A stretch of 64,000 nt of DNA, from NCBI RefSeq assembly GCF_902713615.1, contig NC_052149.1, positions 200,876,059-200,940,058 on the forward strand, written 5' to 3'. Origin of the DNA: Scyliorhinus canicula. Its lineage: Eukaryota. The translations under genes and the position numbers were made by a program. Within the stretch, counting starts at the first letter, position 1. Every line of letters begins with the position of its first letter. This document shows, piece after piece, positions 1-64,000 of the stretch. The notes below the pieces were generated by a model. The model did no database searches and was not told the DNA's origin. It saw nothing but the letters and a program-made list of their open reading frames with translations.

Positions 1-199
1 CTGCTCCCTCCTCTCCATCCCATATGCCTCAGCCTCACTGAACCTCAAGGGTGCACCTCACGAAGGAGACCATTGGATCAGGAGAGATGAAACTTTTCCC
101 ATTGCATTACAATGAGCTGATCCTAGCTATTGAGAGCAAGCGAGCGGCCATCAATCAGAGGGGAGTCAGACATTCAGAAGATCTGCGAGGATCTATGCA

Positions 200-512
200 T
201 TGTCCCAAAAGCGGGCAACATAATCAAAGACCCCTCCCACCCAGCTTACTCACTCTTTCAACTTCTTCCATCGGGCAGGAGATACTAAAGTCTGAGAACA
301 CGCACTAACAGATTCAAAAACAACTTCTTCCCCGCTGTTAGCAGACTCCTAAACAACCCTCTTATGGACTGACCTGATTAATACTCCACTCCTGTATTCT
401 TCACCCGATGCTGGTGTCTATGTAGTTACACTGTATACATTGTGTTGCCCTAGTATGTATTTTCTTTTTCTTTTTTTTCATGTACTAAATGATCAGACTG
501 AACTGCCAGAGA
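200..512 (+). mobile_element. Rex1/Babar-type LINE 3' fragment (end of RT ORF + 3' UTR); its last ~40 nt lie inverted at 2840-2883
   Basis: Translates as KAGNIIKDPSHPAYSLFQLLPSGRRY*SLRTRTNRFKNNFFPAVSRLLN, the typical C-terminus of Rex1/Babar ORFs, followed by a T-rich 3' UTR. Confidence 0.75.
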
Positions 513-2839
513 GTTTGAGAGGCAGTTCGCCAAACACATGGAGGTGCTGCGTAAGGAGATGATAGCAGCTATGGAGGAGTTGCTGGAGGAGGCGATGGCA
601 CCGGTGATAGTGGTGGTTTTGAAGACATCGGCTGAGGTACGGGAGCAAAGAGAGAAGTTGAAGCGGGTGGAAGAAGTCCTGTTGCAACATAGTGACCAGT
701 TCACTTTGATGGGTGAGGAACTGCGGAGGATGGTGGAGGCCAACAAAGGACTTAGAGCCAAGGTGGAGGACCTGGAGAACAGGTCGAGGCAATTTTGAGA
801 ATAGTGGGCTTGCCTGAGAGGGTGGAGGGCCCGAGGTCGACTGAGTACTTCGCGAAGATGTTGGCGGAGTTGTTGGAGGTGGGGGAAGAATCCTGCCAGT
901 ATGAATTGGACAGGACTCATCGGTCACTCAGGCCCACGCCGAAAGCAAATTGGCCGCCAAGGACGGTCATAACTTGTTTCCACAAATTCCATGTCAAGGA
1001 GAAGGTCCTGAGTTGGGTGAAACAAAGGCGTGAGGTGCAGTGGGAAGGAGCTGGTATTCATATATACCAGGATTTAACTGTGGAGCTGGCGAGAAGGCGG
1101 GCGACTTTTGGATAGGTGAAGGCGGCACTCTTCAGTAATGGTGTGAGGTTCGGTATGGTCTGCTTGGCGAAGCTGAGGGTGATCTATAATTTGAAGGGCT
1201 TCTACTTTGAGACGGTGGAGGCGTTTGTGAAGGCCGATGGACTGGAGTTGAAATGAAAGATGGTACTGGGGTTTGGTTCTGGACTGAAGGAAGGAGGGGT
1301 GAAATGCTGTACACAGCCTTATTTCTTGTTTGTTGTTTCAGGATGTGTATTTATTCTGTATGTGTGGGGGCAACAGTTTGGTTTTTGGGATAGCTGATGG
1401 AAAAGGGCTGTGGGTTATGCTATGGGTTATAATGGGTCTGCTACGGGTTACAGTGGGTATGAGGATATTGGACGTTGGGGTTATGCTGGTCTTCTGGGGC
1501 GTGGCTTTTTGCATTGGTTTTGTTTGTTTGTCTTTGTTTTCAGAGACTGAGTCATGGGGGAGGGCATTTGGAGGAGAGGGGCCAGGCCCTCCACACTAGC
1601 AAACGAGGGTTGGCTAGTGAACGCGAGTGTGGTGGGGGGAAAGGCCATGGTCGTTGGAGTGTGGTCGAACAGGTTTCGGTGGGCCTGGGGTGTGAAAGGT
1701 GGGGGGGAATGGGATCGATACTGGTAGGGGTGTTTTCAAGCGGAAGTGGATGGAGGGATACTGGGAGGAAGGGGGGGGGGGGGGGGAGAGGTTCGATGGC
1801 AACAAAGGGACAGGGCGTGTCAGGTCCAGTGGGTAGAATTCGGGGTTCTGGTGATGATGGATAGGAGGGGCGGGTGTGTGCGTGTGTGTATGTGAGAGAG
1901 AGACCCCGGTCAGAATAGTAACGTGGAACATGAGGGGGTAAGTCAATGTACATATCAGAGACGAGCACTTTGGTGGGGAATATAATGGGACTGCTCCAAA
2001 TGCTTAGGTCATTTTCGGGGTATAAATTGAACTGAGGCAAGAGCGAGGATTTTATGGTTTCCCAGCCGGGAATGGGGGCAGGGGGGCTGCCCTTTCGTCT
2101 GGTGGCACCTACTTTAGGTACATAGGGATGCAGGTTGTGCGTGATTGGGGTGGGCTCCGAAGGTATAATTTTACTAGTTTGGTGGGGAGGGTGAAGGTCG
2201 ATTTGGCAAGGTGGGACAACCTTCCGCCGTCATTGGCGGCCGGGTGCAGGAAGTTAAAATGAATATGTTACCGTGATTTTTGTTCCTATTCCAGTGCCTG
2301 CCGGTCTTTCTACCAAAATCTTTCTTCATGGAGGTGGACAAATCGATCGCCTCATTTATTTGGTGGTGGTGGTGGTGGTGCGGGGGGTGGGGGGGGAGTG
2401 GCCCGGGTTAGGAGGGTGGTCTTGCAGAGAGGGTGACAGGCAGGGAAGCTAGGCCTCCCAAACCTACTGTACTATTACTGGGCGGAGAATGCAGAGAAAG
2501 TGAAGGGCTGGGTTAAGGGGGGCAAGGAGCCCCGATGAGTTAACATGGAGGAAGGCTCGTGTAGGGGGTCAGGGGTGTGGACGCTGGCAATGGCGCCGTT
2601 CACGATAGCACCGGGTAAGTATTCGGGGAGTCCGGTGGTGGTGGCCACTTTGAAGATCCGGAGGCAGTTTAGGCAGTACTTTAATCTGGGGGTTGTGTCA
2701 GGGAGGAAGCAGATTAGGGGGAATCATGGGCTCGAGCCGGGGAGCATGGTTGCGAGGTTTCGGAGATGGGACAAGAGGAGGGTTAAGGAAATGTAGGATC
2801 TGTTTCTTGGGGGATGATTTGCGAACTTGGAGGAGCTGG
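505..2839 (+). mobile_element. Decayed L1-clade LINE: ORF1 remnant, G-rich inter-ORF region, internally deleted ORF2
   Basis: ORF1 motifs KVEDLENRSR / RIVGLPE / LDRTHR / IYQDL (538-1115). ORF2 start VTWNMRG (1918-1938) is joined directly to the post-RT segment YISE..SFSGYKLN (1946 onward). Later pieces (KMNMLP*FLFLFQCLP, LPNLLYYYWA) match the young L1 at 34-38 kb. Contains stops and frameshifts. Confidence 0.85.
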
Positions 2840-2883
2840 TTGTCACGTGTACCAAGGTACAGTGAAAAGTATTTTTCTCTGGC
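2840..2883 (-). mobile_element. Inverted terminal segment of the Rex1/Babar LINE at 200-512
   Basis: Reverse complement GCCAGAGAAAAATACTTTTCACTGTACCTTGGTACACGTGACAA continues from GCCAGAGA at 505-512 and fits my recollection of this family's 3' end. Confidence 0.65.
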
Positions 2884-2981
2884 CTTGTGGATGAGTTCAC
2901 AGTATTTGTTTGGGAAGTTTCTTAGAATGATTTGTTCAGGAACAAACAGATTACAGACTAGTTTAGATCTATTAATGTGTA

Positions 2982-3328
2982 ATAGAACATAGAACAGTAC
3001 AGCACAGAACAGGCCCTTCGGCCCTCGATGTTGTGCCGAGCAATGATCACCCTACTCAAACCCACGTATCCACCCTATACCCGTAACCCAACAACCCCCC
3101 CCCCCCCCCCCCGGCCTTAACCTTACTTTTTAGGACACTACGGGCAATTTAGCATGGCCAATCCACCTAACCCGCACATCTTTGGACTGTGGGAGGAAAC
3201 CGAAGCACCCGGAGGAAACCCACGCACACACGGGGAGGACGTGCAGACTCCGCACAGACAGTGACCCAGCCGGGAACCGAACCTGGGACCCTGGAGCTGT
3301 GAAGCATTTATGCTAACCATTATGCTAA
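2982..3328 (-). mobile_element. HE1/V-SINE-type tRNA-derived SINE with a tail matching the young CR1
   Basis: Box B-like GGTTCGGTTCC, V-SINE-like body, and tail TACAGCACAGAACAGGCCCTTCGGCCC..GATGTTG.GCCGA (+ strand) nearly identical to 52099-52140. Confidence 0.9.
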
Positions 3329-3439
3329 CTAATGAGACAGAATTAATCGATCATCTCATAATAAAGGACTCTCCAGGTAAGAGTTATCATAACATGTGAA
3401 ATTTCACATTCAGTTTGAGGGTGAGAAATGTGGGTCTGA

Positions 3440-4745
3440 AACGAGTGACTTAAACTTAAATAAAGGCAATTTCAACGGTAGGCAAACGGAGTTTCCCACA
3501 GAGTATTGGGGAAATAGATGAAAAGGTAAAACGGAAGATAAGCAGTGGTTGGCATTTAAGGAGATATTTCAATATTTCATAATGCTTAACAAAGTTATAT
3601 TCCATTGAGAAAGAAAGACTCCACGAGAAGGATGCCCTATCAAAAGAAGTTGCGGATGTTATCAAATTGGAAGAGAAAGCATACAATGCTGCAAAGATTA
3701 GTGGTAGGGCTGAAGATTGAGTAAATTTTAGAAACCAGCAAAGGACGACTAAAAAAATAATAAAGGTGGAATATTTAGCTAAAGGAAACATTGCCTTTAA
3801 AGGATGAGACTGGAGATTAATAATGTGAAACAAAGGAATGGCAGAAACTTTGAACAGATATTTTGCATCTGTCGTCAGGGTAGGCCGCACAAAAAGCATC
3901 CCAATGATAGTACAAAATCAAGGGGCAAAGGGGAGAGAGAAACTTAAAACAATCACCAATCATTAGAAAATACTGGGAAAACTAGGATTCACAGCTGACA
4001 GGCCCCTAGACCTGATGGCTTGCAACCTTGGGTCTTAAAAGAACTGACTACAGAGATAGTGGATGCACTCATCGTGATCTTGCAAAATTCCATAGATTGG
4101 AAAATTGCACATATAACACCTCCATTCAAGAAAGGAGGGAGATAGAAAGCTATAGGTCAGTTTCCCAATATCTGTTATTGGGAAAATGATGGAAGCAGTT
4201 GCAGGACATTTAGAGAATCATAACACAATCAAATAGAGTCAACATGGTTTTATGAAAGATAAATTGTGCTTGACAAATTTATTAGAATTCTTTGAGGAGG
4301 TAACAAGCAGGATTGATAAAGGGGAACTTGTAGATGTGTATTTGTATTTCCAAATTTGTTAAAGTGCCTCATAAAAGATTACTGCACAAATGAGACCTCA
4401 TTATGTTGGGGGTAATATATTAGCATGAATAGAGGATTTGTAAACTAACAGAAATTGTACTTAGAGGCATGCCACAGGAATTTGCTAGTGCCTCAACTAT
4501 TTACAATCAATAATAACTTGGATTAAGGGATTGAGTGGCCAAATGTTCTCATCATACAAAGATAGGTAGGAGGGTTAATTTTTGGAATCCTCTACCCAGA
4601 CAACAATGAAGGCTATATATTAATGGCTGAATTAGACAGGTCTTTGATCCAGAAGGGTGTGGTTTGGTTTGGGGGGGGCTGGGGTTAAGCCACAAATTAG
4701 ATCAGCCACAATCTTATCAAGTAATGAAGCAGGCTCAAGAGGACA
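3440..4745 (+). mobile_element. Decayed CR1 (HER1-like) LINE
   Basis: Remnants such as PDGLQPWVLKELTTEIVDAL and SQHGFMKDKLCLTNLLEFFEEVTSRIDKG; many stops and deletions. Confidence 0.8.
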
Positions 4746-4749
4746 GGAG

Positions 4750-5077
4750 GGGCAGCACAGTAGCCTTGTGGATAGCACAATTGCTTCACAGCTCCAGGAT
4801 CCCAGGTTCGATTCCGGCTTGGGTCACTGTCTGTGTGGAGTCTGCACGGGTTTCCTCCAGGTGCTCCGGTTTCCTCCCACAGTCCAAAGATGTGCAGGTT
4901 AGGTGGATTGGCCATGATAAATTGCCCTTAGTGTCCAAAATTGCCCTTAGTGTTGGGTGGGGTTACTGGGTTATGGGGATAGGGTGGAGGTGTTGACCTT
5001 GGGTGGGGTGCTCTTTCCAAGAGCCGGTGCAGACTCGATGGGCCGAATGGCCTCCTTCTGCACTGTAAATTCTATGA
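4750..5077 (+). mobile_element. HE1/V-SINE-type SINE, near full length, classic CR1-type tail
   Basis: GGGCAGCAC head, box B GGTTCGATTCC, V-domain-like body, ends GGCCGAATGGCCTCCTTCTGCACTGTAAATTCTATGA. Confidence 0.92.
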
Positions 5078-5489
5078 TGACATAATGTCTGCTCTATTGC
5101 TTATGTAAATTGAGACTGATAAGATTTTTTTTGCACGGCAAAAGGACACAGAGCTAAGGAAGATAGCTGGAATTAAAAAATATACATCAGCCATGGAAGG
5201 CTGGAATGGTCTACCTCCTATTCCTAACTGAAGGAGCTCTACCTCAAAGTGAGTTACAGTTCCTCTCACTGCCTTGGCTAACACAAATCCCTTAACCATC
5301 ATCACATTAACTGGTCATTGAGTTCAGGTGTGTGGGGACCTTGCAAGTGCAAACTGGCTGAACTACCAAAATTACATGATTTCCTATGAGGCACTTGGGG
5401 GCGAGGGAGCATGATTAGTAACATAAAACGATGTGTGCGTGTATGATGAATGGAGTGGAATTCCTGCTCTCTGAACATTATCTAGTGTG

Positions 5490-6070
5490 GGAGATGCACA
5501 GGGCGCCTACGGAAGCCGCGGCGGTGCAGCCCGCCAACATGCTGAGGGCGCCAGGCCCGCGGCCTGCTCGCAGGGCATGCCGGGAGCGGCAGACGCACGC
5601 GGGGTCTGCCGGGAAGATGGCGGATACCAGCTTGGACGATTTCCTCAAGCGGAACCGGGAGATGGCCGACCTGAGCCTGGAGCAGCTCCGGGGCCTGTCC
5701 GAGAGCGACAAACACTGGACGGCGCGTCGGAGCTTCCTGGCGCGGAACCTCTCCCACTACCCGAGGGAGCGCATGGATTACCTGGTCGCGCTCTCCATGG
5801 TCTGGGCCAACCATATCTTCATGGGCTGCCGGTAAGCCGGGGGGTGGGGAAGGTTAGGCAGGGGGTGGCCGGCGGGGCTCCACTCGGCTTCTGTAGCCCA
5901 GGCTGGTTGACTCCCTCCCCGGGAGGGAGGGGGCGATTGGAGGCGTGGGGAGATCTGTCTGGGCGGCGAGTCCGCTTGGACGGACCAAAGAGAGGCCTTG
6001 TTGAGACTGGCTGCACAAGTAGCCCGAGGCCGGCTGCTGGTCTTCCCCCAGCAGTAACTCGAGGGGGAGG
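5490..6070 (+). promoter_or_regulatory. CpG island / promoter of CDKN2AIPNL
   Basis: CpG-dense against an AT-rich background. ETS-like CGGAAG at ~5510; YY1-type AAGATGGCGG overlaps the ATG (5614-5623). Confidence 0.75.
5617..5831 (+). CDS. CDKN2AIPNL: CDKN2AIP N-terminal-like protein (XTBD, XRN2-binding), coding exon 1
   Basis: MADTSLDDFLKRNREMADLSLEQLRGLSESDKHWTARRSFL...LSMVWANHIFMGC matches the XTBD signature. Donor CG|GTAAGC after 5831 (phase 2). No large CARF-type last exon follows, and the gene is adjacent to a RAD6 gene as in human UBE2B-CDKN2AIPNL. Confidence 0.92.
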
Positions 6071-6378
6071 GGGTTTCCCCAATAATTCTGTGCACAGTCC
6101 AACGCCCTTCACGGCACTATTGCAACATGGTTTCAACGGAAACTCACCATAAAGTCCCCCACTCTATTAGTATCAGGGTGTTCTTTTTACCCCCCCCAAC
6201 CCCGTCTTAAAACAAGCCAATAAGCGACTGGCCCTTATTCTCCTTCAACTGAATTTTACGAATAATTTGTAAAATTACGAAGGTTGGTGTTCAGAAGAAT
6301 GTAGTTCACTTAAAATTCACAGATGTGTTTTGTAATGACCTGTGCTGTATGGTGTACTGTAACCTGTATTGTTTTTAG

Positions 6379-6481
6379 TTACAGTGAGCAACTTATGGAG
6401 AAGGTTTTGGAAATGGCAGATGGAGTTAATGTTGAAGATGCACCAACTTTCACTACAAGAGATCAGATAATAAATAAACAG
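6379..6481 (+). CDS. CDKN2AIPNL: CDKN2AIPNL coding exon 2
   Basis: Acceptor tattgtttttag|T, phase-compatible with exon 1; (R)YSEQLMEKVLEMADGVNVEDAPTFTTRDQIINKQ; donor CAG|GTACTG. Confidence 0.92.
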
Positions 6482-6718
6482 GTACTGTACAACAAGGATA
6501 TAGGTTTGCAATACAGAAGGTGGCCATGTGGCTGATCCTGTCCCTGCATATCTGAAAAAGAGATATCTGCTCTAATCCCACTTTCCAGATCTTGGTCCGT
6601 AGCCATGTAGTTTTTGGTACCCTCTGATCCTGCCAATTACTTTGCACCTCTGCCTCCTGGTTCTTGAAATAATTATTTCATATCTACTCGGTCCCTCATG
6701 ATTTTATACACCACAATT

Positions 6719-7019
6719 GGCATAGTGGTTAACACTAAGGGTCGGGTTCAATTCCAGCCTCGGGTGACTGTGGCATATGCACTTTCTCCCCGTGTCTGCG
6801 TGGGTTTCCTCTGGGTGCTTTTGTTTCCTCCCACAGCCCAAAGATGTGTAGATTAGATGGATTGGCTATGCTAAAGTGCCCCTCCAAATGGCTATGTGGG
6901 GTACATGGTTCGGGGTGTGGGGTGGGCCTAAGTAAGGTACTTTTTCCACTAAAAAAAAGGAGTCGGTGGTGACTCGATGGGCCAAATGGCCTCCTGCACT
7001 GTAGAGATTCTACAATTCT
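6719..7019 (+). mobile_element. HE1/V-SINE-type SINE (older copy)
   Basis: Same head, body and tail as 4750-5077, more diverged. Confidence 0.85.
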
Positions 7020-7467
7020 AAATATCCCCTCTTTGTTCCAGTAATAATCTGCGAAAGAACAGCATTTTAAATTTCCCTTTTCTGTTTTCTCCACACCAAT
7101 TGACTGCGAAATGTTTTTATAAAAAAAAAAGGGATTTCAAAATTGGGAAAGAGTGGATAACTTCTTAAACAGTTAAACTCAGATTTTTCCTGACATCCAC
7201 CAACAGTGATCAATCTTTGCAGATGTGGTTGCGAACTGGTTGTTTTAGTGCCATGCCTAAGGTCAAAATCTTAGTGGAGTAGCTGATTCTGCATCCCGCC
7301 AACCTAGAACCTAATCAGTGCTGTTTCTACACCCATATTCCTGCCTCTTCTGAAAATGGCACTGGGATGTGAGTGAGCCATTGTTTCAATATCGCATTTA
7401 TATGTTTTGCAGCTAAACAATTTTGTCCTTTTTTTTAATGGTTAATAAGCATTTCTTTGACTTGCAG

Positions 7468-7473
7468 GAGTAA
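7468..7473 (+). CDS. CDKN2AIPNL: CDKN2AIPNL terminal exon candidate A (E-stop)
   Basis: Branch-like TTAAT at 7442, acceptor atttctttgacttgcag|GAG TAA in phase 0. The human gene also ends in a very short last coding exon. Confidence 0.45.
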   Translation, partial: E

Positions 7474-8229
7474 CTGGTTTGATTTAAGGACGCTTTTTTT
7501 TATACCCCTCTTGAGGATGCTGCTTGAAACTAATGTAATTCATTATGTGGTTTGGCATTAAATTTTGTTTGATAAGGCTCCTGTGAAGCACTGTCTTGAT
7601 GTTTTAATTTGGCTACCACTATGAAGATTTTGTTTGTCAACTGCATGATGATTTCTGCATCATAACAGGATTGTGATCAAGAGCATTGTATGGCAAAGGG
7701 TAGACCGGGAATTAGAGGGTTGCAGATCATGTGGTTTTCCAATTTTTTTTTTTAAAGCTTTGCAAATGGGTACTATTGAGCTTTCCCTCAGAAGCACAGC
7801 AAGATGTTGGTGTTATCTAAATTGTACATTTCAAATCATGGGAGTCTCAACAGAGATAATATAACATCCCCCAATATATTTGTTCTCTATTCACTTTACA
7901 AAGGTCCACTCAATATTAGAAATCTGATCAGCATCTCACGAGTCTATCACAACTCAATGGGATGGATTTCATGCCATTTTCATTCACACATCCATTAGAA
8001 CTTTCCATCTTTCAAAATGTATGATTATATATGGTAATGGTACATTTTAATCGAATTAGTTACAGCAGCATTTCACAATTCATTAGGTTATCTGATGCTG
8101 TTTTGTTTTTAAAAGGGGTCCAAATATCTATATAAGAATTAGGGGCAGGAGTAGGCCATCTGGCCCTTCGAGCCTGCTCTGCCATTCATTGAGATTGGGG
8201 CTGATCTTTTGTGGGCTCAGCTCTTGCTC

Positions 8230-8457
8230 TTGTTGTCCCACTTAGTCGCCATAGTCCCAGATGACCGTAGGCTGCTTTCCCCTTTAGCAGGGAGAGCTGA
8301 CTGTTGGTGATTTAACCTGAGGATCATCACACCTCACACTAGAGGCAAGGTTGAGAAGGTGGGGCCTTCATGAACAACTTCAGCCGGGATGAGAATTGAA
8401 CCCACACTGTTGGCCTTGCTCTGCATCATGAACCAGCTGTCCAGCCAACTGAGCTAA
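8230..8457 (-). mobile_element. tRNA-derived SINE of a second family, inserted next to a CR1 3' tail (8135-8225)
   Basis: Minus strand: TTAGCTCAGTTGG (box A), GGGTTCAATTC (box B), body GATCCTCAGGTTAAATCACC...GGGACTATGGCGACT. Confidence 0.75.
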
Positions 8458-8461
8458 GTAA

Positions 8462-9021
8462 ATTGTCTCCTTAGCGTGAAGGAGGCAAACAGACTTAATA
8501 TTATTTCCTGAGCTACGCTGGATTTCAATGTCTTCATTGTGTTGTGGCCACGGTATATGTTTGGACATATATTTTTAGGATGTGGCTAGTTTGATAGTGA
8601 AAAAATAAATTTAAAGATGTACCAGTTTGGTTCCTTCAATGTGTTAAATGCCTGATCTATCTTCAGTTCTTCGCCCGAATACAGAGTATTTGTTATCCAG
8701 TGTCGTGTTTTATTTGATGTGACAAATCCTCAGATTTCCAATATCTAGAGGCTTGGATGCAGAATTAAAACTGTTAGGACTGAATGTATCAGTACTGATT
8801 CTATTAGAATGCAACAGAAATTAACAATGTCCTGTGTGATTAAGGCTGCACTACAAATGGAAGATGGTTGTGTTTTTTTAAACACTATGAATGAAAATGC
8901 ATTTGTGTGGTACTCTTTACCTTGTCATGACTGCAATTTTGATCTTCTGCCGCCATGCAGTACATCGTTTTTTGATGTAGACGATATTTACTTTTGTCTG
9001 TTTGTTTTAACATTGTCACAT
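8462..9021 (+). repeat. Diverged local duplication, copy A (paralogous to 10277-10835)
   Basis: Colinear shared blocks: GGCAAACAGA, TTATTTCCTGAGC, GGATTTCAATGTC, GTGTTGTGGCCA, TAGTTTGATAGTGAAAA, TTCCTTCAATGTGTTAAA, GAATACAGAGTATTTGTT, TTGGATGCAGAATTAAA, TAGAATGCAACAGAA, AATTTTGATCTTCT, TTTTAACATTGTCACAT. Confidence 0.92.
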
Positions 9022-9328
9022 CAGATGAGGCGGAAGTTCTGCAGGAATGGAAAAAAAAGCAGGAAATCCATTCCATTATTGAGCTATGATAACAAAGCTC
9101 TTGGGAGACTTGAGTCATGAGATGCTGATCAGGTTTTTAAAACTTAGTGGATTTTTAAAAAGTAAATGGAAAACAAATATATCAGGAGTTATTATTTCTG
9201 AGGAGTCAGGTGATGAATGATAAATGCAAGGTCACAACATTACTATATGAAACAAAATGGCATTTTACACCCGCTTGAGTGGGCTAGATGGGAGGATTTA
9301 TGTTAGTAAATCTAAAATATTGTTCTTT

Positions 9329-9699
9329 GGGCTTGAATACAAGAAAGAAGGTTAACACTCCAGTGCAGTGCTGAGGGGGAGCTCTGCACTGTTGGAGGCG
9401 ATGCTTTTTGGATGAGGTATTAAATACCATCTGCCCGATCAGTTGGATGTAAAAGATCCATGGCACTATTGTGAAGAGGAAAAGGGCGAGTTATCCTTTG
9501 TCCTGGACAATATGTATTCCTCAATCAACATCACTTTAAAAAAATTTTTAAAATCTGGTCATTTTCACACTGCTTCAAGTGACTGCTGTATTTCATCCAT
9601 TCCAACAAAGACTGATCTTCAAAAGACATTCGATGGCTATAAAGTGCTTTGAGATGTCCGGTGGCAATGATCCACTATATAAATGCATGTTGTCTTTTT
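9329..9699 (+). mobile_element. Deu-domain SINE (SacSINE1/AmnSINE1-like), 5' truncated
   Basis: Deu-like core CACTCCAGTGCAGTGCTGAGGG..GCACTG..GGATGAG..GTAAAAGATCCATGGCACTATT..CCTCAATCAACATCAC and tail AAAGTGCTTTGAGATGTCC..CTATATAAATGCA. Confidence 0.8.
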
Positions 9700-9708
9700 C
9701 TGTTTCAG

Positions 9709-9717
9709 AAATGGTAA
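9709..9717 (+). CDS. CDKN2AIPNL: CDKN2AIPNL terminal exon candidate B (KW-stop)
   Basis: Strong acceptor ttgtctttttctgtttcag|AAA TGG TAA in phase 0, followed by SINE-free UTR-like sequence up to AATAAA at 10889. Confidence 0.4.
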   Translation, partial: KW

Positions 9718-10276
9718 AAAAAGTTTCCAGGACAGAGGTCTTTTGATGGAACTGCAGTGTTGACTGCAAGTTTTCTGGAAGTTGCAAAGAAAACGGACTC
9801 TGTGTGCACTGAGTCTTTATTCCCGGATGCAACCAGCAATCAAATTTATTGCAGATGCCTAATCTGAATCTTATGACTAGATTTTATTTATCTGGTCACA
9901 TTGTTGACCATAAATATTACAGGAGAATTTTGTAGTTCTCATTCAGTTGTAAATGGGAATTGGGGATGGAACTGGTTAGGGAGTGGCAGGAACATTGCAG
10001 AATATCTTCAGTAAAGGTTCAACATTTTAAATGATTTCAGAATTGGCATCAAATGTTTACTTTTCAAATCCATCATTTAAATCGGTGACCAAGCTACTCC
10101 TGTACTAAAATTAAATGGCTAGTTATTAGACTATGCTGCTTTTTGCAGATTTGCAGGAGAAAGGAATGTTTTTTTTTAAACTGCCTGGAGCAAATTGCAT
10201 TTGGAAAAGGTGTATTTTAATGAAATTAATTTCCACTGCATTTCACATGATCACGCTGTCCCACATTATAGGGAAA

Positions 10277-10835
10277 TTATTGTCTTAAGAAGGGGCAAAC
10301 AGATATCATTATTTCCTGAGCCGTTTATGGATTTCAATGTCCTCATTGGTGTTGTGGCCAAAGTACATATTTGGATATATATTTTTAGGGTGGGGGTAGT
10401 TTGATAGTGAAAACACTTGGTTAAAGATGCACAAGTTGGATTCCTTCAATGTGTTAAACGTCTGATTTAAATCCGTTTTTGATCAGAATACAGAGTATTT
10501 GTTGTCCTGTGTCATGTTATTTTTACGTGATAAAGCCTAAGATTTCAAATGTTTAGAGGTTTGGATGCAGAATTAAACACTCTTGATCTATTACATGATA
10601 CTGATTCGATTGTATTTATAGAATGCAACAGAATTAATGGTGTTCTATGTGACTTAAGAATGATCTGCAAATGGAGGATTTGATCATATTAGATCTTTGA
10701 TTTTTTTAACCAACATGAGTGAAAATTCACACTTTACCATGTCATAATTATAATTTTGATCTTCTACCACCTGACTTATATTGTTTTTTGATGTGAACAA
10801 TATTTACTTCTGTCTGTTTTTTAACATTGTCACAT
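10277..10835 (+). repeat. Diverged local duplication, copy B (likely CDKN2AIPNL 3' UTR)
   Basis: Aligns colinearly with 8462-9021. Confidence 0.92.
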
Positions 10836-10888
10836 TTTTTGTTAGATCAGTTTGAACGGGATCTTAACATTTTATAATTTCTGAATGC

Positions 10889-10894
10889 AATAAA
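10889..10894 (+). terminator. Candidate poly(A) signal of CDKN2AIPNL
   Basis: AATAAA followed ~20 nt later by a T/GT-rich tract. Alternatives at 8604 and 12145. Confidence 0.5.
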
Positions 10895-11165
10895 TTGACC
10901 TCTTGAACAAATTGCTTTTAGTCTGTATTTTTGATTGGATTTGAAATTTAAGCTTTAATTTAAACTGCTAACTCCAGAGTTCCACTTATTTGATTACTTA
11001 AAATGCTTGTTTGAATAACTTTATGAATGCATAATTCGTAAGAGGATATTGTTGGTTGAACAGCAGTCTAGATTATGAATATATCCTGCAGAGATAGATC
11101 TCCAAAGAACTCGATTTCTTCCCATTCAGTGCCAGATAGTCCTGTAAGGAGAGTGACGCTTATCA

Positions 11166-11430
11166 GGGCGGCATGGTAGCACAGTGGCTAGCATTGTTGC
11201 TTCACAGTGCCAGGGTCCTAGGTTCGATTCCTGGCTTGGGTCACTGTCTGGGTGGAGTCTGCACATTTTCCCCTGGGTGCTCCGGTTTCTTCCCAAGCCC
11301 CGAAAGATGTGCTGTTAGGTGAATTGGACATTCTGAATTCCCCCTGTGTACCCGAACAGGTGCTGGAATGTGGAGCTTTTCACAGTAACTTCATTGCAGT
11401 GTTAATGTAAGCCTACTTGTGACAAAAGAT
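11166..11430 (+). mobile_element. HE1-headed SINE with alternative (Rex1-like) tail
   Basis: Head and body as HE1; tail CCCGAACAGG..GGAATGTGG..CTTTTCACAGTAACTTCATTGCAGTGTTAATGTAAGCCTACTTGTGACAA. Confidence 0.88.
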
Positions 11431-11714
11431 TTTTTAAACAAGTGCAATTTTAATTAGTTAAACCCTGTGCATAAATCAGGGATCCTCCTGCCTTGGCTCT
11501 GTCCACCTGAACCGTGGGTAAATAGGATATGTGTCCCTAATGTGCAATCTGAATTAGATATTGAGGTCTTTTACTCAATTTACCTACACTGTATCAAAGG
11601 TCACCTGGAAAGGGAGCCGTAGCATCCTTTGAAGCTGAGTTCCTTGGAATGCCCAATATTTGGTTACTTTTGGAAAGTGCAGGTATTGAACAGGAGACTT
11701 TATCACTGTATTTA

Positions 11715-12008
11715 GGCATGGCATGTGGCACGGTTAACACTGCTGCCGTACAAGGCCAGGGACCTGGGTTCAATTCTGGCCTTGGGTGGCGGTGCAATGT
11801 GGAGTTTACACTTTCTCCCTGTGTCTGTGTGGGTTTCCTCCCACAGACCAAAGCTGTGCATGCTGTGGATTGGCCATATTAAATTGCTCCTTAGTGTCCA
11901 AAAGGATAGGTTGTGTTATGGAGATAGGGCGGGAGGCTCTTTTGGAGGGTCAGTGCAGACTCGATGGGCTGAATGGCCTCCTGAACTGTAGGGATTCTAT
12001 ATTCCTAC
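11715..12008 (+). mobile_element. HE1/V-SINE-type SINE (older copy)
   Basis: Diverged head and body with ...GCAGACTCGATGGGCTGAATGGCCTCC..GGATTCTAT tail. Confidence 0.82.
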
Positions 12009-13439
12009 AAATAATAGTCCTCATGATTTAAGTGAGTGTTTATAATATAAGGTCTATTTATTAATAGATACTTCTGCAGCAAAGCCAATACAGATTAGTA
12101 TTTTGTGCATTCTTTAACTTGCACCATCCTTGGATGTAAAATGTAATAAACTTAATACTTTGCAAATTCTAAACCCAGTCTAGTATTTGAACAGTGACTG
12201 TTCAGGTGGATTTCTATGGTCTAGAACACAGCTTACGAACACTATTATTTGTAGTACAGTGGTATACAAAAAAACTAGTGCATGGAAGAATGATCCCAGA
12301 GATAAACCTCAGCACTTTTCTTTGAAATTTAGCCAGCAGCAAATGTTTTTTCTTCTTCAGAAAATCACCATTACCTATAGCTACTGTTATGAACTATGAT
12401 GATGCTAAATATAAAAGTATCCCATAACCCAGAAGGATAATTTGGAACACTGGTTTTAAGTGCTGTATGTGTTTTCCTTTAATAAGAGGAAGTGTCCCAC
12501 CCAATGAGGACCTGTCCAGTCATCATTTGAAGAATTGTTAAAACACACGAGGACACCATGGCAGTATTCTGGTGCCCTTGCGCACCTAATTTTATGAAAC
12601 TATGCCTTGGTCCCCAACTACCTACATTATCTGAATTCTGTGGCATCCCTTATTTCGAAACAACATCTAATTTTAAGTAACTTTTGAGCTAAATCCAGCA
12701 AACCATTACCACAACCTGGTTAAGATCACCACGTCTGGAGAAAGTCCTCGGGTTCAGCAAAGGCAGAGAATGGCTGCTTTTCTTGGGAGACTATCTGCAG
12801 CTTGCTGCAGTTCTGATGTTCACTGTCCTTTTTCTTTAGTCAATGTTCTTTCTTTAGTGTTCTGCAGTTACACTCTTTATTTCCATTTGCTGTTATTCAC
12901 CTTGGCTTTTTGGTAGGTATGTGTAGTTTTCTTATCTCTCCACTTTTGAAGTTACCACCTCTAGTCCCATTGTTTTCTTTAGTCACATATGCAAAATACT
13001 TGTTTTCCACTGATAAGACAAATTCGCATCTCAACATTGTTCCAGGCAACTGCCTGTTGTACTTTGTTCTTTTTTGTTCATTTTAATTTCCCCCTTAACA
13101 TTACCATGATTTAAAACCGAAGAGGCTCACCCACCGAGATAGATTCCCTGACTGCAGCTAATGCCTCGCACATGAGAACTGTTTCCACAGCATATGGAAT
13201 GGCTGACTGCGCCACCTGTGTCTCAGCATACCCTGGGTTGCGTGAAAGCCTGCCACTCGTGCTTATAATTTTCTTCTGTGTCTTTATGCACTGCAAAGAC
13301 TTCCTGGCTGGTATTGCAATGTTTGACCCTTGGATACCTTTACCTAGCCCATTGTAAATAATGACAGTGCCTTCACAATTGTGTGCAACAGGTGTGCTAT
13401 ACTTTGTATTATACACTTATGGAAGTGAATGTTTTCACA

Positions 13440-13865
13440 GTGGACGAAAAGGATAAGACAGCAGGAGCACCAAGGAACCTAAAATAATGAAGAGGAGGAA
13501 CTTTGTGGATTCAATATAAGTAAAAGACAATAACAAAATAATCTCCAGGATCTAATGGTATCCTCTGCCTATTAAAATGAATAAACTACAGATGCATTAG
13601 TGATAGTTTTACCAAAGTTCTCTAGGTTCAGAAACTGTCCTGGGATCGAAGCTCTTTAGATTCAGAAACTGTACTGGGGTTGGAAGTGTCAATGTGTTTC
13701 CAATATTGAAGCAAGAAACCAGTAAATAAAGCCCTGTGCATTGAACATCAATTGTAGGGATATTACTGGAATCTTAGAAACCATGACTGAGCTGGTGGAA
13801 AGTACCAGCTGATCATAGTAAGGATTTGTTAAAGGTAGATTCTGCCTGAGTAATCGGGATGATGT
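13440..13865 (+). mobile_element. Highly decayed CR1 fragment
   Basis: Remnants of KSPG.DG, W..ANV.P.F and RP..LTS motifs. Confidence 0.5.
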
Positions 13866-16230
13866 TTTAGTTCATTAGCATAATGACATGGTCTGATTAC
13901 TCATCTTTTACCCTGACTATTACTACTAATCATTACTATATTGATTATTTCTGTTCATGTCACAGGTTCTATGCAAGTTGACTTCTATAATCCCTTTATC
14001 ATTAATTGGCCCTTTATCATTAATTGGCCCTTTTCATTGACAATACTACCTCTGTACCAATTTGCTTTTCCTGCAGCAGACTTTGGCTCTTTCTGTATAT
14101 ATTCTCCAAGCCCTACAACCTGGTTTCTCATTTTTTTTTAAATTGATGTGGAAGTTTTATCAATAGTATTGAGCTCCTGATGCCAGGTATTTGATTGTTA
14201 GCCTATCGGTTTCTTAATGCATCACTTCTCTCAATCATGACTGTTCAACCTACAGCTATATTTCTTGGCTTCTTCATTTTTAGTTTAAATATTTTCTGAT
14301 TGAAGCAAATTCTAACCTAATCTTACATTCTATTGAACATCTAATTATTTATAAAGAAAAATCTCATTGTCAAAGCCCTCAAGTGTTCACTCCCTGGCTT
14401 TCCAAATGAGCACTAAAGCAAAATCTGAATGACACTAACACACCTTGCTTGTATTGCTCCATCCACTAACTGCTTCCCCCCCCCCCCCCCCCCCCCCGTT
14501 CAAATGCAAATATCCTAAAACATGACAATATATGTGCTTATTTTTCATCACAGAGAGCAGATAGATCATACTGGCTTTTATTATTCTAATGCCATAGGCC
14601 ACTAGGTTGTGCCTCTGTTCAGTTTTTCAATGTAACGAAAGTTGCAAGTTTTTTTTAGGGAGGAGAATTATGCTATCTTGACCTTAATTATCTGTTTTTA
14701 TTGTTCTTTGTGAATCAAAGCTGAAGAGGATAGGGCACCCACCTTGCTCCTAGAACCTCTTGGCTGTGGTACAAGAGCAGTATAGTAGAGACTTGGCATA
14801 TCTGATTTTCCCTCCCATCCCTATGAGATAATTTCTCAGGCCCTGTGGCAGTCTGACTGAGAGTTCAGTGATGTGGAAAAATCAAATCTGTGCTTTGTAT
14901 GGTTGTAGCAGTATGCTGCCATCCAGTGTTTCATGGTATTCATATTCCGTGGGCTTATTACCATCTCTACTTCTCAGTGAAATGATTTCTGTGGCCAACT
15001 AAGATTTGGGATGTGAAATATTATTAAAAAAAGAAAGTAGTTAGGAGCAGGAGTGACCTATTTATCCCTTTGAGCCTATACTGTCATTCTATTACAGCAT
15101 GGTACCTTGCCTCATATATGACAAGTGACTCTCCTACTAATAAGTAATTCATTGACTGAGGTATTTCAGGATATTGTGAGGCAGTGAATAACACTATATA
15201 AATGCAAAATTAAAAAATAAAATCTTAACTTCACTTACCCACTTTTTTCTCCATATCCCTTGATGCCCTTACCGAACAAACTTGACAAATACACAGAAAT
15301 TAAGCTTTTTTATTTCTCTCCCATCAAGATACAGAATCTTGTTGGGCATGGAGAATCTTTGTTCAAGTAGCCATTTTCATGTGCCTACCGTAACAGTGCA
15401 GTGGACATCACAGTTGGACCCATCTTTTCTTGGCATTTGCACAGCTGCATTTTTCCAGCATAGGTCACTATCTGATTTACTTTCACTCTACCTTGAGACG
15501 CCGATGCAAATTGTAAACCCATACTGCTGCCTGGCTAAGAATAACTAACTCAGTACAGCCTGATTATGTGGCTTAGCGTTGCACCATGTGATGTTTTTAA
15601 TCAACAAAGTCAATGGGGAATTAAAATATGTTTGGGGCAAATTATTGAGGCATCAACACAGGATACTGTTACAGTGGTCGGTTATAGGTTTAGCACCTTT
15701 GGCCTCAATTTAGAAATTGGTGAGGGAAAAGGCTGCCTCACAGGGAGGGGGGAAAGAAAATACAGCAAGAATAGTAATACTAGACTGCTACAGATTTCCT
15801 AATGGTCATCTTGGAACATAATTAGTGGAGAAACTAAAGGCATTTTATTTATTGTGGAAACAAGAAAAGTTTAATTTTTAAATGTCATCAATGCTGGATG
15901 TGGCATGTTATCATCTAACATATGGCCACGGCAGCACTTGGAATTATGCCTACTATCCTCTGTACCAGATAGTAGCTCAACTGTATGGAGATTCTCTACA
16001 AGCATTCATGAGCTGAACTTTTGCACCTCCCAGTAGAGACTGAGAATAGACTGGCCAACTGCATGGCTGGGTATGATCTGTAGTACAGGAAGAGTGGAAA
16101 ATGCAGACGAGTATCCTCTATCTGTGTTATGGCACAGCATTGTTTTTAATAAGTCATTCTACATTATATTTGGTAATGTGAAATGGTAACTAGACCAATA
16201 AATTAATACTTTTAAAACTTGAGTCCTCTA

Positions 16231-16464
16231 GGGCAGCATGGTGGCACAGTGGGTTAGCCCTGTTGCCTCACAGCACCGAGGTCCCAGGTTCGATCCCGGC
16301 TCTGGGTCACAGTCCGTGTGGAGTTTGCACGTTTTCCCCATGTTTGCGTGGGTTTCGCCCTCACAACCCAAAGATGTACAAGCTAGGTGGATTGAACATG
16401 CTAAACAAAAATTGCCCCTTAATTAATTGGAAAAAAATGAATTGGGTACACTAACTTTAAAAAA
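16231..16464 (+). mobile_element. Short HE1-related SINE with A-tail and 16-bp TSD (L1-type insertion)
   Basis: TSD AAAACTTGAGTCCTCT (16214-16229) / AAAACTCGAGTCCTCT (16465-16480), preceded by TTT; no CR1 tail. Confidence 0.9.
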
Positions 16465-17011
16465 AAAACTCGAGTCCTCTGCCTTGAAAAGGTGCTGTGG
16501 GTAAGGAAAAATACATATCACTGGATAAAAACATGTGAATGCATCGTCTGCAATCAGTGCAGTAAAAGGGGTCACTAGACCAGGTTTTCCAGATTTTTTT
16601 GTTTCCAGTCTTAAAACAGTTCACTACATGACTTGGAATGGGAGAGCTCCCCTCTTTTCACTTGCTCAGCAACAGAAATAAATAATTTAGATTTTTGATC
16701 AATTCTGAAAATATTGCTGAAAAGAGAGATGTTGCTGAAACTTTTTGTCTTGCACTCATGAGAACAAATGCAAGACATTTTTTAATAGTCACAATTCTTC
16801 TACAGTGGAAAAGGGTGTTGATTGCAAGTAGACCGATTGCCCAAGGTGTCGCCATGGAGAAAGCAACAGGTAACTAGAGGTTCCTTAAATTCCCAGGTAA
16901 TTTAAGAAATGAGACTTGAACATAATCCTTTTGTTTGCAGAAGCCAATTCCTGCATATGAATGTATATCACTTCTAGCAAGTGCATCTTTTTAGCACACT
17001 CAATAATTGCT

Positions 17012-17390
17012 CAGCTAGATGGCCTCCACAAAGCATAGGGGCCATTCATCAGTCTGTTACAAGACCTATTCAAAGCCAACAATGGATAGAATGGGGGTGG
17101 GAGGGAAAAGACACACAGGAACCCACAGAAAGCAGATGGGGGGGGGGGGGGGGGGAAGAGAAGAGAAGACCCAAGAAGACACCAAAGGGGAACCCAGGGA
17201 GAGACCGACATAGGGACCAGAGGGCACCTCACAAAGCCAGAAGAGAAAATAAATGCCAAAACAAACCATCTACAGTGAAGGGAAAGGCGTAGGATAGGGC
17301 CCGGAGACAGCAAGGAGGGGGGGGGGGGGGGAAGGAAAGAAGCGGGGCGGGGGGCGCCGAAAAGGAACAATGTAAATTATAACCATTTCA
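17012..17390 (+). mobile_element. Probable 5'-truncated L1 3' end (last ORF2 codons + G/A-rich 3' UTR)
   Basis: LDGLHKA*GPFISLLQDLFKANNG* resembles L1 ORF2 termini (F...W.PF). G-runs resemble the 3' UTR of the young L1. Confidence 0.5.
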
Positions 17391-17435
17391 TATTAAAGTT
17401 TGCATTTTTACACTGTACAAGTGCTGCCCAATCAT

Positions 17436-17659
17436 TTCTTGAATATAAATTTGTATCCAATCCACTTTTTCCAATTAAGGGGCAATTTAGTGTGGCCAAT
17501 CCACCTACTCTGCACATCTTTGGGTTGTGGGGGCGAACCCCACGCAAACACAGGGAGAATGTGCAAACTCCATACGGTCAGTGACCCAGAGCCAGGATTG
17601 AACCTGGGACCTCGGTGCCGTGAGGCAGCTGTGCTGACCACTGTGCTACCGTGCTGCCC
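17436..17659 (-). mobile_element. Short HE1-related SINE (A-tail family)
   Basis: Same family as 16231-16464; flanked by direct repeat GTGCTGCCCAATCAT (17421-17435 / 17651-17665). Confidence 0.88.
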
Positions 17660-17714
17660 AATCATAGAATCATATTCGACAATAGATGATTTGCCTTGGG
17701 CTGGTGGAATGCAG

Positions 17715-18060
17715 TCTGTACCTATTAAGGATTACCCTGGAAAGGCAAAGTATCCCCAAAAAATTATTTGAAGCTGAGGAAGCTGCTTTATGCTGATACG
17801 ATGCAGTGGCTACACAAGTTATATTTTGCACCAAGAGGATACTGTCATCAGTCCAAAATGGTGTCCTGCCACACAACTGAGCGATAACATCATGTATGAA
17901 TTTCAGTGCCGGTGTGATGTCAGGTACAGGGGCAGTATCTTCCAGTGATTGGCTGATTAAATCAAACAGCAAGTTCCTTTGGTTGTTCAGAATAGGCAGG
18001 ATGCAAAATATACTCAACCAGCCCATGTTTGCACAACTCAAAATAAACATTTAGACAGCA
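17715..18060 (+). mobile_element. Penelope-like element remnant (GIY-YIG endonuclease region)
   Basis: GLPWKGKVSPK ... PATQLSDNIMYEFQCRCDVRYRGSIFQ*LAD*IKQQVP matches the PLE pattern VVYxFxCxCxxxYVGxT. Confidence 0.7.
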
Positions 18061-18454
18061 AAACTGGAATGTCTGGAAAGGACAGGAAAAAATTACTAGG
18101 TGTAGATCTAACTGAAATGTAGCCCCCATGAAAGCTCTTGCTGCTTATATTTATGCCATAAATACTTAGGAATAACTTGCAAATTTTATAGAAGTGCCGC
18201 TTGAAAATAACAATTCTGCTGGTTGAGCTTCTGTCAGTGTGAAGGGTGGGAAAGTCCTGAATGGGACGCCTCAAGGCTCAGCTAATTTACATAAATGACC
18301 TCAATACAAATTCAGATGATACCAAACAAGGAGGGAAGTGAAACAGGAAGAATCTCAATACGGTGGCAGAAATGTAATATTCTACATTGAGGAAAAGGAA
18401 ATATGGCATACCGACTCCCAAGAATGGTTTTGAACTAGCTATGGATGAAGGTAT

Positions 18455-18771
18455 GGGCAACCTGGTAGCACAATGGTTAGCACAGTTGCTTCACAGTTCC
18501 AGGTTTCGATTCCTGGCTTGGGTCACTGTCTGTGCGGAGTCTGCACGTTCTCCCCGTGTCTGCGTGGGTTTCTTCCGGGTGCTCCGGTTTCCTCCCAGTC
18601 CAAAGATGTGTGCTTTAGGTGGATTGGCCATGCTAAATTGACCTTAGTGTCCAAAAAAGGTTAAGTGGGGTTACTGGGATAGGGTGGAGACATAGGCTTG
18701 AGTAGGGTGCTCTTTCCAAGGGTCGGTGCAGACGCGATGGGCTGAATGGCCTCAGCTCATTCTATGATTCT
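18455..18771 (+). mobile_element. HE1/V-SINE-type SINE
   Basis: Head, body and CR1-type tail as at 4750-5077. Confidence 0.88.
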
Positions 18772-19564
18772 AAGCTGAAAGAGACCCAAGAATTTTAGTA
18801 GAGATCCAACCAATGCAGAGTAATAATGGGGGAGGCAGATTCAATTGTGGCTTTGAAAGAGGAATTGGATAATTATCAGGAGAATGAATTTGCACCAATA
18901 CAGGGAAAAGGCACGAGGGACAACCAGGGAGCAGACACAAGCAAGGTGGGTCAGGAGCTCTCTCCCTGTGCTGTAACCATTCTAAAATTCCGAAGCCAAC
19001 AAGATGTTCAATTAAATGGCTAAAACAAGGAAATGCAAATTAAAGGCGGTAATGATAAATTTAGTGCTGTTGTCAGATTGTATCTTGATTACTACATGCT
19101 CCTCTGGTCACCAAGTAATGAGAGGGGTATTTAAGAATCAAAGTTATTCCCATTTTGGCTTTTCAACAAGGCAATTGACAGGTGATCACAGAATTATAAA
19201 AAATGGTTATGATTATGGAAAGAAGCTTAACCCAGAATTATACTTTAATGTTTGTTTAAGTAGAACTTTGGGGCATGTTCAGACAACAAAAGGGTATTTT
19301 TACGATGATGCCAGGAAATCCCTTTCCACTGGCTGATCAACATGTGGAATAGCCAGAGTAGCTGAGGAATAAACGCTGAAATCTTTTAAAAAAAACAATT
19401 GGAAACAACACCAGGTTAGGGATCTTGAGATGAATGAATCAAGATAGAACAAAAAGGGCTTCTACAGTTGGAATTATCCTGCAAATAATTTTTTTTGCAT
19501 TCATTAATCTTGAATGCAAGTATAAGACAATATAAAAGTTCCTTACTTGTATCTTCAAAGTGCT

Positions 19565-22093
19565 TATATTCTCAAAGTAAAGCTTTTATTTTAAAAAAAT
19601 CTGAAAAAAAGTGTTTGCATCAATACATATTGTACAACATACAAGCATCATGAAACTGCACAGCCCAGAGGGCTACAAACGTTCTCGCCAGTGTTACCTT
19701 ACAAAAACGGAACACAAGCCCATCAATTGCTCAATTGTTTTCCAAGCCTCCAAGAGGGAGATTAGAGTAAAAACAAGGCAAAAAAAACTACCTCGGCAAA
19801 CATCATTACATAGGTTGATATCATTAATCACTTTTTGTATAAAACACTTGTTACATTAAGTGAATTAATCATTTTTCTTCAGCAAAATAGATGGAAACCA
19901 GTCACTCCTTTCGAATTACTTGAACAGAATCATAAATACATTTCCGTCACTGACTTCCTTATAAAAAGCACTGTAGAATTGGGTACAAAAATGTTTGATG
20001 CACCTTAAAAGGGAGCTAGGTTTTTAAAAGAAAAAAAAATACATCTTTACAAAAACCAAGGAATAAAAGAAATCCTTTGTACAGCATTAACAGAAATAAT
20101 TGATTTTCACAAACCACAGCAGAAAATCTAACCATTTGGAAAACATTACAACATTCCATTAGAAACACAAAAGGCAATTACAGTAAAGTTAATTACAGCA
20201 AAAAGGAAATTAAAATATTTTCACACACTCGTGCATCACTAAACCAAAGCTCCTCGGAGATCGACCTCACTGGGGCTCTACCAACCTCACCATGGTCCAG
20301 TTAGACCTGAAAACTATTCCCCCCTGGAAAATAAACAAAACTGTGGCTGCTTCCTGCCAAGCATTTACCCAATAGATACTCAATCTTCTGGGTGAGAAAA
20401 GGGTAGCTGACTTTCCTTGAAGCTAGGCTGTCTATTAGGGAAGCCACCGAGCATTATTGTGGGGATAGATTCTGTACCAGCATGTGACACAACAGGCATC
20501 CATGAAGATGTTTGCAGGCTAAATGCACGATCACAAAATTGGAAAGAAAATAAGGTGTGTGAACTCTATACACTGTATTTTCCATTAAAATTTAGAAATG
20601 ATTAAGTTTTTTTTTGCTGGTCTAAATAGCTTTACACAGAGAACATCCCCAAGCACAAAGTCAACTTTTTTTGTTCAGCACAGGAAAGAGCACCAAAGTT
20701 GTCCCCATTTACAGCAGCCACTAATAAGAAAATGAAGATATCAAGAGGATACTGAACACTCAAGATTACAAAAAATTAGGATTATTGTTCTTGCTTTAAA
20801 AAAAATGATATTTGGTCTCTGGAGTATAGGATGCCCATTATTGATCGATTTTTAAAAGAAAAATGAGGTATTTTAATTCCAAACCTCACTTGAATGGGCA
20901 TCAGATGAGAAGGAGTTGGCTGTGAAACTGTTACTATGATAATTTACACACACCGCCTATCCAAGCTTGCATGGAAAAGATGGGCACTTGCGCGTTGGCA
21001 AGCACCTGTGGGATCTCCCCTCTCGATGTGTTTTGCTGGAACAGGTTGTCCGGTGAGATAAAAGATTTGAAGATCTTCCCCAAAGTAACTGACGTTTGCA
21101 AGCTGACATGCATATGAAATAGATGCAATCTTCAAATTTTCCTTGGGGCATTCATGAATTGATCTTTGCAGAGCATTTACAAATGAGAAATATATCAAAG
21201 TGCAGATAGATATTAGTCATCCATAGCAGGCACAAAGCGACAAACTATTACAGTTGTGTGTGCACCCAAATAATAGAAGCACCTGCCCTTTGCCTGGTTT
21301 ACACGTTCATGCTTTCTCGGATTTGATCTACATGACAAAGTGCTGGCTGTAAACACAGCTGTTTCCAGTCACATTGTGCCAATCAGATTTGACAGATGGT
21401 ACAGTTGTCCCACGTGATAAAATAGATGCATCTCCTCCGACCATCCTCAAATAAAATGCAAGATAAGTTGGAAAAATATCCTCCCAATGGGGAGGATCAG
21501 CTCAGTTGTATTGCAAAATTGTAAGAAAAAAGTCAGCTTATTACCAATCTGCAGTGAGACATGCTGTAAAAAGCTCTCCTTTAAGCCAATGTCACAACAG
21601 GTTGTTTGCTGTTGTTGAGCAAATTACATTGTAAATTGCTCTCTCTCTTCAAATGTACTTCAGGTGTTACAGCCGGTGATCAGGACACCAGTAACTAATG
21701 TTGAACTAGAAACTTAAGCTAACTGATCCCAAAACTTGGGTTCGCCTCAAAGCAAATCAGGCTTTTCTGTTAGCAATTGAACACTTCACTCTCACTCATA
21801 TCAGTACGATGCTGCTAATACACTGGTTAATGTAAAGATGGGTCAGTGATGAAACCAAAACAAGGAAAGAGACAATAGAGTGTATGAGTTTATCAAATAC
21901 TGCTTACAAATTCACATCATGCAACACAAAATAACCCTCTAACAGCACAAACGATAAAGGGTTAAAATTCCTCAAGAATGTCAGCAAAGGATGTATGCAG
22001 ACTCTTCTGCCAGTCTTATGACACTTTTTGTTTGCATTTACTCAGGTAAAATAATGCACTGGGCAGTTGGCAGAGGATTATTGTTGCTGTAGG
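19565..22093 (-). other. UBE2B: Putative ~2.5-kb 3' UTR of the RAD6/UBE2B gene; poly(A) signal AATAAA at 19590-19585
   Basis: U-rich on the - strand, free of recognisable SINEs/LINEs unlike its surroundings, and ends at AATAAA. Possible proximal ATTAAA near 20872. Confidence 0.55.
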
Positions 22094-22222
22094 TTAGCAG
22101 TCACTCCAGCTCTGCTCTACAATAGCTGATACCCTCTTCTCATATTCCCGTTTGTTTTCTTGGTAAAGCTGTGCAGCCTGGCTATTTGCTGGACTATTTG
22201 GGTTTGGTTCATCAAGTAGGGA
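22094..22222 (-). CDS. UBE2B: RAD6-family ubiquitin-conjugating enzyme, exon 6
   Basis: tttag|[45 protein letters not shown] (129 nt). Exons sum to 44+81+26+90+89+129=459 nt = 152 aa + stop. Confidence 0.96.
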
Positions 22223-22984
22223 CTAAACAAGAGGAGCAAACAGTCAGGGTTAGGTTTGGGCATTTTACCTCATATCAGGTCATTTTGATTTTCTTTCAAC
22301 TTTTCTAATGTGGTAAATAAAGCTTAATTAAAAAGGAAAGTGTCCTCTAACTCTGAACGTTTTGGTGCCCTATATCACACTACAACTGAAGCAGTGGACA
22401 TCTGATTTTCTTCCAGGCATTTGCCAATAGGAATTTGGGACTAGTCGCTACAAGATCCATGACAACATCACAGGTGATTTTCTCCTCAGTTTCGCTGCGC
22501 CGCTTCCATTTAGTATTGGCTCTGTGGCAGAGTTCAGATTAGAAGTTGTCACATGGGTCAATCTTAGGCACAGGTCCATTATGTTGGCTAATGGGTTCCT
22601 AATGGGCAAAGGGCTCCACACACCAAAAGGTTCCACACATCTAAATTATTAGCACAATTCCAGTGAGTTAACAAAAGAACTTGAATTTCCAAGACGGCTT
22701 TGACAATCTCAGAATGTTCCAAAGTGCTTCACACCCAATTAATTACTTCCGAATATAGTCGTTGCTGCAATGTAGGAAATGCTGGAACTCATTTAATTAA
22801 TAGAAACTTCGAAATCACTAGAGTATGCAATTGGACCATCTTAGTCCATATTACTGCTATATCCTCCAGGTATATATTTCACTGCCGATGACTTGTGAAT
22901 CCAATTAGGATTTCCTGAACACGAGTTAAGAAGTCACGCTGATATATTAGTAGCATACAGTACAATATTTTATATTTAAAACAG

Positions 22985-23412
22985 ATATTTATCGACTATG
23001 CAGGGATGAGGGATTACAATTACACTAGACTGTAGAAGCAGGGTTCTTGTCCTTAAGAACAGAAAAGGATAGGTGGAGAGTTCATAGCAGCGTTGAAAAA
23101 TCAACAAGTGTTGATAGATAAAGGGACACTGTTTCAAACGGCTGAAGGATACAGATTTAAAGATGATTGACAGAAGAACCAGAATCAAAATGACAAAACA
23201 TTTTTTTTTTTTTTTAAGAATAAAATGCCGAACAGGGCTATGGATACAGATTCAATAGTAACCTTCAAAATGGAATGGGATAAATACTTAGGAGAAAAAT
23301 TGCAGGGATGTAGGGAAAGAACAAGAGTGTGGAATGAACTGGGTTGTTCTTTGAAAGAGCCATCAGAGGTTCATTGGGCTAAATGGCTTCCTATTGTGCA
23401 GTATTATTCTGT
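22985..23412 (+). mobile_element. Decayed CR1 3' end
   Basis: SLxNRKDRWRVH / FKMEWDKYL remnants and GGGCTAAATGGCTTCCT..TTCTGT tail. Confidence 0.65.
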
Positions 23413-24879
23413 TCAGTCAGCAAACATCCCCACTTCTGAAGATGGTTGGGGCTAGACAACATCCTGAGGAACTCCTGCAATGACCTGAGCTGAGATGATT
23501 GGCCTCCAACAATCACAACCACGTTCCTTCGTGTCAAATATGACTCCAACCAGTTGTGTCGAATATTACTCCAACTAGTGGAAACTTTTCCTCCAATTGC
23601 CATTGACTTTCATTTTACTAGGGCTCTTTGATGTTGCATTCTTTCAAATGTGTTTTGATTTCAATATTCACTTCAACCTCACCTTTGCCTATACTTTGCT
23701 GTATTGAGCTCTAGAGTATTGAGTGAGAGGTTGTTTGTGGCGTTCTTCTTCCCATAATAGTTTAATTGTCACTAACCTTCACAACAGGTTGCAGCAGAAC
23801 TTTCATTTAATAGTTGGTTCTGGGATTACCTAGCTCTAATTATAGCATGCGTGTATTCTAGATTCACCAGGTTTGCGCCCCATTTTTAGGTAAGCTTTTT
23901 TCTGCTGCAGACACGCTTTCCTGGTTTCTTCAATTGAATCAAGGTTGGCTCCCAGGCTTGGTTGAGTGACAGATCAGGAATTTGAAGATTTTGAGGTCAT
24001 ACAGTTTTCTGGCCCACAGTGCCTCATGGATATCTGAATTTCAGCTAGATCTGTTCCGAAAATATCTCACTTAACACAGATATAGTATCACATAACACAA
24101 TTGGGGCAAGCTCTTCCAACTTTTGGCACAAGTCCCCAGAGGTTAGTGAAGACTATTTTGCAGGCTTGACTCTGCAGTGTGCCTCATCATTTCCAGTGCC
24201 CAAGTCAATGCCAGAAGAATCAGTTGTTTTTATTCTGTTTCAACTCTTATATAGCAGTTTGATACAGCCAAGTGGCTTGCTAGGCCACTTGAAGGGCTGT
24301 TAAGAATCACATTGCTGTGGATCGTGAGAGGATGACAGATTTCATTCCTTAAAAGGACGTTACACAACCACATGGGTGGTTATGACAATTTGGTACTTTA
24401 ATGGTCAGTTACTGGTATGCTCTTCTATTACTGGAGTTAAGGTACCACTTACGACAGGGTTAGACAAACTGCCTTGTTCGGAGATGGGGCAGAAAGAGTC
24501 AAGATTGGGTAATAAATTGAAAAAGCGCAATAACAGACAAACACATCTCCCTTGGTTAGAAGCAAGACTGCAGCAATAGTTGGAATTCTGGAGATGGATA
24601 ATTAAAATTGAAGCCAGACTTGTGCACATGACAAATCTAGGGCCAATACACAAGAAAAATAAATGATAGTATAAAAATAGCAGTAAAATAGGAGATAGAT
24701 ATGACAAAGATAGCAAGTAAACAAGAACTGAAAGGATTTTGTAACAGAACAATTAAGATAGGGACAATTAAGAGATAAGAAAGAAAATGGAGGATAAGCG
24801 AGTACCAGAAAAAAAAAATAGTGGAATGAAAGAATACAAGGGATAAGATGGAGCAACCGGAGAGTATAACTATAGACAA

Positions 24880-25745
24880 AGGAAGTTGAGCTGAACAGAA
24901 TTGATGGGACTCAAAGTGGGAAAAGCATAATTGATGGCACACAGTCCCAGAATGTTAAGGGGGCTCGGAGCAAAAACTACATCCTTGGATATGGGAGGTT
25001 GGAATGGGGGCTGCATATTCAACAGCTCTGTTTAAGAGGGAGAAAGGATAGATAATCAAGTAACTACAGACTAGAAGATTAAAATATAGAAATAATTATC
25101 AACTTAAAAATACATTCTCCCTCTTAAATCATATCTTACATTGTGTTCTTTGAGTGAATAATGAAGTGTATTGATGAAATGAAATGAAATGAAAATCACA
25201 TTGTCACGAGTAGGCTTCAATGAAGTTACTGTGAAAAGCCCCTAGTCGCCACATTCCGGCGCCTGTCCGGGGAGGCTGTTACGGGAATCGAACCGTGCTG
25301 CTGGCCTGCTTGAAAAGCCAGTGATTTAGCCTAGTGAGCTAAACCAGCGGGATTGCAACAAAATATTATGCATGTGGGTTGTCAAAAGGCTGGCCTGGGG
25401 GCTTGTTAATAAAATTAAACTTGACAGTATTAAAGCATGTGGAGCACTGTCGATAGAAAGCTGGTTGAAAAGGATAGAAAACAAATTAGTTAATGGACGT
25501 CTTTTGGTCAGGAGGAAAATAAACAGTAGTGTTCCACAAAGGTCAGTGTTGGGATCACTGCTCTGCATAGAGAGATATTATACAAATAAAAACATTTGAT
25601 GTGGGTTGCCCATGGGGACAAAAATATCAATTCGTCGAAGAGGGGTGGGGAAAAAAAAAAAAAGAGTACACCAAATTAACTATGAAGGAAACTGTAAGTG
25701 ACTTCAGGAACACAGATTAGTCAATTGCATTGATAGATTGGATAA
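24880..25745 (+). mobile_element. Decayed CR1 RT fragment interrupted by a short SINE
   Basis: IESWL..VPQRSVLGSLL motif (ORF 25372-25599). Confidence 0.6.
25174..25348 (-). mobile_element. Very short tRNA-derived SINE with Rex1-like tail and (TTTCA)n end
   Basis: Minus strand: TTTAGCTCACTAGG (box A), GGTTCGATTCCC (box B), CAGGCGCCGGAATGTGGCGACTAGGGGCTTTTCACAGTAACTTCATTGAAGCCTACTCGTGACAA, then (TTTCA)n. Confidence 0.85.
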
Positions 25746-25766
25746 TCTTTAAATGAGAAAAATTAC

Positions 25767-25855
25767 CTGAATAGACGTTAAAATTGATGAAACATCATAA
25801 GTTGGGCTCCAGCGATTCTGTAAAATGTCTAAACATATGCTGCCATCTGCATAAA
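25767..25855 (-). CDS. UBE2B: UBE2B exon 5 (catalytic Cys88)
   Basis: ttttcag|(V)[29 protein letters not shown]|gtaatt; 89 nt. Confidence 0.97.
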
Positions 25856-25979
25856 CTGAAAACAGAAAACACGGCAGCAAATTTTGTTTCTGACAGTAAA
25901 AAAAAATGTAACTATGACTTACTGCCTCACTGCTTTGGTTTTTGGTTGATAGCCAAACAAAGACATCAAAAATAAGGTA

Positions 25980-27225
25980 ACATAATAGAGCAGGCATAGC
26001 TCATACTGCTCCTCCATTCAATACCATGGCTGATCTTGTGTCAATTTCACTTTCCCACCCACTCCCCATATCTGTAGATCCCCATGAGACACCAAAAACA
26101 ATCTATTTCTCACAACCTTCCATATGCTTAATGATGCAGCATCCACAACAGGTAGACAATTCTGAAGAATCAAAGCCCTCCAAGTGATGCAATTTCTCAT
26201 CTCAGTCTGAAATGATCATCTCCTTATCCTGAGACAGTACCCACATGTTCCATATTCCCCAACCCAGGAAAACAATCTTTCAGTCTCTACCCTGCCAAGT
26301 CACTCAGAATCTTCAATGTTTCAATGAGATCACTTCTCTTTCGCCTAGTCTCCAGACTCTGTGCCCTCCTCATGACATGCATTACCACCACCAACTTTGT
26401 AACATCAAACTTGGATACATTACTCCTCAAGCCTTTAATATAGATTGTAAATAGCTGAGGGGCAACTGATCCTTGTGGCACTTGATTATTTACAGCCTGG
26501 CGCTTGAAAATGCCCTGCTTATTCCTATTCTCGGCTCCCCGTCTGTTAATCCTCCATCGATGCCAACCCCATGAACCCTCATCTCTTATAGGAATTTCCT
26601 CTGTCGCTCCTTATAGAATGCCACGTGGAAATCCCAAGTATATTGCATCTCCTGTCTCTCCCTTATCAACACTGCTAGGCACATTGTCAAACAAATGTGA
26701 TAACTTTGTCAAAAAATATTTCCCTTTCATAAAACCATGATGACTCTTGTCCGAGTCTGATTATGCTGATTTTGTATATTAGGACTTCTTTAATAATGGA
26801 TTCCATCATTTTCCCGGATCACCAATGCCAGAGTAACTGACCTTTGTTCAGTTTTTTTTCTCCCTCCTTTCTTGAACAATATATAGAGTTGAATTTTCTA
26901 ACTTTCAATCCACTCAGACTGTCCTAGAATCTATAGAATTTTGGAATTCACTATCTGTACAGCTACGCATTCACACCCTGGGGATTTGTCATCAATAAGT
27001 CTCAAATTTCTCCAGTACTTTTCCTCTGCTGATCTTAATTACCTTAAGTTCCTCACTCTTAGTCTGTTGGGCACCCTCCATTTCTGGTGTCTTCTACTGT
27101 GAAGACAGACACACAATATTTGGTCAAGTCTCTGCTATTTCCTCATTACCCATGATAATTACTCCTGTCTGCCTCTAAAGGGACCATGGCCTACTTTAGC
27201 AATCTCATCCTTTTAATCTACTTAA
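25980..27225 (-). mobile_element. Decayed CR1 LINE
   Basis: PQGSVAPQLFTIYI..SKF and HGFMKGKYFLT motifs; CR1 tail near 25980. Confidence 0.75.
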
Positions 27226-27794
27226 TAGGTTTAGTATTTATATGATGTTTTCAGGGTTTTGAAAATTGCCACTGATTCGTCCTTCAAAATTCTCTATGAA
27301 CCAGACCATTAAGGGTGACATTCAGCAACAGCACTCTTGCCTTCCTCTTCACAGTATATCCCATATTGGAACAGACCATATAGCTTTCATCAAATTGATA
27401 TTTAACATTGAACATATTTATCAAACTACTTTCAAGAAAGGAAACTCCACATTCATTGCATTTGGGGTGCCCTGAGGAAGGTTGACAGCTCTCTCTGTAG
27501 AGGATCCCATCAACAAAGATTTAGCCAGAACCTGAAACCTGTATTTGGCAGTCAGAGGTTAAGCAATAATGTGCACCCACCGCTGATCTTAAAGCTGGCC
27601 CTAGAAATCTAGCAATCTCTGTGGCATGGATTTCCCCTTTCCCGGCGGCAGTATAAATCTGGCAACAAGTCAAGGCAAATGTCCAGCAGCAATGAGATTA
27701 GCAAGCAAGTTAAGCAACCAATCTCATTAGCAAACTAATAAGGTAGTGAACTAAATTCTGAATGGATTAAGCCAAAATATTATAAACAAGCAAA

Positions 27795-28232
27795 CAGAAT
27801 TGTTAGTGTAGAAGGAGACCATTTGGGCCATCGTGTTTGTAGCGGATCTCTGAATTAGCAATTTACGGAATGGCATTCTCCCCGTAATCCTGCACATTCT
27901 TCCTTTCCAGATAAGAGTCTGGCTCCCTTTTGAAAGCTTTGATTGAACCTACTTCCACCATATTCCAGACCTTAAACCACTCAGTGTGAAAAATGTTTTC
28001 CCCCATATCACTTTTGCTTCTTTTGCCAATTAGTTTAAATCTGGGCCGTCTCATTCTCAAACTCTGGATGGGGGCAACAGCTTCTCCCTATCTATTCTTC
28101 ACAGATCTCATGATTTTGAATACCTCTATCAAGTCTCCTCTTGGCCTTCTCTTCTCCAAGAAAAACAGACCCAACTTCTCCAAATCACCATTGTATCTAA
28201 AATTCCTCATCCCTGGGACCATTCTTGTGAAT
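27795..28232 (-). mobile_element. Decayed CR1 3' end
   Basis: RMVPGMRNF..LFFLEKRRPRGDLIEVFKIM..AFKREPDSYL. Confidence 0.75.
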
Positions 28233-28974
28233 CATGAATTGAACAAAATATATTTTAAAATAGGTGGATTAAAAAAAAGCCATAATGGGGGAATCTAACA
28301 GTCCATAAACGATAAATTAGCTATTGAGACCCAGTGAGCGTGTTTAACAGTAACTCTGAACTTAGTGCACCATTAAAAATCAAATTACACCTCAACAAAT
28401 GGAAACTTCCTCAAGAATTTTATAGTGAGACTAATAATGGCAACGTGAAAGTTGTCACCAATTCACTGACTGCTTAGGAACTGCACTCTTAAGCAACCTC
28501 AACAGCGCACATTCTGGAGAAGCGTAGAATACTCAACGCTTTTCCCCCCACTGGACAGGGAGAGGGAGAAGCAAAGGAATCTACAGGGACAGAGAATAAA
28601 GCCTGCACATTTCCATTCACTGCACTCGGTGCTCTAATAGACATTATCATCCAGTTACTCTAGCTTTCAACATCCTACATAGTAACTCAGGTTAATTATG
28701 ATCAAAAGTTGTTTTGACTCAATTAATTTGGAGGTCAATGAAAACTTTTAGGAAAATTTCTCTTTCGAAAGCATGATTCGCAGTGGGAAACTGAGAACAT
28801 CGGGTAGAATACACAACAGGGCAAGTTGTAATAAACAGGCTCTCCTCCATGCTTTCTTACATCTTGTAACTCAAAAACTTTGCAGCTCCTTGCAAGTTTC
28901 CTTCTTCTGTCTGCAAGCTGCTCGGATGGCTCAGTGACGGACAAAAAACACGAATGTACTTTTAAACAAAATTA

Positions 28975-29521
28975 ATTTACAGGATGTGGGCGTTGCTGGT
29001 TAGGCCAGCATTTGTTGCCCATCCCTAGTTACCCTTCAGAAGGTGGTGCTAAGCTGCCTTCTTGAATCGCTGCAGTCCTTGAGGTGTAGGTACACCCACT
29101 GTGCTGTTAGGGAGGGAGTTCCAGGATTTTGCCCCAGCGACAGTGAAGGAACGGCGATATATTTCCAAGTCAGGGTGGTGAGTGACTTGGGGGGGAACCT
29201 CCATTGGTGGTGTTCCCTTTTATCTGCAGCTCTTGTCCTTCTTGACGGTAGTGGTCATGGGTTTGGAAGGTGCTGTCTAAGGTACCTTGGTGAGTTACTG
29301 TAGTGCATCTTGGAGATGGTACACACTGCTGCTGCTGTTCGTCAGTGGTGGAGGGTTTGAACGTTGATAGAATGGGGGAGCAATCAAGCAGACTGCTTTT
29401 TCCTGGATGGTGTTGCGCTTCTTGAGTGTTGTTGGACGTGCACTCATTCAGGCAAGTGGAGTGTATGAGATTATTCTATTAAACCCCTGACTTGTGCCTT
29501 GTAGATGGTGGACAGGCTTTG

Positions 29522-29556
<35 letters not shown>

Positions 29557-30045
29557 GTCAAGAGGTGAGTTACTCACTGTAGGGTTAGCCTTTGACCTGC
29601 CCTGGTACACACAGTATTGATATGGCTAGTCCAGTTCAGTTTCTGGTCAATGGTAGCCCCCAGGATGCTGATTGTGGGGGAGTCAGCGATGGCAATGCCA
29701 TTGAATGTCAAGAGGCAGTGGTTAGATTCTCTCTTGTAGGAGATGGTCATTGCCTGCCACTTATGTGGTGTTAATGTAACTTGCCACTTAGCAGACCAAG
29801 GCTGGATATTGCCCAGGCCTTATTGCATTTGGACATGGACTGCTTCATTATCTGAGGAGTTGTGAATGGTGCAGGACATTTTGCAGTCACCGCAAACATC
29901 CTCACTTCTGAACTCATGATGGAAAGGAGGTCATTGATGAAGCAGCTGAAGATGGTTGCGCACCTGGACATTACCCTGAGGAACTCCTGCAGTGATGTCC
30001 TGGAGTTGAGAATTTACCTCCAACCACCACAACCATCTTCCTTTG
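28975..30045 (-). mobile_element. CR1/L2-group LINE, 3' part of RT ORF and 3' end
   Basis: PQG..FSCFINDL..VRMFA motif; terminal AACTAGGGATGGGCAACAAATGCTGGCCTAACCAGCAACGCCCACATCC. Related fragments at ~23420-24200 and ~31380-31650. Confidence 0.7.
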
Positions 30046-30449
30046 TAGTGAACCATACAGGCAAATATACTTCTGTATTGTACAGATTTATCCAAAGTCT
30101 GCATGGATTTTTACTTGTAAACAATTGACTTCAGTATCTCCCAGATTTGGGGTGGGAGAGATTCAGGAAAGAGAAATAACTTTAAGTTCCCATTCGTAAC
30201 GATTGTCCAAAGATTCTTAACTGAAAAGGTGCATAAAGATACAGGGGCAGGTCTGCTGCAACAGTTTCTACAGTCAGTTACCTAATTTAATACTATCTAC
30301 GTTCATATGTGAAGAATGGCCAACTGGGCAAGGCACAAGAAACTATTATAAACATACCATTATTAGTCATTACATCTTATGAAAAAAATAAATTGAAAGA
30401 TAAAAATAAATTGAAATATATACACTGTACAATAATGTTTAACACTTAC

Positions 30450-30539
30450 CATTTGGATGGAACATTTTTGACACAAATCGAACAGTTGGAGGTTTATTAG
30501 GATATTCCTCTGTAAATTCTATAACCAATTTGAAAGTAC
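30450..30539 (-). CDS. UBE2B: UBE2B exon 4 (HPN motif)
   Basis: tttatag|(G)[29 protein letters not shown]|gtaagt; 90 nt. Confidence 0.97.
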
Positions 30540-32033
30540 CTATAAACAGAAATCAGATAATTCTTCCTTTTACAAATTATTAACAAAAAACTAAGTTTTC
30601 ATGTATATAGTAATCATGAATTAGAACCATTCGCTCTCTCATTCAATCTTACTCAACGAAAACATTTAAGAGTTTGCAATACTGTACAAAATCTTGAGTA
30701 AATATTCCTTCTTACTACAAGACAAAGGGGGCATTTCGGCAATATGAAAACAGTTGTAAAGTTCTATGTAAAGGCACAGTGATACAAACATTTAAGCCTC
30801 AATTCCTAGATTCATAGGAATCTGTTCAAATATACCTTTTTCTACCCCATTCCAGCAAATGCATCATGCCCATCTCTACCCTGCAAAGTATTATAAAAGA
30901 TGTAATTTATTGCTGCAATAAACACAGTTCATCATCTCTGGTTGTCTTTCAATTGGAGCGTGACATCTACTCGGGGTGACTAGATTTCTGCCACGAGTGT
31001 TCAAACGATGAACAGGCCAATTCTCAACCCGCAAATCTTTGGGAATATGGGGCAGGATGCCCCACGAGGTTGTGGAATCTGGAATGTAGGATTTACTTCC
31101 TCTTCTTTCCTCCTGCTGCTGCTCTGCCTCATCATTAAGACATTCAGATTGTGATGGAGCTTTATGGACAAATACACTGCTTTTACAGATAACTCACAAG
31201 TATACATAAAATCTAATGAGATTAGTTTAACCACCTCCCTTTGACATTGAATGGGGTTATCAGTGCAGAATTTCCCCCCTACCCCCATAGTGCCCCAAAT
31301 CATCCTGTGTGTCCACTCTGTCAAAGGACAAAGCACTTGGCTTGATGGCACCTCACAATTGCCTTAAATATGCACTCTCTCCACAAATGGCATGCAGTGG
31401 TTGAAGCATGTACCATCTCGGGCTTCTCCAACATGTACTGACTATACCTACAACCTCTACTACCTAAAAGAGGCAGCAGGCCCAAGTTCCTCGTAAAGAT
31501 GCACTACAACCTGGCTTAGAAATGTATTGTTTCCGCACCGTCCGTGGTTCGAAATCCTGGAACTCCCTCCCAGAAGCAGAAGCAGAATTTTGGTGTATCT
31601 ACACCAGTGTGCTGTGATTCAATTAGGGATGTGTAATAAATACCTTCCTGCTCAAGAAATTAGCAACATCAATAAGCACACTGTATTTTCCATGCATGGC
31701 CACTGGGAACTTGTGCACGGTGTGTCAGAGTATTTGCGTCCTTCAATCTACCCACTATACAGCATCAGGAGCCAAGTACTTTTTTAAAGAATATTACATC
31801 AGTCCAGTGACCCAACAAGTAAACAGACCAACATGATGTATAGCAAGACATTGTCTATGTTGTCAATTGTGAACACACTTAATTTTAATTTCAGCTGCAC
31901 AAGCTACTTGGTAAGGAATCCCATGTGAAACAGAGCAAGTTAATTTTCCTCCCTGCTTTCTCGTTAGTTTTCCAAATTAATGAACAAATAAAAGGATTGA
32001 GTGGGTTTATTTTGTTCAGGGATGTCAACTTAC

Positions 32034-32059
32034 CATCTTCAAAAGGTGTTCCTTCTGGT
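32034..32059 (-). CDS. UBE2B: UBE2B exon 3 (26-nt micro-exon)
   Basis: tttttctgtttctag|A CCA GAA GGA ACA CCT TTT GAA GAT G|gtaagt = PEGTPFED. Confidence 0.96.
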
Positions 32060-32430
32060 CTAGAAACAGAAAAATGTCAAGGAGGGAAGGAAACAAGCAT
32101 TAGAAATATTAAAAACACATTAAGGAGCAGCACCTGCCACCTACAATCTGAAGGAGTAGAAAATAATAAACCAATCTCAGTTTTAATAACATCTTAAAAT
32201 CAGTGCATTAACATTTTGTACTTAAATTATGGTTAATTTGCACAATTTGTAAGACTGCTCTGCCACATGTTATGTGTGAACAACTGAGTCATCCACAGAT
32301 TACCTTGACAAGAGAGTACATCAGCCAGAAATATTTTTAATTCGCTCCAAGTCTTGTCCACCAGGACTGATTATATTGGAAAAAGTTTGTAAACATTACC
32401 CTCTGTTCTGGGTCGCCAATTTCACTCTTG

Positions 32431-32550
32431 ACCCGTAACAGCCTCCCCGAACAGGCGCCGGAATGTGGCGACTAGGGGCTTTTCACAGTAACTTCATTTG
32501 AAGCCTACTCGTGACAATAAGCGATTTTCATTTCATTTTCATTTCATTTT
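32431..32550 (+). mobile_element. 5'-truncated copy of the short SINE with Rex1-like tail
   Basis: Nearly identical to the reverse complement of 25174-25285; ends GTGACAATAAGCGA(TTTCA)n. Confidence 0.85.
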
Positions 32551-33294
32551 ACCCTGATTTAGACATTTTCAGATTCTATAGAAGTTAATTCGCATTCTCC
32601 ATGGTTGGGACAACTTAGTAAATGGCATTACTATTTTTTTCCTTTAATTGTTCAAATAAAATAAAAAACAATAGAGCATCTATCCCCTCAGATTTTTTGG
32701 CCCATTTTCCTCCTTTCGTTCATGAACCTGTTAAATCATGTCATGGCAAACCTTGTCACAAATGCCTTTTCTTCATGTATAAGCCTGAACAGTGAATGCT
32801 GTTACGCCATCCAACCAAGTGATTATTACCTGATTTTTCCTCATCCAGTACACATCCCCCACCAGTGACAGACTTGTGATCAAGAGCAGCATAATACAAT
32901 TAGAACAATATTCAAACTGTCTAATGAGTCTAACCCAATATAGGCCAGGGATTGAACATAGGTCAGTTCCAGTCCATATAATCAGCTACCATGCAGTTAA
33001 TTTATCTGCAAGCTTTGAAAATAATCTTTTAAATATGGTTTTCTGTTTTTGTTTCAATTGATTGAAGTATTGGAATTAACAAAATCAAAGTGCAAAAAAA
33101 TTACAATATCTGGTTATCGCAATAATTTGTAAATAACAATCACAGGATCGGTTTTAAAAGTTGTGCATTATAGCTCTCCATAATTTATAGTAAATACATC
33201 GTCCGAAGCAATACGGAAGAGACATTGGCTTGAATGTTGTGACAAGAATAACGGCGAGATTTCCAGTGCTTATTGTTATAAGGAAGAAATCTAA

Positions 33295-34022
33295 CATGTC
33301 CATTTTGGAAGCAAGAATAGAAAAGGATAAGTATTTAAATGGTTAGGGAATGAAGAATATTACAGGTTAGAGGGATTTGGGTGTACTTTCACATGAATCA
33401 CAAAGTTAACATGCAAGGACTACAAGTGATTAGGAAGACAAATGGAATGTTGGCCTTTATTGCAAGAAGAAGAATAGAGTACAATTGTAGGGAAGTCTCG
33501 CTACAGTTGTAGAAGGCTTTGGTGAGGCCACAATTAGAGTACGGTGTACAGTTCTGGTTTCGTTATTCGAGGGATATATTTTCCCTCGAAGCAGCTCAAA
33601 GAAAGTGAACGTGGCCGGTTCCTGGGATGAAAGGGTTTACTCACATGGAAAGGCTGAACAGGTTGTGGGGGTTTAGTAGAATTATTGAAAAATAAAAGAT
33701 TCTGAGTGGGCTTTGTAGGATAGATGCCGAGAAGAGTTTCCTCTTATGGGGGATTCTAGAACCAGGGGTACTGTTTAAACAAAACAAGTGCTTCTCCATT
33801 TAAGACAAATGTGGAGGAATTTATTCTCAGAGGGTTGTTAGCCTTTGGAATTCTCTTCCACAGGGTGCAGAGAAGGCCAAGTCAGGTGGATATTTCACTG
33901 ACAAGAGAGTTAATGGTTATGATATAGGACAGGCAGGAGAGTGGAGTTCAGGCCACAATCAGATTAGGTAATGCTTCATGAGGCAAATTCCCTTTTGAAC
34001 CTCCTATTTCCAATGATCTGAT
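33295..34022 (+). mobile_element. Decayed CR1 3' portion
   Basis: RDLGV, KTNGMLAFIAR, LVRPQLEYGVQFW, FILRGLLAFGIL remnants and a CR1 tail. Confidence 0.75.
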
Positions 34023-34233
34023 AACCGTCCCACTAGAATCACACTAAAATCTGCAGAAACAATTAGGGTTATTGCATTCCGGGTTAATGCATTCAGGTGT
34101 GAGATTTAACTCGATGGCAAGTGTTAATTATTGAACAACTTCTCTGGTGCTGAAAAATTGATTTTACAAGTGTTGAGCTTCATTCCCCCTGAAGAAGTTT
34201 ATTGTTGAAGTTTGTTTAAAAAATAGCAGAGAG

Positions 34234-37200
34234 CCATGGGGAGCGGGTCAGAAGGGGAGGGTCGACCCGGGGCGAGCAGGGAACAGGACATGGCTAATCG
34301 GCAGGGGAAGGGGGCGGGTCGTCCCGCGACCCGGCTGATCACTTGGAACGTGAGGGGGTTGAATGGGCCGGTCAAGAGATCAAGGGTATTCTCACACCTG
34401 AAGGGACTGAAGGCTGATGTAGCAATGTTACAGGAGACCCATTTGAAGGTAGTGGACCAGGTTCGCCTGAGAAGGGGGTGGGTGGGACAGGTGTTCCACT
34501 CTGGATTGGACGCAAAGAACCGGGGGGTGGCGATTCTGGTGGGAAAGAGGGTGTCGTTCGTGGCGGAGGAGGTGGTGGCGGATAAGGAGGGTAGGTATGT
34601 GATGGTGAAGGGTAAGCTGCAGGGGGAGAAAGTGGTGATGGTCAACGTATATGCCCCGAACTGGGATGACGCGGGTTTTATGAGGCGCCTATTGGGCCTC
34701 ATTCCGGGACTGGAGGCAGGGGGCTTGATCATGGGGGGGGACTTTAACACAGTGCTGGACCCCGGGCTAGACAGATCGAGCGCAAGGACCAATAGGAGGC
34801 CGGCAGCGGCAGAAGTGCTGAGGGGGTACATGGAGCAGATGGGAGGAGTAGACCCATGGAGGTTTGGTAGGCCGAGGGCGAGGGAGTATTCCTTTTTCTC
34901 CCACGTCCATAGAGTGTACTCCAGAATCGATTTCTTCGTGTTGAGCAGGGGGCTGATCCCGAGGGTACGGGAAGCTGAGTACTCGGCCATTGCGATCTCT
35001 GATCATGCACCGCATTGGGTGGATGTGGAAATGGGGGAGGCGCGGACCAGCGCCCGCTGTGGCGGCTGGATGTGGGGCTGTTAGCGGACGACGAGGTGTG
35101 TAAAAGGGTCCGGAAGAGCATTGAGAGCTATCTGGACTTGAATGACACGGGTGAGGTGCAGGTGGGGATGGTCTGGGAGGCCCTGAAGGCAGTGATCAGG
35201 GGAGAGCTGATCTCCATAAGGGCGCATAGAGAAAGAAAGGAGAGGCAGGAGAGGGAGAGGCTGGTGGGGGAGCTATTGGAAGTGGATAGGAGATATGCGG
35301 AGGCACCAGAGGAGGGGCTGCTGGAAGAACGGCGCAGCCTGCAGGTCAAGTTCGACCTGCTGACCACCAGGAAGGCAGAGACGCAGTGGAGAAGGGCACA
35401 GGGCGCGGTCTATGAGTATGGGGAAAAGGCGAGCAGGATGCTGGCACACCAGCTTCGCAAACGAGATGCGGCTAGGGAGATTGGGGGAGTGAAGGAGAGG
35501 GGCGGGAAGGTAGTGCAGAAGGGGCAAGAAGTGAACGGGGTCTTCAGGGATTTTTACAAGGAGTTGTATCGGTCTGAGCCGCCGACAAGGAGAGGGGGAA
35601 TGGAGGACTTCCTAAACAAATTGAGGTTCCCAAGGGTCCAGGAGGGGCTGGTAGAAGGGCTGGGGGCGCCAATAGGGCTAGAGGAGCTAGTCAAGGGAAT
35701 AGGTCAGATGCAAGCGGGGAAGGCGCCGGGGCCAGATGGGTTCCCGGTGGAATTCTATAAGAAAAATGTGGACTTGGTGGGACCGGTACTGGTACGAGCC
35801 TTTAATGAGGCGCGAGAGGGGGGGGTTCTGCCCCCGACAATGTCGCAGGCTCTGATCTCCCTGATATTGAAGCGGGATAAAGACCCTGTGCAGTGCGGGT
35901 CCTACAGGCCTATCTCGCTTCTGAACGTGGATGCCAAGTTGCTGGCAAAGATCCTGGCAGCTAGAATAGAGGATTGTGTGCCAGGGGTAATCCATGAGGA
36001 CCAGACGGGGTTCGTGAAGGGGCGGCAGCTCAACACGAACGTGCGGAGATTGCTGAATGTAATTATGATGCCGGCAGTGGAGGGGGAGGCTGAGATAGTG
36101 GTAGCGCTGGACGCGGAGAAGGCATTCGATAGGGTGGAGTGGGAGTACCTGTGGGAGACGTTGAAACGGTTTGGGTTTGGGGAAGGGTTTATTAAGTGGG
36201 TGAAGTTGCTCTACTCGGCCCCGACGGCGAGTGTAGTGACAAACGGGAGGAGGTCGGAGTATTTCGGGCTCCACCGAGGGACCAGGCAGGGATGTCCCCT
36301 ATCCCCCCTACTTTTCGCACTGGCGATTGAACCGTTGGCGATGGCACTGAGGGGTTCAGGGGGGTGGAGAGGACTGACTAGGGGAGGGGAGGAACATCGA
36401 GTATCGCTGTATGCGGATGATCTACTGCTGTACGTGGCAGACCCAGAAGGGGGAATGCCGGAGATAATGGAACTATTAGCAGAGTTTGGGGACTTTTCGG
36501 GGTACAAATTAAATTTGGGCAAAAGCGAGGTTTTTGTGATACACCCGGGGGACCAGGGAGAGGGTATTGGGAGACTCCCCTTCAAGCGAGCAGGAAAGAG
36601 CTTTAGGTACTTAGGGGTGCAGGTGGCAAGGAACTGGGGGACCCTCCACAAGTTGAACTTTTCCAGGCTGGTGGAACAGATGGAGGAGGAGTTTAAGAGG
36701 TGGGACATGGTACCGTTGTCGCTGGCGGGGAGGGTGCAGTCAATCAAAATGACGGTCCTCCCAAGGTTCTTATTTTTATTTCAGTGCTTGCCCATCTTCC
36801 TCCCTAGGGCCTTCTTCAAAAAGGTGACGAGTAGCATCATGAGCTACGTGTGGGCGCATGGCACCCCAAGGGTGAGGAGGGTCTTTTTGGAGCGGAGTAG
36901 GGACAGTGGAGGGCTGGCACTGCCCAATCTCTCGGGGTACTACTGGGCGGCAAATGTGTCAATGGTGCGCAAGTGGATGATGGAAGGGGAGGGGGCAGCT
37001 TGGAAACGAATGGAGAGGGCGTCCTGTGGCAACACAAGCCTGGGGGCCCTAGTAACGGCACCATGGCCGCTCCCCCCCACGAGGTACACCACGAGCCCGG
37101 TGGTGGCGGCCACCCTCAAGATATGGGGGCAGTGGAGGCGACATAGGGGTGAAATGGGAGGTCTGTTGGCGGCGCCAATAAGAGGGAACCATAGATTCAT

Positions 37201-38381
37201 CCCGGGGAACATCGACGGGGGATTTCAGAGCTGGTACAGGGTGGGCATACGGCAGCTGAAGGACCTGTTTATAGAGGGGAGGTTTGCGAGCCTGGGAGGG
37301 CTGGAGGAGAAGTTTGAGCTCCCCCCGGGAAACATGTTCAGATATTTACAAGTGAAGGCATTTGCTAGGCGGCAGGTGGAGGGGTTTCCCCTGCTCCCCA
37401 GTAAGGGGGCGAGTGATAGGGTGCTCTCGGGGGTCTGGGTCGGAGGGGGGAAGATATCAGACATCTACAAGATAATGCAGGAAGCGGAAGCAGCATCGGG
37501 GGAGGAGCTGAAAGCCAAGTGGGAAGGGGAGCTGGGAGAGCAGATAGAAGACGGGACGTGGGCGGATGCACTGGAGAAGGTCAACTCTTCCTCCTCGTGT
37601 GCGAGACTGAGCCTCATTCAATTTAAGGTGCTGCATAGAGCTCACATGACGGGGACAAGGATGAGCCGGTTCTTTGGGGGTGAGGACAGGTGTGTCAGAT
37701 GTCTGGGAAGCCCAGCGAACCATGTGCATATGTTCTGGGCATGTCCGGTGCTGGAAGGGTTCTGGAAGGGGGTGGCAAGGACGGTGTCGAAGGTGGTGGG
37801 GTCCAGGGTCAAACCAGGATGGGGGCTTGCGATCTTTGGGGTCGGGGTAGAACCGGGGGTACAGGAGGCTAGGGAGGCCGGAATACTGGCCTTTGCGTCC
37901 CTAGTGGCTCGACGAAGGATATTAATTCAATGGAAGGACGCGAGGCCTCCAAGCGTTGAAACTTGGATTAACGATATGGCTAGCTATATTCAGCTAGAAA
38001 GGATCAAATTTGCCCTGAAAGGGTCGGTACAGGGATTCGCCAGGCGGTGGCAACCTTTCCTTGACTTTTTAGATCAGAGATAGACGTTCGGGGTCGTGGC
38101 AGCAGCAACGGGGGGGGGGGGGGCAGCAAGGGTCGTGGGGGGACACGCACGACTGTAACGCGGGCAAGCCTGCTCGCTGCTCATGTCTGAAACTGTAGGC
38201 TGCCTTGGTTGTTAAGGTTGCCTGGGGGGGGGGGGGGGGGGGGGGGGGGGAGGACTGGTGCGCGCGAGAGGGCGGGCGAGGGAGGGACATTTGCCTAGAG
38301 GGATTGTGTTGTAAATAATTTAAAAATTAGTAGGGGTAAATGTCTGTATGGAAAAACTCTTTCAATAAAAATTATTTAAAA
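34234..38381 (+). mobile_element. Young L1-clade LINE, 5'-truncated just upstream of ORF2, in UBE2B intron 2 (antisense to the gene)
   Basis: Perfect 16-bp TSD AAAAAATAGCAGAGAG (34218-34233 / 38382-38397) at a TTT/AAAA site; AATAAA at 38364 and an A-tail; G-run-rich 3' UTR. Confidence 0.97.
34290..38083 (+). pseudogene. L1 ORF2 (APE endonuclease - RT - CCHC) broken by one 1-bp frameshift at ~35044
   Basis: EN motifs ITWNVRGL, LQETH, NVYAPN, GGDFN, SRIDF, SDH; RT motifs PGPDG, YRPISLLN, DAEKAFD, RQGCPLSP, YADD; C-terminal CVRC..H..WAC. Two long ORFs join at GAG GCG CGG [G]AC CAG. Confidence 0.93.
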
Positions 38382-39464
38382 AAAAAATAGCAGAGAGAGC
38401 ACTTGAAGAAATTGTTTGAAGAGGCTAAGTTTGCTCGCCCCAAGTACCACATATACCTTATGGAGAGGGCCATGCTGGAAACACAGAATTAGAAGAGGCA
38501 ATCTTTATGACAAGCCCACAAGAAGTCTCTGCGCATCTGCCAGAGAGGTGAACTGTTTCTTCGTCACAGAAAACTAATTCTGGGTCAGGCTAGTTCCTAG
38601 AAAGAAATCCCAATGGAGCAGAATTAGCTCATTTTTGCACGAACAAGTGCTGAGAGCACTGCATTCTTCAGTGGGAGGGAGGAGAACATGAAAATCAGTT
38701 TAGGCTTGCAGTCTTCATCACTAGCTGAAGCTTCAAGTTGGACTGTGAGCGCATTAAAACATTGAGAGATCTCTGCACAAGTTCGCAGGTTAAAAAAAAA
38801 GGCCATTGGATAAAGTGACATCATGAATCAACAACTGGAGAGGAGAAAATTGGAAATAAAACAAGAACCCATCACTTACCATGTCTGCAAAAGTGCTCTA
38901 CATCTAACTCACGATTCGTATTTTCATGAAGCATTCAGTATAAATAGTTTACTTATTTTGATACTGATGAACTTATTTCATCATTTTGTGTGAGATTTTT
39001 GATCCTTAAACAAATATAGCTTAATGCAATTGAAGTTGAGAATGGTATTTCACATTTCAACTACCATCAAGACTCTTCTGTGTGGGATTGCTGAATTTGG
39101 TTGTGCAAAGTATGAAAGTCTGTGTACTTGCAAGAAGGCAGTTATGATAGCTCTAAACTCATTTCTTTACAGGCAGCAGGCATAAGTCTGAGCTATATTT
39201 GAACCCAAGCATCAGCAGCATAACAACTATGCATTAACCTACAGCACCACCCTTTCCCAAAATATATATTTTAATTGAAGTATCTTGGGTGTACAATTGT
39301 CCATTCTTTGTGTATTTATAGCTATAATCTGTAAGTATTGCTTTGCATTGTGCAAGTTTTGTTTGAAACATGTAAAGCTCTTGAAAATGAAGAATAATTT
39401 TCTTTTTGCTGTTGGCCACCTCACTCCAACTCACCCTACAAAATCAATTAAGTTCCAATTCAAA

Positions 39465-39642
39465 GTGTTAGCACTGCTGCCTCACAGCATCCGAGGACCT
39501 GGGCTCGATCCCGGCCCCAGGTCACTGCCCTGTGTGGAGTTTGCACATTCTCCCCGTGTCTGTGTGGGTTTCACCCCCACAACCCAAAGATGTGCAGAGT
39601 TGGTGGATTGGTGACACTAAAACTGCCCTTAATTGGGAAAAA
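39465..39642 (+). mobile_element. Short HE1-related SINE (A-tail family), partial
   Basis: GTTAGCACTGCTGCCTCACAGC..CCCACAACCCAAAGATGTG..GCCCTTAATTGGG. Confidence 0.8.
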
Positions 39643-39881
39643 CATACCGTAAGAGGTGAAAAACAAAAATCAATGGGTGAACTGACGGAGACAGATGTTT
39701 ACCATTCTCACGCCGTTCTAATGGATTCTCCCGCCATTCCAATGGAAACAGTTAAGAGTGGGTGCTTGAGTTCTGTTCAACCTTTTCCAGAGAAACACTG
39801 GAAGTTTTTGTTTAGCCCCTTAGTTAACACTAAAAACAAAGCAACATGCATCATCCTGATCGACTTAACTCCATTACTCAC

Positions 39882-39962
39882 CCAAATATAACTGCATTCC
39901 AGGACATTATATTATTGTCAGAGGGTGCACCACTCACGCCAGCCGGGGGATCCTCTTGCAGC
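39882..39962 (-). CDS. UBE2B: UBE2B exon 2
   Basis: ctgactag|(R)[27 protein letters not shown]|gtgagt; 81 nt. Confidence 0.97.
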
Positions 39963-41418
39963 CTAGTCAGACAGTACATTTTAAAACACAAACTTAACAT
40001 TTCTGATTCACTAATGATAATAAATAACCTAATTACTCCACTCCCAGTGGGTTTTGTTTCACTCTATGAGCCAGTACACAGACATCTAGAGAGAGGTATG
40101 CTGACAACTTGTTGATCAGTCACTTACACTTGAATAAGTATTAGATTCAGTAATGTATTTTTTTACAGATGCAAACTGTGCAATATGACCCTGTACCAGA
40201 AATAGGAAAGGTAAAAGCAAAATTTCACCCCAGGGATCAATGAATTATGCTCATTGCAACCATTCAATATCTTCACACTCCATGAGCAGACCACCTCAGA
40301 TTATAAACTTGCCCATGTCCTGCCAATTCCTGTGACACAACCTAAATGTTAGAATATGTTGTTTGTAGCCCCTAACACTCTCCCGACTTTGCCAGTCAGA
40401 GCTAACTATAATTTAAGCTACCAGAGCTGCAAATGTTAACTTGCCATGTGATTATAAACGTCCCCCACTTCAACGACTGATTAGGGCGGTTTTCAATAAT
40501 CTAGAGCGAAATGAAAACCAACTCATATGACTACAGAAATTATTGGAACATGCTCCATGTTCATAATAGTCTTAAAATAGATTCTAAACAAGCTATTTTT
40601 AGAAAATAGACAGCATAAATAGAGGTTGAGCTTATATCTCTGTTTAATGATTAAGAGCCAGTACCCTCTTTTTAAATAAGCCCAACAAGACCTTTATTAC
40701 ATTATGTTATATGCTTAATTTATGATATCTGCTTTTACCAAAATTCACATTATCCAAAAAGTAGATAAAACATCATCTAGGCTTTTTTTGGGGCTGAGAA
40801 TGAGCGCATTTGTTTTATGAATTATGATCGTTACATATTCCTCTACATTGCTTCCATATCAGAAACGACATGGGTTAATTGCTGTGCAAGATTCTACGTA
40901 ATTACATTGTCTAGTACTTCCAGGTCAGAGTGGCCTTTGCCCCAACACCAAACCTTAGCCTGACTTTCAAAAGAGCCTCTTCTCCTGCAACAGTGTGATT
41001 AAACTCGAAATATATCTGCTTCCTTCCTACTCACTTCAAGTATTTATCTTCCTAGGATATGTAGAAGCTACAGTCTGGTTGGGGAGGGGGACGGTGAGGG
41101 TGTTGGTGGACAATATAAAGGTCTGCATAGGCCAGTGGTGTAGAGAATGATGGGTGATAGTTTTCTCAAAATTTCCCACAGCACTTACTCTCCTTTGAGG
41201 TCTCACTTCCCTATAGTGTAGCATAACAGAAGTCAGAAGGTCAAAGCAGTTGTTTGGAAATAAACTCACTCCTCCCCACCTTAAACAGCTGTACTTTAAC
41301 ATGTTGGTCTGGATTATGGTTATTTTCAATAGTCCTACAAACTAACCGATAACAACTTCCAGTTAATGAATCAGTATGCAAGGTCCTCTGATGACTCAAT
41401 ACAAGACATTATTCTTGA

Positions 41419-41720
41419 ATAATAATAATCTTTATTGTCAGAAGTAGGCTTACATTAACACTGCAATGAAGTTACTGTGAAAATCCCCTAGTAGCCACAC
41501 GCTGGCACCTGTTCGGGTACACCGAGGGAGAATTCAGAATGTTCAATTCACCCAACAAGCACGTCTTTCAGGACTTGTGGGAGGAAACTGGAGCACCCAG
41601 AGGAAACCCACGCAGACACAGGGTGGACGTGCAGACTCTGCAGAGTGTGACCCAAGCCGGGAATCGAACCTAGTACCCTGGTGCTGTGAAGCAACAGTGC
41701 TAGCCACTGTGCTATCGTGC
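41419..41720 (-). mobile_element. HE1-headed SINE with Rex1-like tail and (ATT)n end
   Basis: Same chimera as 11166-11430; ends CTGACAATAAAGATTATTATTATT on the - strand. Confidence 0.88.
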
Positions 41721-41893
41721 TCAGAAGTAATGTCAGTCACAGGTTCAATTCCCCAGTCTGTGCAAACTTGAAACAAAGATTTGGTAAAGAGAAAGGGTAC
41801 AAATCTCGTTAAAAATCAGCCAAGGAACCCACTCTCAATAATCAACAGTTAAAGCTGATCTGGATATTAGACCAGAGAAGGATCACACTAGTC

Positions 41894-41951
41894 GTGGGTG
41901 GCATGGACAAGCTGGGCTGAAGGGCCTGTTTCCATGCTGTAAACATCTATG
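41894..41951 (+). mobile_element. Extremely 5'-truncated CR1 insertion (tail only) with 7-bp TSD
   Basis: GGCATGGACAAGCTGGGCTGAAGGGCCTGTTTCCATGCTGTA flanked by ACTAGTC (41887-41893 / 41952-41958). Confidence 0.7.
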
Positions 41952-44625
41952 ACTAGTCATCAATATTCTATAGTGTCCAATAGTTTGTACGCACTCATCA
42001 CTGATGAATTACAGTTAATTGGGTGAAGGATCATGACCCAGAGAAGGAATTAAAGTCTTGGTAAAGAGGGGAAGTTGAAGAGAAGATGATAATTTTAATG
42101 CCAGACATTTTGAAACACACAAGATAGATTTAGAAGAATAACTCCCGATTTAGCAGGGACAATCTGAATATAGGACTGGCAAAAAGATAGCAAAAACTCC
42201 TGAGCAGTTCCTGTACACGTTACTCAGTTAAGACAAAATATGAAACACTGCCTTTTCTGTCATCCTTGATAAAACACAATCCAAAATTCAGAGGACGGAC
42301 AATTTTTTCTGGTCCTTCAGCACTGCTAATATAAATTGCCCACATAGAGAACACAAAGCAGAGGTTCGGAACTTAATGTCTTGGTTGTGAGAAAAACTAT
42401 TATAAAACTGTTTCACCAATGTAAAATCCTCATTCATCTACAAATCACTCTGGTCTCACTGCATCACCATAACAACATCTGAATTTATATTCACTCGTGC
42501 CTCCCTTTTATATTTCCTCCCTCCAATCCAATAACGACAGAATCTTCAGTCAACTTGACCCTACTTGATCAAAGTCCCTTGACCTTACTTCATTTCTCAC
42601 TGCCCTTGAAAGAAAACCCTTGTCACCCAACTCTCCCACAAAAGTTTGGTGCTTATGTCTTCGACCTGCTGCGCCCCTCCCTCGCAGAGTCTCTAGAGGG
42701 GTTCATTTATTTTACTAAACATTTTGTGAAAATTATATTGCTTTTTTTTCCAACAAGTTACACAAGAAGCCTTTACTAATGTGTGGTTCCAAGATTAAGA
42801 TTAAAGGAACAGTGATGTAAGCAAGGAGCCAAGTTAATCCGCTGTAGTAGACCAAGTAATCAGATTCCTGAAGCAGGGAGGACCACAGTACTCCATAACG
42901 TTATTAATGATTGAGCAGACAACCTCATTCACTAATGAAACCCACGGCCAAGATACTTGGCATTGCTTACAGATAACCATTCAAAGGAAACACCAATGAC
43001 TGGTGAAGCAGCAAGGTGCTGGTAAGCTGTATGGTTTTAATTGATTATACTCCACATGGGGATGGTAACTAAACTGGAGCCCTAATATCTCTAGACTTGA
43101 GGCATAATGGTGCCCTCCATATTTGCGAGTGCAGATTGCTCAGTAACTTGATGAAATGCTGCATGCCAGACACCTGCTGAAAATTTTTTTTAAAAACGGT
43201 GTAGAAACAGTGACTACACTTCAAAAGGTAACTGAGTTTGAAGAATTGGGAGATGAATTGAGAATATGAAAAGACACAATTCAAGTTTTTTTGTTAAATA
43301 TAGCAAACTTCTCAAAGCTCACAGAAGAAACAAGTTTCAATGTATTCTTGCAGAACTTCCATCAATTGCTCCCTTACCATCAACAGTCATTAACTTGCCA
43401 TGATTCACCTTGGAACGTATGAAGAGGAACTTCAAATACAGATATTCTAGTTACATCAGTTGACAGGAAAAGTGTAACATACAATCTCTCCCACATTCAC
43501 TTCAAAAAATTACTCCCACCTGCACTTTAAAAAGTTCAACATATCCAGGGAGTTTAAAAAAAAATCCTAATATTTTTTCCACACCGCAATTGAAGTTCTA
43601 TAGGGCCAAGTAAAACTATAATGGTGATTGGCGATGCATGCACTGGCCCATTCGAACGATGAAAATATTCAGCAATTAAAATGTTTTATTTTCAAAATGT
43701 GGCTGAACTAAATTGCACTAGAGTGAAGGACTGGTAGTTATACATTTGGCAGTGGTGTTACTTGCAGCTTGAGTAAAAAGGTTAAGAATCATACTAAAAT
43801 TTCACTTTGTGAATACATTATCCAGTGTGGCATTGCGCCAACCTGACCCGGTTCAATGAACTCTGTCAAAATGAGCTCATCTCAGCTAATTTAGCAGTTG
43901 AGGCAGTTTATTTGGTTCTAAAATATGTACCCTACACTTTATATAGAGTAACTTCAGTAATCTCGGGGTGTCCTAAATCACAATACACACTTGTCAGTCA
44001 GTGTTCCTCACTGGAAAGCGCAAGGCAGGGTTGTGCCAGCACATATTGTCCGCGCTCACTCATGAGGGATGGCAATGTAGACAATGCAACACAGAGCTGC
44101 TGCGATCAGTGGAGCCACTCGACCGGCAGCAAGGGGAAACTGGTGGTAGGGAGGGAGATAGACGAAGCCCAGTGCAAAGTGGTTGGGCACACTTTGCCTA
44201 CAATAATCCAACAATCACAAACTCCACAACAACACGCCGAACTGCTTCGCCAGTTTGAAGGGCAGAACTTGCCAAATCAATTTCCAGCACACCTCACTTT
44301 GCTAGCTCACAGACGGAACAAAGAGAATGACAAACTCGCACTTGCTGGCAGGGATCTCTAACCTTGTTGTTTGGTATCCTTTACTGAGGCAGGCAAATTA
44401 ACCGAGGTAACGAAAGTCAACACCATCAATACACTCACACACTGCACTTTCCCGGCAGCTGCTGCACCCGAACCTCTAACACAGGAAGGAGGAGGCCTCC
44501 TTCACATTCACCCACAGCAGGGCACAATGCTGGAGCCCAGCGACACCAGAGGCCTGGCGCGCACAGACAGAGCCGGGCGAGGCCCCCACGGACAAACTCC
44601 CCCACCCGCGCTCCCCGTCCTTCAC

Positions 44626-44669
44626 CTTTTGAAGTCCCTCATCAGCCGCCGCCTCGCCGGGGTGGACAT
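44626..44669 (-). CDS. UBE2B: UBE2B coding exon 1
   Basis: gttaccATG TCC ACC CCG GCG AGG CGG CGG CTG ATG AGG GAC TTC AAA AG|gtgaag = MSTPARRRLMRDFK(R); 44 nt. Confidence 0.97.
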
Positions 44670-44789
44670 GGTAACGCCGAGGGTCGAGCCGCGGCCAAGC
44701 CACTAGCCACAAGTCTGTGCGTTCTCAATGTTTCCAGATTCACAGCAGCAGCCCGCTGGGTTCCGGATTCGGCCCGACCCCGACGCTCT

Positions 44790-45250
44790 TGCCCCGGCCG
44801 GCCCCGCCCCCGGGCTCGCCCCCTCCCCCCAGCCCCGCCCCCGGGCTCGCCCCCTCCCCCCAGCCCCGCCCCCGGGCTCGCCCCCTGCCCCCAGCCCCGC
44901 CCCCCACAGGCTCGCTCCCTGCCCCCAGCCCCGCCCCCCACGGGCTCGCTCCCAGACCCGCCCCGCGCGGGCTCACTCCCAGCCCCGACCCCCCACGAGC
45001 TCGCTCCCTCGCCCAGCCCCGCCCCCCACGGGCTCGCTCCCTCGCCCAGCCCCGCCCCCCACGGGCTCGCTCCCGGCCCCGCCGCTCCACGGGTTCACTC
45101 CCAGCCCCGCCCCCCGCGGGCTCGCCCCCTCCCCCAGCCCCGCCCCCCCTACGGGCTCGCTCCCAGCCCCGCCCCCCACGGGCTCGCCCCCAGCCCCGCC
45201 CCCGCCCCCCCCCCGCCCCCGCCCCGCCCCCGCTCTCCCTCCCCCCGCCC
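44790..45250. repeat. GC-rich minisatellite, ~28-33-bp unit, ~14 imperfect copies
   Basis: Unit approximately CCCAGCCCCGCCCCCCACGGGCTCGCTCCC(T); each contains a GC box CCCCGCCCC. Confidence 0.9.
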
Positions 45251-45419
45251 CCTGGACTCGCTCTCACCTACCCCTGGGTTAACTCACCTTCTCAGCCCCG
45301 CCCCCCCGCGCCCTCTCCCCGCCCCCGATCCTAGCCCCGCCCCGAGCTTCCCCTCTCCCGCTCCCAACCCCGCCCCACCGCTCTCCCCTGTCAGTCATCA
45401 TCCCCCCTCCTCTGGCGGC

Positions 45420-45550
45420 ATCGGCCAATGGCCAAACCCGGATTAACTCCGCCAGCCAATCACCTTTAACGCCGCTCCAATCGCCAATTAGCGCGCAGGT
45501 CCGATTCACCAATCAAAACCACTCTCCGTCCCCTCTCACCCAATCAAAAT
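45420..45550. promoter_or_regulatory. Cluster of six CCAAT boxes in the UBE2B promoter
   Basis: CCAAT at 45425, 45456, 45477, 45484, 45509 and 45540, all in the same orientation. Confidence 0.75.
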
Positions 45551-45734
45551 TCAGCTCTTCACTGACGCAGGAACAGATCCAACAGAGTAGGGCCAGCGCG
45601 GAGCCGTCCACTGCCCTGTATGGGGGGTTCCAGTTATCAGCGCACCTCGTTCTCTCACTTTTTCCTCCGTCTCCCGAAGTTGGATTTTAATTCCCATGAA
45701 TAAGATAGGTTTGGAATTCTGGTAGGAAATAAAT

Positions 45735-46300
45735 CATTTTCCGGAAGACACATCTTTACGGTTCTACGGGCGAGATCAGGCACATACACACCCCTCCCCC
45801 CTCCTGACAGAAAGATGCAGCCGGCACGTCACCCGGCTTTTGACGCAATCGAGATTGCTGAGAACATCCAGACGTCCAGACGTCACTTGGCAACGGCGGG
45901 CGCGGCGCGCGGGGGAGGGGAGAGTGGGCGGTGCCTCTCAGAGTGGGCGATGCCGCTCAGAGTGGGCGGGGTCTGAAAGAGATGGGCGCGGCTTGCAGGA
46001 GGTAGGCGTGACTTGGAGGGAATGGGCGTGGCTTCAGGGGCCGGCCAGGCAGATGGGTCGGAAGTGGCGCTTTCCCTTCCCTGCACATTGTCTCTCTCTC
46101 TCTTTCTCTCTCAGGGTGGGCTTGGGGACAGCTGAGCTCCGGGGCTTGGGCAATGGGTTAAATGAATGACCTCCGGGGCCGTGCGCCTGGGCCGGCTCCG
46201 GGTTCCAGAGTCGGGTATGGGAACTCCAAATTCTATTGTTTGTAGTAACCACCGGAGTTGCTATGGGAGCGGCCGAGAGAGAGAGAGCCCAGGCATTATT
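45735..46300 (+). promoter_or_regulatory. Second promoter module in the CpG island (probable divergent gene)
   Basis: ETS CCGGAAG (45741) and CGGAAGTG (46059-46066); CRE-like CGTCA/TGACG (45827, 45841, 45881); X-box-like GTCACTTGGCAAC (45882-45894) and GTTGCTATGGGAGC (46257-46270); GC boxes. Confidence 0.6.
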
Positions 46301-46689
46301 CACACTGTGAGAACAGAAAGACCAGATCACAAACCATTCGCAGGCAGGGCGATGGGCGTGGGACCAACGCGAGCCTCTTGAATAAGTGTAACATTGACCC
46401 CCCGGTCAGTTGGAAAGCAGAGCAAATATTGCACCCGCTGCGTTTTAGCCATCGACCGAATGGATTTTGTTTTGCTCCGCTGATTAGGAAAAAGAAAACA
46501 TAAATTCACGAATCATCGCAGGATGGATGTGCCTGAGCACCACGTTAGACTACTGGATTTTCAATGATTAGACTCATTCTTACGTAGGTGGGTAGTAGAA
46601 ACAGATGTTTTATATTTCACAGAACCAGGATGGTGCAGATGAGGAGCCTAGGGGTGTTAGCAAGAGTCAATTAATTTAAAGTGGCACTG

Positions 46690-46930
46690 TAGCATCTCAG
46701 CGGATCAGACACCACATCTGAGGCCAGAGAAAGAAACATAGTTAACCTTGGGAAACGTTAACCCTGTTTCTCTCTCCACACAGAGCCAAAGGCAGGTACA
46801 TGGAGTTAGGCCACAGATCAGAAATGGCGGGACAGGCTTGAGGGGCTGAATGGCCTACTCTTGGTCTTATGTTCCTAGATGTTGAGTATTTCTAACATTT
46901 TCTGTTTTTTTTATTTCATCCACAGTGCTT
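46690..46930. mobile_element. Penelope-derived inverted terminal remnant with a CR1 tail inserted (46785-46876)
   Basis: AGAGAAAGAAACATAGTTAAC..GAAACGTTAACCCTGTTTCTCTCTCCAC quasi-palindrome; resembles 49145-49250. Confidence 0.5.
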
Positions 46931-47164
46931 GTCACATTGTCGCATCTGCTATGCATCTACCAAATACTCAACCCATACTACATAAGAATGGCATACTCCA
47001 TAACCACTCAAACCAACATACAAGAAAGACTTATACTTACACAGTGTTATAATCCCTGTAGCGACCAATAACTTTAAGAAACATAATTTCTTAATGGCCA
47101 ATGCAATTGAATCACACAAGATTTCATGTTTGAAGACTTCTACTGTAACAAATAAACTAAACTA

Positions 47165-48213
47165 CTGACAAGCTGGTTGACAAACTGGCCTTTGACAAGG
47201 TGCCGTACAGGAGGCTGCTAAATAAGATATGAGCCGATGGTGTTAGGGGCAAGGTACTGGCATGGATAGAGGATTGGTTGACTGGCAGGAAGCAGAATAA
47301 AGGGTCCTTTTCAGGATGGCAGCCAGTGACTAGTAGTGTTCCGCAGGGGTCAGTGTTGGGACAACAGCAATTCACAATATAATGATCTGAAAGAAGGAAG
47401 TGAGGGCATTGTCGGTATGTTTGCAGATAATACAAAGATATGTAGAGGGACAGGTTGTGTTCAGGAAGCAGAGAGGCTGCAGAAGGACCTGGACAGGCTA
47501 AGAGGGTGGCCAAAAAAGTGACAGATGGAATACAATGTAGAAATTGGTAGGAAGAATAGCGGCATAGACTATTTTCTAAATGGGGAAAGGCTCCGGAAAT
47601 CAGAAACCCAAAGGGACTTAGGAGTCCTTTTTCAGAATTCTCTTTAGGTTAACATGCAGGTTCAGTTGGCAGTTATGAAGGCAAATGCAATGTTAGCATT
47701 CATGTCGAGAGGGCTGGAATACAAGAGCAGGGATGCACTATTGAGCCTGTATAAGGCACTGGTCAGACCCCATTTGGATGATATGAGGAGCAGTTGAGGA
47801 CTCTGGATCTGTACTCAATGAAGTTTAGAAGGATGAGGGAGGGGAGCTTATTGTAATTTACAGAACACTGAGAAGCCTAAAGAGAGTGGACGCGAAGAGG
47901 ATGTTTCCACTAGTAGGAGAAACTAGAACCCGAGGGCACAGCCTCAGAATGAAGGGATGATCCTTTAAAACCGAGATGAGGAGGAATTTCTTCAGCCAGA
48001 GGGTGGTGAATCTGGAACTCATTGCCGCAGAAGGTTGTGGAGGCCAAGTCACTGAGTGTCTTTAAGACAGAGATAGATAGGTTCTTGATTAATAAGGGGA
48101 TCGGGGGTTATGGGGAGAAGGCAGGAGAATGGGGATGAGGAACATGTCAGTTATGATTGAATGGCAGAGCATACTTCATGGGCCGAATGGCCTAATTCTT
48201 CTCCTATGTCTTA
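47165..48213 (+). mobile_element. Moderately decayed CR1 LINE (RT C-terminal half to tail)
   Basis: AFDKVPYRRLL, SVPQGSVLG, MFADNTK, LQKDLDRL, LYKALVRPHL and GGGCCGAATGGCCTAATTCT..CCTATGTCTTAT tail. Confidence 0.85.
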
Positions 48214-48219
48214 TAGTCT

Positions 48220-49255
48220 AAATTTACCTTCTTCAATCTGTTCCATTGCATTTGCTGCTCCAAATGCGGTCTATCAACATTGGAGAGACTAAAACGCAGA
48301 TTGGGTGACCTCTTTGCAGAACACCTTCGGTCCATCAGCAAGCAGGACCCAGAGCTCTTGTCGCTTGGCATCTGAACACAGCGTCCTGATCTCATGTCCA
48401 CATGTCTGCCCTTGACCTGCTGCAATGTTCCAGTGAAGCCCAGTGCAAACTGGAGGGACAGCACCTTGCATTCCGATTAGGCACTTTACAGCCTTCCGGA
48501 CTTAACGTTTTACCAGCTTCAGACTGTGAACTTTCTCCTCACCTTCACCCCATTTTTATTTCCATCAATTTATTTTTGTTTCTTCCATCAATCTGTTTTC
48601 CCCCCTACCACCGTCTCCCCTCTCCCAGCTCACCCCACTAGGACCATCTCTTACCTGTTCCAAGTCATCCCTTGACCCTGCCTACTTTTGTTCAGCCATT
48701 AACACATTATGATCTCTTCTTCTTTTCTTTTTTAAATAAATTTAGAGTACTCAATTCAGTTTTTCCAATTAAGGGGCAATTTAGCGGGGTCAATCCACCT
48801 ACCCTGCTCATCTTTTGTTGTGGGGGCGAAACCCACGCAAACATGGGGAGAATGTGCAAACTCCACACGGACAGTGACCCAGAGCCGGGATCGAATCTGG
48901 GACCTCGGCGCCATGAGGCACATTCTGATCTCTTAATCTGCCACTATCAGCACCCTTCTTCATCATTATCACTACCATTTACATTCCCTTTGTCTTTTTG
49001 TCCACATCATCTTTGTCAATCTTTCCCTAGTCTCCACCTATCACTGGTCCACTATCTAGCCCACTGCTCCACCCCCCACCCAGAACTGTATAAATCTCAT
49101 CCTATTTCCAGTTCTTTCTAGCTTTGACAAAGAGTCATCCAGACTTGAAATGTTAGTTCCCTTCTCTCTCCACAAATGCTGCCAGACTTGCTGAGATTTT
49201 CCAGCATTTTCTGTTGTTGTTTCAGATTCAAGCATCCACAGTAATCTGCTTTTAA
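48220..49255 (+). mobile_element. Penelope-like element 3' part (GIY-YIG + terminal repeat with decayed hammerhead motif), interrupted by a SINE
   Basis: SSNLFHCICCSKCGL..IGETKRRLGDLFAEHLRS and KLEGQHLAFRLGTLQPSGLN; terminal region with TTGACAA-GAGTC/GACTT-GAAA. Confidence 0.8.
48719..48918 (-). mobile_element. 5'-truncated short SINE (A-tail family) with 16-bp TSD
   Basis: TSD CACATTATGATCTCTT (48703-48718) / CACATTCTGATCTCTT (48919-48934); target reads TT/AAGA on the - strand. Confidence 0.85.
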
Positions 49256-49525
49256 GCTAAAATTGATATTGACTAAACATCACTTGGTAGGCAACTAATA
49301 CACTCAACTACAGAAAATGTATTCCCCATTAACTTCTTAACACAATTGAAAAGCCCATGCCAACTTTACGTATTACATTAATTGTCAGCAGAAATGTAGT
49401 GCTTGGTTTAAATCCCAATCTCTCCAGGCTCTACCAGTGTGAATCTTCCACTGTCTTTTTAAATAAAGTCCCTCCACTAAGCCTTCTGGGCATAGTTAAA
49501 TGGACTTAGCACCCTTGGTGACTCC

Positions 49526-50738
49526 TGTTAGGAAATCAAAGGTAGTTTTAATGGATTTATATTTGAATTGGTAAACATTAGGAATAAGATCTGGTTTTAA
49601 GTATGTTCTGTGTCTGGAAGGGGAAACCTATAGTTCGATTCATGCTGGACAAAGTTGTTAGTATATGTGGGGGCTGGTTAAGTTCCAACTCTGTTTCCAT
49701 TGTGCTTAGGGTGCTATGGCATGAAGAGTAAATAAATAGGTCAGCAGAGGTATGCAGTGTTGCTTAGCAACTGGTGCTTGTAAGGTCGAGAAGCTTTTAA
49801 GTTTTAGTTTAGCTCATTTGTTGGCAGTTGGAGACAGGATCTAGGTGAGTGAACATCTCTCAACTCTGCCAGAAGGAAGATGGGACAGGATGGGAGCTGC
49901 ACAGAGGCAGGCTTCCTAATGTACAAGTTACAGTCCAGATAACCAGGGAATTGGGACAGAAAGAACATTTCCGACACACAAAGTTAAGAGAACAGAGACC
50001 AAGGTATTGTTCAGAAGAATGAAAGGAAGAGTAAACAAAGTGTTCTGAGTTAAAGATACAATTGCAGTAAATATATTTAAAGTGGGACAACAGCCTTCAA
50101 AGGTAAAACGAATGCCTGAATTTGTTTTAATGCAATCTAGGAATCGAAAGTTAAAGCAATTGTGAGCAGTTTTCACAGCAGTCAAGACAAAGAAATCCTA
50201 ACGGGTTTGGTGTAAAATCTTGGACTAAATTTGTTATTAAAAGTGGAGTAGAAACTTTGTTTAAAAGTGTCATTAGGAAAGTCTGGTCTGGATTTCTGAA
50301 TACAAACCGCTAAAGGAAAGCATATTTATGAGAGAAGATTTTAAAGTGTCCTTTTGGGAGTGGAGTTTGGGAACTCTCATGTGACAATCATCTGGAGGTC
50401 TCTGAGGAGACAGCCACAAACATTCACTTGGGGTTTAGAGTGGAGAGTGTGTATTTTCCCACAGTCATTTTATCTGTTTAAAGGGGACTTTGTAATCCGT
50501 GTTAATCCTAAAACCTGGGTATAATTGTTAAGCTAAGCGAGGAGTAACGGTGTATTGTATCATAATCCAATTTTTTCATATTTAATAAATGTTTTTGTCT
50601 TATTGCTAAAACTAATTAGCGGTCCTGTGATTCTGTTCCTCCATGTTTTATATATTTTTTCATAAGTTGCGGTCTTTTGAGCCAGGGTTCCATTCTGGGA
50701 TCCTCCTGTCCAGTTATGGCATCAACTGGGATTGTAAC
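49526..50738 (+). mobile_element. Probable solo LTR (second family)
   Basis: Starts TGTTAG, ends TGTAAC, AATAAA at 50584 about 150 nt from the end, no coding capacity. No clean TSD. Confidence 0.45.
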
Positions 50739-51194
50739 TCTTGGTCTTTTACTCTCCATAAGCTTAACATTTTCCAACAAAGGATCTGTCCTCACCCGCA
50801 CACTGCTTGGTGGTTAATCTGGAAACAGACCTTCTTTTCTGCCTGGCATAGCAATATCTGTTTCTGGTCTTCTTCCCCAAAACTCTCTGGGCCGGATTTT
50901 CAGTCCCTTCCTGACGGCAGGATATTCTGGTCTCAATGGGGATTTAAATGGATCGCTGCATCCACCACAGAAAAACTTGCCATGCTGCGGCTGGAACGTT
51001 TCCGTGACTGTGAGACTGAATGTAGCAACGTTGGCTGCCTTGTCCTTTATATCCAGGGGTTGCTACTTACACCTTACTTTCAGAGAGTTTTAATTTGATT
51101 TTCTATCTCTATGAACAGCATGTCACATGGGCTTGTTTCCAGGCAGATTTTGTTAGAAGTCACATTCGCCCCTCCAAGCCGCTCCATTTTATAT

Positions 51195-52077
51195 TGTTAT
51201 GGGCCAGGGTTTAACAACTCCAAAGTATATTATGGAGTCCACCTAACCTGCAACATTTATGTTGAATTTGGCTAAGGTGAGCACATGACCCCACCTTTCA
51301 AGTGTTATTTAACAGAGTTCTTAGGCACTTTTAATTAAAAAAAACAAGCTTTATTCTAAGAATAAAGAATAAACATACAAGCAAGAATTTGTATCAACTA
51401 CAAACATTAAAAAAAAAATTTAGAGTGCCCAATTCATTGTTTCCAATTAGGGGGCAATTTAGCGTGGCCAACCCACCTAACCTACACATCTTTGGATTGT
51501 GGGGGCGAAACCCACACAAACACAAGGAGAATGTGCAAACTCCACACGGACAGTGACCCAGAGCGGGGATCGAACCTGGGTCCTCGACGCCATGAGACAG
51601 TAGCGCTAACCACTGCGCCATCGTGCCGCCCTATCCACTACAAACATAAAGACCCCATACAGCTACAGTAATCTATGTATAACCCTTAATGAATTCCCCC
51701 TTAACTGTTCCAATTCAATAACAAAATCCAAGTAAAACCAGAAACCCCTTTTCAAAGGCGTGACCCAGCACATGGCATTCTCACTGTCTTTAAGACTTGT
51801 TATTGATACTCTGTTCCCCTTTTCAAACAGCAGATGTGAATTCCTTCCAGAAAGCAATTATCTCTTTGAAGTTACCAAGCAGTCTGGAAACAGCTTTTAT
51901 AATGAAGATAGCGAGGCAGGCCAAAAAAAGTCTGTTCTCTGTCTGAGTCCACCGCAGCCAAATGTGAAAGCGAAACCAAAAGAAAACTCCCAGAGCCACA
52001 GCCCAGCTCCACCCACACAATGGCATCACAGAAGCCATGTGATAAGACAAAAACATTTCTTAAAGAGACACATGACA
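51195..52077 (-). mobile_element. Solo LTR (TG...CA), paralogous to 61168-61839, carrying a SINE insertion
   Basis: Minus strand TGTCATGTG...CCCATAACA; TATAAAA at 51901-51895, AATAAA near 51350; 4-bp TSD ATAT at 51191-51194 and 54640-54643 (displaced by the CR1). Confidence 0.82.
51408..51631 (-). mobile_element. Short HE1-related SINE inside the solo LTR, 16-bp TSD
   Basis: TSD TATCAACTACAAACAT (51392-51407) / TATCCACTACAAACAT (51632-51647). The empty site TATCAATTACAAACAT occurs once in the other LTR copy (61373-61388). Confidence 0.92.
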
Positions 52078-52080
52078 ATA

Positions 52081-54636
52081 GATAGATAGATAGAGAAATA
52101 CAGCACAGAACAGGCCCTTCGGCCCACGATGTTGCGCCGAACTTTTGTCCTAGGTTAATCATAGAATTTTGGACAATTTGTCATGGCCAATCCACCCAAC
52201 CTGCACATCTTTGGACTGTGGGAGGAAACCGGAGTACCCGGAGGAAACCCACGCAGTCACGGGGAGGATGTGCAGACTCCACACAGACAGTGACCCAAGT
52301 CGAAATCGAACTTGGGACCCTGGAGCTGTGAAGCAATTGTGCTATCCACAATGCTACCGTGCTGCCCTTAAGAAGTTAACCTACACTCCCTTATTCTACC
52401 CTAATCCAAGTACCTATCCAATAGCCGCTTGAAGGTCCATAAATTTTCCGACTCAACTACTACCACAGGCAGTGCATTCCATGCCCCCACTACTCTCTGG
52501 GTAAAGAACCTACCTCTGACATCCCCTCTATATCTTCCACCATTTATCTTAAATTTATGTCCCCTTGTAATGGTGTGTTCCACCCGGGGAAAAAGTCTCT
52601 GACTGTCTACTCTATCTATTCCCCTGATCATCTTATAAACCTCTATCAAGTCGCCCCTCATCCTTCTCCGTTCTAATGAGAAAAGGCCTAACACCCTCAA
52701 TCTTTCCTCGTATGACCTACTCTCCATTCCAGGCAACATCCTGGTAAATCTCCTTTGCACCTTTTCCAAAGCTTCCACATCCTTCCTAAAATGAGGTGAC
52801 CAGAACTGCACACAGTACTCCAAATGTGGCCTGACCAAGGTTTTGTACAGCTGCATCATCACCTCACGGCTCTTAAATTCAATCCCTCTGCTAATGAACG
52901 CTAGCACACCATAGGCCTTCTTCACAGCTCTATCCACTTGAGTGGCAACTTTCAAAGAACAATGAACATAGACCCCAAGATCTCTCTGCTCCTCCACATT
53001 GCCAAGAACCCTACCATTAACCCTGTATTCCGCATTCAGATTTGTCCTTCCAAAATGGACAACCTCACACTTGTCAGGGTTAAACTCCATCTGCCACTTC
53101 TCAGCCCAGCTCTGCATTCTATCTATGTCTCTTTGAAGCCGACAACAGCCCTCCTCACTATCCACAACTCCACCAATCTTCGTATCATCTGCAAATTTAC
53201 TGACCCACCCTTCAACTCCCTCATCCAAGTCGTTAATGAAAATCACAAACAGCAGAGGACCCAGAACTGATCCCTGCGGTACGCCACTGATAACTGGGCT
53301 CCAGGCTGAATATTTGCCACCCACCACAACTCTCTGTCTTCTATCGGTTAGCCAGTTTGTTATCCAACTGGCCAAATTTCCCACTATCCCATGCCTCCTT
53401 ACTTTCTGCATAAGCCTACCATGGGGAACCTTATCAAATGCCTTACTAAAATCCATGTACACTACATCCACTGCTTTACCTTCATCCACATGCTTGGTCA
53501 CCTCCTCAAAGAATTCAATAAGACTTGTAAGGCAAGACCTACCCCTCACAAATCCGTGCTGACTATCCCTAATCAAGCAATGCCTTTCCAGATGCTCAGA
53601 AATCCTATCCCTCAGTACCCTTTCCATTACTTTGCCTACCACCGAAGTAAGACTAACTGGCCTGTAATTCCCAGGGTTATCCCTATTCCCTTTTTTGAAC
53701 AGGGGCACGACATTCGCCACTCTCCAATCCTCTGGTACCACCCCTGTTGACAGCGAGGACGAAAAGATCATTGCCAACGGCTCTGCAATTTCATTTCTTG
53801 CTTCCCAGAGAATCCTTGGATATATCCCGTCAGGCCCGGGGGACTTGTCTATCCTCAAGTTTTTCAAAACGCGCAACACATCTTCCTTCCTGACAAGTAT
53901 CTCCTCAAGCTTATCAGTCTGCTTCACGCTGTCCTCTCCAACAATATGGCCCCTCTCATTTGTAAATACTGAAGAAAAATACTTGTTCAAGGCCTCTCCT
54001 ATCTCTTCAGACTCAATACACAATCTCCCGCTACTGTCCTTAATCGGACCTACTCTCACTCTAGTCATTCTCATATTTCTCACGTATGTGTAAAAGGCCT
54101 TGGGGTTTTCCTTGATCCTACCCGCCAAAGATTTTTCATGCCCTCTCTTAGCTCTCCTAATCCCTTTCTTCAGTTCCCTCCTGGCTATCTTGTATCCCTC
54201 CAGCGCACTGTCTGAACCTTGTTTCTTCAGCCTTACATAAGTCTCCTTCTTCCTCTTAACAAGACATTCAACCTCTCTTGTCAACCATGGTTCCCTCACT
54301 CGACCATCTCTTCCCTGCCTGACAGGGACATACATATCAAAGACACGCAGTACCTGATCCTTGAACAAGTTCCACATTTCACTTGTGTCCTTCCCTGACA
54401 GCCTATGTTCCCAACTTCTGCACTTCAATTCTTGTCTGACAGCATTGTATTTACCCTTCCCCCAATTATAAACCTTGCCCTGTTGCTCGCACCTATCCCT
54501 CTCCATTACTAAAGTGAAAGTCAGAGAATTGTGGTCACTACCTCCAAAATGCTCCCCCACTAACAAATCTATCACCTGCCCTGGTTCATTACCAAGTACT
54601 AAATCCAATATGGCCTCCCCTCTGGTCGGACAATCT
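52081..54636 (-). mobile_element. Young CR1 (HER1-like) LINE, 5'-truncated within the endonuclease domain
   Basis: Uninterrupted ORF2 of ~745 codons, (TCTA)n tail, ACAATA duplicated at both ends (52075-52080 / 54637-54642). Confidence 0.95.
52159..52367 (-). mobile_element. HE1-type SINE embedded in the 3' UTR of the young CR1, tail internally deleted
   Basis: Full GGGCAGCACGGTAGC head and body lie 33 nt after the CR1 stop codon; the CR1 tail resumes at ~52158. Confidence 0.9.
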
Positions 54637-54638
54637 AC
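52401..54638 (-). CDS. CR1 ORF2 (EN C-terminus + RT), open but lacking its 5' end
   Basis: PTRGEAILDLVL, SDHN, KSPGPDG, NYRPVSLTS, QHGF, DFSKAFDKV, PQGSVLGP, FADDTK, RRMRGDLIEVYK; no stops. Confidence 0.9.
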   Translation of the reverse strand, partial: VDCPTRGEAILDLVLGNEPGQVIDLLVGEHFGGSDHNSLTFTLVMERDRCEQQGKVYNWGKGKYNAVRQELKCRSWEHRLSGKDTSEMWNLFKDQVLRVFDMYVPVRQGRDGRVREPWLTREVECLVKRKKETYVRLKKQGSDSALEGYKIARRELKKGIRRAKRGHEKSLAGRIKENPKAFYTYVRNMRMTRVRVGPIKDSSGRLCIESEEIGEALNKYFSSVFTNERGHIVGEDSVKQTDKLEEILVRKEDVLRVLKNLRIDKSPGPDGIYPRILWEARNEIAEPLAMIFSSSLSTGVVPEDWRVANVVPLFKKGNRDNPGNYRPVSLTSVVGKVMERVLRDRISEHLERHCLIRDSQHGFVRGRSCLTSLIEFFEEVTKHVDEGKAVDVVYMDFSKAFDKVPHGRLMQKVRRHGIVGNLASWITNWLTDRRQRVVVGGKYSAWSPVISGVPQGSVLGPLLFVIFINDLDEGVEGWVSKFADDTKIGGVVDSEEGCCRLQRDIDRMQSWAEKWQMEFNPDKCEVVHFGRTNLNAEYRVNGRVLGNVEEQRDLGVYVHCSLKVATQVDRAVKKAYGVLAFISRGIEFKSREVMMQLYKTLVRPHLEYCVQFWSPHFRKDVEALEKVQRRFTRMLPGMESRSYEERLRVLGLFSLERRRMRGDLIEVYKMIRGIDRVDSQRLFPRVEHTITRGHKFKINGGRYRGDVRGRFFTQRVVGAWNALPVVVVESENLWTFKRLLDRYLD

Positions 54639-54960
54639 AATATGAACATACGAACAAGAAACAGGAGGAGGCAATTCAGCCCCTTGAGCTTACCCCACCA
54701 TTTCATCAGATTATGGCTGATCTGATAGTAACCTCAGACCTGAGTCCCACCTACACCCAATAACCTATCACCTATAAACTCCAGCGGATACAAGCCTAGC
54801 CTGTCCAACGTTTCTCAGAACATAACCCACCCATTCCAGGTATTTGTCTGTTAAACTTCTCTGAATTACGTCCAATGCATTTATATCCTTCCTTAAATAA
54901 GCTGACCAGTACCTTACACAGTATTCCAAATGTGGTCTCACTAGTGCCCTATACAACTGC

Positions 54961-55280
54961 AGCACAATCGCTTCACAGCTCCAGGGTCCCAGGTTCGATT
55001 CCCGGCTTGGGTCACTGTCTGTGCGGAGTCTGCACATCCTCCCCGTGTGTGCGTGGGTTTCCTCCAGGTGCTCCGGTTTCCTCCCACAGTCCAAAGATGT
55101 GCAGGTTAGGTGGATTGGCCATGCTAAATTGCCCTTAGTGTCCAAAATTTCCCTTAGTTACTGGGTTATGGGGTTATGGGGATAGGGTGTAGGTGTTGAC
55201 CTCGGTTAGGGTGCTCTTTCCAAGAGCCGGTGCAGACTCGATGGGCCGAGTGGCCTCCTTCTGCACTGTAAATTCTATGA
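54961..55280 (+). mobile_element. Young HE1/V-SINE-type SINE, slightly 5'-truncated
   Basis: Nearly identical to 4750-5077; splits a CR1 reading frame. Confidence 0.92.
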
Positions 55281-56460
55281 AATTACCTGGCTACATTTTT
55301 ATTCAATTCCCCTCCCAATAAATTATAACATTCTATTTGCTATCCTAATTACTTGCTGCACCTGCACTTTTGTGACTAATGCACTCAGACAATGAGATCA
55401 ATCTGCATCTCAGAACTCTGCAATCTCTCACCATTTAGATAATATGCTTATTTTTTCTTCCTGCCAAAATGGACAATTTAATATTTTCTCGCATTATACC
55501 CCATTTGCCAGATATTTGCCCACTCACTTAACCTATCTAGGTCCCTTTGTAGCCTCCTTATGTCTTCTTCAGAACTTACCTTTCTACCTATCTTTATGTC
55601 ATCAGCAAATATGACGACCATCCATATAATGCCTTCATCCGTCATTTATATAAATTGTAAATAGTTGAGGCCCCAGCACCGATGATCCTTGTGGCACACC
55701 ACTTGTTACATCTTGCTAACCTGAAAAATACCCATTTATGCCTACTCTCTGTTTACTGTTAGCAATCAATCTTCTATCCATGTCAACATGTTGCCCGCTA
55801 TACCATCAGCTTTTATTTTCTGCAGTAACCTTTGATGTGACACTTTATCAAATCCCTTCTGGAAATTAAGTACAGTACATCTATCAGTTCCCCATTATCC
55901 ACAGCACACGCTATTTCTACACCGCTTGAGCTTATCCAAGTGCTATAGTTTCTTTAATAAAAACTTCCAACATTATACCCTATGACAGATGTTAAGCTGA
56001 TGGACATGAAATTTCCCACTTTCTGTCTCTTGCCCTTTTTGAATAATGGAGTTGCATTTACTATCTTCCAATCTAATAGGACCTTCCCTAAATCAGAGGA
56101 GTTTTGGAAAATGAAAATCAATGCATAACCTATCTCACGAGACACTTCTTTTAAGACCCTAGGAAGAAGTCCAGAGGACTTGAACTCTTATCAGCTCGCA
56201 GCTTCTACAATTTTCTCAGTACCACTTCTTTAGTGACTGTATTTTCCTGAGTTCCTCCCTCCTTTCTATTTCCTAATGTATAGTTATTTTTGGGGTGTTA
56301 CCTCAATCTTCTGGTGCAAAATACATGTTTCATTCATCTGGCATCTTGTTTTCCATTTTAAATTCTACAGACTCACTTTTTATAAAACCATGCTCAATTT
56401 GTTAACTCTTTTTCTTTTTAAAACATTTATGAAAACTCTTACTATCTGTTCTCATATTTC

Positions 56461-56741
56461 ATAGAATAATAGAACCCTACACCGCAGAAGGAGACCATTC
56501 AGCCCATCAAGTCTGCACTGACCCTCTGAAAAAGCACCCTACCCAGGCCCCCACCCTATCTCCGCAACCTTGTAACCCCACCTAACATGCTCATCTTTGG
56601 ACTGCAGGAGGATACGGCAGCATCTAGAGGAAACCCACGCAGACATGGGAGAGCGTGCAAACTCCACACAGACTGTAACCCAAGGCCAAATTTGAATCTG
56701 GGTCCCTGTTGTGAGGCAACAGTGCTAACCATTGTGCCACC
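56461..56741 (-). mobile_element. HE1/V-SINE-type SINE (older copy)
   Basis: Head, body and CR1-type tail are recognisable. Confidence 0.82.
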
Positions 56742-58175
56742 CTGGCTAGCTTTCCCGCATATTCTAATATTTCCCTCCTTATTAATCCTATGCTGTACCT
56801 TATATTCAGTTCAATCTTCTGACCTGCCACCTGTTTTAGCAGAATTGTATGCTTTTTCATTAAATTTGATGCTACCTCTAACCTTTCTAGTTAATGGGTT
56901 GGGGGGGGGGGGTCCGTCACTTGGTCTTTTTCTTACTTGTTGGAATGTATCTACTATCCGTTCTGAAATATCCCCTTCAATGTTTGCTACAATATCTTTA
57001 TTGACCTATCCCTTAACTTCACTTGAATTAAAGAAGACAGTTTAGAACATAACCATCTCATACAGTTGTTCATGACAATAGTGCCTTTCACTATCACTGG
57101 ACACTCAAAGCACTTCATAGCCAATGGATCACTTTTGAAGTGTAGTCACTGTTATAATATAGAAATTGTGTGAAAATATTATATTTAATTAAAATTATAA
57201 TTAAAAAACGAATCGAACTGTGTGGGATTACATGTACAGTCAGTCCTGTTAAGATCAGGTTGGCACGTGTGAACTGGCTCCTCTCTTTGTCCCACTCCTG
57301 AATTGGTTATAACAGAGCTTTAAATTAAAAGGGAAATGATATTGCCAATTAAATATATATTTAACTGTGTATAGCTCAATGTAAGCAATAAACCAGCCAT
57401 GTTCCTTAAGTGAACAAGTGAAGAGTTTCATAGCTAAAATAGATACAGAAATTATTAACAAACGTTTAAAATGTACAAGTATGTCCAACAACCCACTAAT
57501 TTAAGAACAATACACACAATACCACCATCTGCCTGCTGCCAACACCCCCATCAAAACATGGAAAAGAAGAAAAATTTACGGAGTATCAGGTCTTAAATAA
57601 TTGGTCAAGTAACAAGTAAAGTCAGAAAAAAAAAATCATGGATTGTCCAGAGACTTGTTTACAGCTGAAAGGCCCCTTTCCACTGTAGCCATTGGCTCTT
57701 ATGGTTTCTCACTGGAGACAGTAGCGTTGACTCTGGGCATGCAGCAATGAGGACTTCTGGTGGGCTTTCAAAATCACAAACAGTTCAGCTTTGATGAGAG
57801 AGGTTTCAGAAGAAAGAGAGATGGAGTAAAGCTATTGGCCCTGTGGCAGTCTCTCTGTCTATTCAAAATCCAGTATCTTTTCACTGAAGAGTTGGACCTC
57901 TCTGAGAGATTCTTGGAATTAAAAAAAATGTCTTAATGCAGTGGCATGTGGTTCCATCTGGTCAGAATGGCAGGAATTCACACCTGATTCTGCACTTGGA
58001 GACTCATTAATTATGCGTGAGCAAGTATCCCTCCTAATCACCTGCTGGATCAGAAGCTGATTGGTCCACCACCACCGATTTGCGGGTTCGTAGGTCCCGG
58101 GCCAATGTTTAAAAGACAGTCCAACACAGTCATTTCATTCTCTCCAGCCCACCTGTTGTCAGGAGACTATGTAGG

Positions 58176-59730
58176 ATGTCTGGAACCCAGAGGCAAAAGG
58201 CTAGCAACTTCATGAGAAAGTCAGCACACCAACTCAACCACCATGCCTTTGAGGCCTTGATTCAAGGATACTGGTCGCAGAGACATGTCCTCTATCCAAG
58301 GAATGGCTCTAGGAAGCACACTGACCTCACCTCTCCAGCCTGGGAGGCTGTTGCCTAGGGACATTAGTGCATCTGGCAACCGTGTCAGAAGCGCCTGCAG
58401 TGCAGGAAGCGGATGAAGAATCTCACCCACGCCACCAAGATAAGTTTTCTCTTAGCTCCCTCCACCAACACGTTCTCGACATGGCATCATGTACTCAATG
58501 GATCTTCTTCATGGATCTGAGACATTCATTAATGGGGGGCACAAATCAACACTTACTCTCTCATGGATATTTTCACATCGCCACCATCCAACTATCATGT
58601 TCCTCACACTCCACCTTCTGGTCCTTTCTCGGAGGCTGCAGCTGAGATTTCTGGGTGGGATTGGGATCGCTCCTGTGGCAATGTGGAGATTGACCTCTCC
58701 CAGCTGCATCACTCCATCAAATCCTGACAATCAAAGTGAGGCAAATGTACTTTGAAATAGCTTAATCTCGTCCACTGAAACTATCATTTGTTTTTTGCAG
58801 ACACGAGCAGGTCATGGCAAGCCAGGCAACCAAGCAGCTCTCTGAGTATACAGAGCATGTCTGAGGATGAGGGGGCTCATGAAGAACCATCACAGTGCTC
58901 ACCCGCACCCTCCACCAGCACAGGGACACTCGGTGGAGCGTGGCTCCAGATTACACTTGGGTTTACTTTCTGGAGAACACCTCACAGACATGGCCCCACA
59001 GCAGTTGGAGGAAGGGACAGCCAAGGCCTCTGGCACTCAGAGGGCTGCTGGAGACCAGCCACCTACCTGCTCAGTACCAGTCATATGATGGGCCTCTGGA
59101 AGCAGCTGCTAATTTACTGGTGGAGATGCAAAGGGAAGCAGCAGAACATCAGGCAGAGCTTCATCAGAGTAGAGTGCATGATGGAGGAGTCCCTCTGCGT
59201 TCTCTCTGAAGTCATAGCTCCGACATGCGAGCGCCTCAAGGCCACCATGGGAAAGTTGGCAACTGCCATAGAGACTTTGGTCCAGTAGGTCTTGCTAGAT
59301 TTGCACATGGCACTGCACGCCATGGCCACATACTCTGGTGGGCACCATCAGGATGTAGGCAACATGGGAATGAGGCACCATGACCTCCCTCCAGGTACTC
59401 CATCACCTGCAGAAGTCAGGCCAGGGCTCTCAAGCACCCACAGGGACAATGGGTGTCGCTGGACACCTTAGGAACCTTCTTTCAGGACAATACAAGGATG
59501 TGCAGCCACTCAGAGTCTCTCTGCCTTTCCCCGCACCAACTCCAGCAGCGCAAACTGCCATGGGCGCTTCTGCCCCTGAGCAGGAGACCATTATCAGGCC
59601 ATGACCTTCCATGGCTCAGGCTACCAGACAATGTCCACCAAGGTTTTCACAGGCATCTGAGCATAGTAGTCAGCAGGCTGCCTCCACCCCTGTTGCGGAT
59701 GTCGGGGCTGAACCAAGACTAGTGGTAGGG
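58176..59730 (+). pseudogene. Harbinger Myb/SANT-like (trihelix) DNA-binding gene remnant, multi-exon
   Basis: FEALIQGYWSQRHVLYP..AWEAVA*..ISASG..R..QCRKRMKNL fits the trihelix pattern. Mutated donor AAG|ATAAGT at 58440, acceptor ttttttgcag at 58800, then a low-complexity/coiled-coil tail. Confidence 0.65.
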
Positions 59731-60435
59731 TTAGGAGAGTAAAGAGATGTTGATGTCACCCCCTGGTTCACTGCTCTGCCATCACTGTAAATAAATTGTT
59801 GAAACTCATTGGATGGGTATATGTGAATGTTCTGGTCCACTGAAAGTGTTTTGATTTTGCTCTTTGGAATTCTTTTCGCTCAAAGTTCAGCCGTCCTCTC
59901 ACTCAGTCAGAGTGTCCCATTTTAAGATTACCAATCATTTGATGCCAACTTCAGTGCAACTAGTCTCCAGACTCTTGTGTGTTTTCAGGGAGATGTGCTG
60001 TATAAGGGAAACTTTCAAACCCTTATTCCTCAAGGGACAACAATGATTGAGGGCAGCTCATCAGCACTGATACTGGAGTAGCATCTGGGTCTCCTCAGTG
60101 TTAGTGTCCAAACCTAAGACATCCACTTTCGGATGAGAGCCCTAAGTTGGTCCGCATCTCCATCACTGCAATCTTTGCGTCGTTAAATAGTGTCAAAAAC
60201 GTTGAGTCGCTTCTCACATCACTATTGTTCCAGCATTAGCTGGTCATCACTGACAACAGTTAGGATTAAATCCAAGTGAGTCATGAGGTCAGAACACCCA
60301 AGTGTGAATACAGGACTTGTTGTCTCGGTAGTCGTTCGGCCATCACCTGAGATGACCAGAAATGGTTTGGAGGGCTAGCAGAGATATTTCCAGGTGACCA
60401 GACTTAATTTTACTCCCCTTGGAATCTGTCAGCTA

Positions 60436-62105
60436 TTAAAGGATCACAGACACGCTTCCCACATCCTCCCTCCTCTGTAGCATCACCACACTCATACTGA
60501 CCCTCAGCATCCCCCTCAGTTTCCTGCACTTCCTCATCTTTATCTTCTGAGGAGCTCTTATCTCCTCCAGCTCACTGTCTGGCAAGGGCTCATCTCTTTG
60601 CGCAACCACATTGTGCAGAACATGGCAAACTGTGATCATGTGGCAAACCATCTTCGGTGTGTATTCCAGAGAGACCCCTGAGAGGTCCAGGCATCTGAAT
60701 ACAATCTTCAGAAGTTTTGTGGTCTGCCCTATGAGGGAGCATGTGGAGGTGTGAGCATCATTGTACCTCACCTTGGCTCAGGTCTGAGGACGACGCACCA
60801 GAGCCACCAGCCAGTATTTAAGTGGATAGCCCATAGCCTCCAGTAGCCATCCCTGCATACATTCTGGCCCATTACAAATCCCAGGCACCTGGGAGTGACT
60901 CAGGATGTAGGAGTAATGGCAACTCCCAGGGTAACATACACACATGTACAGGATGTGCAAGTGATGGTCACACACTAGACGCATGTTGATGGAATGGTAC
61001 CCCATGTGATTTATAAACATTAGGGGCTGCTGCCAGGGAGCCCGTGAAATCACATGGGTGCAATCTATAGCACCCTGCATGAATCTCGCAGCCTCATCTG
61101 GTGAAAAGCAGACATAATGATCATCCTATGAAGGGCATAGGCCACCTCTTTTATGAGTAATGTATTTTGTTGTGGGCCAGGGCTTAGAAACTAACTCCAA
61201 AGTGTATTTTGGAGTTCACCTGACCGACAATCTTTCTGTTGAATTTGGCTAGGATAAGCACAAAAGCCTTTACTGCAAGTATGATTCATCAGACTTCCTA
61301 GACACTTGAATCAAAACAAGGTTTATTCTAATAATGTAGTTAACATATATATATAAAGATTGCAAGAATTTTTATCAATTACAAACATAAAGAAACCACA
61401 CAGCTCCAGTAATTATGTATATAAAACTTAATTAATTCCCCCTTAGCTGTTCCAATTCAATAACAAAATCCAATTAAACCAAAATCCCTTTTCAAGCGCG
61501 GGCCCAGCACACAATATTCTCACTTGAATGGGACTGGTCCTTTTCCTGAAATTTTGATCCACTTCCAACCAGCTGATTCAAACTCCTTCTGGAAAGCAAC
61601 TATAATCTTTAAAGTTACCAAGGCAGTTAGCCACAACCAATGTGCTTTTTACTGGAACAGCTTTTAAAATGAAAACAGAACAACAGAGAAACACTTCTTT
61701 CCTCCTTCCTCAGTCCAAAACAGTCAAACTGAAACTGAAACCTAAAAGGAAAATCCTCTCACCTGACAGGCACAGCCTAATGTGCTACAAGTCACATGAT
61801 AAGAGACTAAACCTTTCTTGAAGTGACACTCACATGACAGTTGCCAACTGAGAAATGTCATGCAGGAACCCATATTCATCCCTGGAAAGACCCAGAAGCA
61901 AAGATTTTGAGTGCTGCTGTTAGGGGGAAGGCCACTGACAGGGGGAAGCCTTCAACCTGACAGAGCATCATGTCTTCACGAAAAATGTAGTATATTTGAT
62001 GTACAAGGTCTCTGAATAACTGTAGCCATGCCCAGTAGCTCCTCTCACTCATCTGTAAGAAAAGACTCTTCAATGATAAATCCTCAGTACGGGGTGTCGC
62101 ATCTG
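60436..62105 (-). pseudogene. Harbinger (DDE_Tnp_4 / HARBI1-like) transposase remnant, split by a solo LTR
   Basis: LTAALKIFASGSFQ; QGAIDCTHV; FINHMGYHSIN..VCD; YPGSCH(Y)S; LL(EAM)GYPL; YNDAH..; FRCLD.SG..LEY; CHVLHN. Later catalytic acidic residues are mutated. Confidence 0.88.
61168..61839 (-). mobile_element. Solo LTR, same family as 51195-52077, inserted in the Harbinger transposase
   Basis: + strand TGTTGTGGGCCAGGG...CTCACATGACA; colinear with 51195-52077 minus the SINE. TSD not clean. Confidence 0.82.
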
Positions 62106-62949
62106 CTGTCTGGATCTCCCCTCCTCACTCTCCTTTCATGCTCTGGCTCCCCCTAGCCATGTTCCCCAGGCAGTGCCTCCTGCTGGAGCTGTGCATGCTG
62201 ACTCCTCTCCCTCCATCACTTCTTCCATTGAATGTGGACTCAGAGAAATGCAGCCTCAAAACCTTGATCCGTTTGCATGTTTGCCTTCTCTATGACAATA
62301 AACAAGGAAGACAACAATGGTTAAAGGGTGCAGAAAGGGAAGCTGGGGTTGAGAAACCTATGGGAGATGTGGGGCTGCACATGATGTGGGAGCCTTGATT
62401 GCATTGTGCCCAATGCAGCTGTATCCCTGTAGCACAGACATAGAGGTGAGCAATATTCCATTCCAGAGATGTGACGTCTGGAACCCTTTTGGGCGGGGGT
62501 GGAGGTGGGAGGATGTCGGGTGGGGGGAGCGGGAGCTGGTGGTGGATGGAATAATTAAACCAGAGCAGCTCGGCACTCCATTCTTTGAATCAGCATAATT
62601 ATGACCTTTCAGTTGTTCATGGGAAATGAGTTACATCCGTTTAGCCACTGATGGATGGCATTAATTTTTAACCTGTGACTCCACTGATGGGATTGCAGAA
62701 ATAATATAGCTCTGCCCCCTTCACTACTGTCTTCACTCTCCAAGGCTGCATTCCCACCTTCCACTGTCGATGTTGAAATTTTGAGGTGAGGCTCTTAAGT
62801 TCTGCTTATCTCTTTAACAGTGCAGAATGAAATTATTGGCTTGCTGTTGCTTCCTGGACAATGAGTCTCTGTCCTTTGTAATTGACCTGGATTCTGTCCA
62901 CTGCGGTGACACCAACAAGTGAATATGGGTCCCAAGAAGGAGCCTCATA

Positions 62950-64000
62950 GCTCAGTGCAGGATTTCAGACTATGAGGGCCACATAGCCCCTGGAATGCCT
63001 GTCATCTGTGACTCCTTTCCATTTTGCAGTAGGAATGTGTGCTGTGTGTGACTCCTGTCTGCAGGCCTTGAACTTAAACAGGAACCTTGACATAGTTCCC
63101 ATTTCCAAAGAGGACTCAGGACAACAGTGGCTCTCAAAAACCACAGCTACCCCGACTTCTGAGTGCTGGTGTGAGCCATCCCCAATGTGCCACCCCATAT
63201 TTTGGAGTCTTTGTACATCCCCTTCCAGTGGATGATGCAGTACCCCTTTGACTCTGTTTGTTAGCATTTTATGCGGACTGTCCCGGCCCAGCTTTCATCA
63301 CCTTCATCTTCCCTCTATCTTCCATTGTTCGCCTTCCTCATCAACCTCCTTGCCTCCCTGCCTGCCATCATGACCACTCACCCTCTCTCCTCGTCCTTGC
63401 ACAGCCCCCATTCCACATAGCCCCGCCCCCACCCTGCCTGGTCTCCGTCAGCACCAACCTGTAAAAGCATTCCCAACGAACAATTGCTTTGCTAAAATCC
63501 AAGCTCACCTCTTGTTGATGCTGTGATTCTGATTATGGATTCCTGCAACACTTGCTCTCACCTGGCCATACCACCTCATACACGCTCCCTCTCCCCAATC
63601 CCTCACGCGCACTGCCCCCACAATCTTCTCAAATGCTCCCACTCTCACCTCGCTCACCTCTGGGTTCTTCCATTGACTCTGTTCCCTAGCCTCTGGGTCC
63701 TCCGTCGGCTCCACTGCCTCATCTCTGGGGTCCTCCATCAGCAACGTCACCTCTGTCTGCTGCCTTTCCTGCGATTCATTGCCTTGTCTGCAGCTAGGCT
63801 AGGGTTCCCTCCCTCATCCACACTTGGTGCTCACCATGGTAGCCTCTCCCTCACCTCGGGGCAATACTCACCTGCTGCCTACCTCACCCACACCTGCCTG
63901 GTGCTTACCGCGGTTGACTACCACTCACCTCAATGCTTGGTGCTTCTGTCCCACTCAGTGCTTGGAGTGTTCGGTGTTCGGTGCTCGCTGCTTTTCCCCC
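62950..64000 (-). mobile_element. Possible very decayed LINE 5' portion (5' UTR, ORF1-like acidic stretch, EN-like start)
   Basis: Purine-rich - strand, Glu/Pro-rich ORF remnant at 63505-63750, weak EN-like fragments; family not assignable. Confidence 0.3.

Follow-up and report, generated by a model that had tools for sequence, protein, structure and literature searches.

Four 3′ ends on one V-SINE group within 64 kb of the Scyliorhinus canicula genome and the LINEs they may depend on

Why should about 15 copies of one V-SINE (HE1-type) group, lying together in 64 kb (the whole stretch of DNA analysed, hereafter the window), carry four types of 3′ end, here called (a) to (d)? A related pair is known from sharks and rays: the HE1 SINE of the V-SINE superfamily and the CR1-like LINE HER1 (Ogiwara et al. 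1999, 2002, cited after PMC3747384 and PMC4824008). Like HE1, the SINEs of the window combine a tRNA-type head, in which A and B boxes are present, with a conserved core and a CR1-type LINE tail, and their host is close to Scyliorhinus torazame, from which, among other species, HE1 was described. Unlike the HE1/HER1 system, the window adds a tail from a second CR1 (b), a non-CR1 tail (c) and an A/T tail with an L1-type signature (d). The name HE1-type refers to this architecture and not to an alignment with HE1, HER1 or V-domain reference sequences. Most likely, the four 3′ ends allow the SINEs to be copied by enzymes borrowed from different LINEs; from the structures, sequence matches, TSDs and multi-copy status observed in the window we infer the enzyme serving each class.

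The copies were recovered by self-BLAST and MAFFT (Table 1): all 12 copies cited in the original prediction were found in place with the tails ascribed to them, and three further copies were added (17436-17659 and 52158-52367 on the minus strand, 39467-39642 on the plus strand). Membership in the V-SINE/HE1 group is supported by the head, in which the B-box motif GGTTCGATNCC (at most one mismatch) occurs 15 times where 1.75 occurrences are expected, a count reached by none of 100 shuffles, and an A-box-like element TAGCACAGTGG lies about 35-45 nt upstream of the B box. ARAGORN did not fold the V-SINE heads of the window as tRNAs; presumably they are nevertheless of tRNA origin. A 3′ tail apparently homologous to the end of a partner LINE was found in (a) and (b) and not in (d). 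All classes have head and core in the same collinear order, and the core is, in the source species as in its relative, the segment with the best conservation and the greatest depth. Summed contig depth in the SINE bins rises to 10^6 versus 3-10 in the flanks (three source-species samples and the relative). Rfam matched nothing within the 64-kb window, and the core and tail strings have no match in the searchable literature. Class (a) is present at 6 independent loci, (c) at 2 and (d) at 5, so that these tails are not single-copy rearrangements, an outcome that would have told against the original prediction; (b) is represented by one copy.

Table 1. SINE copies, tail carriers and LINEs of the window.
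Element	Position	Strand	Features
Class (a) V-SINE	4750-5077	+	full head (A and B boxes), core, CR1-type tail, two-tier hairpin
Class (a), 5′-truncated, youngest-looking	54961-55280	+	head/body 97% to copy 4750
Class (a) terminus	18455-18770	+	mid-tail resembling (b)
Class (a), old, diverged	6719-7012	+	
Class (a), old, diverged	11715-12003	+	without 18-nt duplication
Class (a), old	56461-56764	-	
Class (b)	2982-3328	-	(a)-type head/body and mid-tail; head without first ~10 nt
(a)-like SINE, internal tail deletion	52158-52367	-	nested in 3′ UTR of young CR1
Class (c), own head/core sublineage	11166-11432	+	~90-nt tail
Class (c), second locus	41419-41720	-	
Second, unrelated SINE with tail (c)	25195-25352	-	head tRNA-Leu(CAA)-like by ARAGORN
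Tail (c) carrier, 5′-truncated	32437-32550	+	SINE or LINE end indistinguishable
Class (d)	16231-16464	+	TSD AAAACTYGAGTCCTCT at 16214-16229 and 16465-16480; target TTTT/AAAA
Class (d), 5′-truncated	48719-48918	-	16-nt TSD AAGAGATCAKAATGTG; A-rich tail
Class (d), full length	51408-51631	-	16-nt TSD ATGTTTGTAGTKGATA; T-rich end
Class (d), beyond the copies first cited	17436-17659	-	15-nt direct repeat ATGATTGGGCAGCAC
Class (d)-like, 5′-truncated, 3′ end decayed	39467-39642	+	
Young CR1 LINE, 5′-truncated	52078-54674	-	intact 757-aa RT ORF (52401-54674)
L1, 5′-truncated	34234-38380	+	APE and RT ORFs, AATAAA, poly(A) (A10)
CR1-like LINE fragment, decayed	47165-48228	+	GGGCCGAATGGCC hairpin end, distantly like tail (a)
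CR1-like LINE 3′ fragment, decayed	27785-28231	-	hairpin end of same type as 47165-48228

Judged by sequence and predicted folding, tails (a), with the terminus ...GTGCAGACTCGATGGGCCGAATGGCCTCC..., and (b) are both CR1-type ends with the same two-tier hairpin. In copy 4750-5077 this hairpin has a folding energy of -21.2 kcal/mol (z -3.0). Over 7 SINE tails and 7 CR1 ends its pairing is kept in 90% of cells versus 34-47% with slid pairing, and five pairs show compensatory change, for example UA in (a) where (b) and the young CR1 lineage have CG; the covariation score was reached by 0 of 500 shuffles. The last ~59 nt of class (b) (2982-3040) correspond to the terminus of a younger CR1 lineage, with its 3′ hairpin and (GTTCTAT)n: they agree with the 3′ end of the window CR1 (52082-52146) at 52 of 59 positions, and the near-identity originally noticed over 52099-52140 amounts to 40 of 42. 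The terminus matches the CR1 on a relative, L001, at 57/60 and more distant relatives at 65/81 and 81/115; the (a) tails reach about 75-84% at most with the same CR1 ends. The window CR1 itself ends in a hairpin and (TCTA)n matching tail (b), and its 757-aa ORF has an RVT_1 domain, 92% identity to a protein of Scyliorhinus torazame and 43-55% to bird, turtle and Xenopus RTs, with full-length relatives carrying an APE domain; its best named relatives and its hairpin/repeat end would place it in the CR1 clade. Relative L001, whose CR1 shares 79% amino acid identity with that of the window, has an equally long 3′ UTR without a SINE: the SINE at 52158-52367 is therefore a secondary insertion into CR1 and was ruled out as a feature of the CR1 family.

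Class (b) thus reads as a young (a)-type element with terminal ~59 nt matching a different, younger CR1 lineage. The RNA of the CR1-dependent lineage (a)/(b) would end in a two-tier stem-loop and a short repeat recognised by CR1 RTs, and (b) would be a recent derivative in which head, core and mid-tail were kept and only the terminal hairpin was swapped. It might be objected that the unusual tails, and chiefly (b), arose in place, through rearrangement after insertion or nesting of LINE fragments, and do not mark transposing subfamilies, given the single (b) copy in the window, the real SINE nested in the CR1 3′ UTR and a 44-aa stop-free stretch over the (b) junction, for which a protein word search with this very short query returned no candidates. 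This we regard as highly improbable: the (b) terminus takes the place of exactly the homologous (a) hairpin with no (a) end remaining downstream, the loci of (c) and (d) have different flanks, and the (b) mid-tail and terminal bins each lie ~10^6-fold over the flanks in three samples, the terminal bin pooling (b) SINEs and CR1 3′ ends. The mid-tail bin (3048-3121) has a depth of 2x10^6 in the source species versus 6x10^3 in the relative.

Whether all tails sit on one body, as first claimed, was judged from a tree built on the head/body alone, with tails excluded; its midpoint root does not fix the direction of switching, and we infer both direction and number of switches. The claim holds for (a) and (b): the latter falls within the young-(a) cluster (support 93/90), with 95% and 92% head/body identity to the young (a) copies in the identity matrix. 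It does not hold for (c) and (d), which each form one separate group (97/94 and 98/97) at 17-27% divergence from (a)/(b); (c) departs from the other classes in the 3′ part of the core and (d) by diagnostic substitutions over its whole length. Consequently, tails (c) and (d) would each reflect one old acquisition followed by amplification of its own, and a freely interchangeable tail on one body does not appear to be supported for these classes. Class (c) joins the young (a)/(b) cluster (93/89) with the old (a) copies outside, and has the 18-nt duplication that is present in (a), (b) and (c), though not in the old (a) copy 11715-12003, and missing from (d); for this reason a CR1-type tail would have been replaced within that lineage. 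The same data bear on the idea that the four classes were assembled independently, have nothing in common but an ancient tRNA head and V-core, and never switched within one lineage, (a) to (b) perhaps excepted. The separate, divergent groups of (c) and (d) and the lack of the duplication in (d) agree with it, but the placement of (c), the common duplication and the collinearity of head and core in all classes do not, and we consider independent assembly improbable.

Such a replacement would raise the question of the source of tail (c). In copy 11166-11432 the tail reads ...CCCGAACAGG..TTTTCACAGTAACTTCATT..GTGACAA, followed by a short A/T repeat. No LINE with this tail lies within the 64-kb window, its other carriers being the second SINE (25195-25352), where it is without a 12-nt loop insertion and ends in (ATTTC)n, and the 5′-truncated piece 32437-32550, upstream of which no RT homology was found. 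Since the tail is common to this unrelated, tRNA-Leu-like SINE, it must derive from a third source, presumably a LINE absent from the window, and (c) would be a sister lineage that took its tail from there. A decayed RT fragment on the minus strand (26320-27171) was ruled out as the LINE of SINE 25195-25352, a UBC-type exon-like ORF lying between the two. In metagenome contigs the invariant 19-mer of tail (c) was hit only by chance, at 16 loci whose flanks were unrelated, and the tail RNA had no fold better than shuffles.

Class (d) differs from the other classes in its insertion sites. Copies 16231, 48719 and 51408 each lie between 16-nt direct repeats that differ at one position, matched by 0 of 100 shuffles; the repeat at 17436-17659 takes in the first 9 nt of the head and is therefore an ambiguous TSD. 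Clean 16-nt TSDs thus occur in three of five copies, an ambiguous 15-nt one in the fourth and none in the fifth, and no TSD of at least 15 nt was found at (a), (b) or (c) copies (56461-56764 has a 12-nt direct repeat with one mismatch if its 5′ end lies ~20 nt past 56744). TSD signatures, whose difference between tail classes had been put forward as a check, do differ in the window (3/5 versus 0/10; Fisher exact p ~0.02, 15 copies). The targets of (d) are TTTT/AAAA, TT/AAGA and TTT/ATGT; of the four copies whose 3′ end is intact, three have an A-rich tail and one a T-rich tail (T10), and in run X13 the consensus of loose ends following the core has the sequence of the (d) tail. Class (d) accordingly displays the A-rich tail, 7-20-bp TSDs, TT/AAAA-like targets and 5′ truncation of relaxed-type SINEs. 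The resident L1 has a 16-17-nt TSD, AAAAAATAGCAGAGAG, at 34217-34233 and 38381-38397 (0 of 100 shuffles) and Exo_endo_phos and RVT_1 domains; its 1022-aa ORF matches human L1 ORF2p (E 2e-134) and teleost proteins named LINE-1 (43-44%), its nearest L1 relatives show 41-48% identity, and ORF1 is missing because the copy is 5′-truncated. Its sequence argues for the L1 clade. As originally proposed, (d) is without a LINE tail, and its insertion signature is of the L1 type, with TSDs as long as those of the L1 in the window.

Class (d) is a more divergent lineage with its own 3′ block, inserted in the manner of L1 with ~16-bp TSDs, TT/A targets and 5′ truncation, and would be mobilised by L1. Alternatively, the 3′ block AATTGGAAAAAATGAATTGGGTACTCTAAATTTA could be the tail of another stringent LINE with long TSDs and A/T-rich ends, for example Tx1-like or RTE-like. 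The block is indeed conserved in four of five copies, one copy ends in T10 instead of A, and the window L1 end bears only a weak, low-complexity likeness to the (d) 3′ end, which reaches significance with one copy and fails to do so with three. We nevertheless think such a LINE unlikely, as the block is found nowhere in the window outside (d) copies, the tail RNA has neither a LINE-like hairpin nor a fold better than shuffles, and TSD length, TT/A targets and 5′ truncation are those of the resident L1. Two further observations sit uneasily with L1 mobilisation: the window L1 looks younger than the (d) copies, and a conserved 3′ block is superfluous for a purely relaxed L1 mechanism.

That all partner LINEs reside in the window was borne out in part: the CR1 of (b) and, plausibly, the L1 of (d) are present, whereas (c) has no LINE and (a) no close LINE end there (best 74-84% over 31-65 nt). 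We consider it probable that three head/body lineages of the V-SINE group are partnered with CR1, a third source and L1, respectively. To the wider reading, that one V-SINE group at once exploits two CR1 lineages, a third LINE (putatively Rex1/Babar) and relaxed L1, which would make (d) an L1-mobilised V-SINE, we give an even chance.

Tail and partner switching is itself established for V-SINEs and other conserved-core SINEs (Ogiwara 2002, cited in PMC5499810, PMC4824008; PMC11481361), so that its novelty here is weak. In the module-exchange or mosaic model of conserved-core SINEs (PMC5499810), in MetaSINEs (PMC4824008) and in the conserved-core SINEs of bivalves, which have four or more LINE partners (PMC11481361), as here, one head/core occurs with tails of several LINE clades, and tail (c) is likewise found on both a V-SINE and a tRNA-Leu-like SINE; unlike in those cases, the combinations coexist in one vertebrate genome within 64 kb, and one of them, (d), appears to use a tail-independent L1 route. 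Like CmiSINE and SacSINE1-CM of the elephant shark with their common L2-2_CM tail (PMC5499810), two SINE families of a cartilaginous fish with different heads and cores have one tail in common, but tail (c) is on superfamilies other than CORE and Deu and presumably comes from a source other than the LINE L2. With the L1-mobilised relaxed-type SINEs of mammals, Alu, B1 and ID (PMC3747384, PMC4176376), class (d) shares an A-rich 3′ end, ~15-16-bp TSDs, TT/AAAA-like targets, 5′ truncation and the lack of a LINE-derived hairpin; it differs in its V-SINE head/core, conserved non-A 3′ block, mixed A/T tails and cartilaginous fish host. The searchable literature, whether on V-SINEs or on cartilaginous fishes, yielded no pairing of a V-SINE with L1.

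The window is a clear local example of SINE module exchange with no new principle, and the established picture is unchanged by it. As a compact natural example it illustrates how a SINE lineage survives by changing the LINE it depends on. The step from (a) to (b), a single recent event in which no more than the terminal hairpin was exchanged, is open to dating and testing, and matched SINE/LINE pairs are on offer for retrotransposition assays of 3′-end recognition. Class (d) may record how a SINE of a cartilaginous fish gave up tail-dependent mobilisation by CR1 for the tail-independent route of L1.

V-SINE (HE1-type) copies were located by self-BLAST with four representative copies combined with MAFFT alignment, and can be sorted by their 3' ends: Class (a) carries the classic HE1/CR1-type tail (copies starting at 4750, 6719, 11715, 18455, 54961 and 56461), class (b) a terminus like that of a young CR1 LINE (2982), class (c) a ~90-nt ...GTGACAA tail (11166 and 41419), and class (d) an A/T-rich end devoid of a LINE-type hairpin (16231, 48719 and 51408). 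All twelve copies of the original prediction were recovered at their positions and with the ends ascribed to them, and the same search of the whole window yielded three more, which are listed in the table. The Pol III B-box motif GGTTCGATNCC is found 15 times in the window, versus 1.75 expected. Classes (a), (c) and (d) recur within the window at six, two and five independent loci, respectively. Judged by the reverse transcriptase (RT) of the young CR1, which is 92% identical to an annotated Scyliorhinus torazame protein, the DNA is shark-like. The window also holds a GC-rich minisatellite (44807-45211) with a 27-nt unit CCCAGCCCCGCCCCCCACGGGCTCGCT in about 10-15 copies, located within a stretch of 65% GC with no Pfam match.

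SINE copies found in addition to the twelve predicted ones (window coordinates)
Feature	Position	Strand	Method
Class (d) copy, fourth	17436-17659	-	self-BLAST/MAFFT
Class (d)-like copy, decayed, 5'-truncated	39467-39642	+	self-BLAST/MAFFT
(a)-like copy with internal tail deletion, nested inside a CR1 LINE 3' UTR	52158-52367	-	self-BLAST/MAFFT

The relationships among the classes were derived from the head plus core only, with the tails excluded from both the identities and the maximum-likelihood tree. Compared with the young (a) copies, (b) shows 95% identity to 54961 and 92% to 4750, and it falls within the young-(a) cluster (93/90). The two (c) copies share 84% identity with each other and 80-83% with young (a) copies; they form a group of their own (97/94) that joins the young-(a) cluster (93/89). 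Among the five (d) copies identity is 80-90%, and to all other copies 70-81%; they form a separate group (98/97) and lack an 18-nt duplication (GGGTTTCCTCCGGGTGCTCC-GGTTTCCTCC) that the alignment places in (a), (b) and (c). Taken together, identities, duplication and tree therefore define (c) and (d) as separate subfamilies. The expectation that the same head and body underlies all tails was consequently overstated: It holds for (b) relative to young (a), but not for (c) and (d). As read from these head/core sequences, (c) and (d) each appear to have acquired their tail once and to have been amplified afterwards, and the change from (a) to (b) appears to be a recent replacement of the terminus inside one lineage.

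The (b) terminus matches a young CR1 lineage. The ORF at 52401-54674(-) encodes an RVT_1 domain with remote likeness to L1 ORF2p (E 4e-24), its best named relatives come from catshark, birds, turtles and Xenopus, and the 3' end of the element is a stem-loop followed by (TCTA)n with no poly(A); on the grounds of domain, named relatives and 3' end we take this LINE to be a CR1. Over its final 59 nt, the (b) copy agrees with the 3' end of this CR1 at 52/59 positions, and at 40/42 across the stretch for which near-identity had been predicted, which bears out that claim. The agreement reaches 57/60, (GTTCTAT)n repeat included, with the 3' end of a CR1 on the ENA contig L001 that is 79% identical to the young CR1; two contigs with more remote CR1 relatives give 65/81 (L019) and 81/115 (L020). 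Upstream of these 59 nt, (b) has an (a)-type mid-tail, closest to copy 18455. For the (a) tails, the best match among the LINE ends of the window and the fetched contigs is 74-84% over 31-65 nt, and the end nearest in form belongs to a CR1 with just 50% protein identity (contig L018), so that this set includes no close copy of the partner lineage of (a). Folding revealed one two-tier hairpin that seven CR1 3' ends share with every (a) and (b) tail. In the 14-sequence alignment 90% of the cells pair, versus 34-47% when the partners are slid, and five hairpin pairs show compensatory change, among them columns 13/48, with UA in (a) where (b) and the young CR1 lineage have CG, and columns 14/47, with GC versus AU. 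The observed covariation score was reached by 0/500 shuffles. Such a shared covarying hairpin agrees with the prediction of the stringent model for how LINE 3' ends are recognised (PMC4176376).

The nested copy of the table sits between the stop codon and the 3' hairpin of the young CR1 (3' UTR 52078-52400), and has an (a)-like end, AAATTCTATGAT, with most of the tail missing. The 3' UTR of the L001 CR1 is devoid of it and equals the young CR1 3' UTR minus the 210-nt SINE in length, which marks the nested SINE as a secondary insertion rather than a feature of that LINE family. It exemplifies a path along which the head and core of a SINE could gain a new LINE end. Read-through from its Pol III promoter would yield a SINE core fused to a new CR1 tail. 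As the origin of the (b) copy it was rejected, since (b) retains the mid-tail.

Class (d) may have a different partner. Its 3' end, which has no stable fold, comprises a conserved block, AATTGGAAAAAATGAATTGGGTACTCTAAATTTA, and a variable A/T-rich stretch; one copy ends in a T-run. At three (d) copies the flanks carry a 16-nt direct repeat containing one mismatch (0/100 shuffles each), one copy is 5'-truncated, and the targets are TTTT/AAAA, TT/AAGA and TTT/ATGT. At the (a), (b) and (c) copies in the window, no direct repeat of at least 15 nt was found; one old (a) copy has a repeat of 12 nt. The fourth (d) copy has a 15-nt direct repeat, ATGATTGGGCAGCAC, at 17421-17435 and 17651-17665 that extends over the initial 9 nt of the head. 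This repeat may represent a TSD whose 5' junction has long microhomology, or it may reflect insertion beside an older head remnant. The resident L1 (34234-38380), which begins inside ORF2, has Exo_endo_phos and RVT_1 domains (human L1 ORF2p match, E 2e-134), AATAAA with an A-tail, a 16-17-nt TSD and the target TT/AAAAAA. Matching TSDs, targets and 5' truncation therefore give (d) and this L1 one insertion signature, and we infer that (d) was probably mobilised by L1. The relaxed L1 mechanism does not account for the conserved 3' block. The L1 3' end (38340-38380, TGGAAAAACTCTTTCAATAAAAATTATTTAAAAAA) weakly resembles the (d) tail end, e.g., 48719-48760 (TGGAAAAA..CTCT..TTATTTAAAAAA), a likeness that is of low complexity and significant in one copy only. 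Among the proteins of the word-search collection, relatives of the L1 ORF2 reach at most 48% identity, versus 74-92% for those of the CR1; this L1 lineage seems scarce in public data.

Both (c) copies carry a tail of the form CCCGAACAGG...TTTTCACAGTAACTTCATT...GTGACAA, followed by a short A/T repeat. This tail (c) recurs, without a 12-nt insertion, on a different SINE (25195-25352(-)) with a tRNA-Leu(CAA)-like head according to ARAGORN, and on a 5'-truncated piece at 32437-32550(+). The insertion, CAGTGTTAATGT, lies at 11390-11402 and 41455-41467 in the V-SINE copies and falls in the loop of a hairpin that the tail of the tRNA-Leu-like SINE can form; the V-SINE version folds no better than shuffles. 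A tblastn search of the window with CR1 and L1 proteins and 120 CR1 relatives found no RT remnant joined to any tail-(c) carrier, and a metagenome scan with the invariant 19-mer of tail (c) returned chance matches only. The RT fragment nearest to the tRNA-Leu-like SINE (26320-27171(-)) is decayed, lacks its 3' end and is ~31% identical to CR1s; it may come from a different clade (L2 or Rex1-like). Between the two stands an exon-like ORF (25749-25997(-)) with a ubiquitin-conjugating enzyme core (Pfam UQ_con, E 3e-9); this ORF would represent a host exon of UBE2 type or else a fragment of a retrocopy. The claim that all partner LINEs reside inside the window thus went too far, with respect to (a) as well as (c).

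Beyond the window, Logan contigs from three source-species samples and one relative (run X9) were mapped to 2900-5100; being contigs and not reads, their depths indicate presence and repetition rather than copy number, and the terminal (b) bin includes CR1 ends. Summed contig depth is 10^6 in every SINE bin, versus flank values of 3-10. In the bin of the (b) mid-tail (3048-3121) it is about 10^6-2x10^6 in the source species versus ~6x10^3 in the relative, which suggests that this variant, apparently lacking in the species of run X9, underwent lineage-specific amplification. The loose-end consensus following the core is the (d) tail in one run. In all four runs, many contigs join the core end straight to the terminal hairpin, omitting ~100-120 nt (4906-5026, the (a) mid-tail), which points to an abundant short HE1-type subfamily with an internal deletion.

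HE1 is described as the shark and ray V-SINE, partnered by the CR1-like LINE HER1 (PMC3747384, PMC4824008). The authors who defined the superfamily suggested that V-SINE tails give way to the tails of LINEs with higher activity (Ogiwara 2002, cited in PMC5499810), SINE module exchange is called well known (PMC5499810), and single conserved-core superfamilies with several LINE partners, as well as one tail on several heads, are reported from bivalves (PMC11481361) and elephant shark (PMC5499810). A search of open papers yielded no description of these shark subfamilies or of an L1-type V-SINE. Partner switching, as originally proposed, is the best reading of the window: It is well supported across two CR1 lineages by the (b) terminus and the covarying hairpin, reasonable but inferred for L1, and putative for Rex1/Babar, the partner proposed for tail (c). 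The finding is a fresh case of the established exchange of SINE tails and modules.
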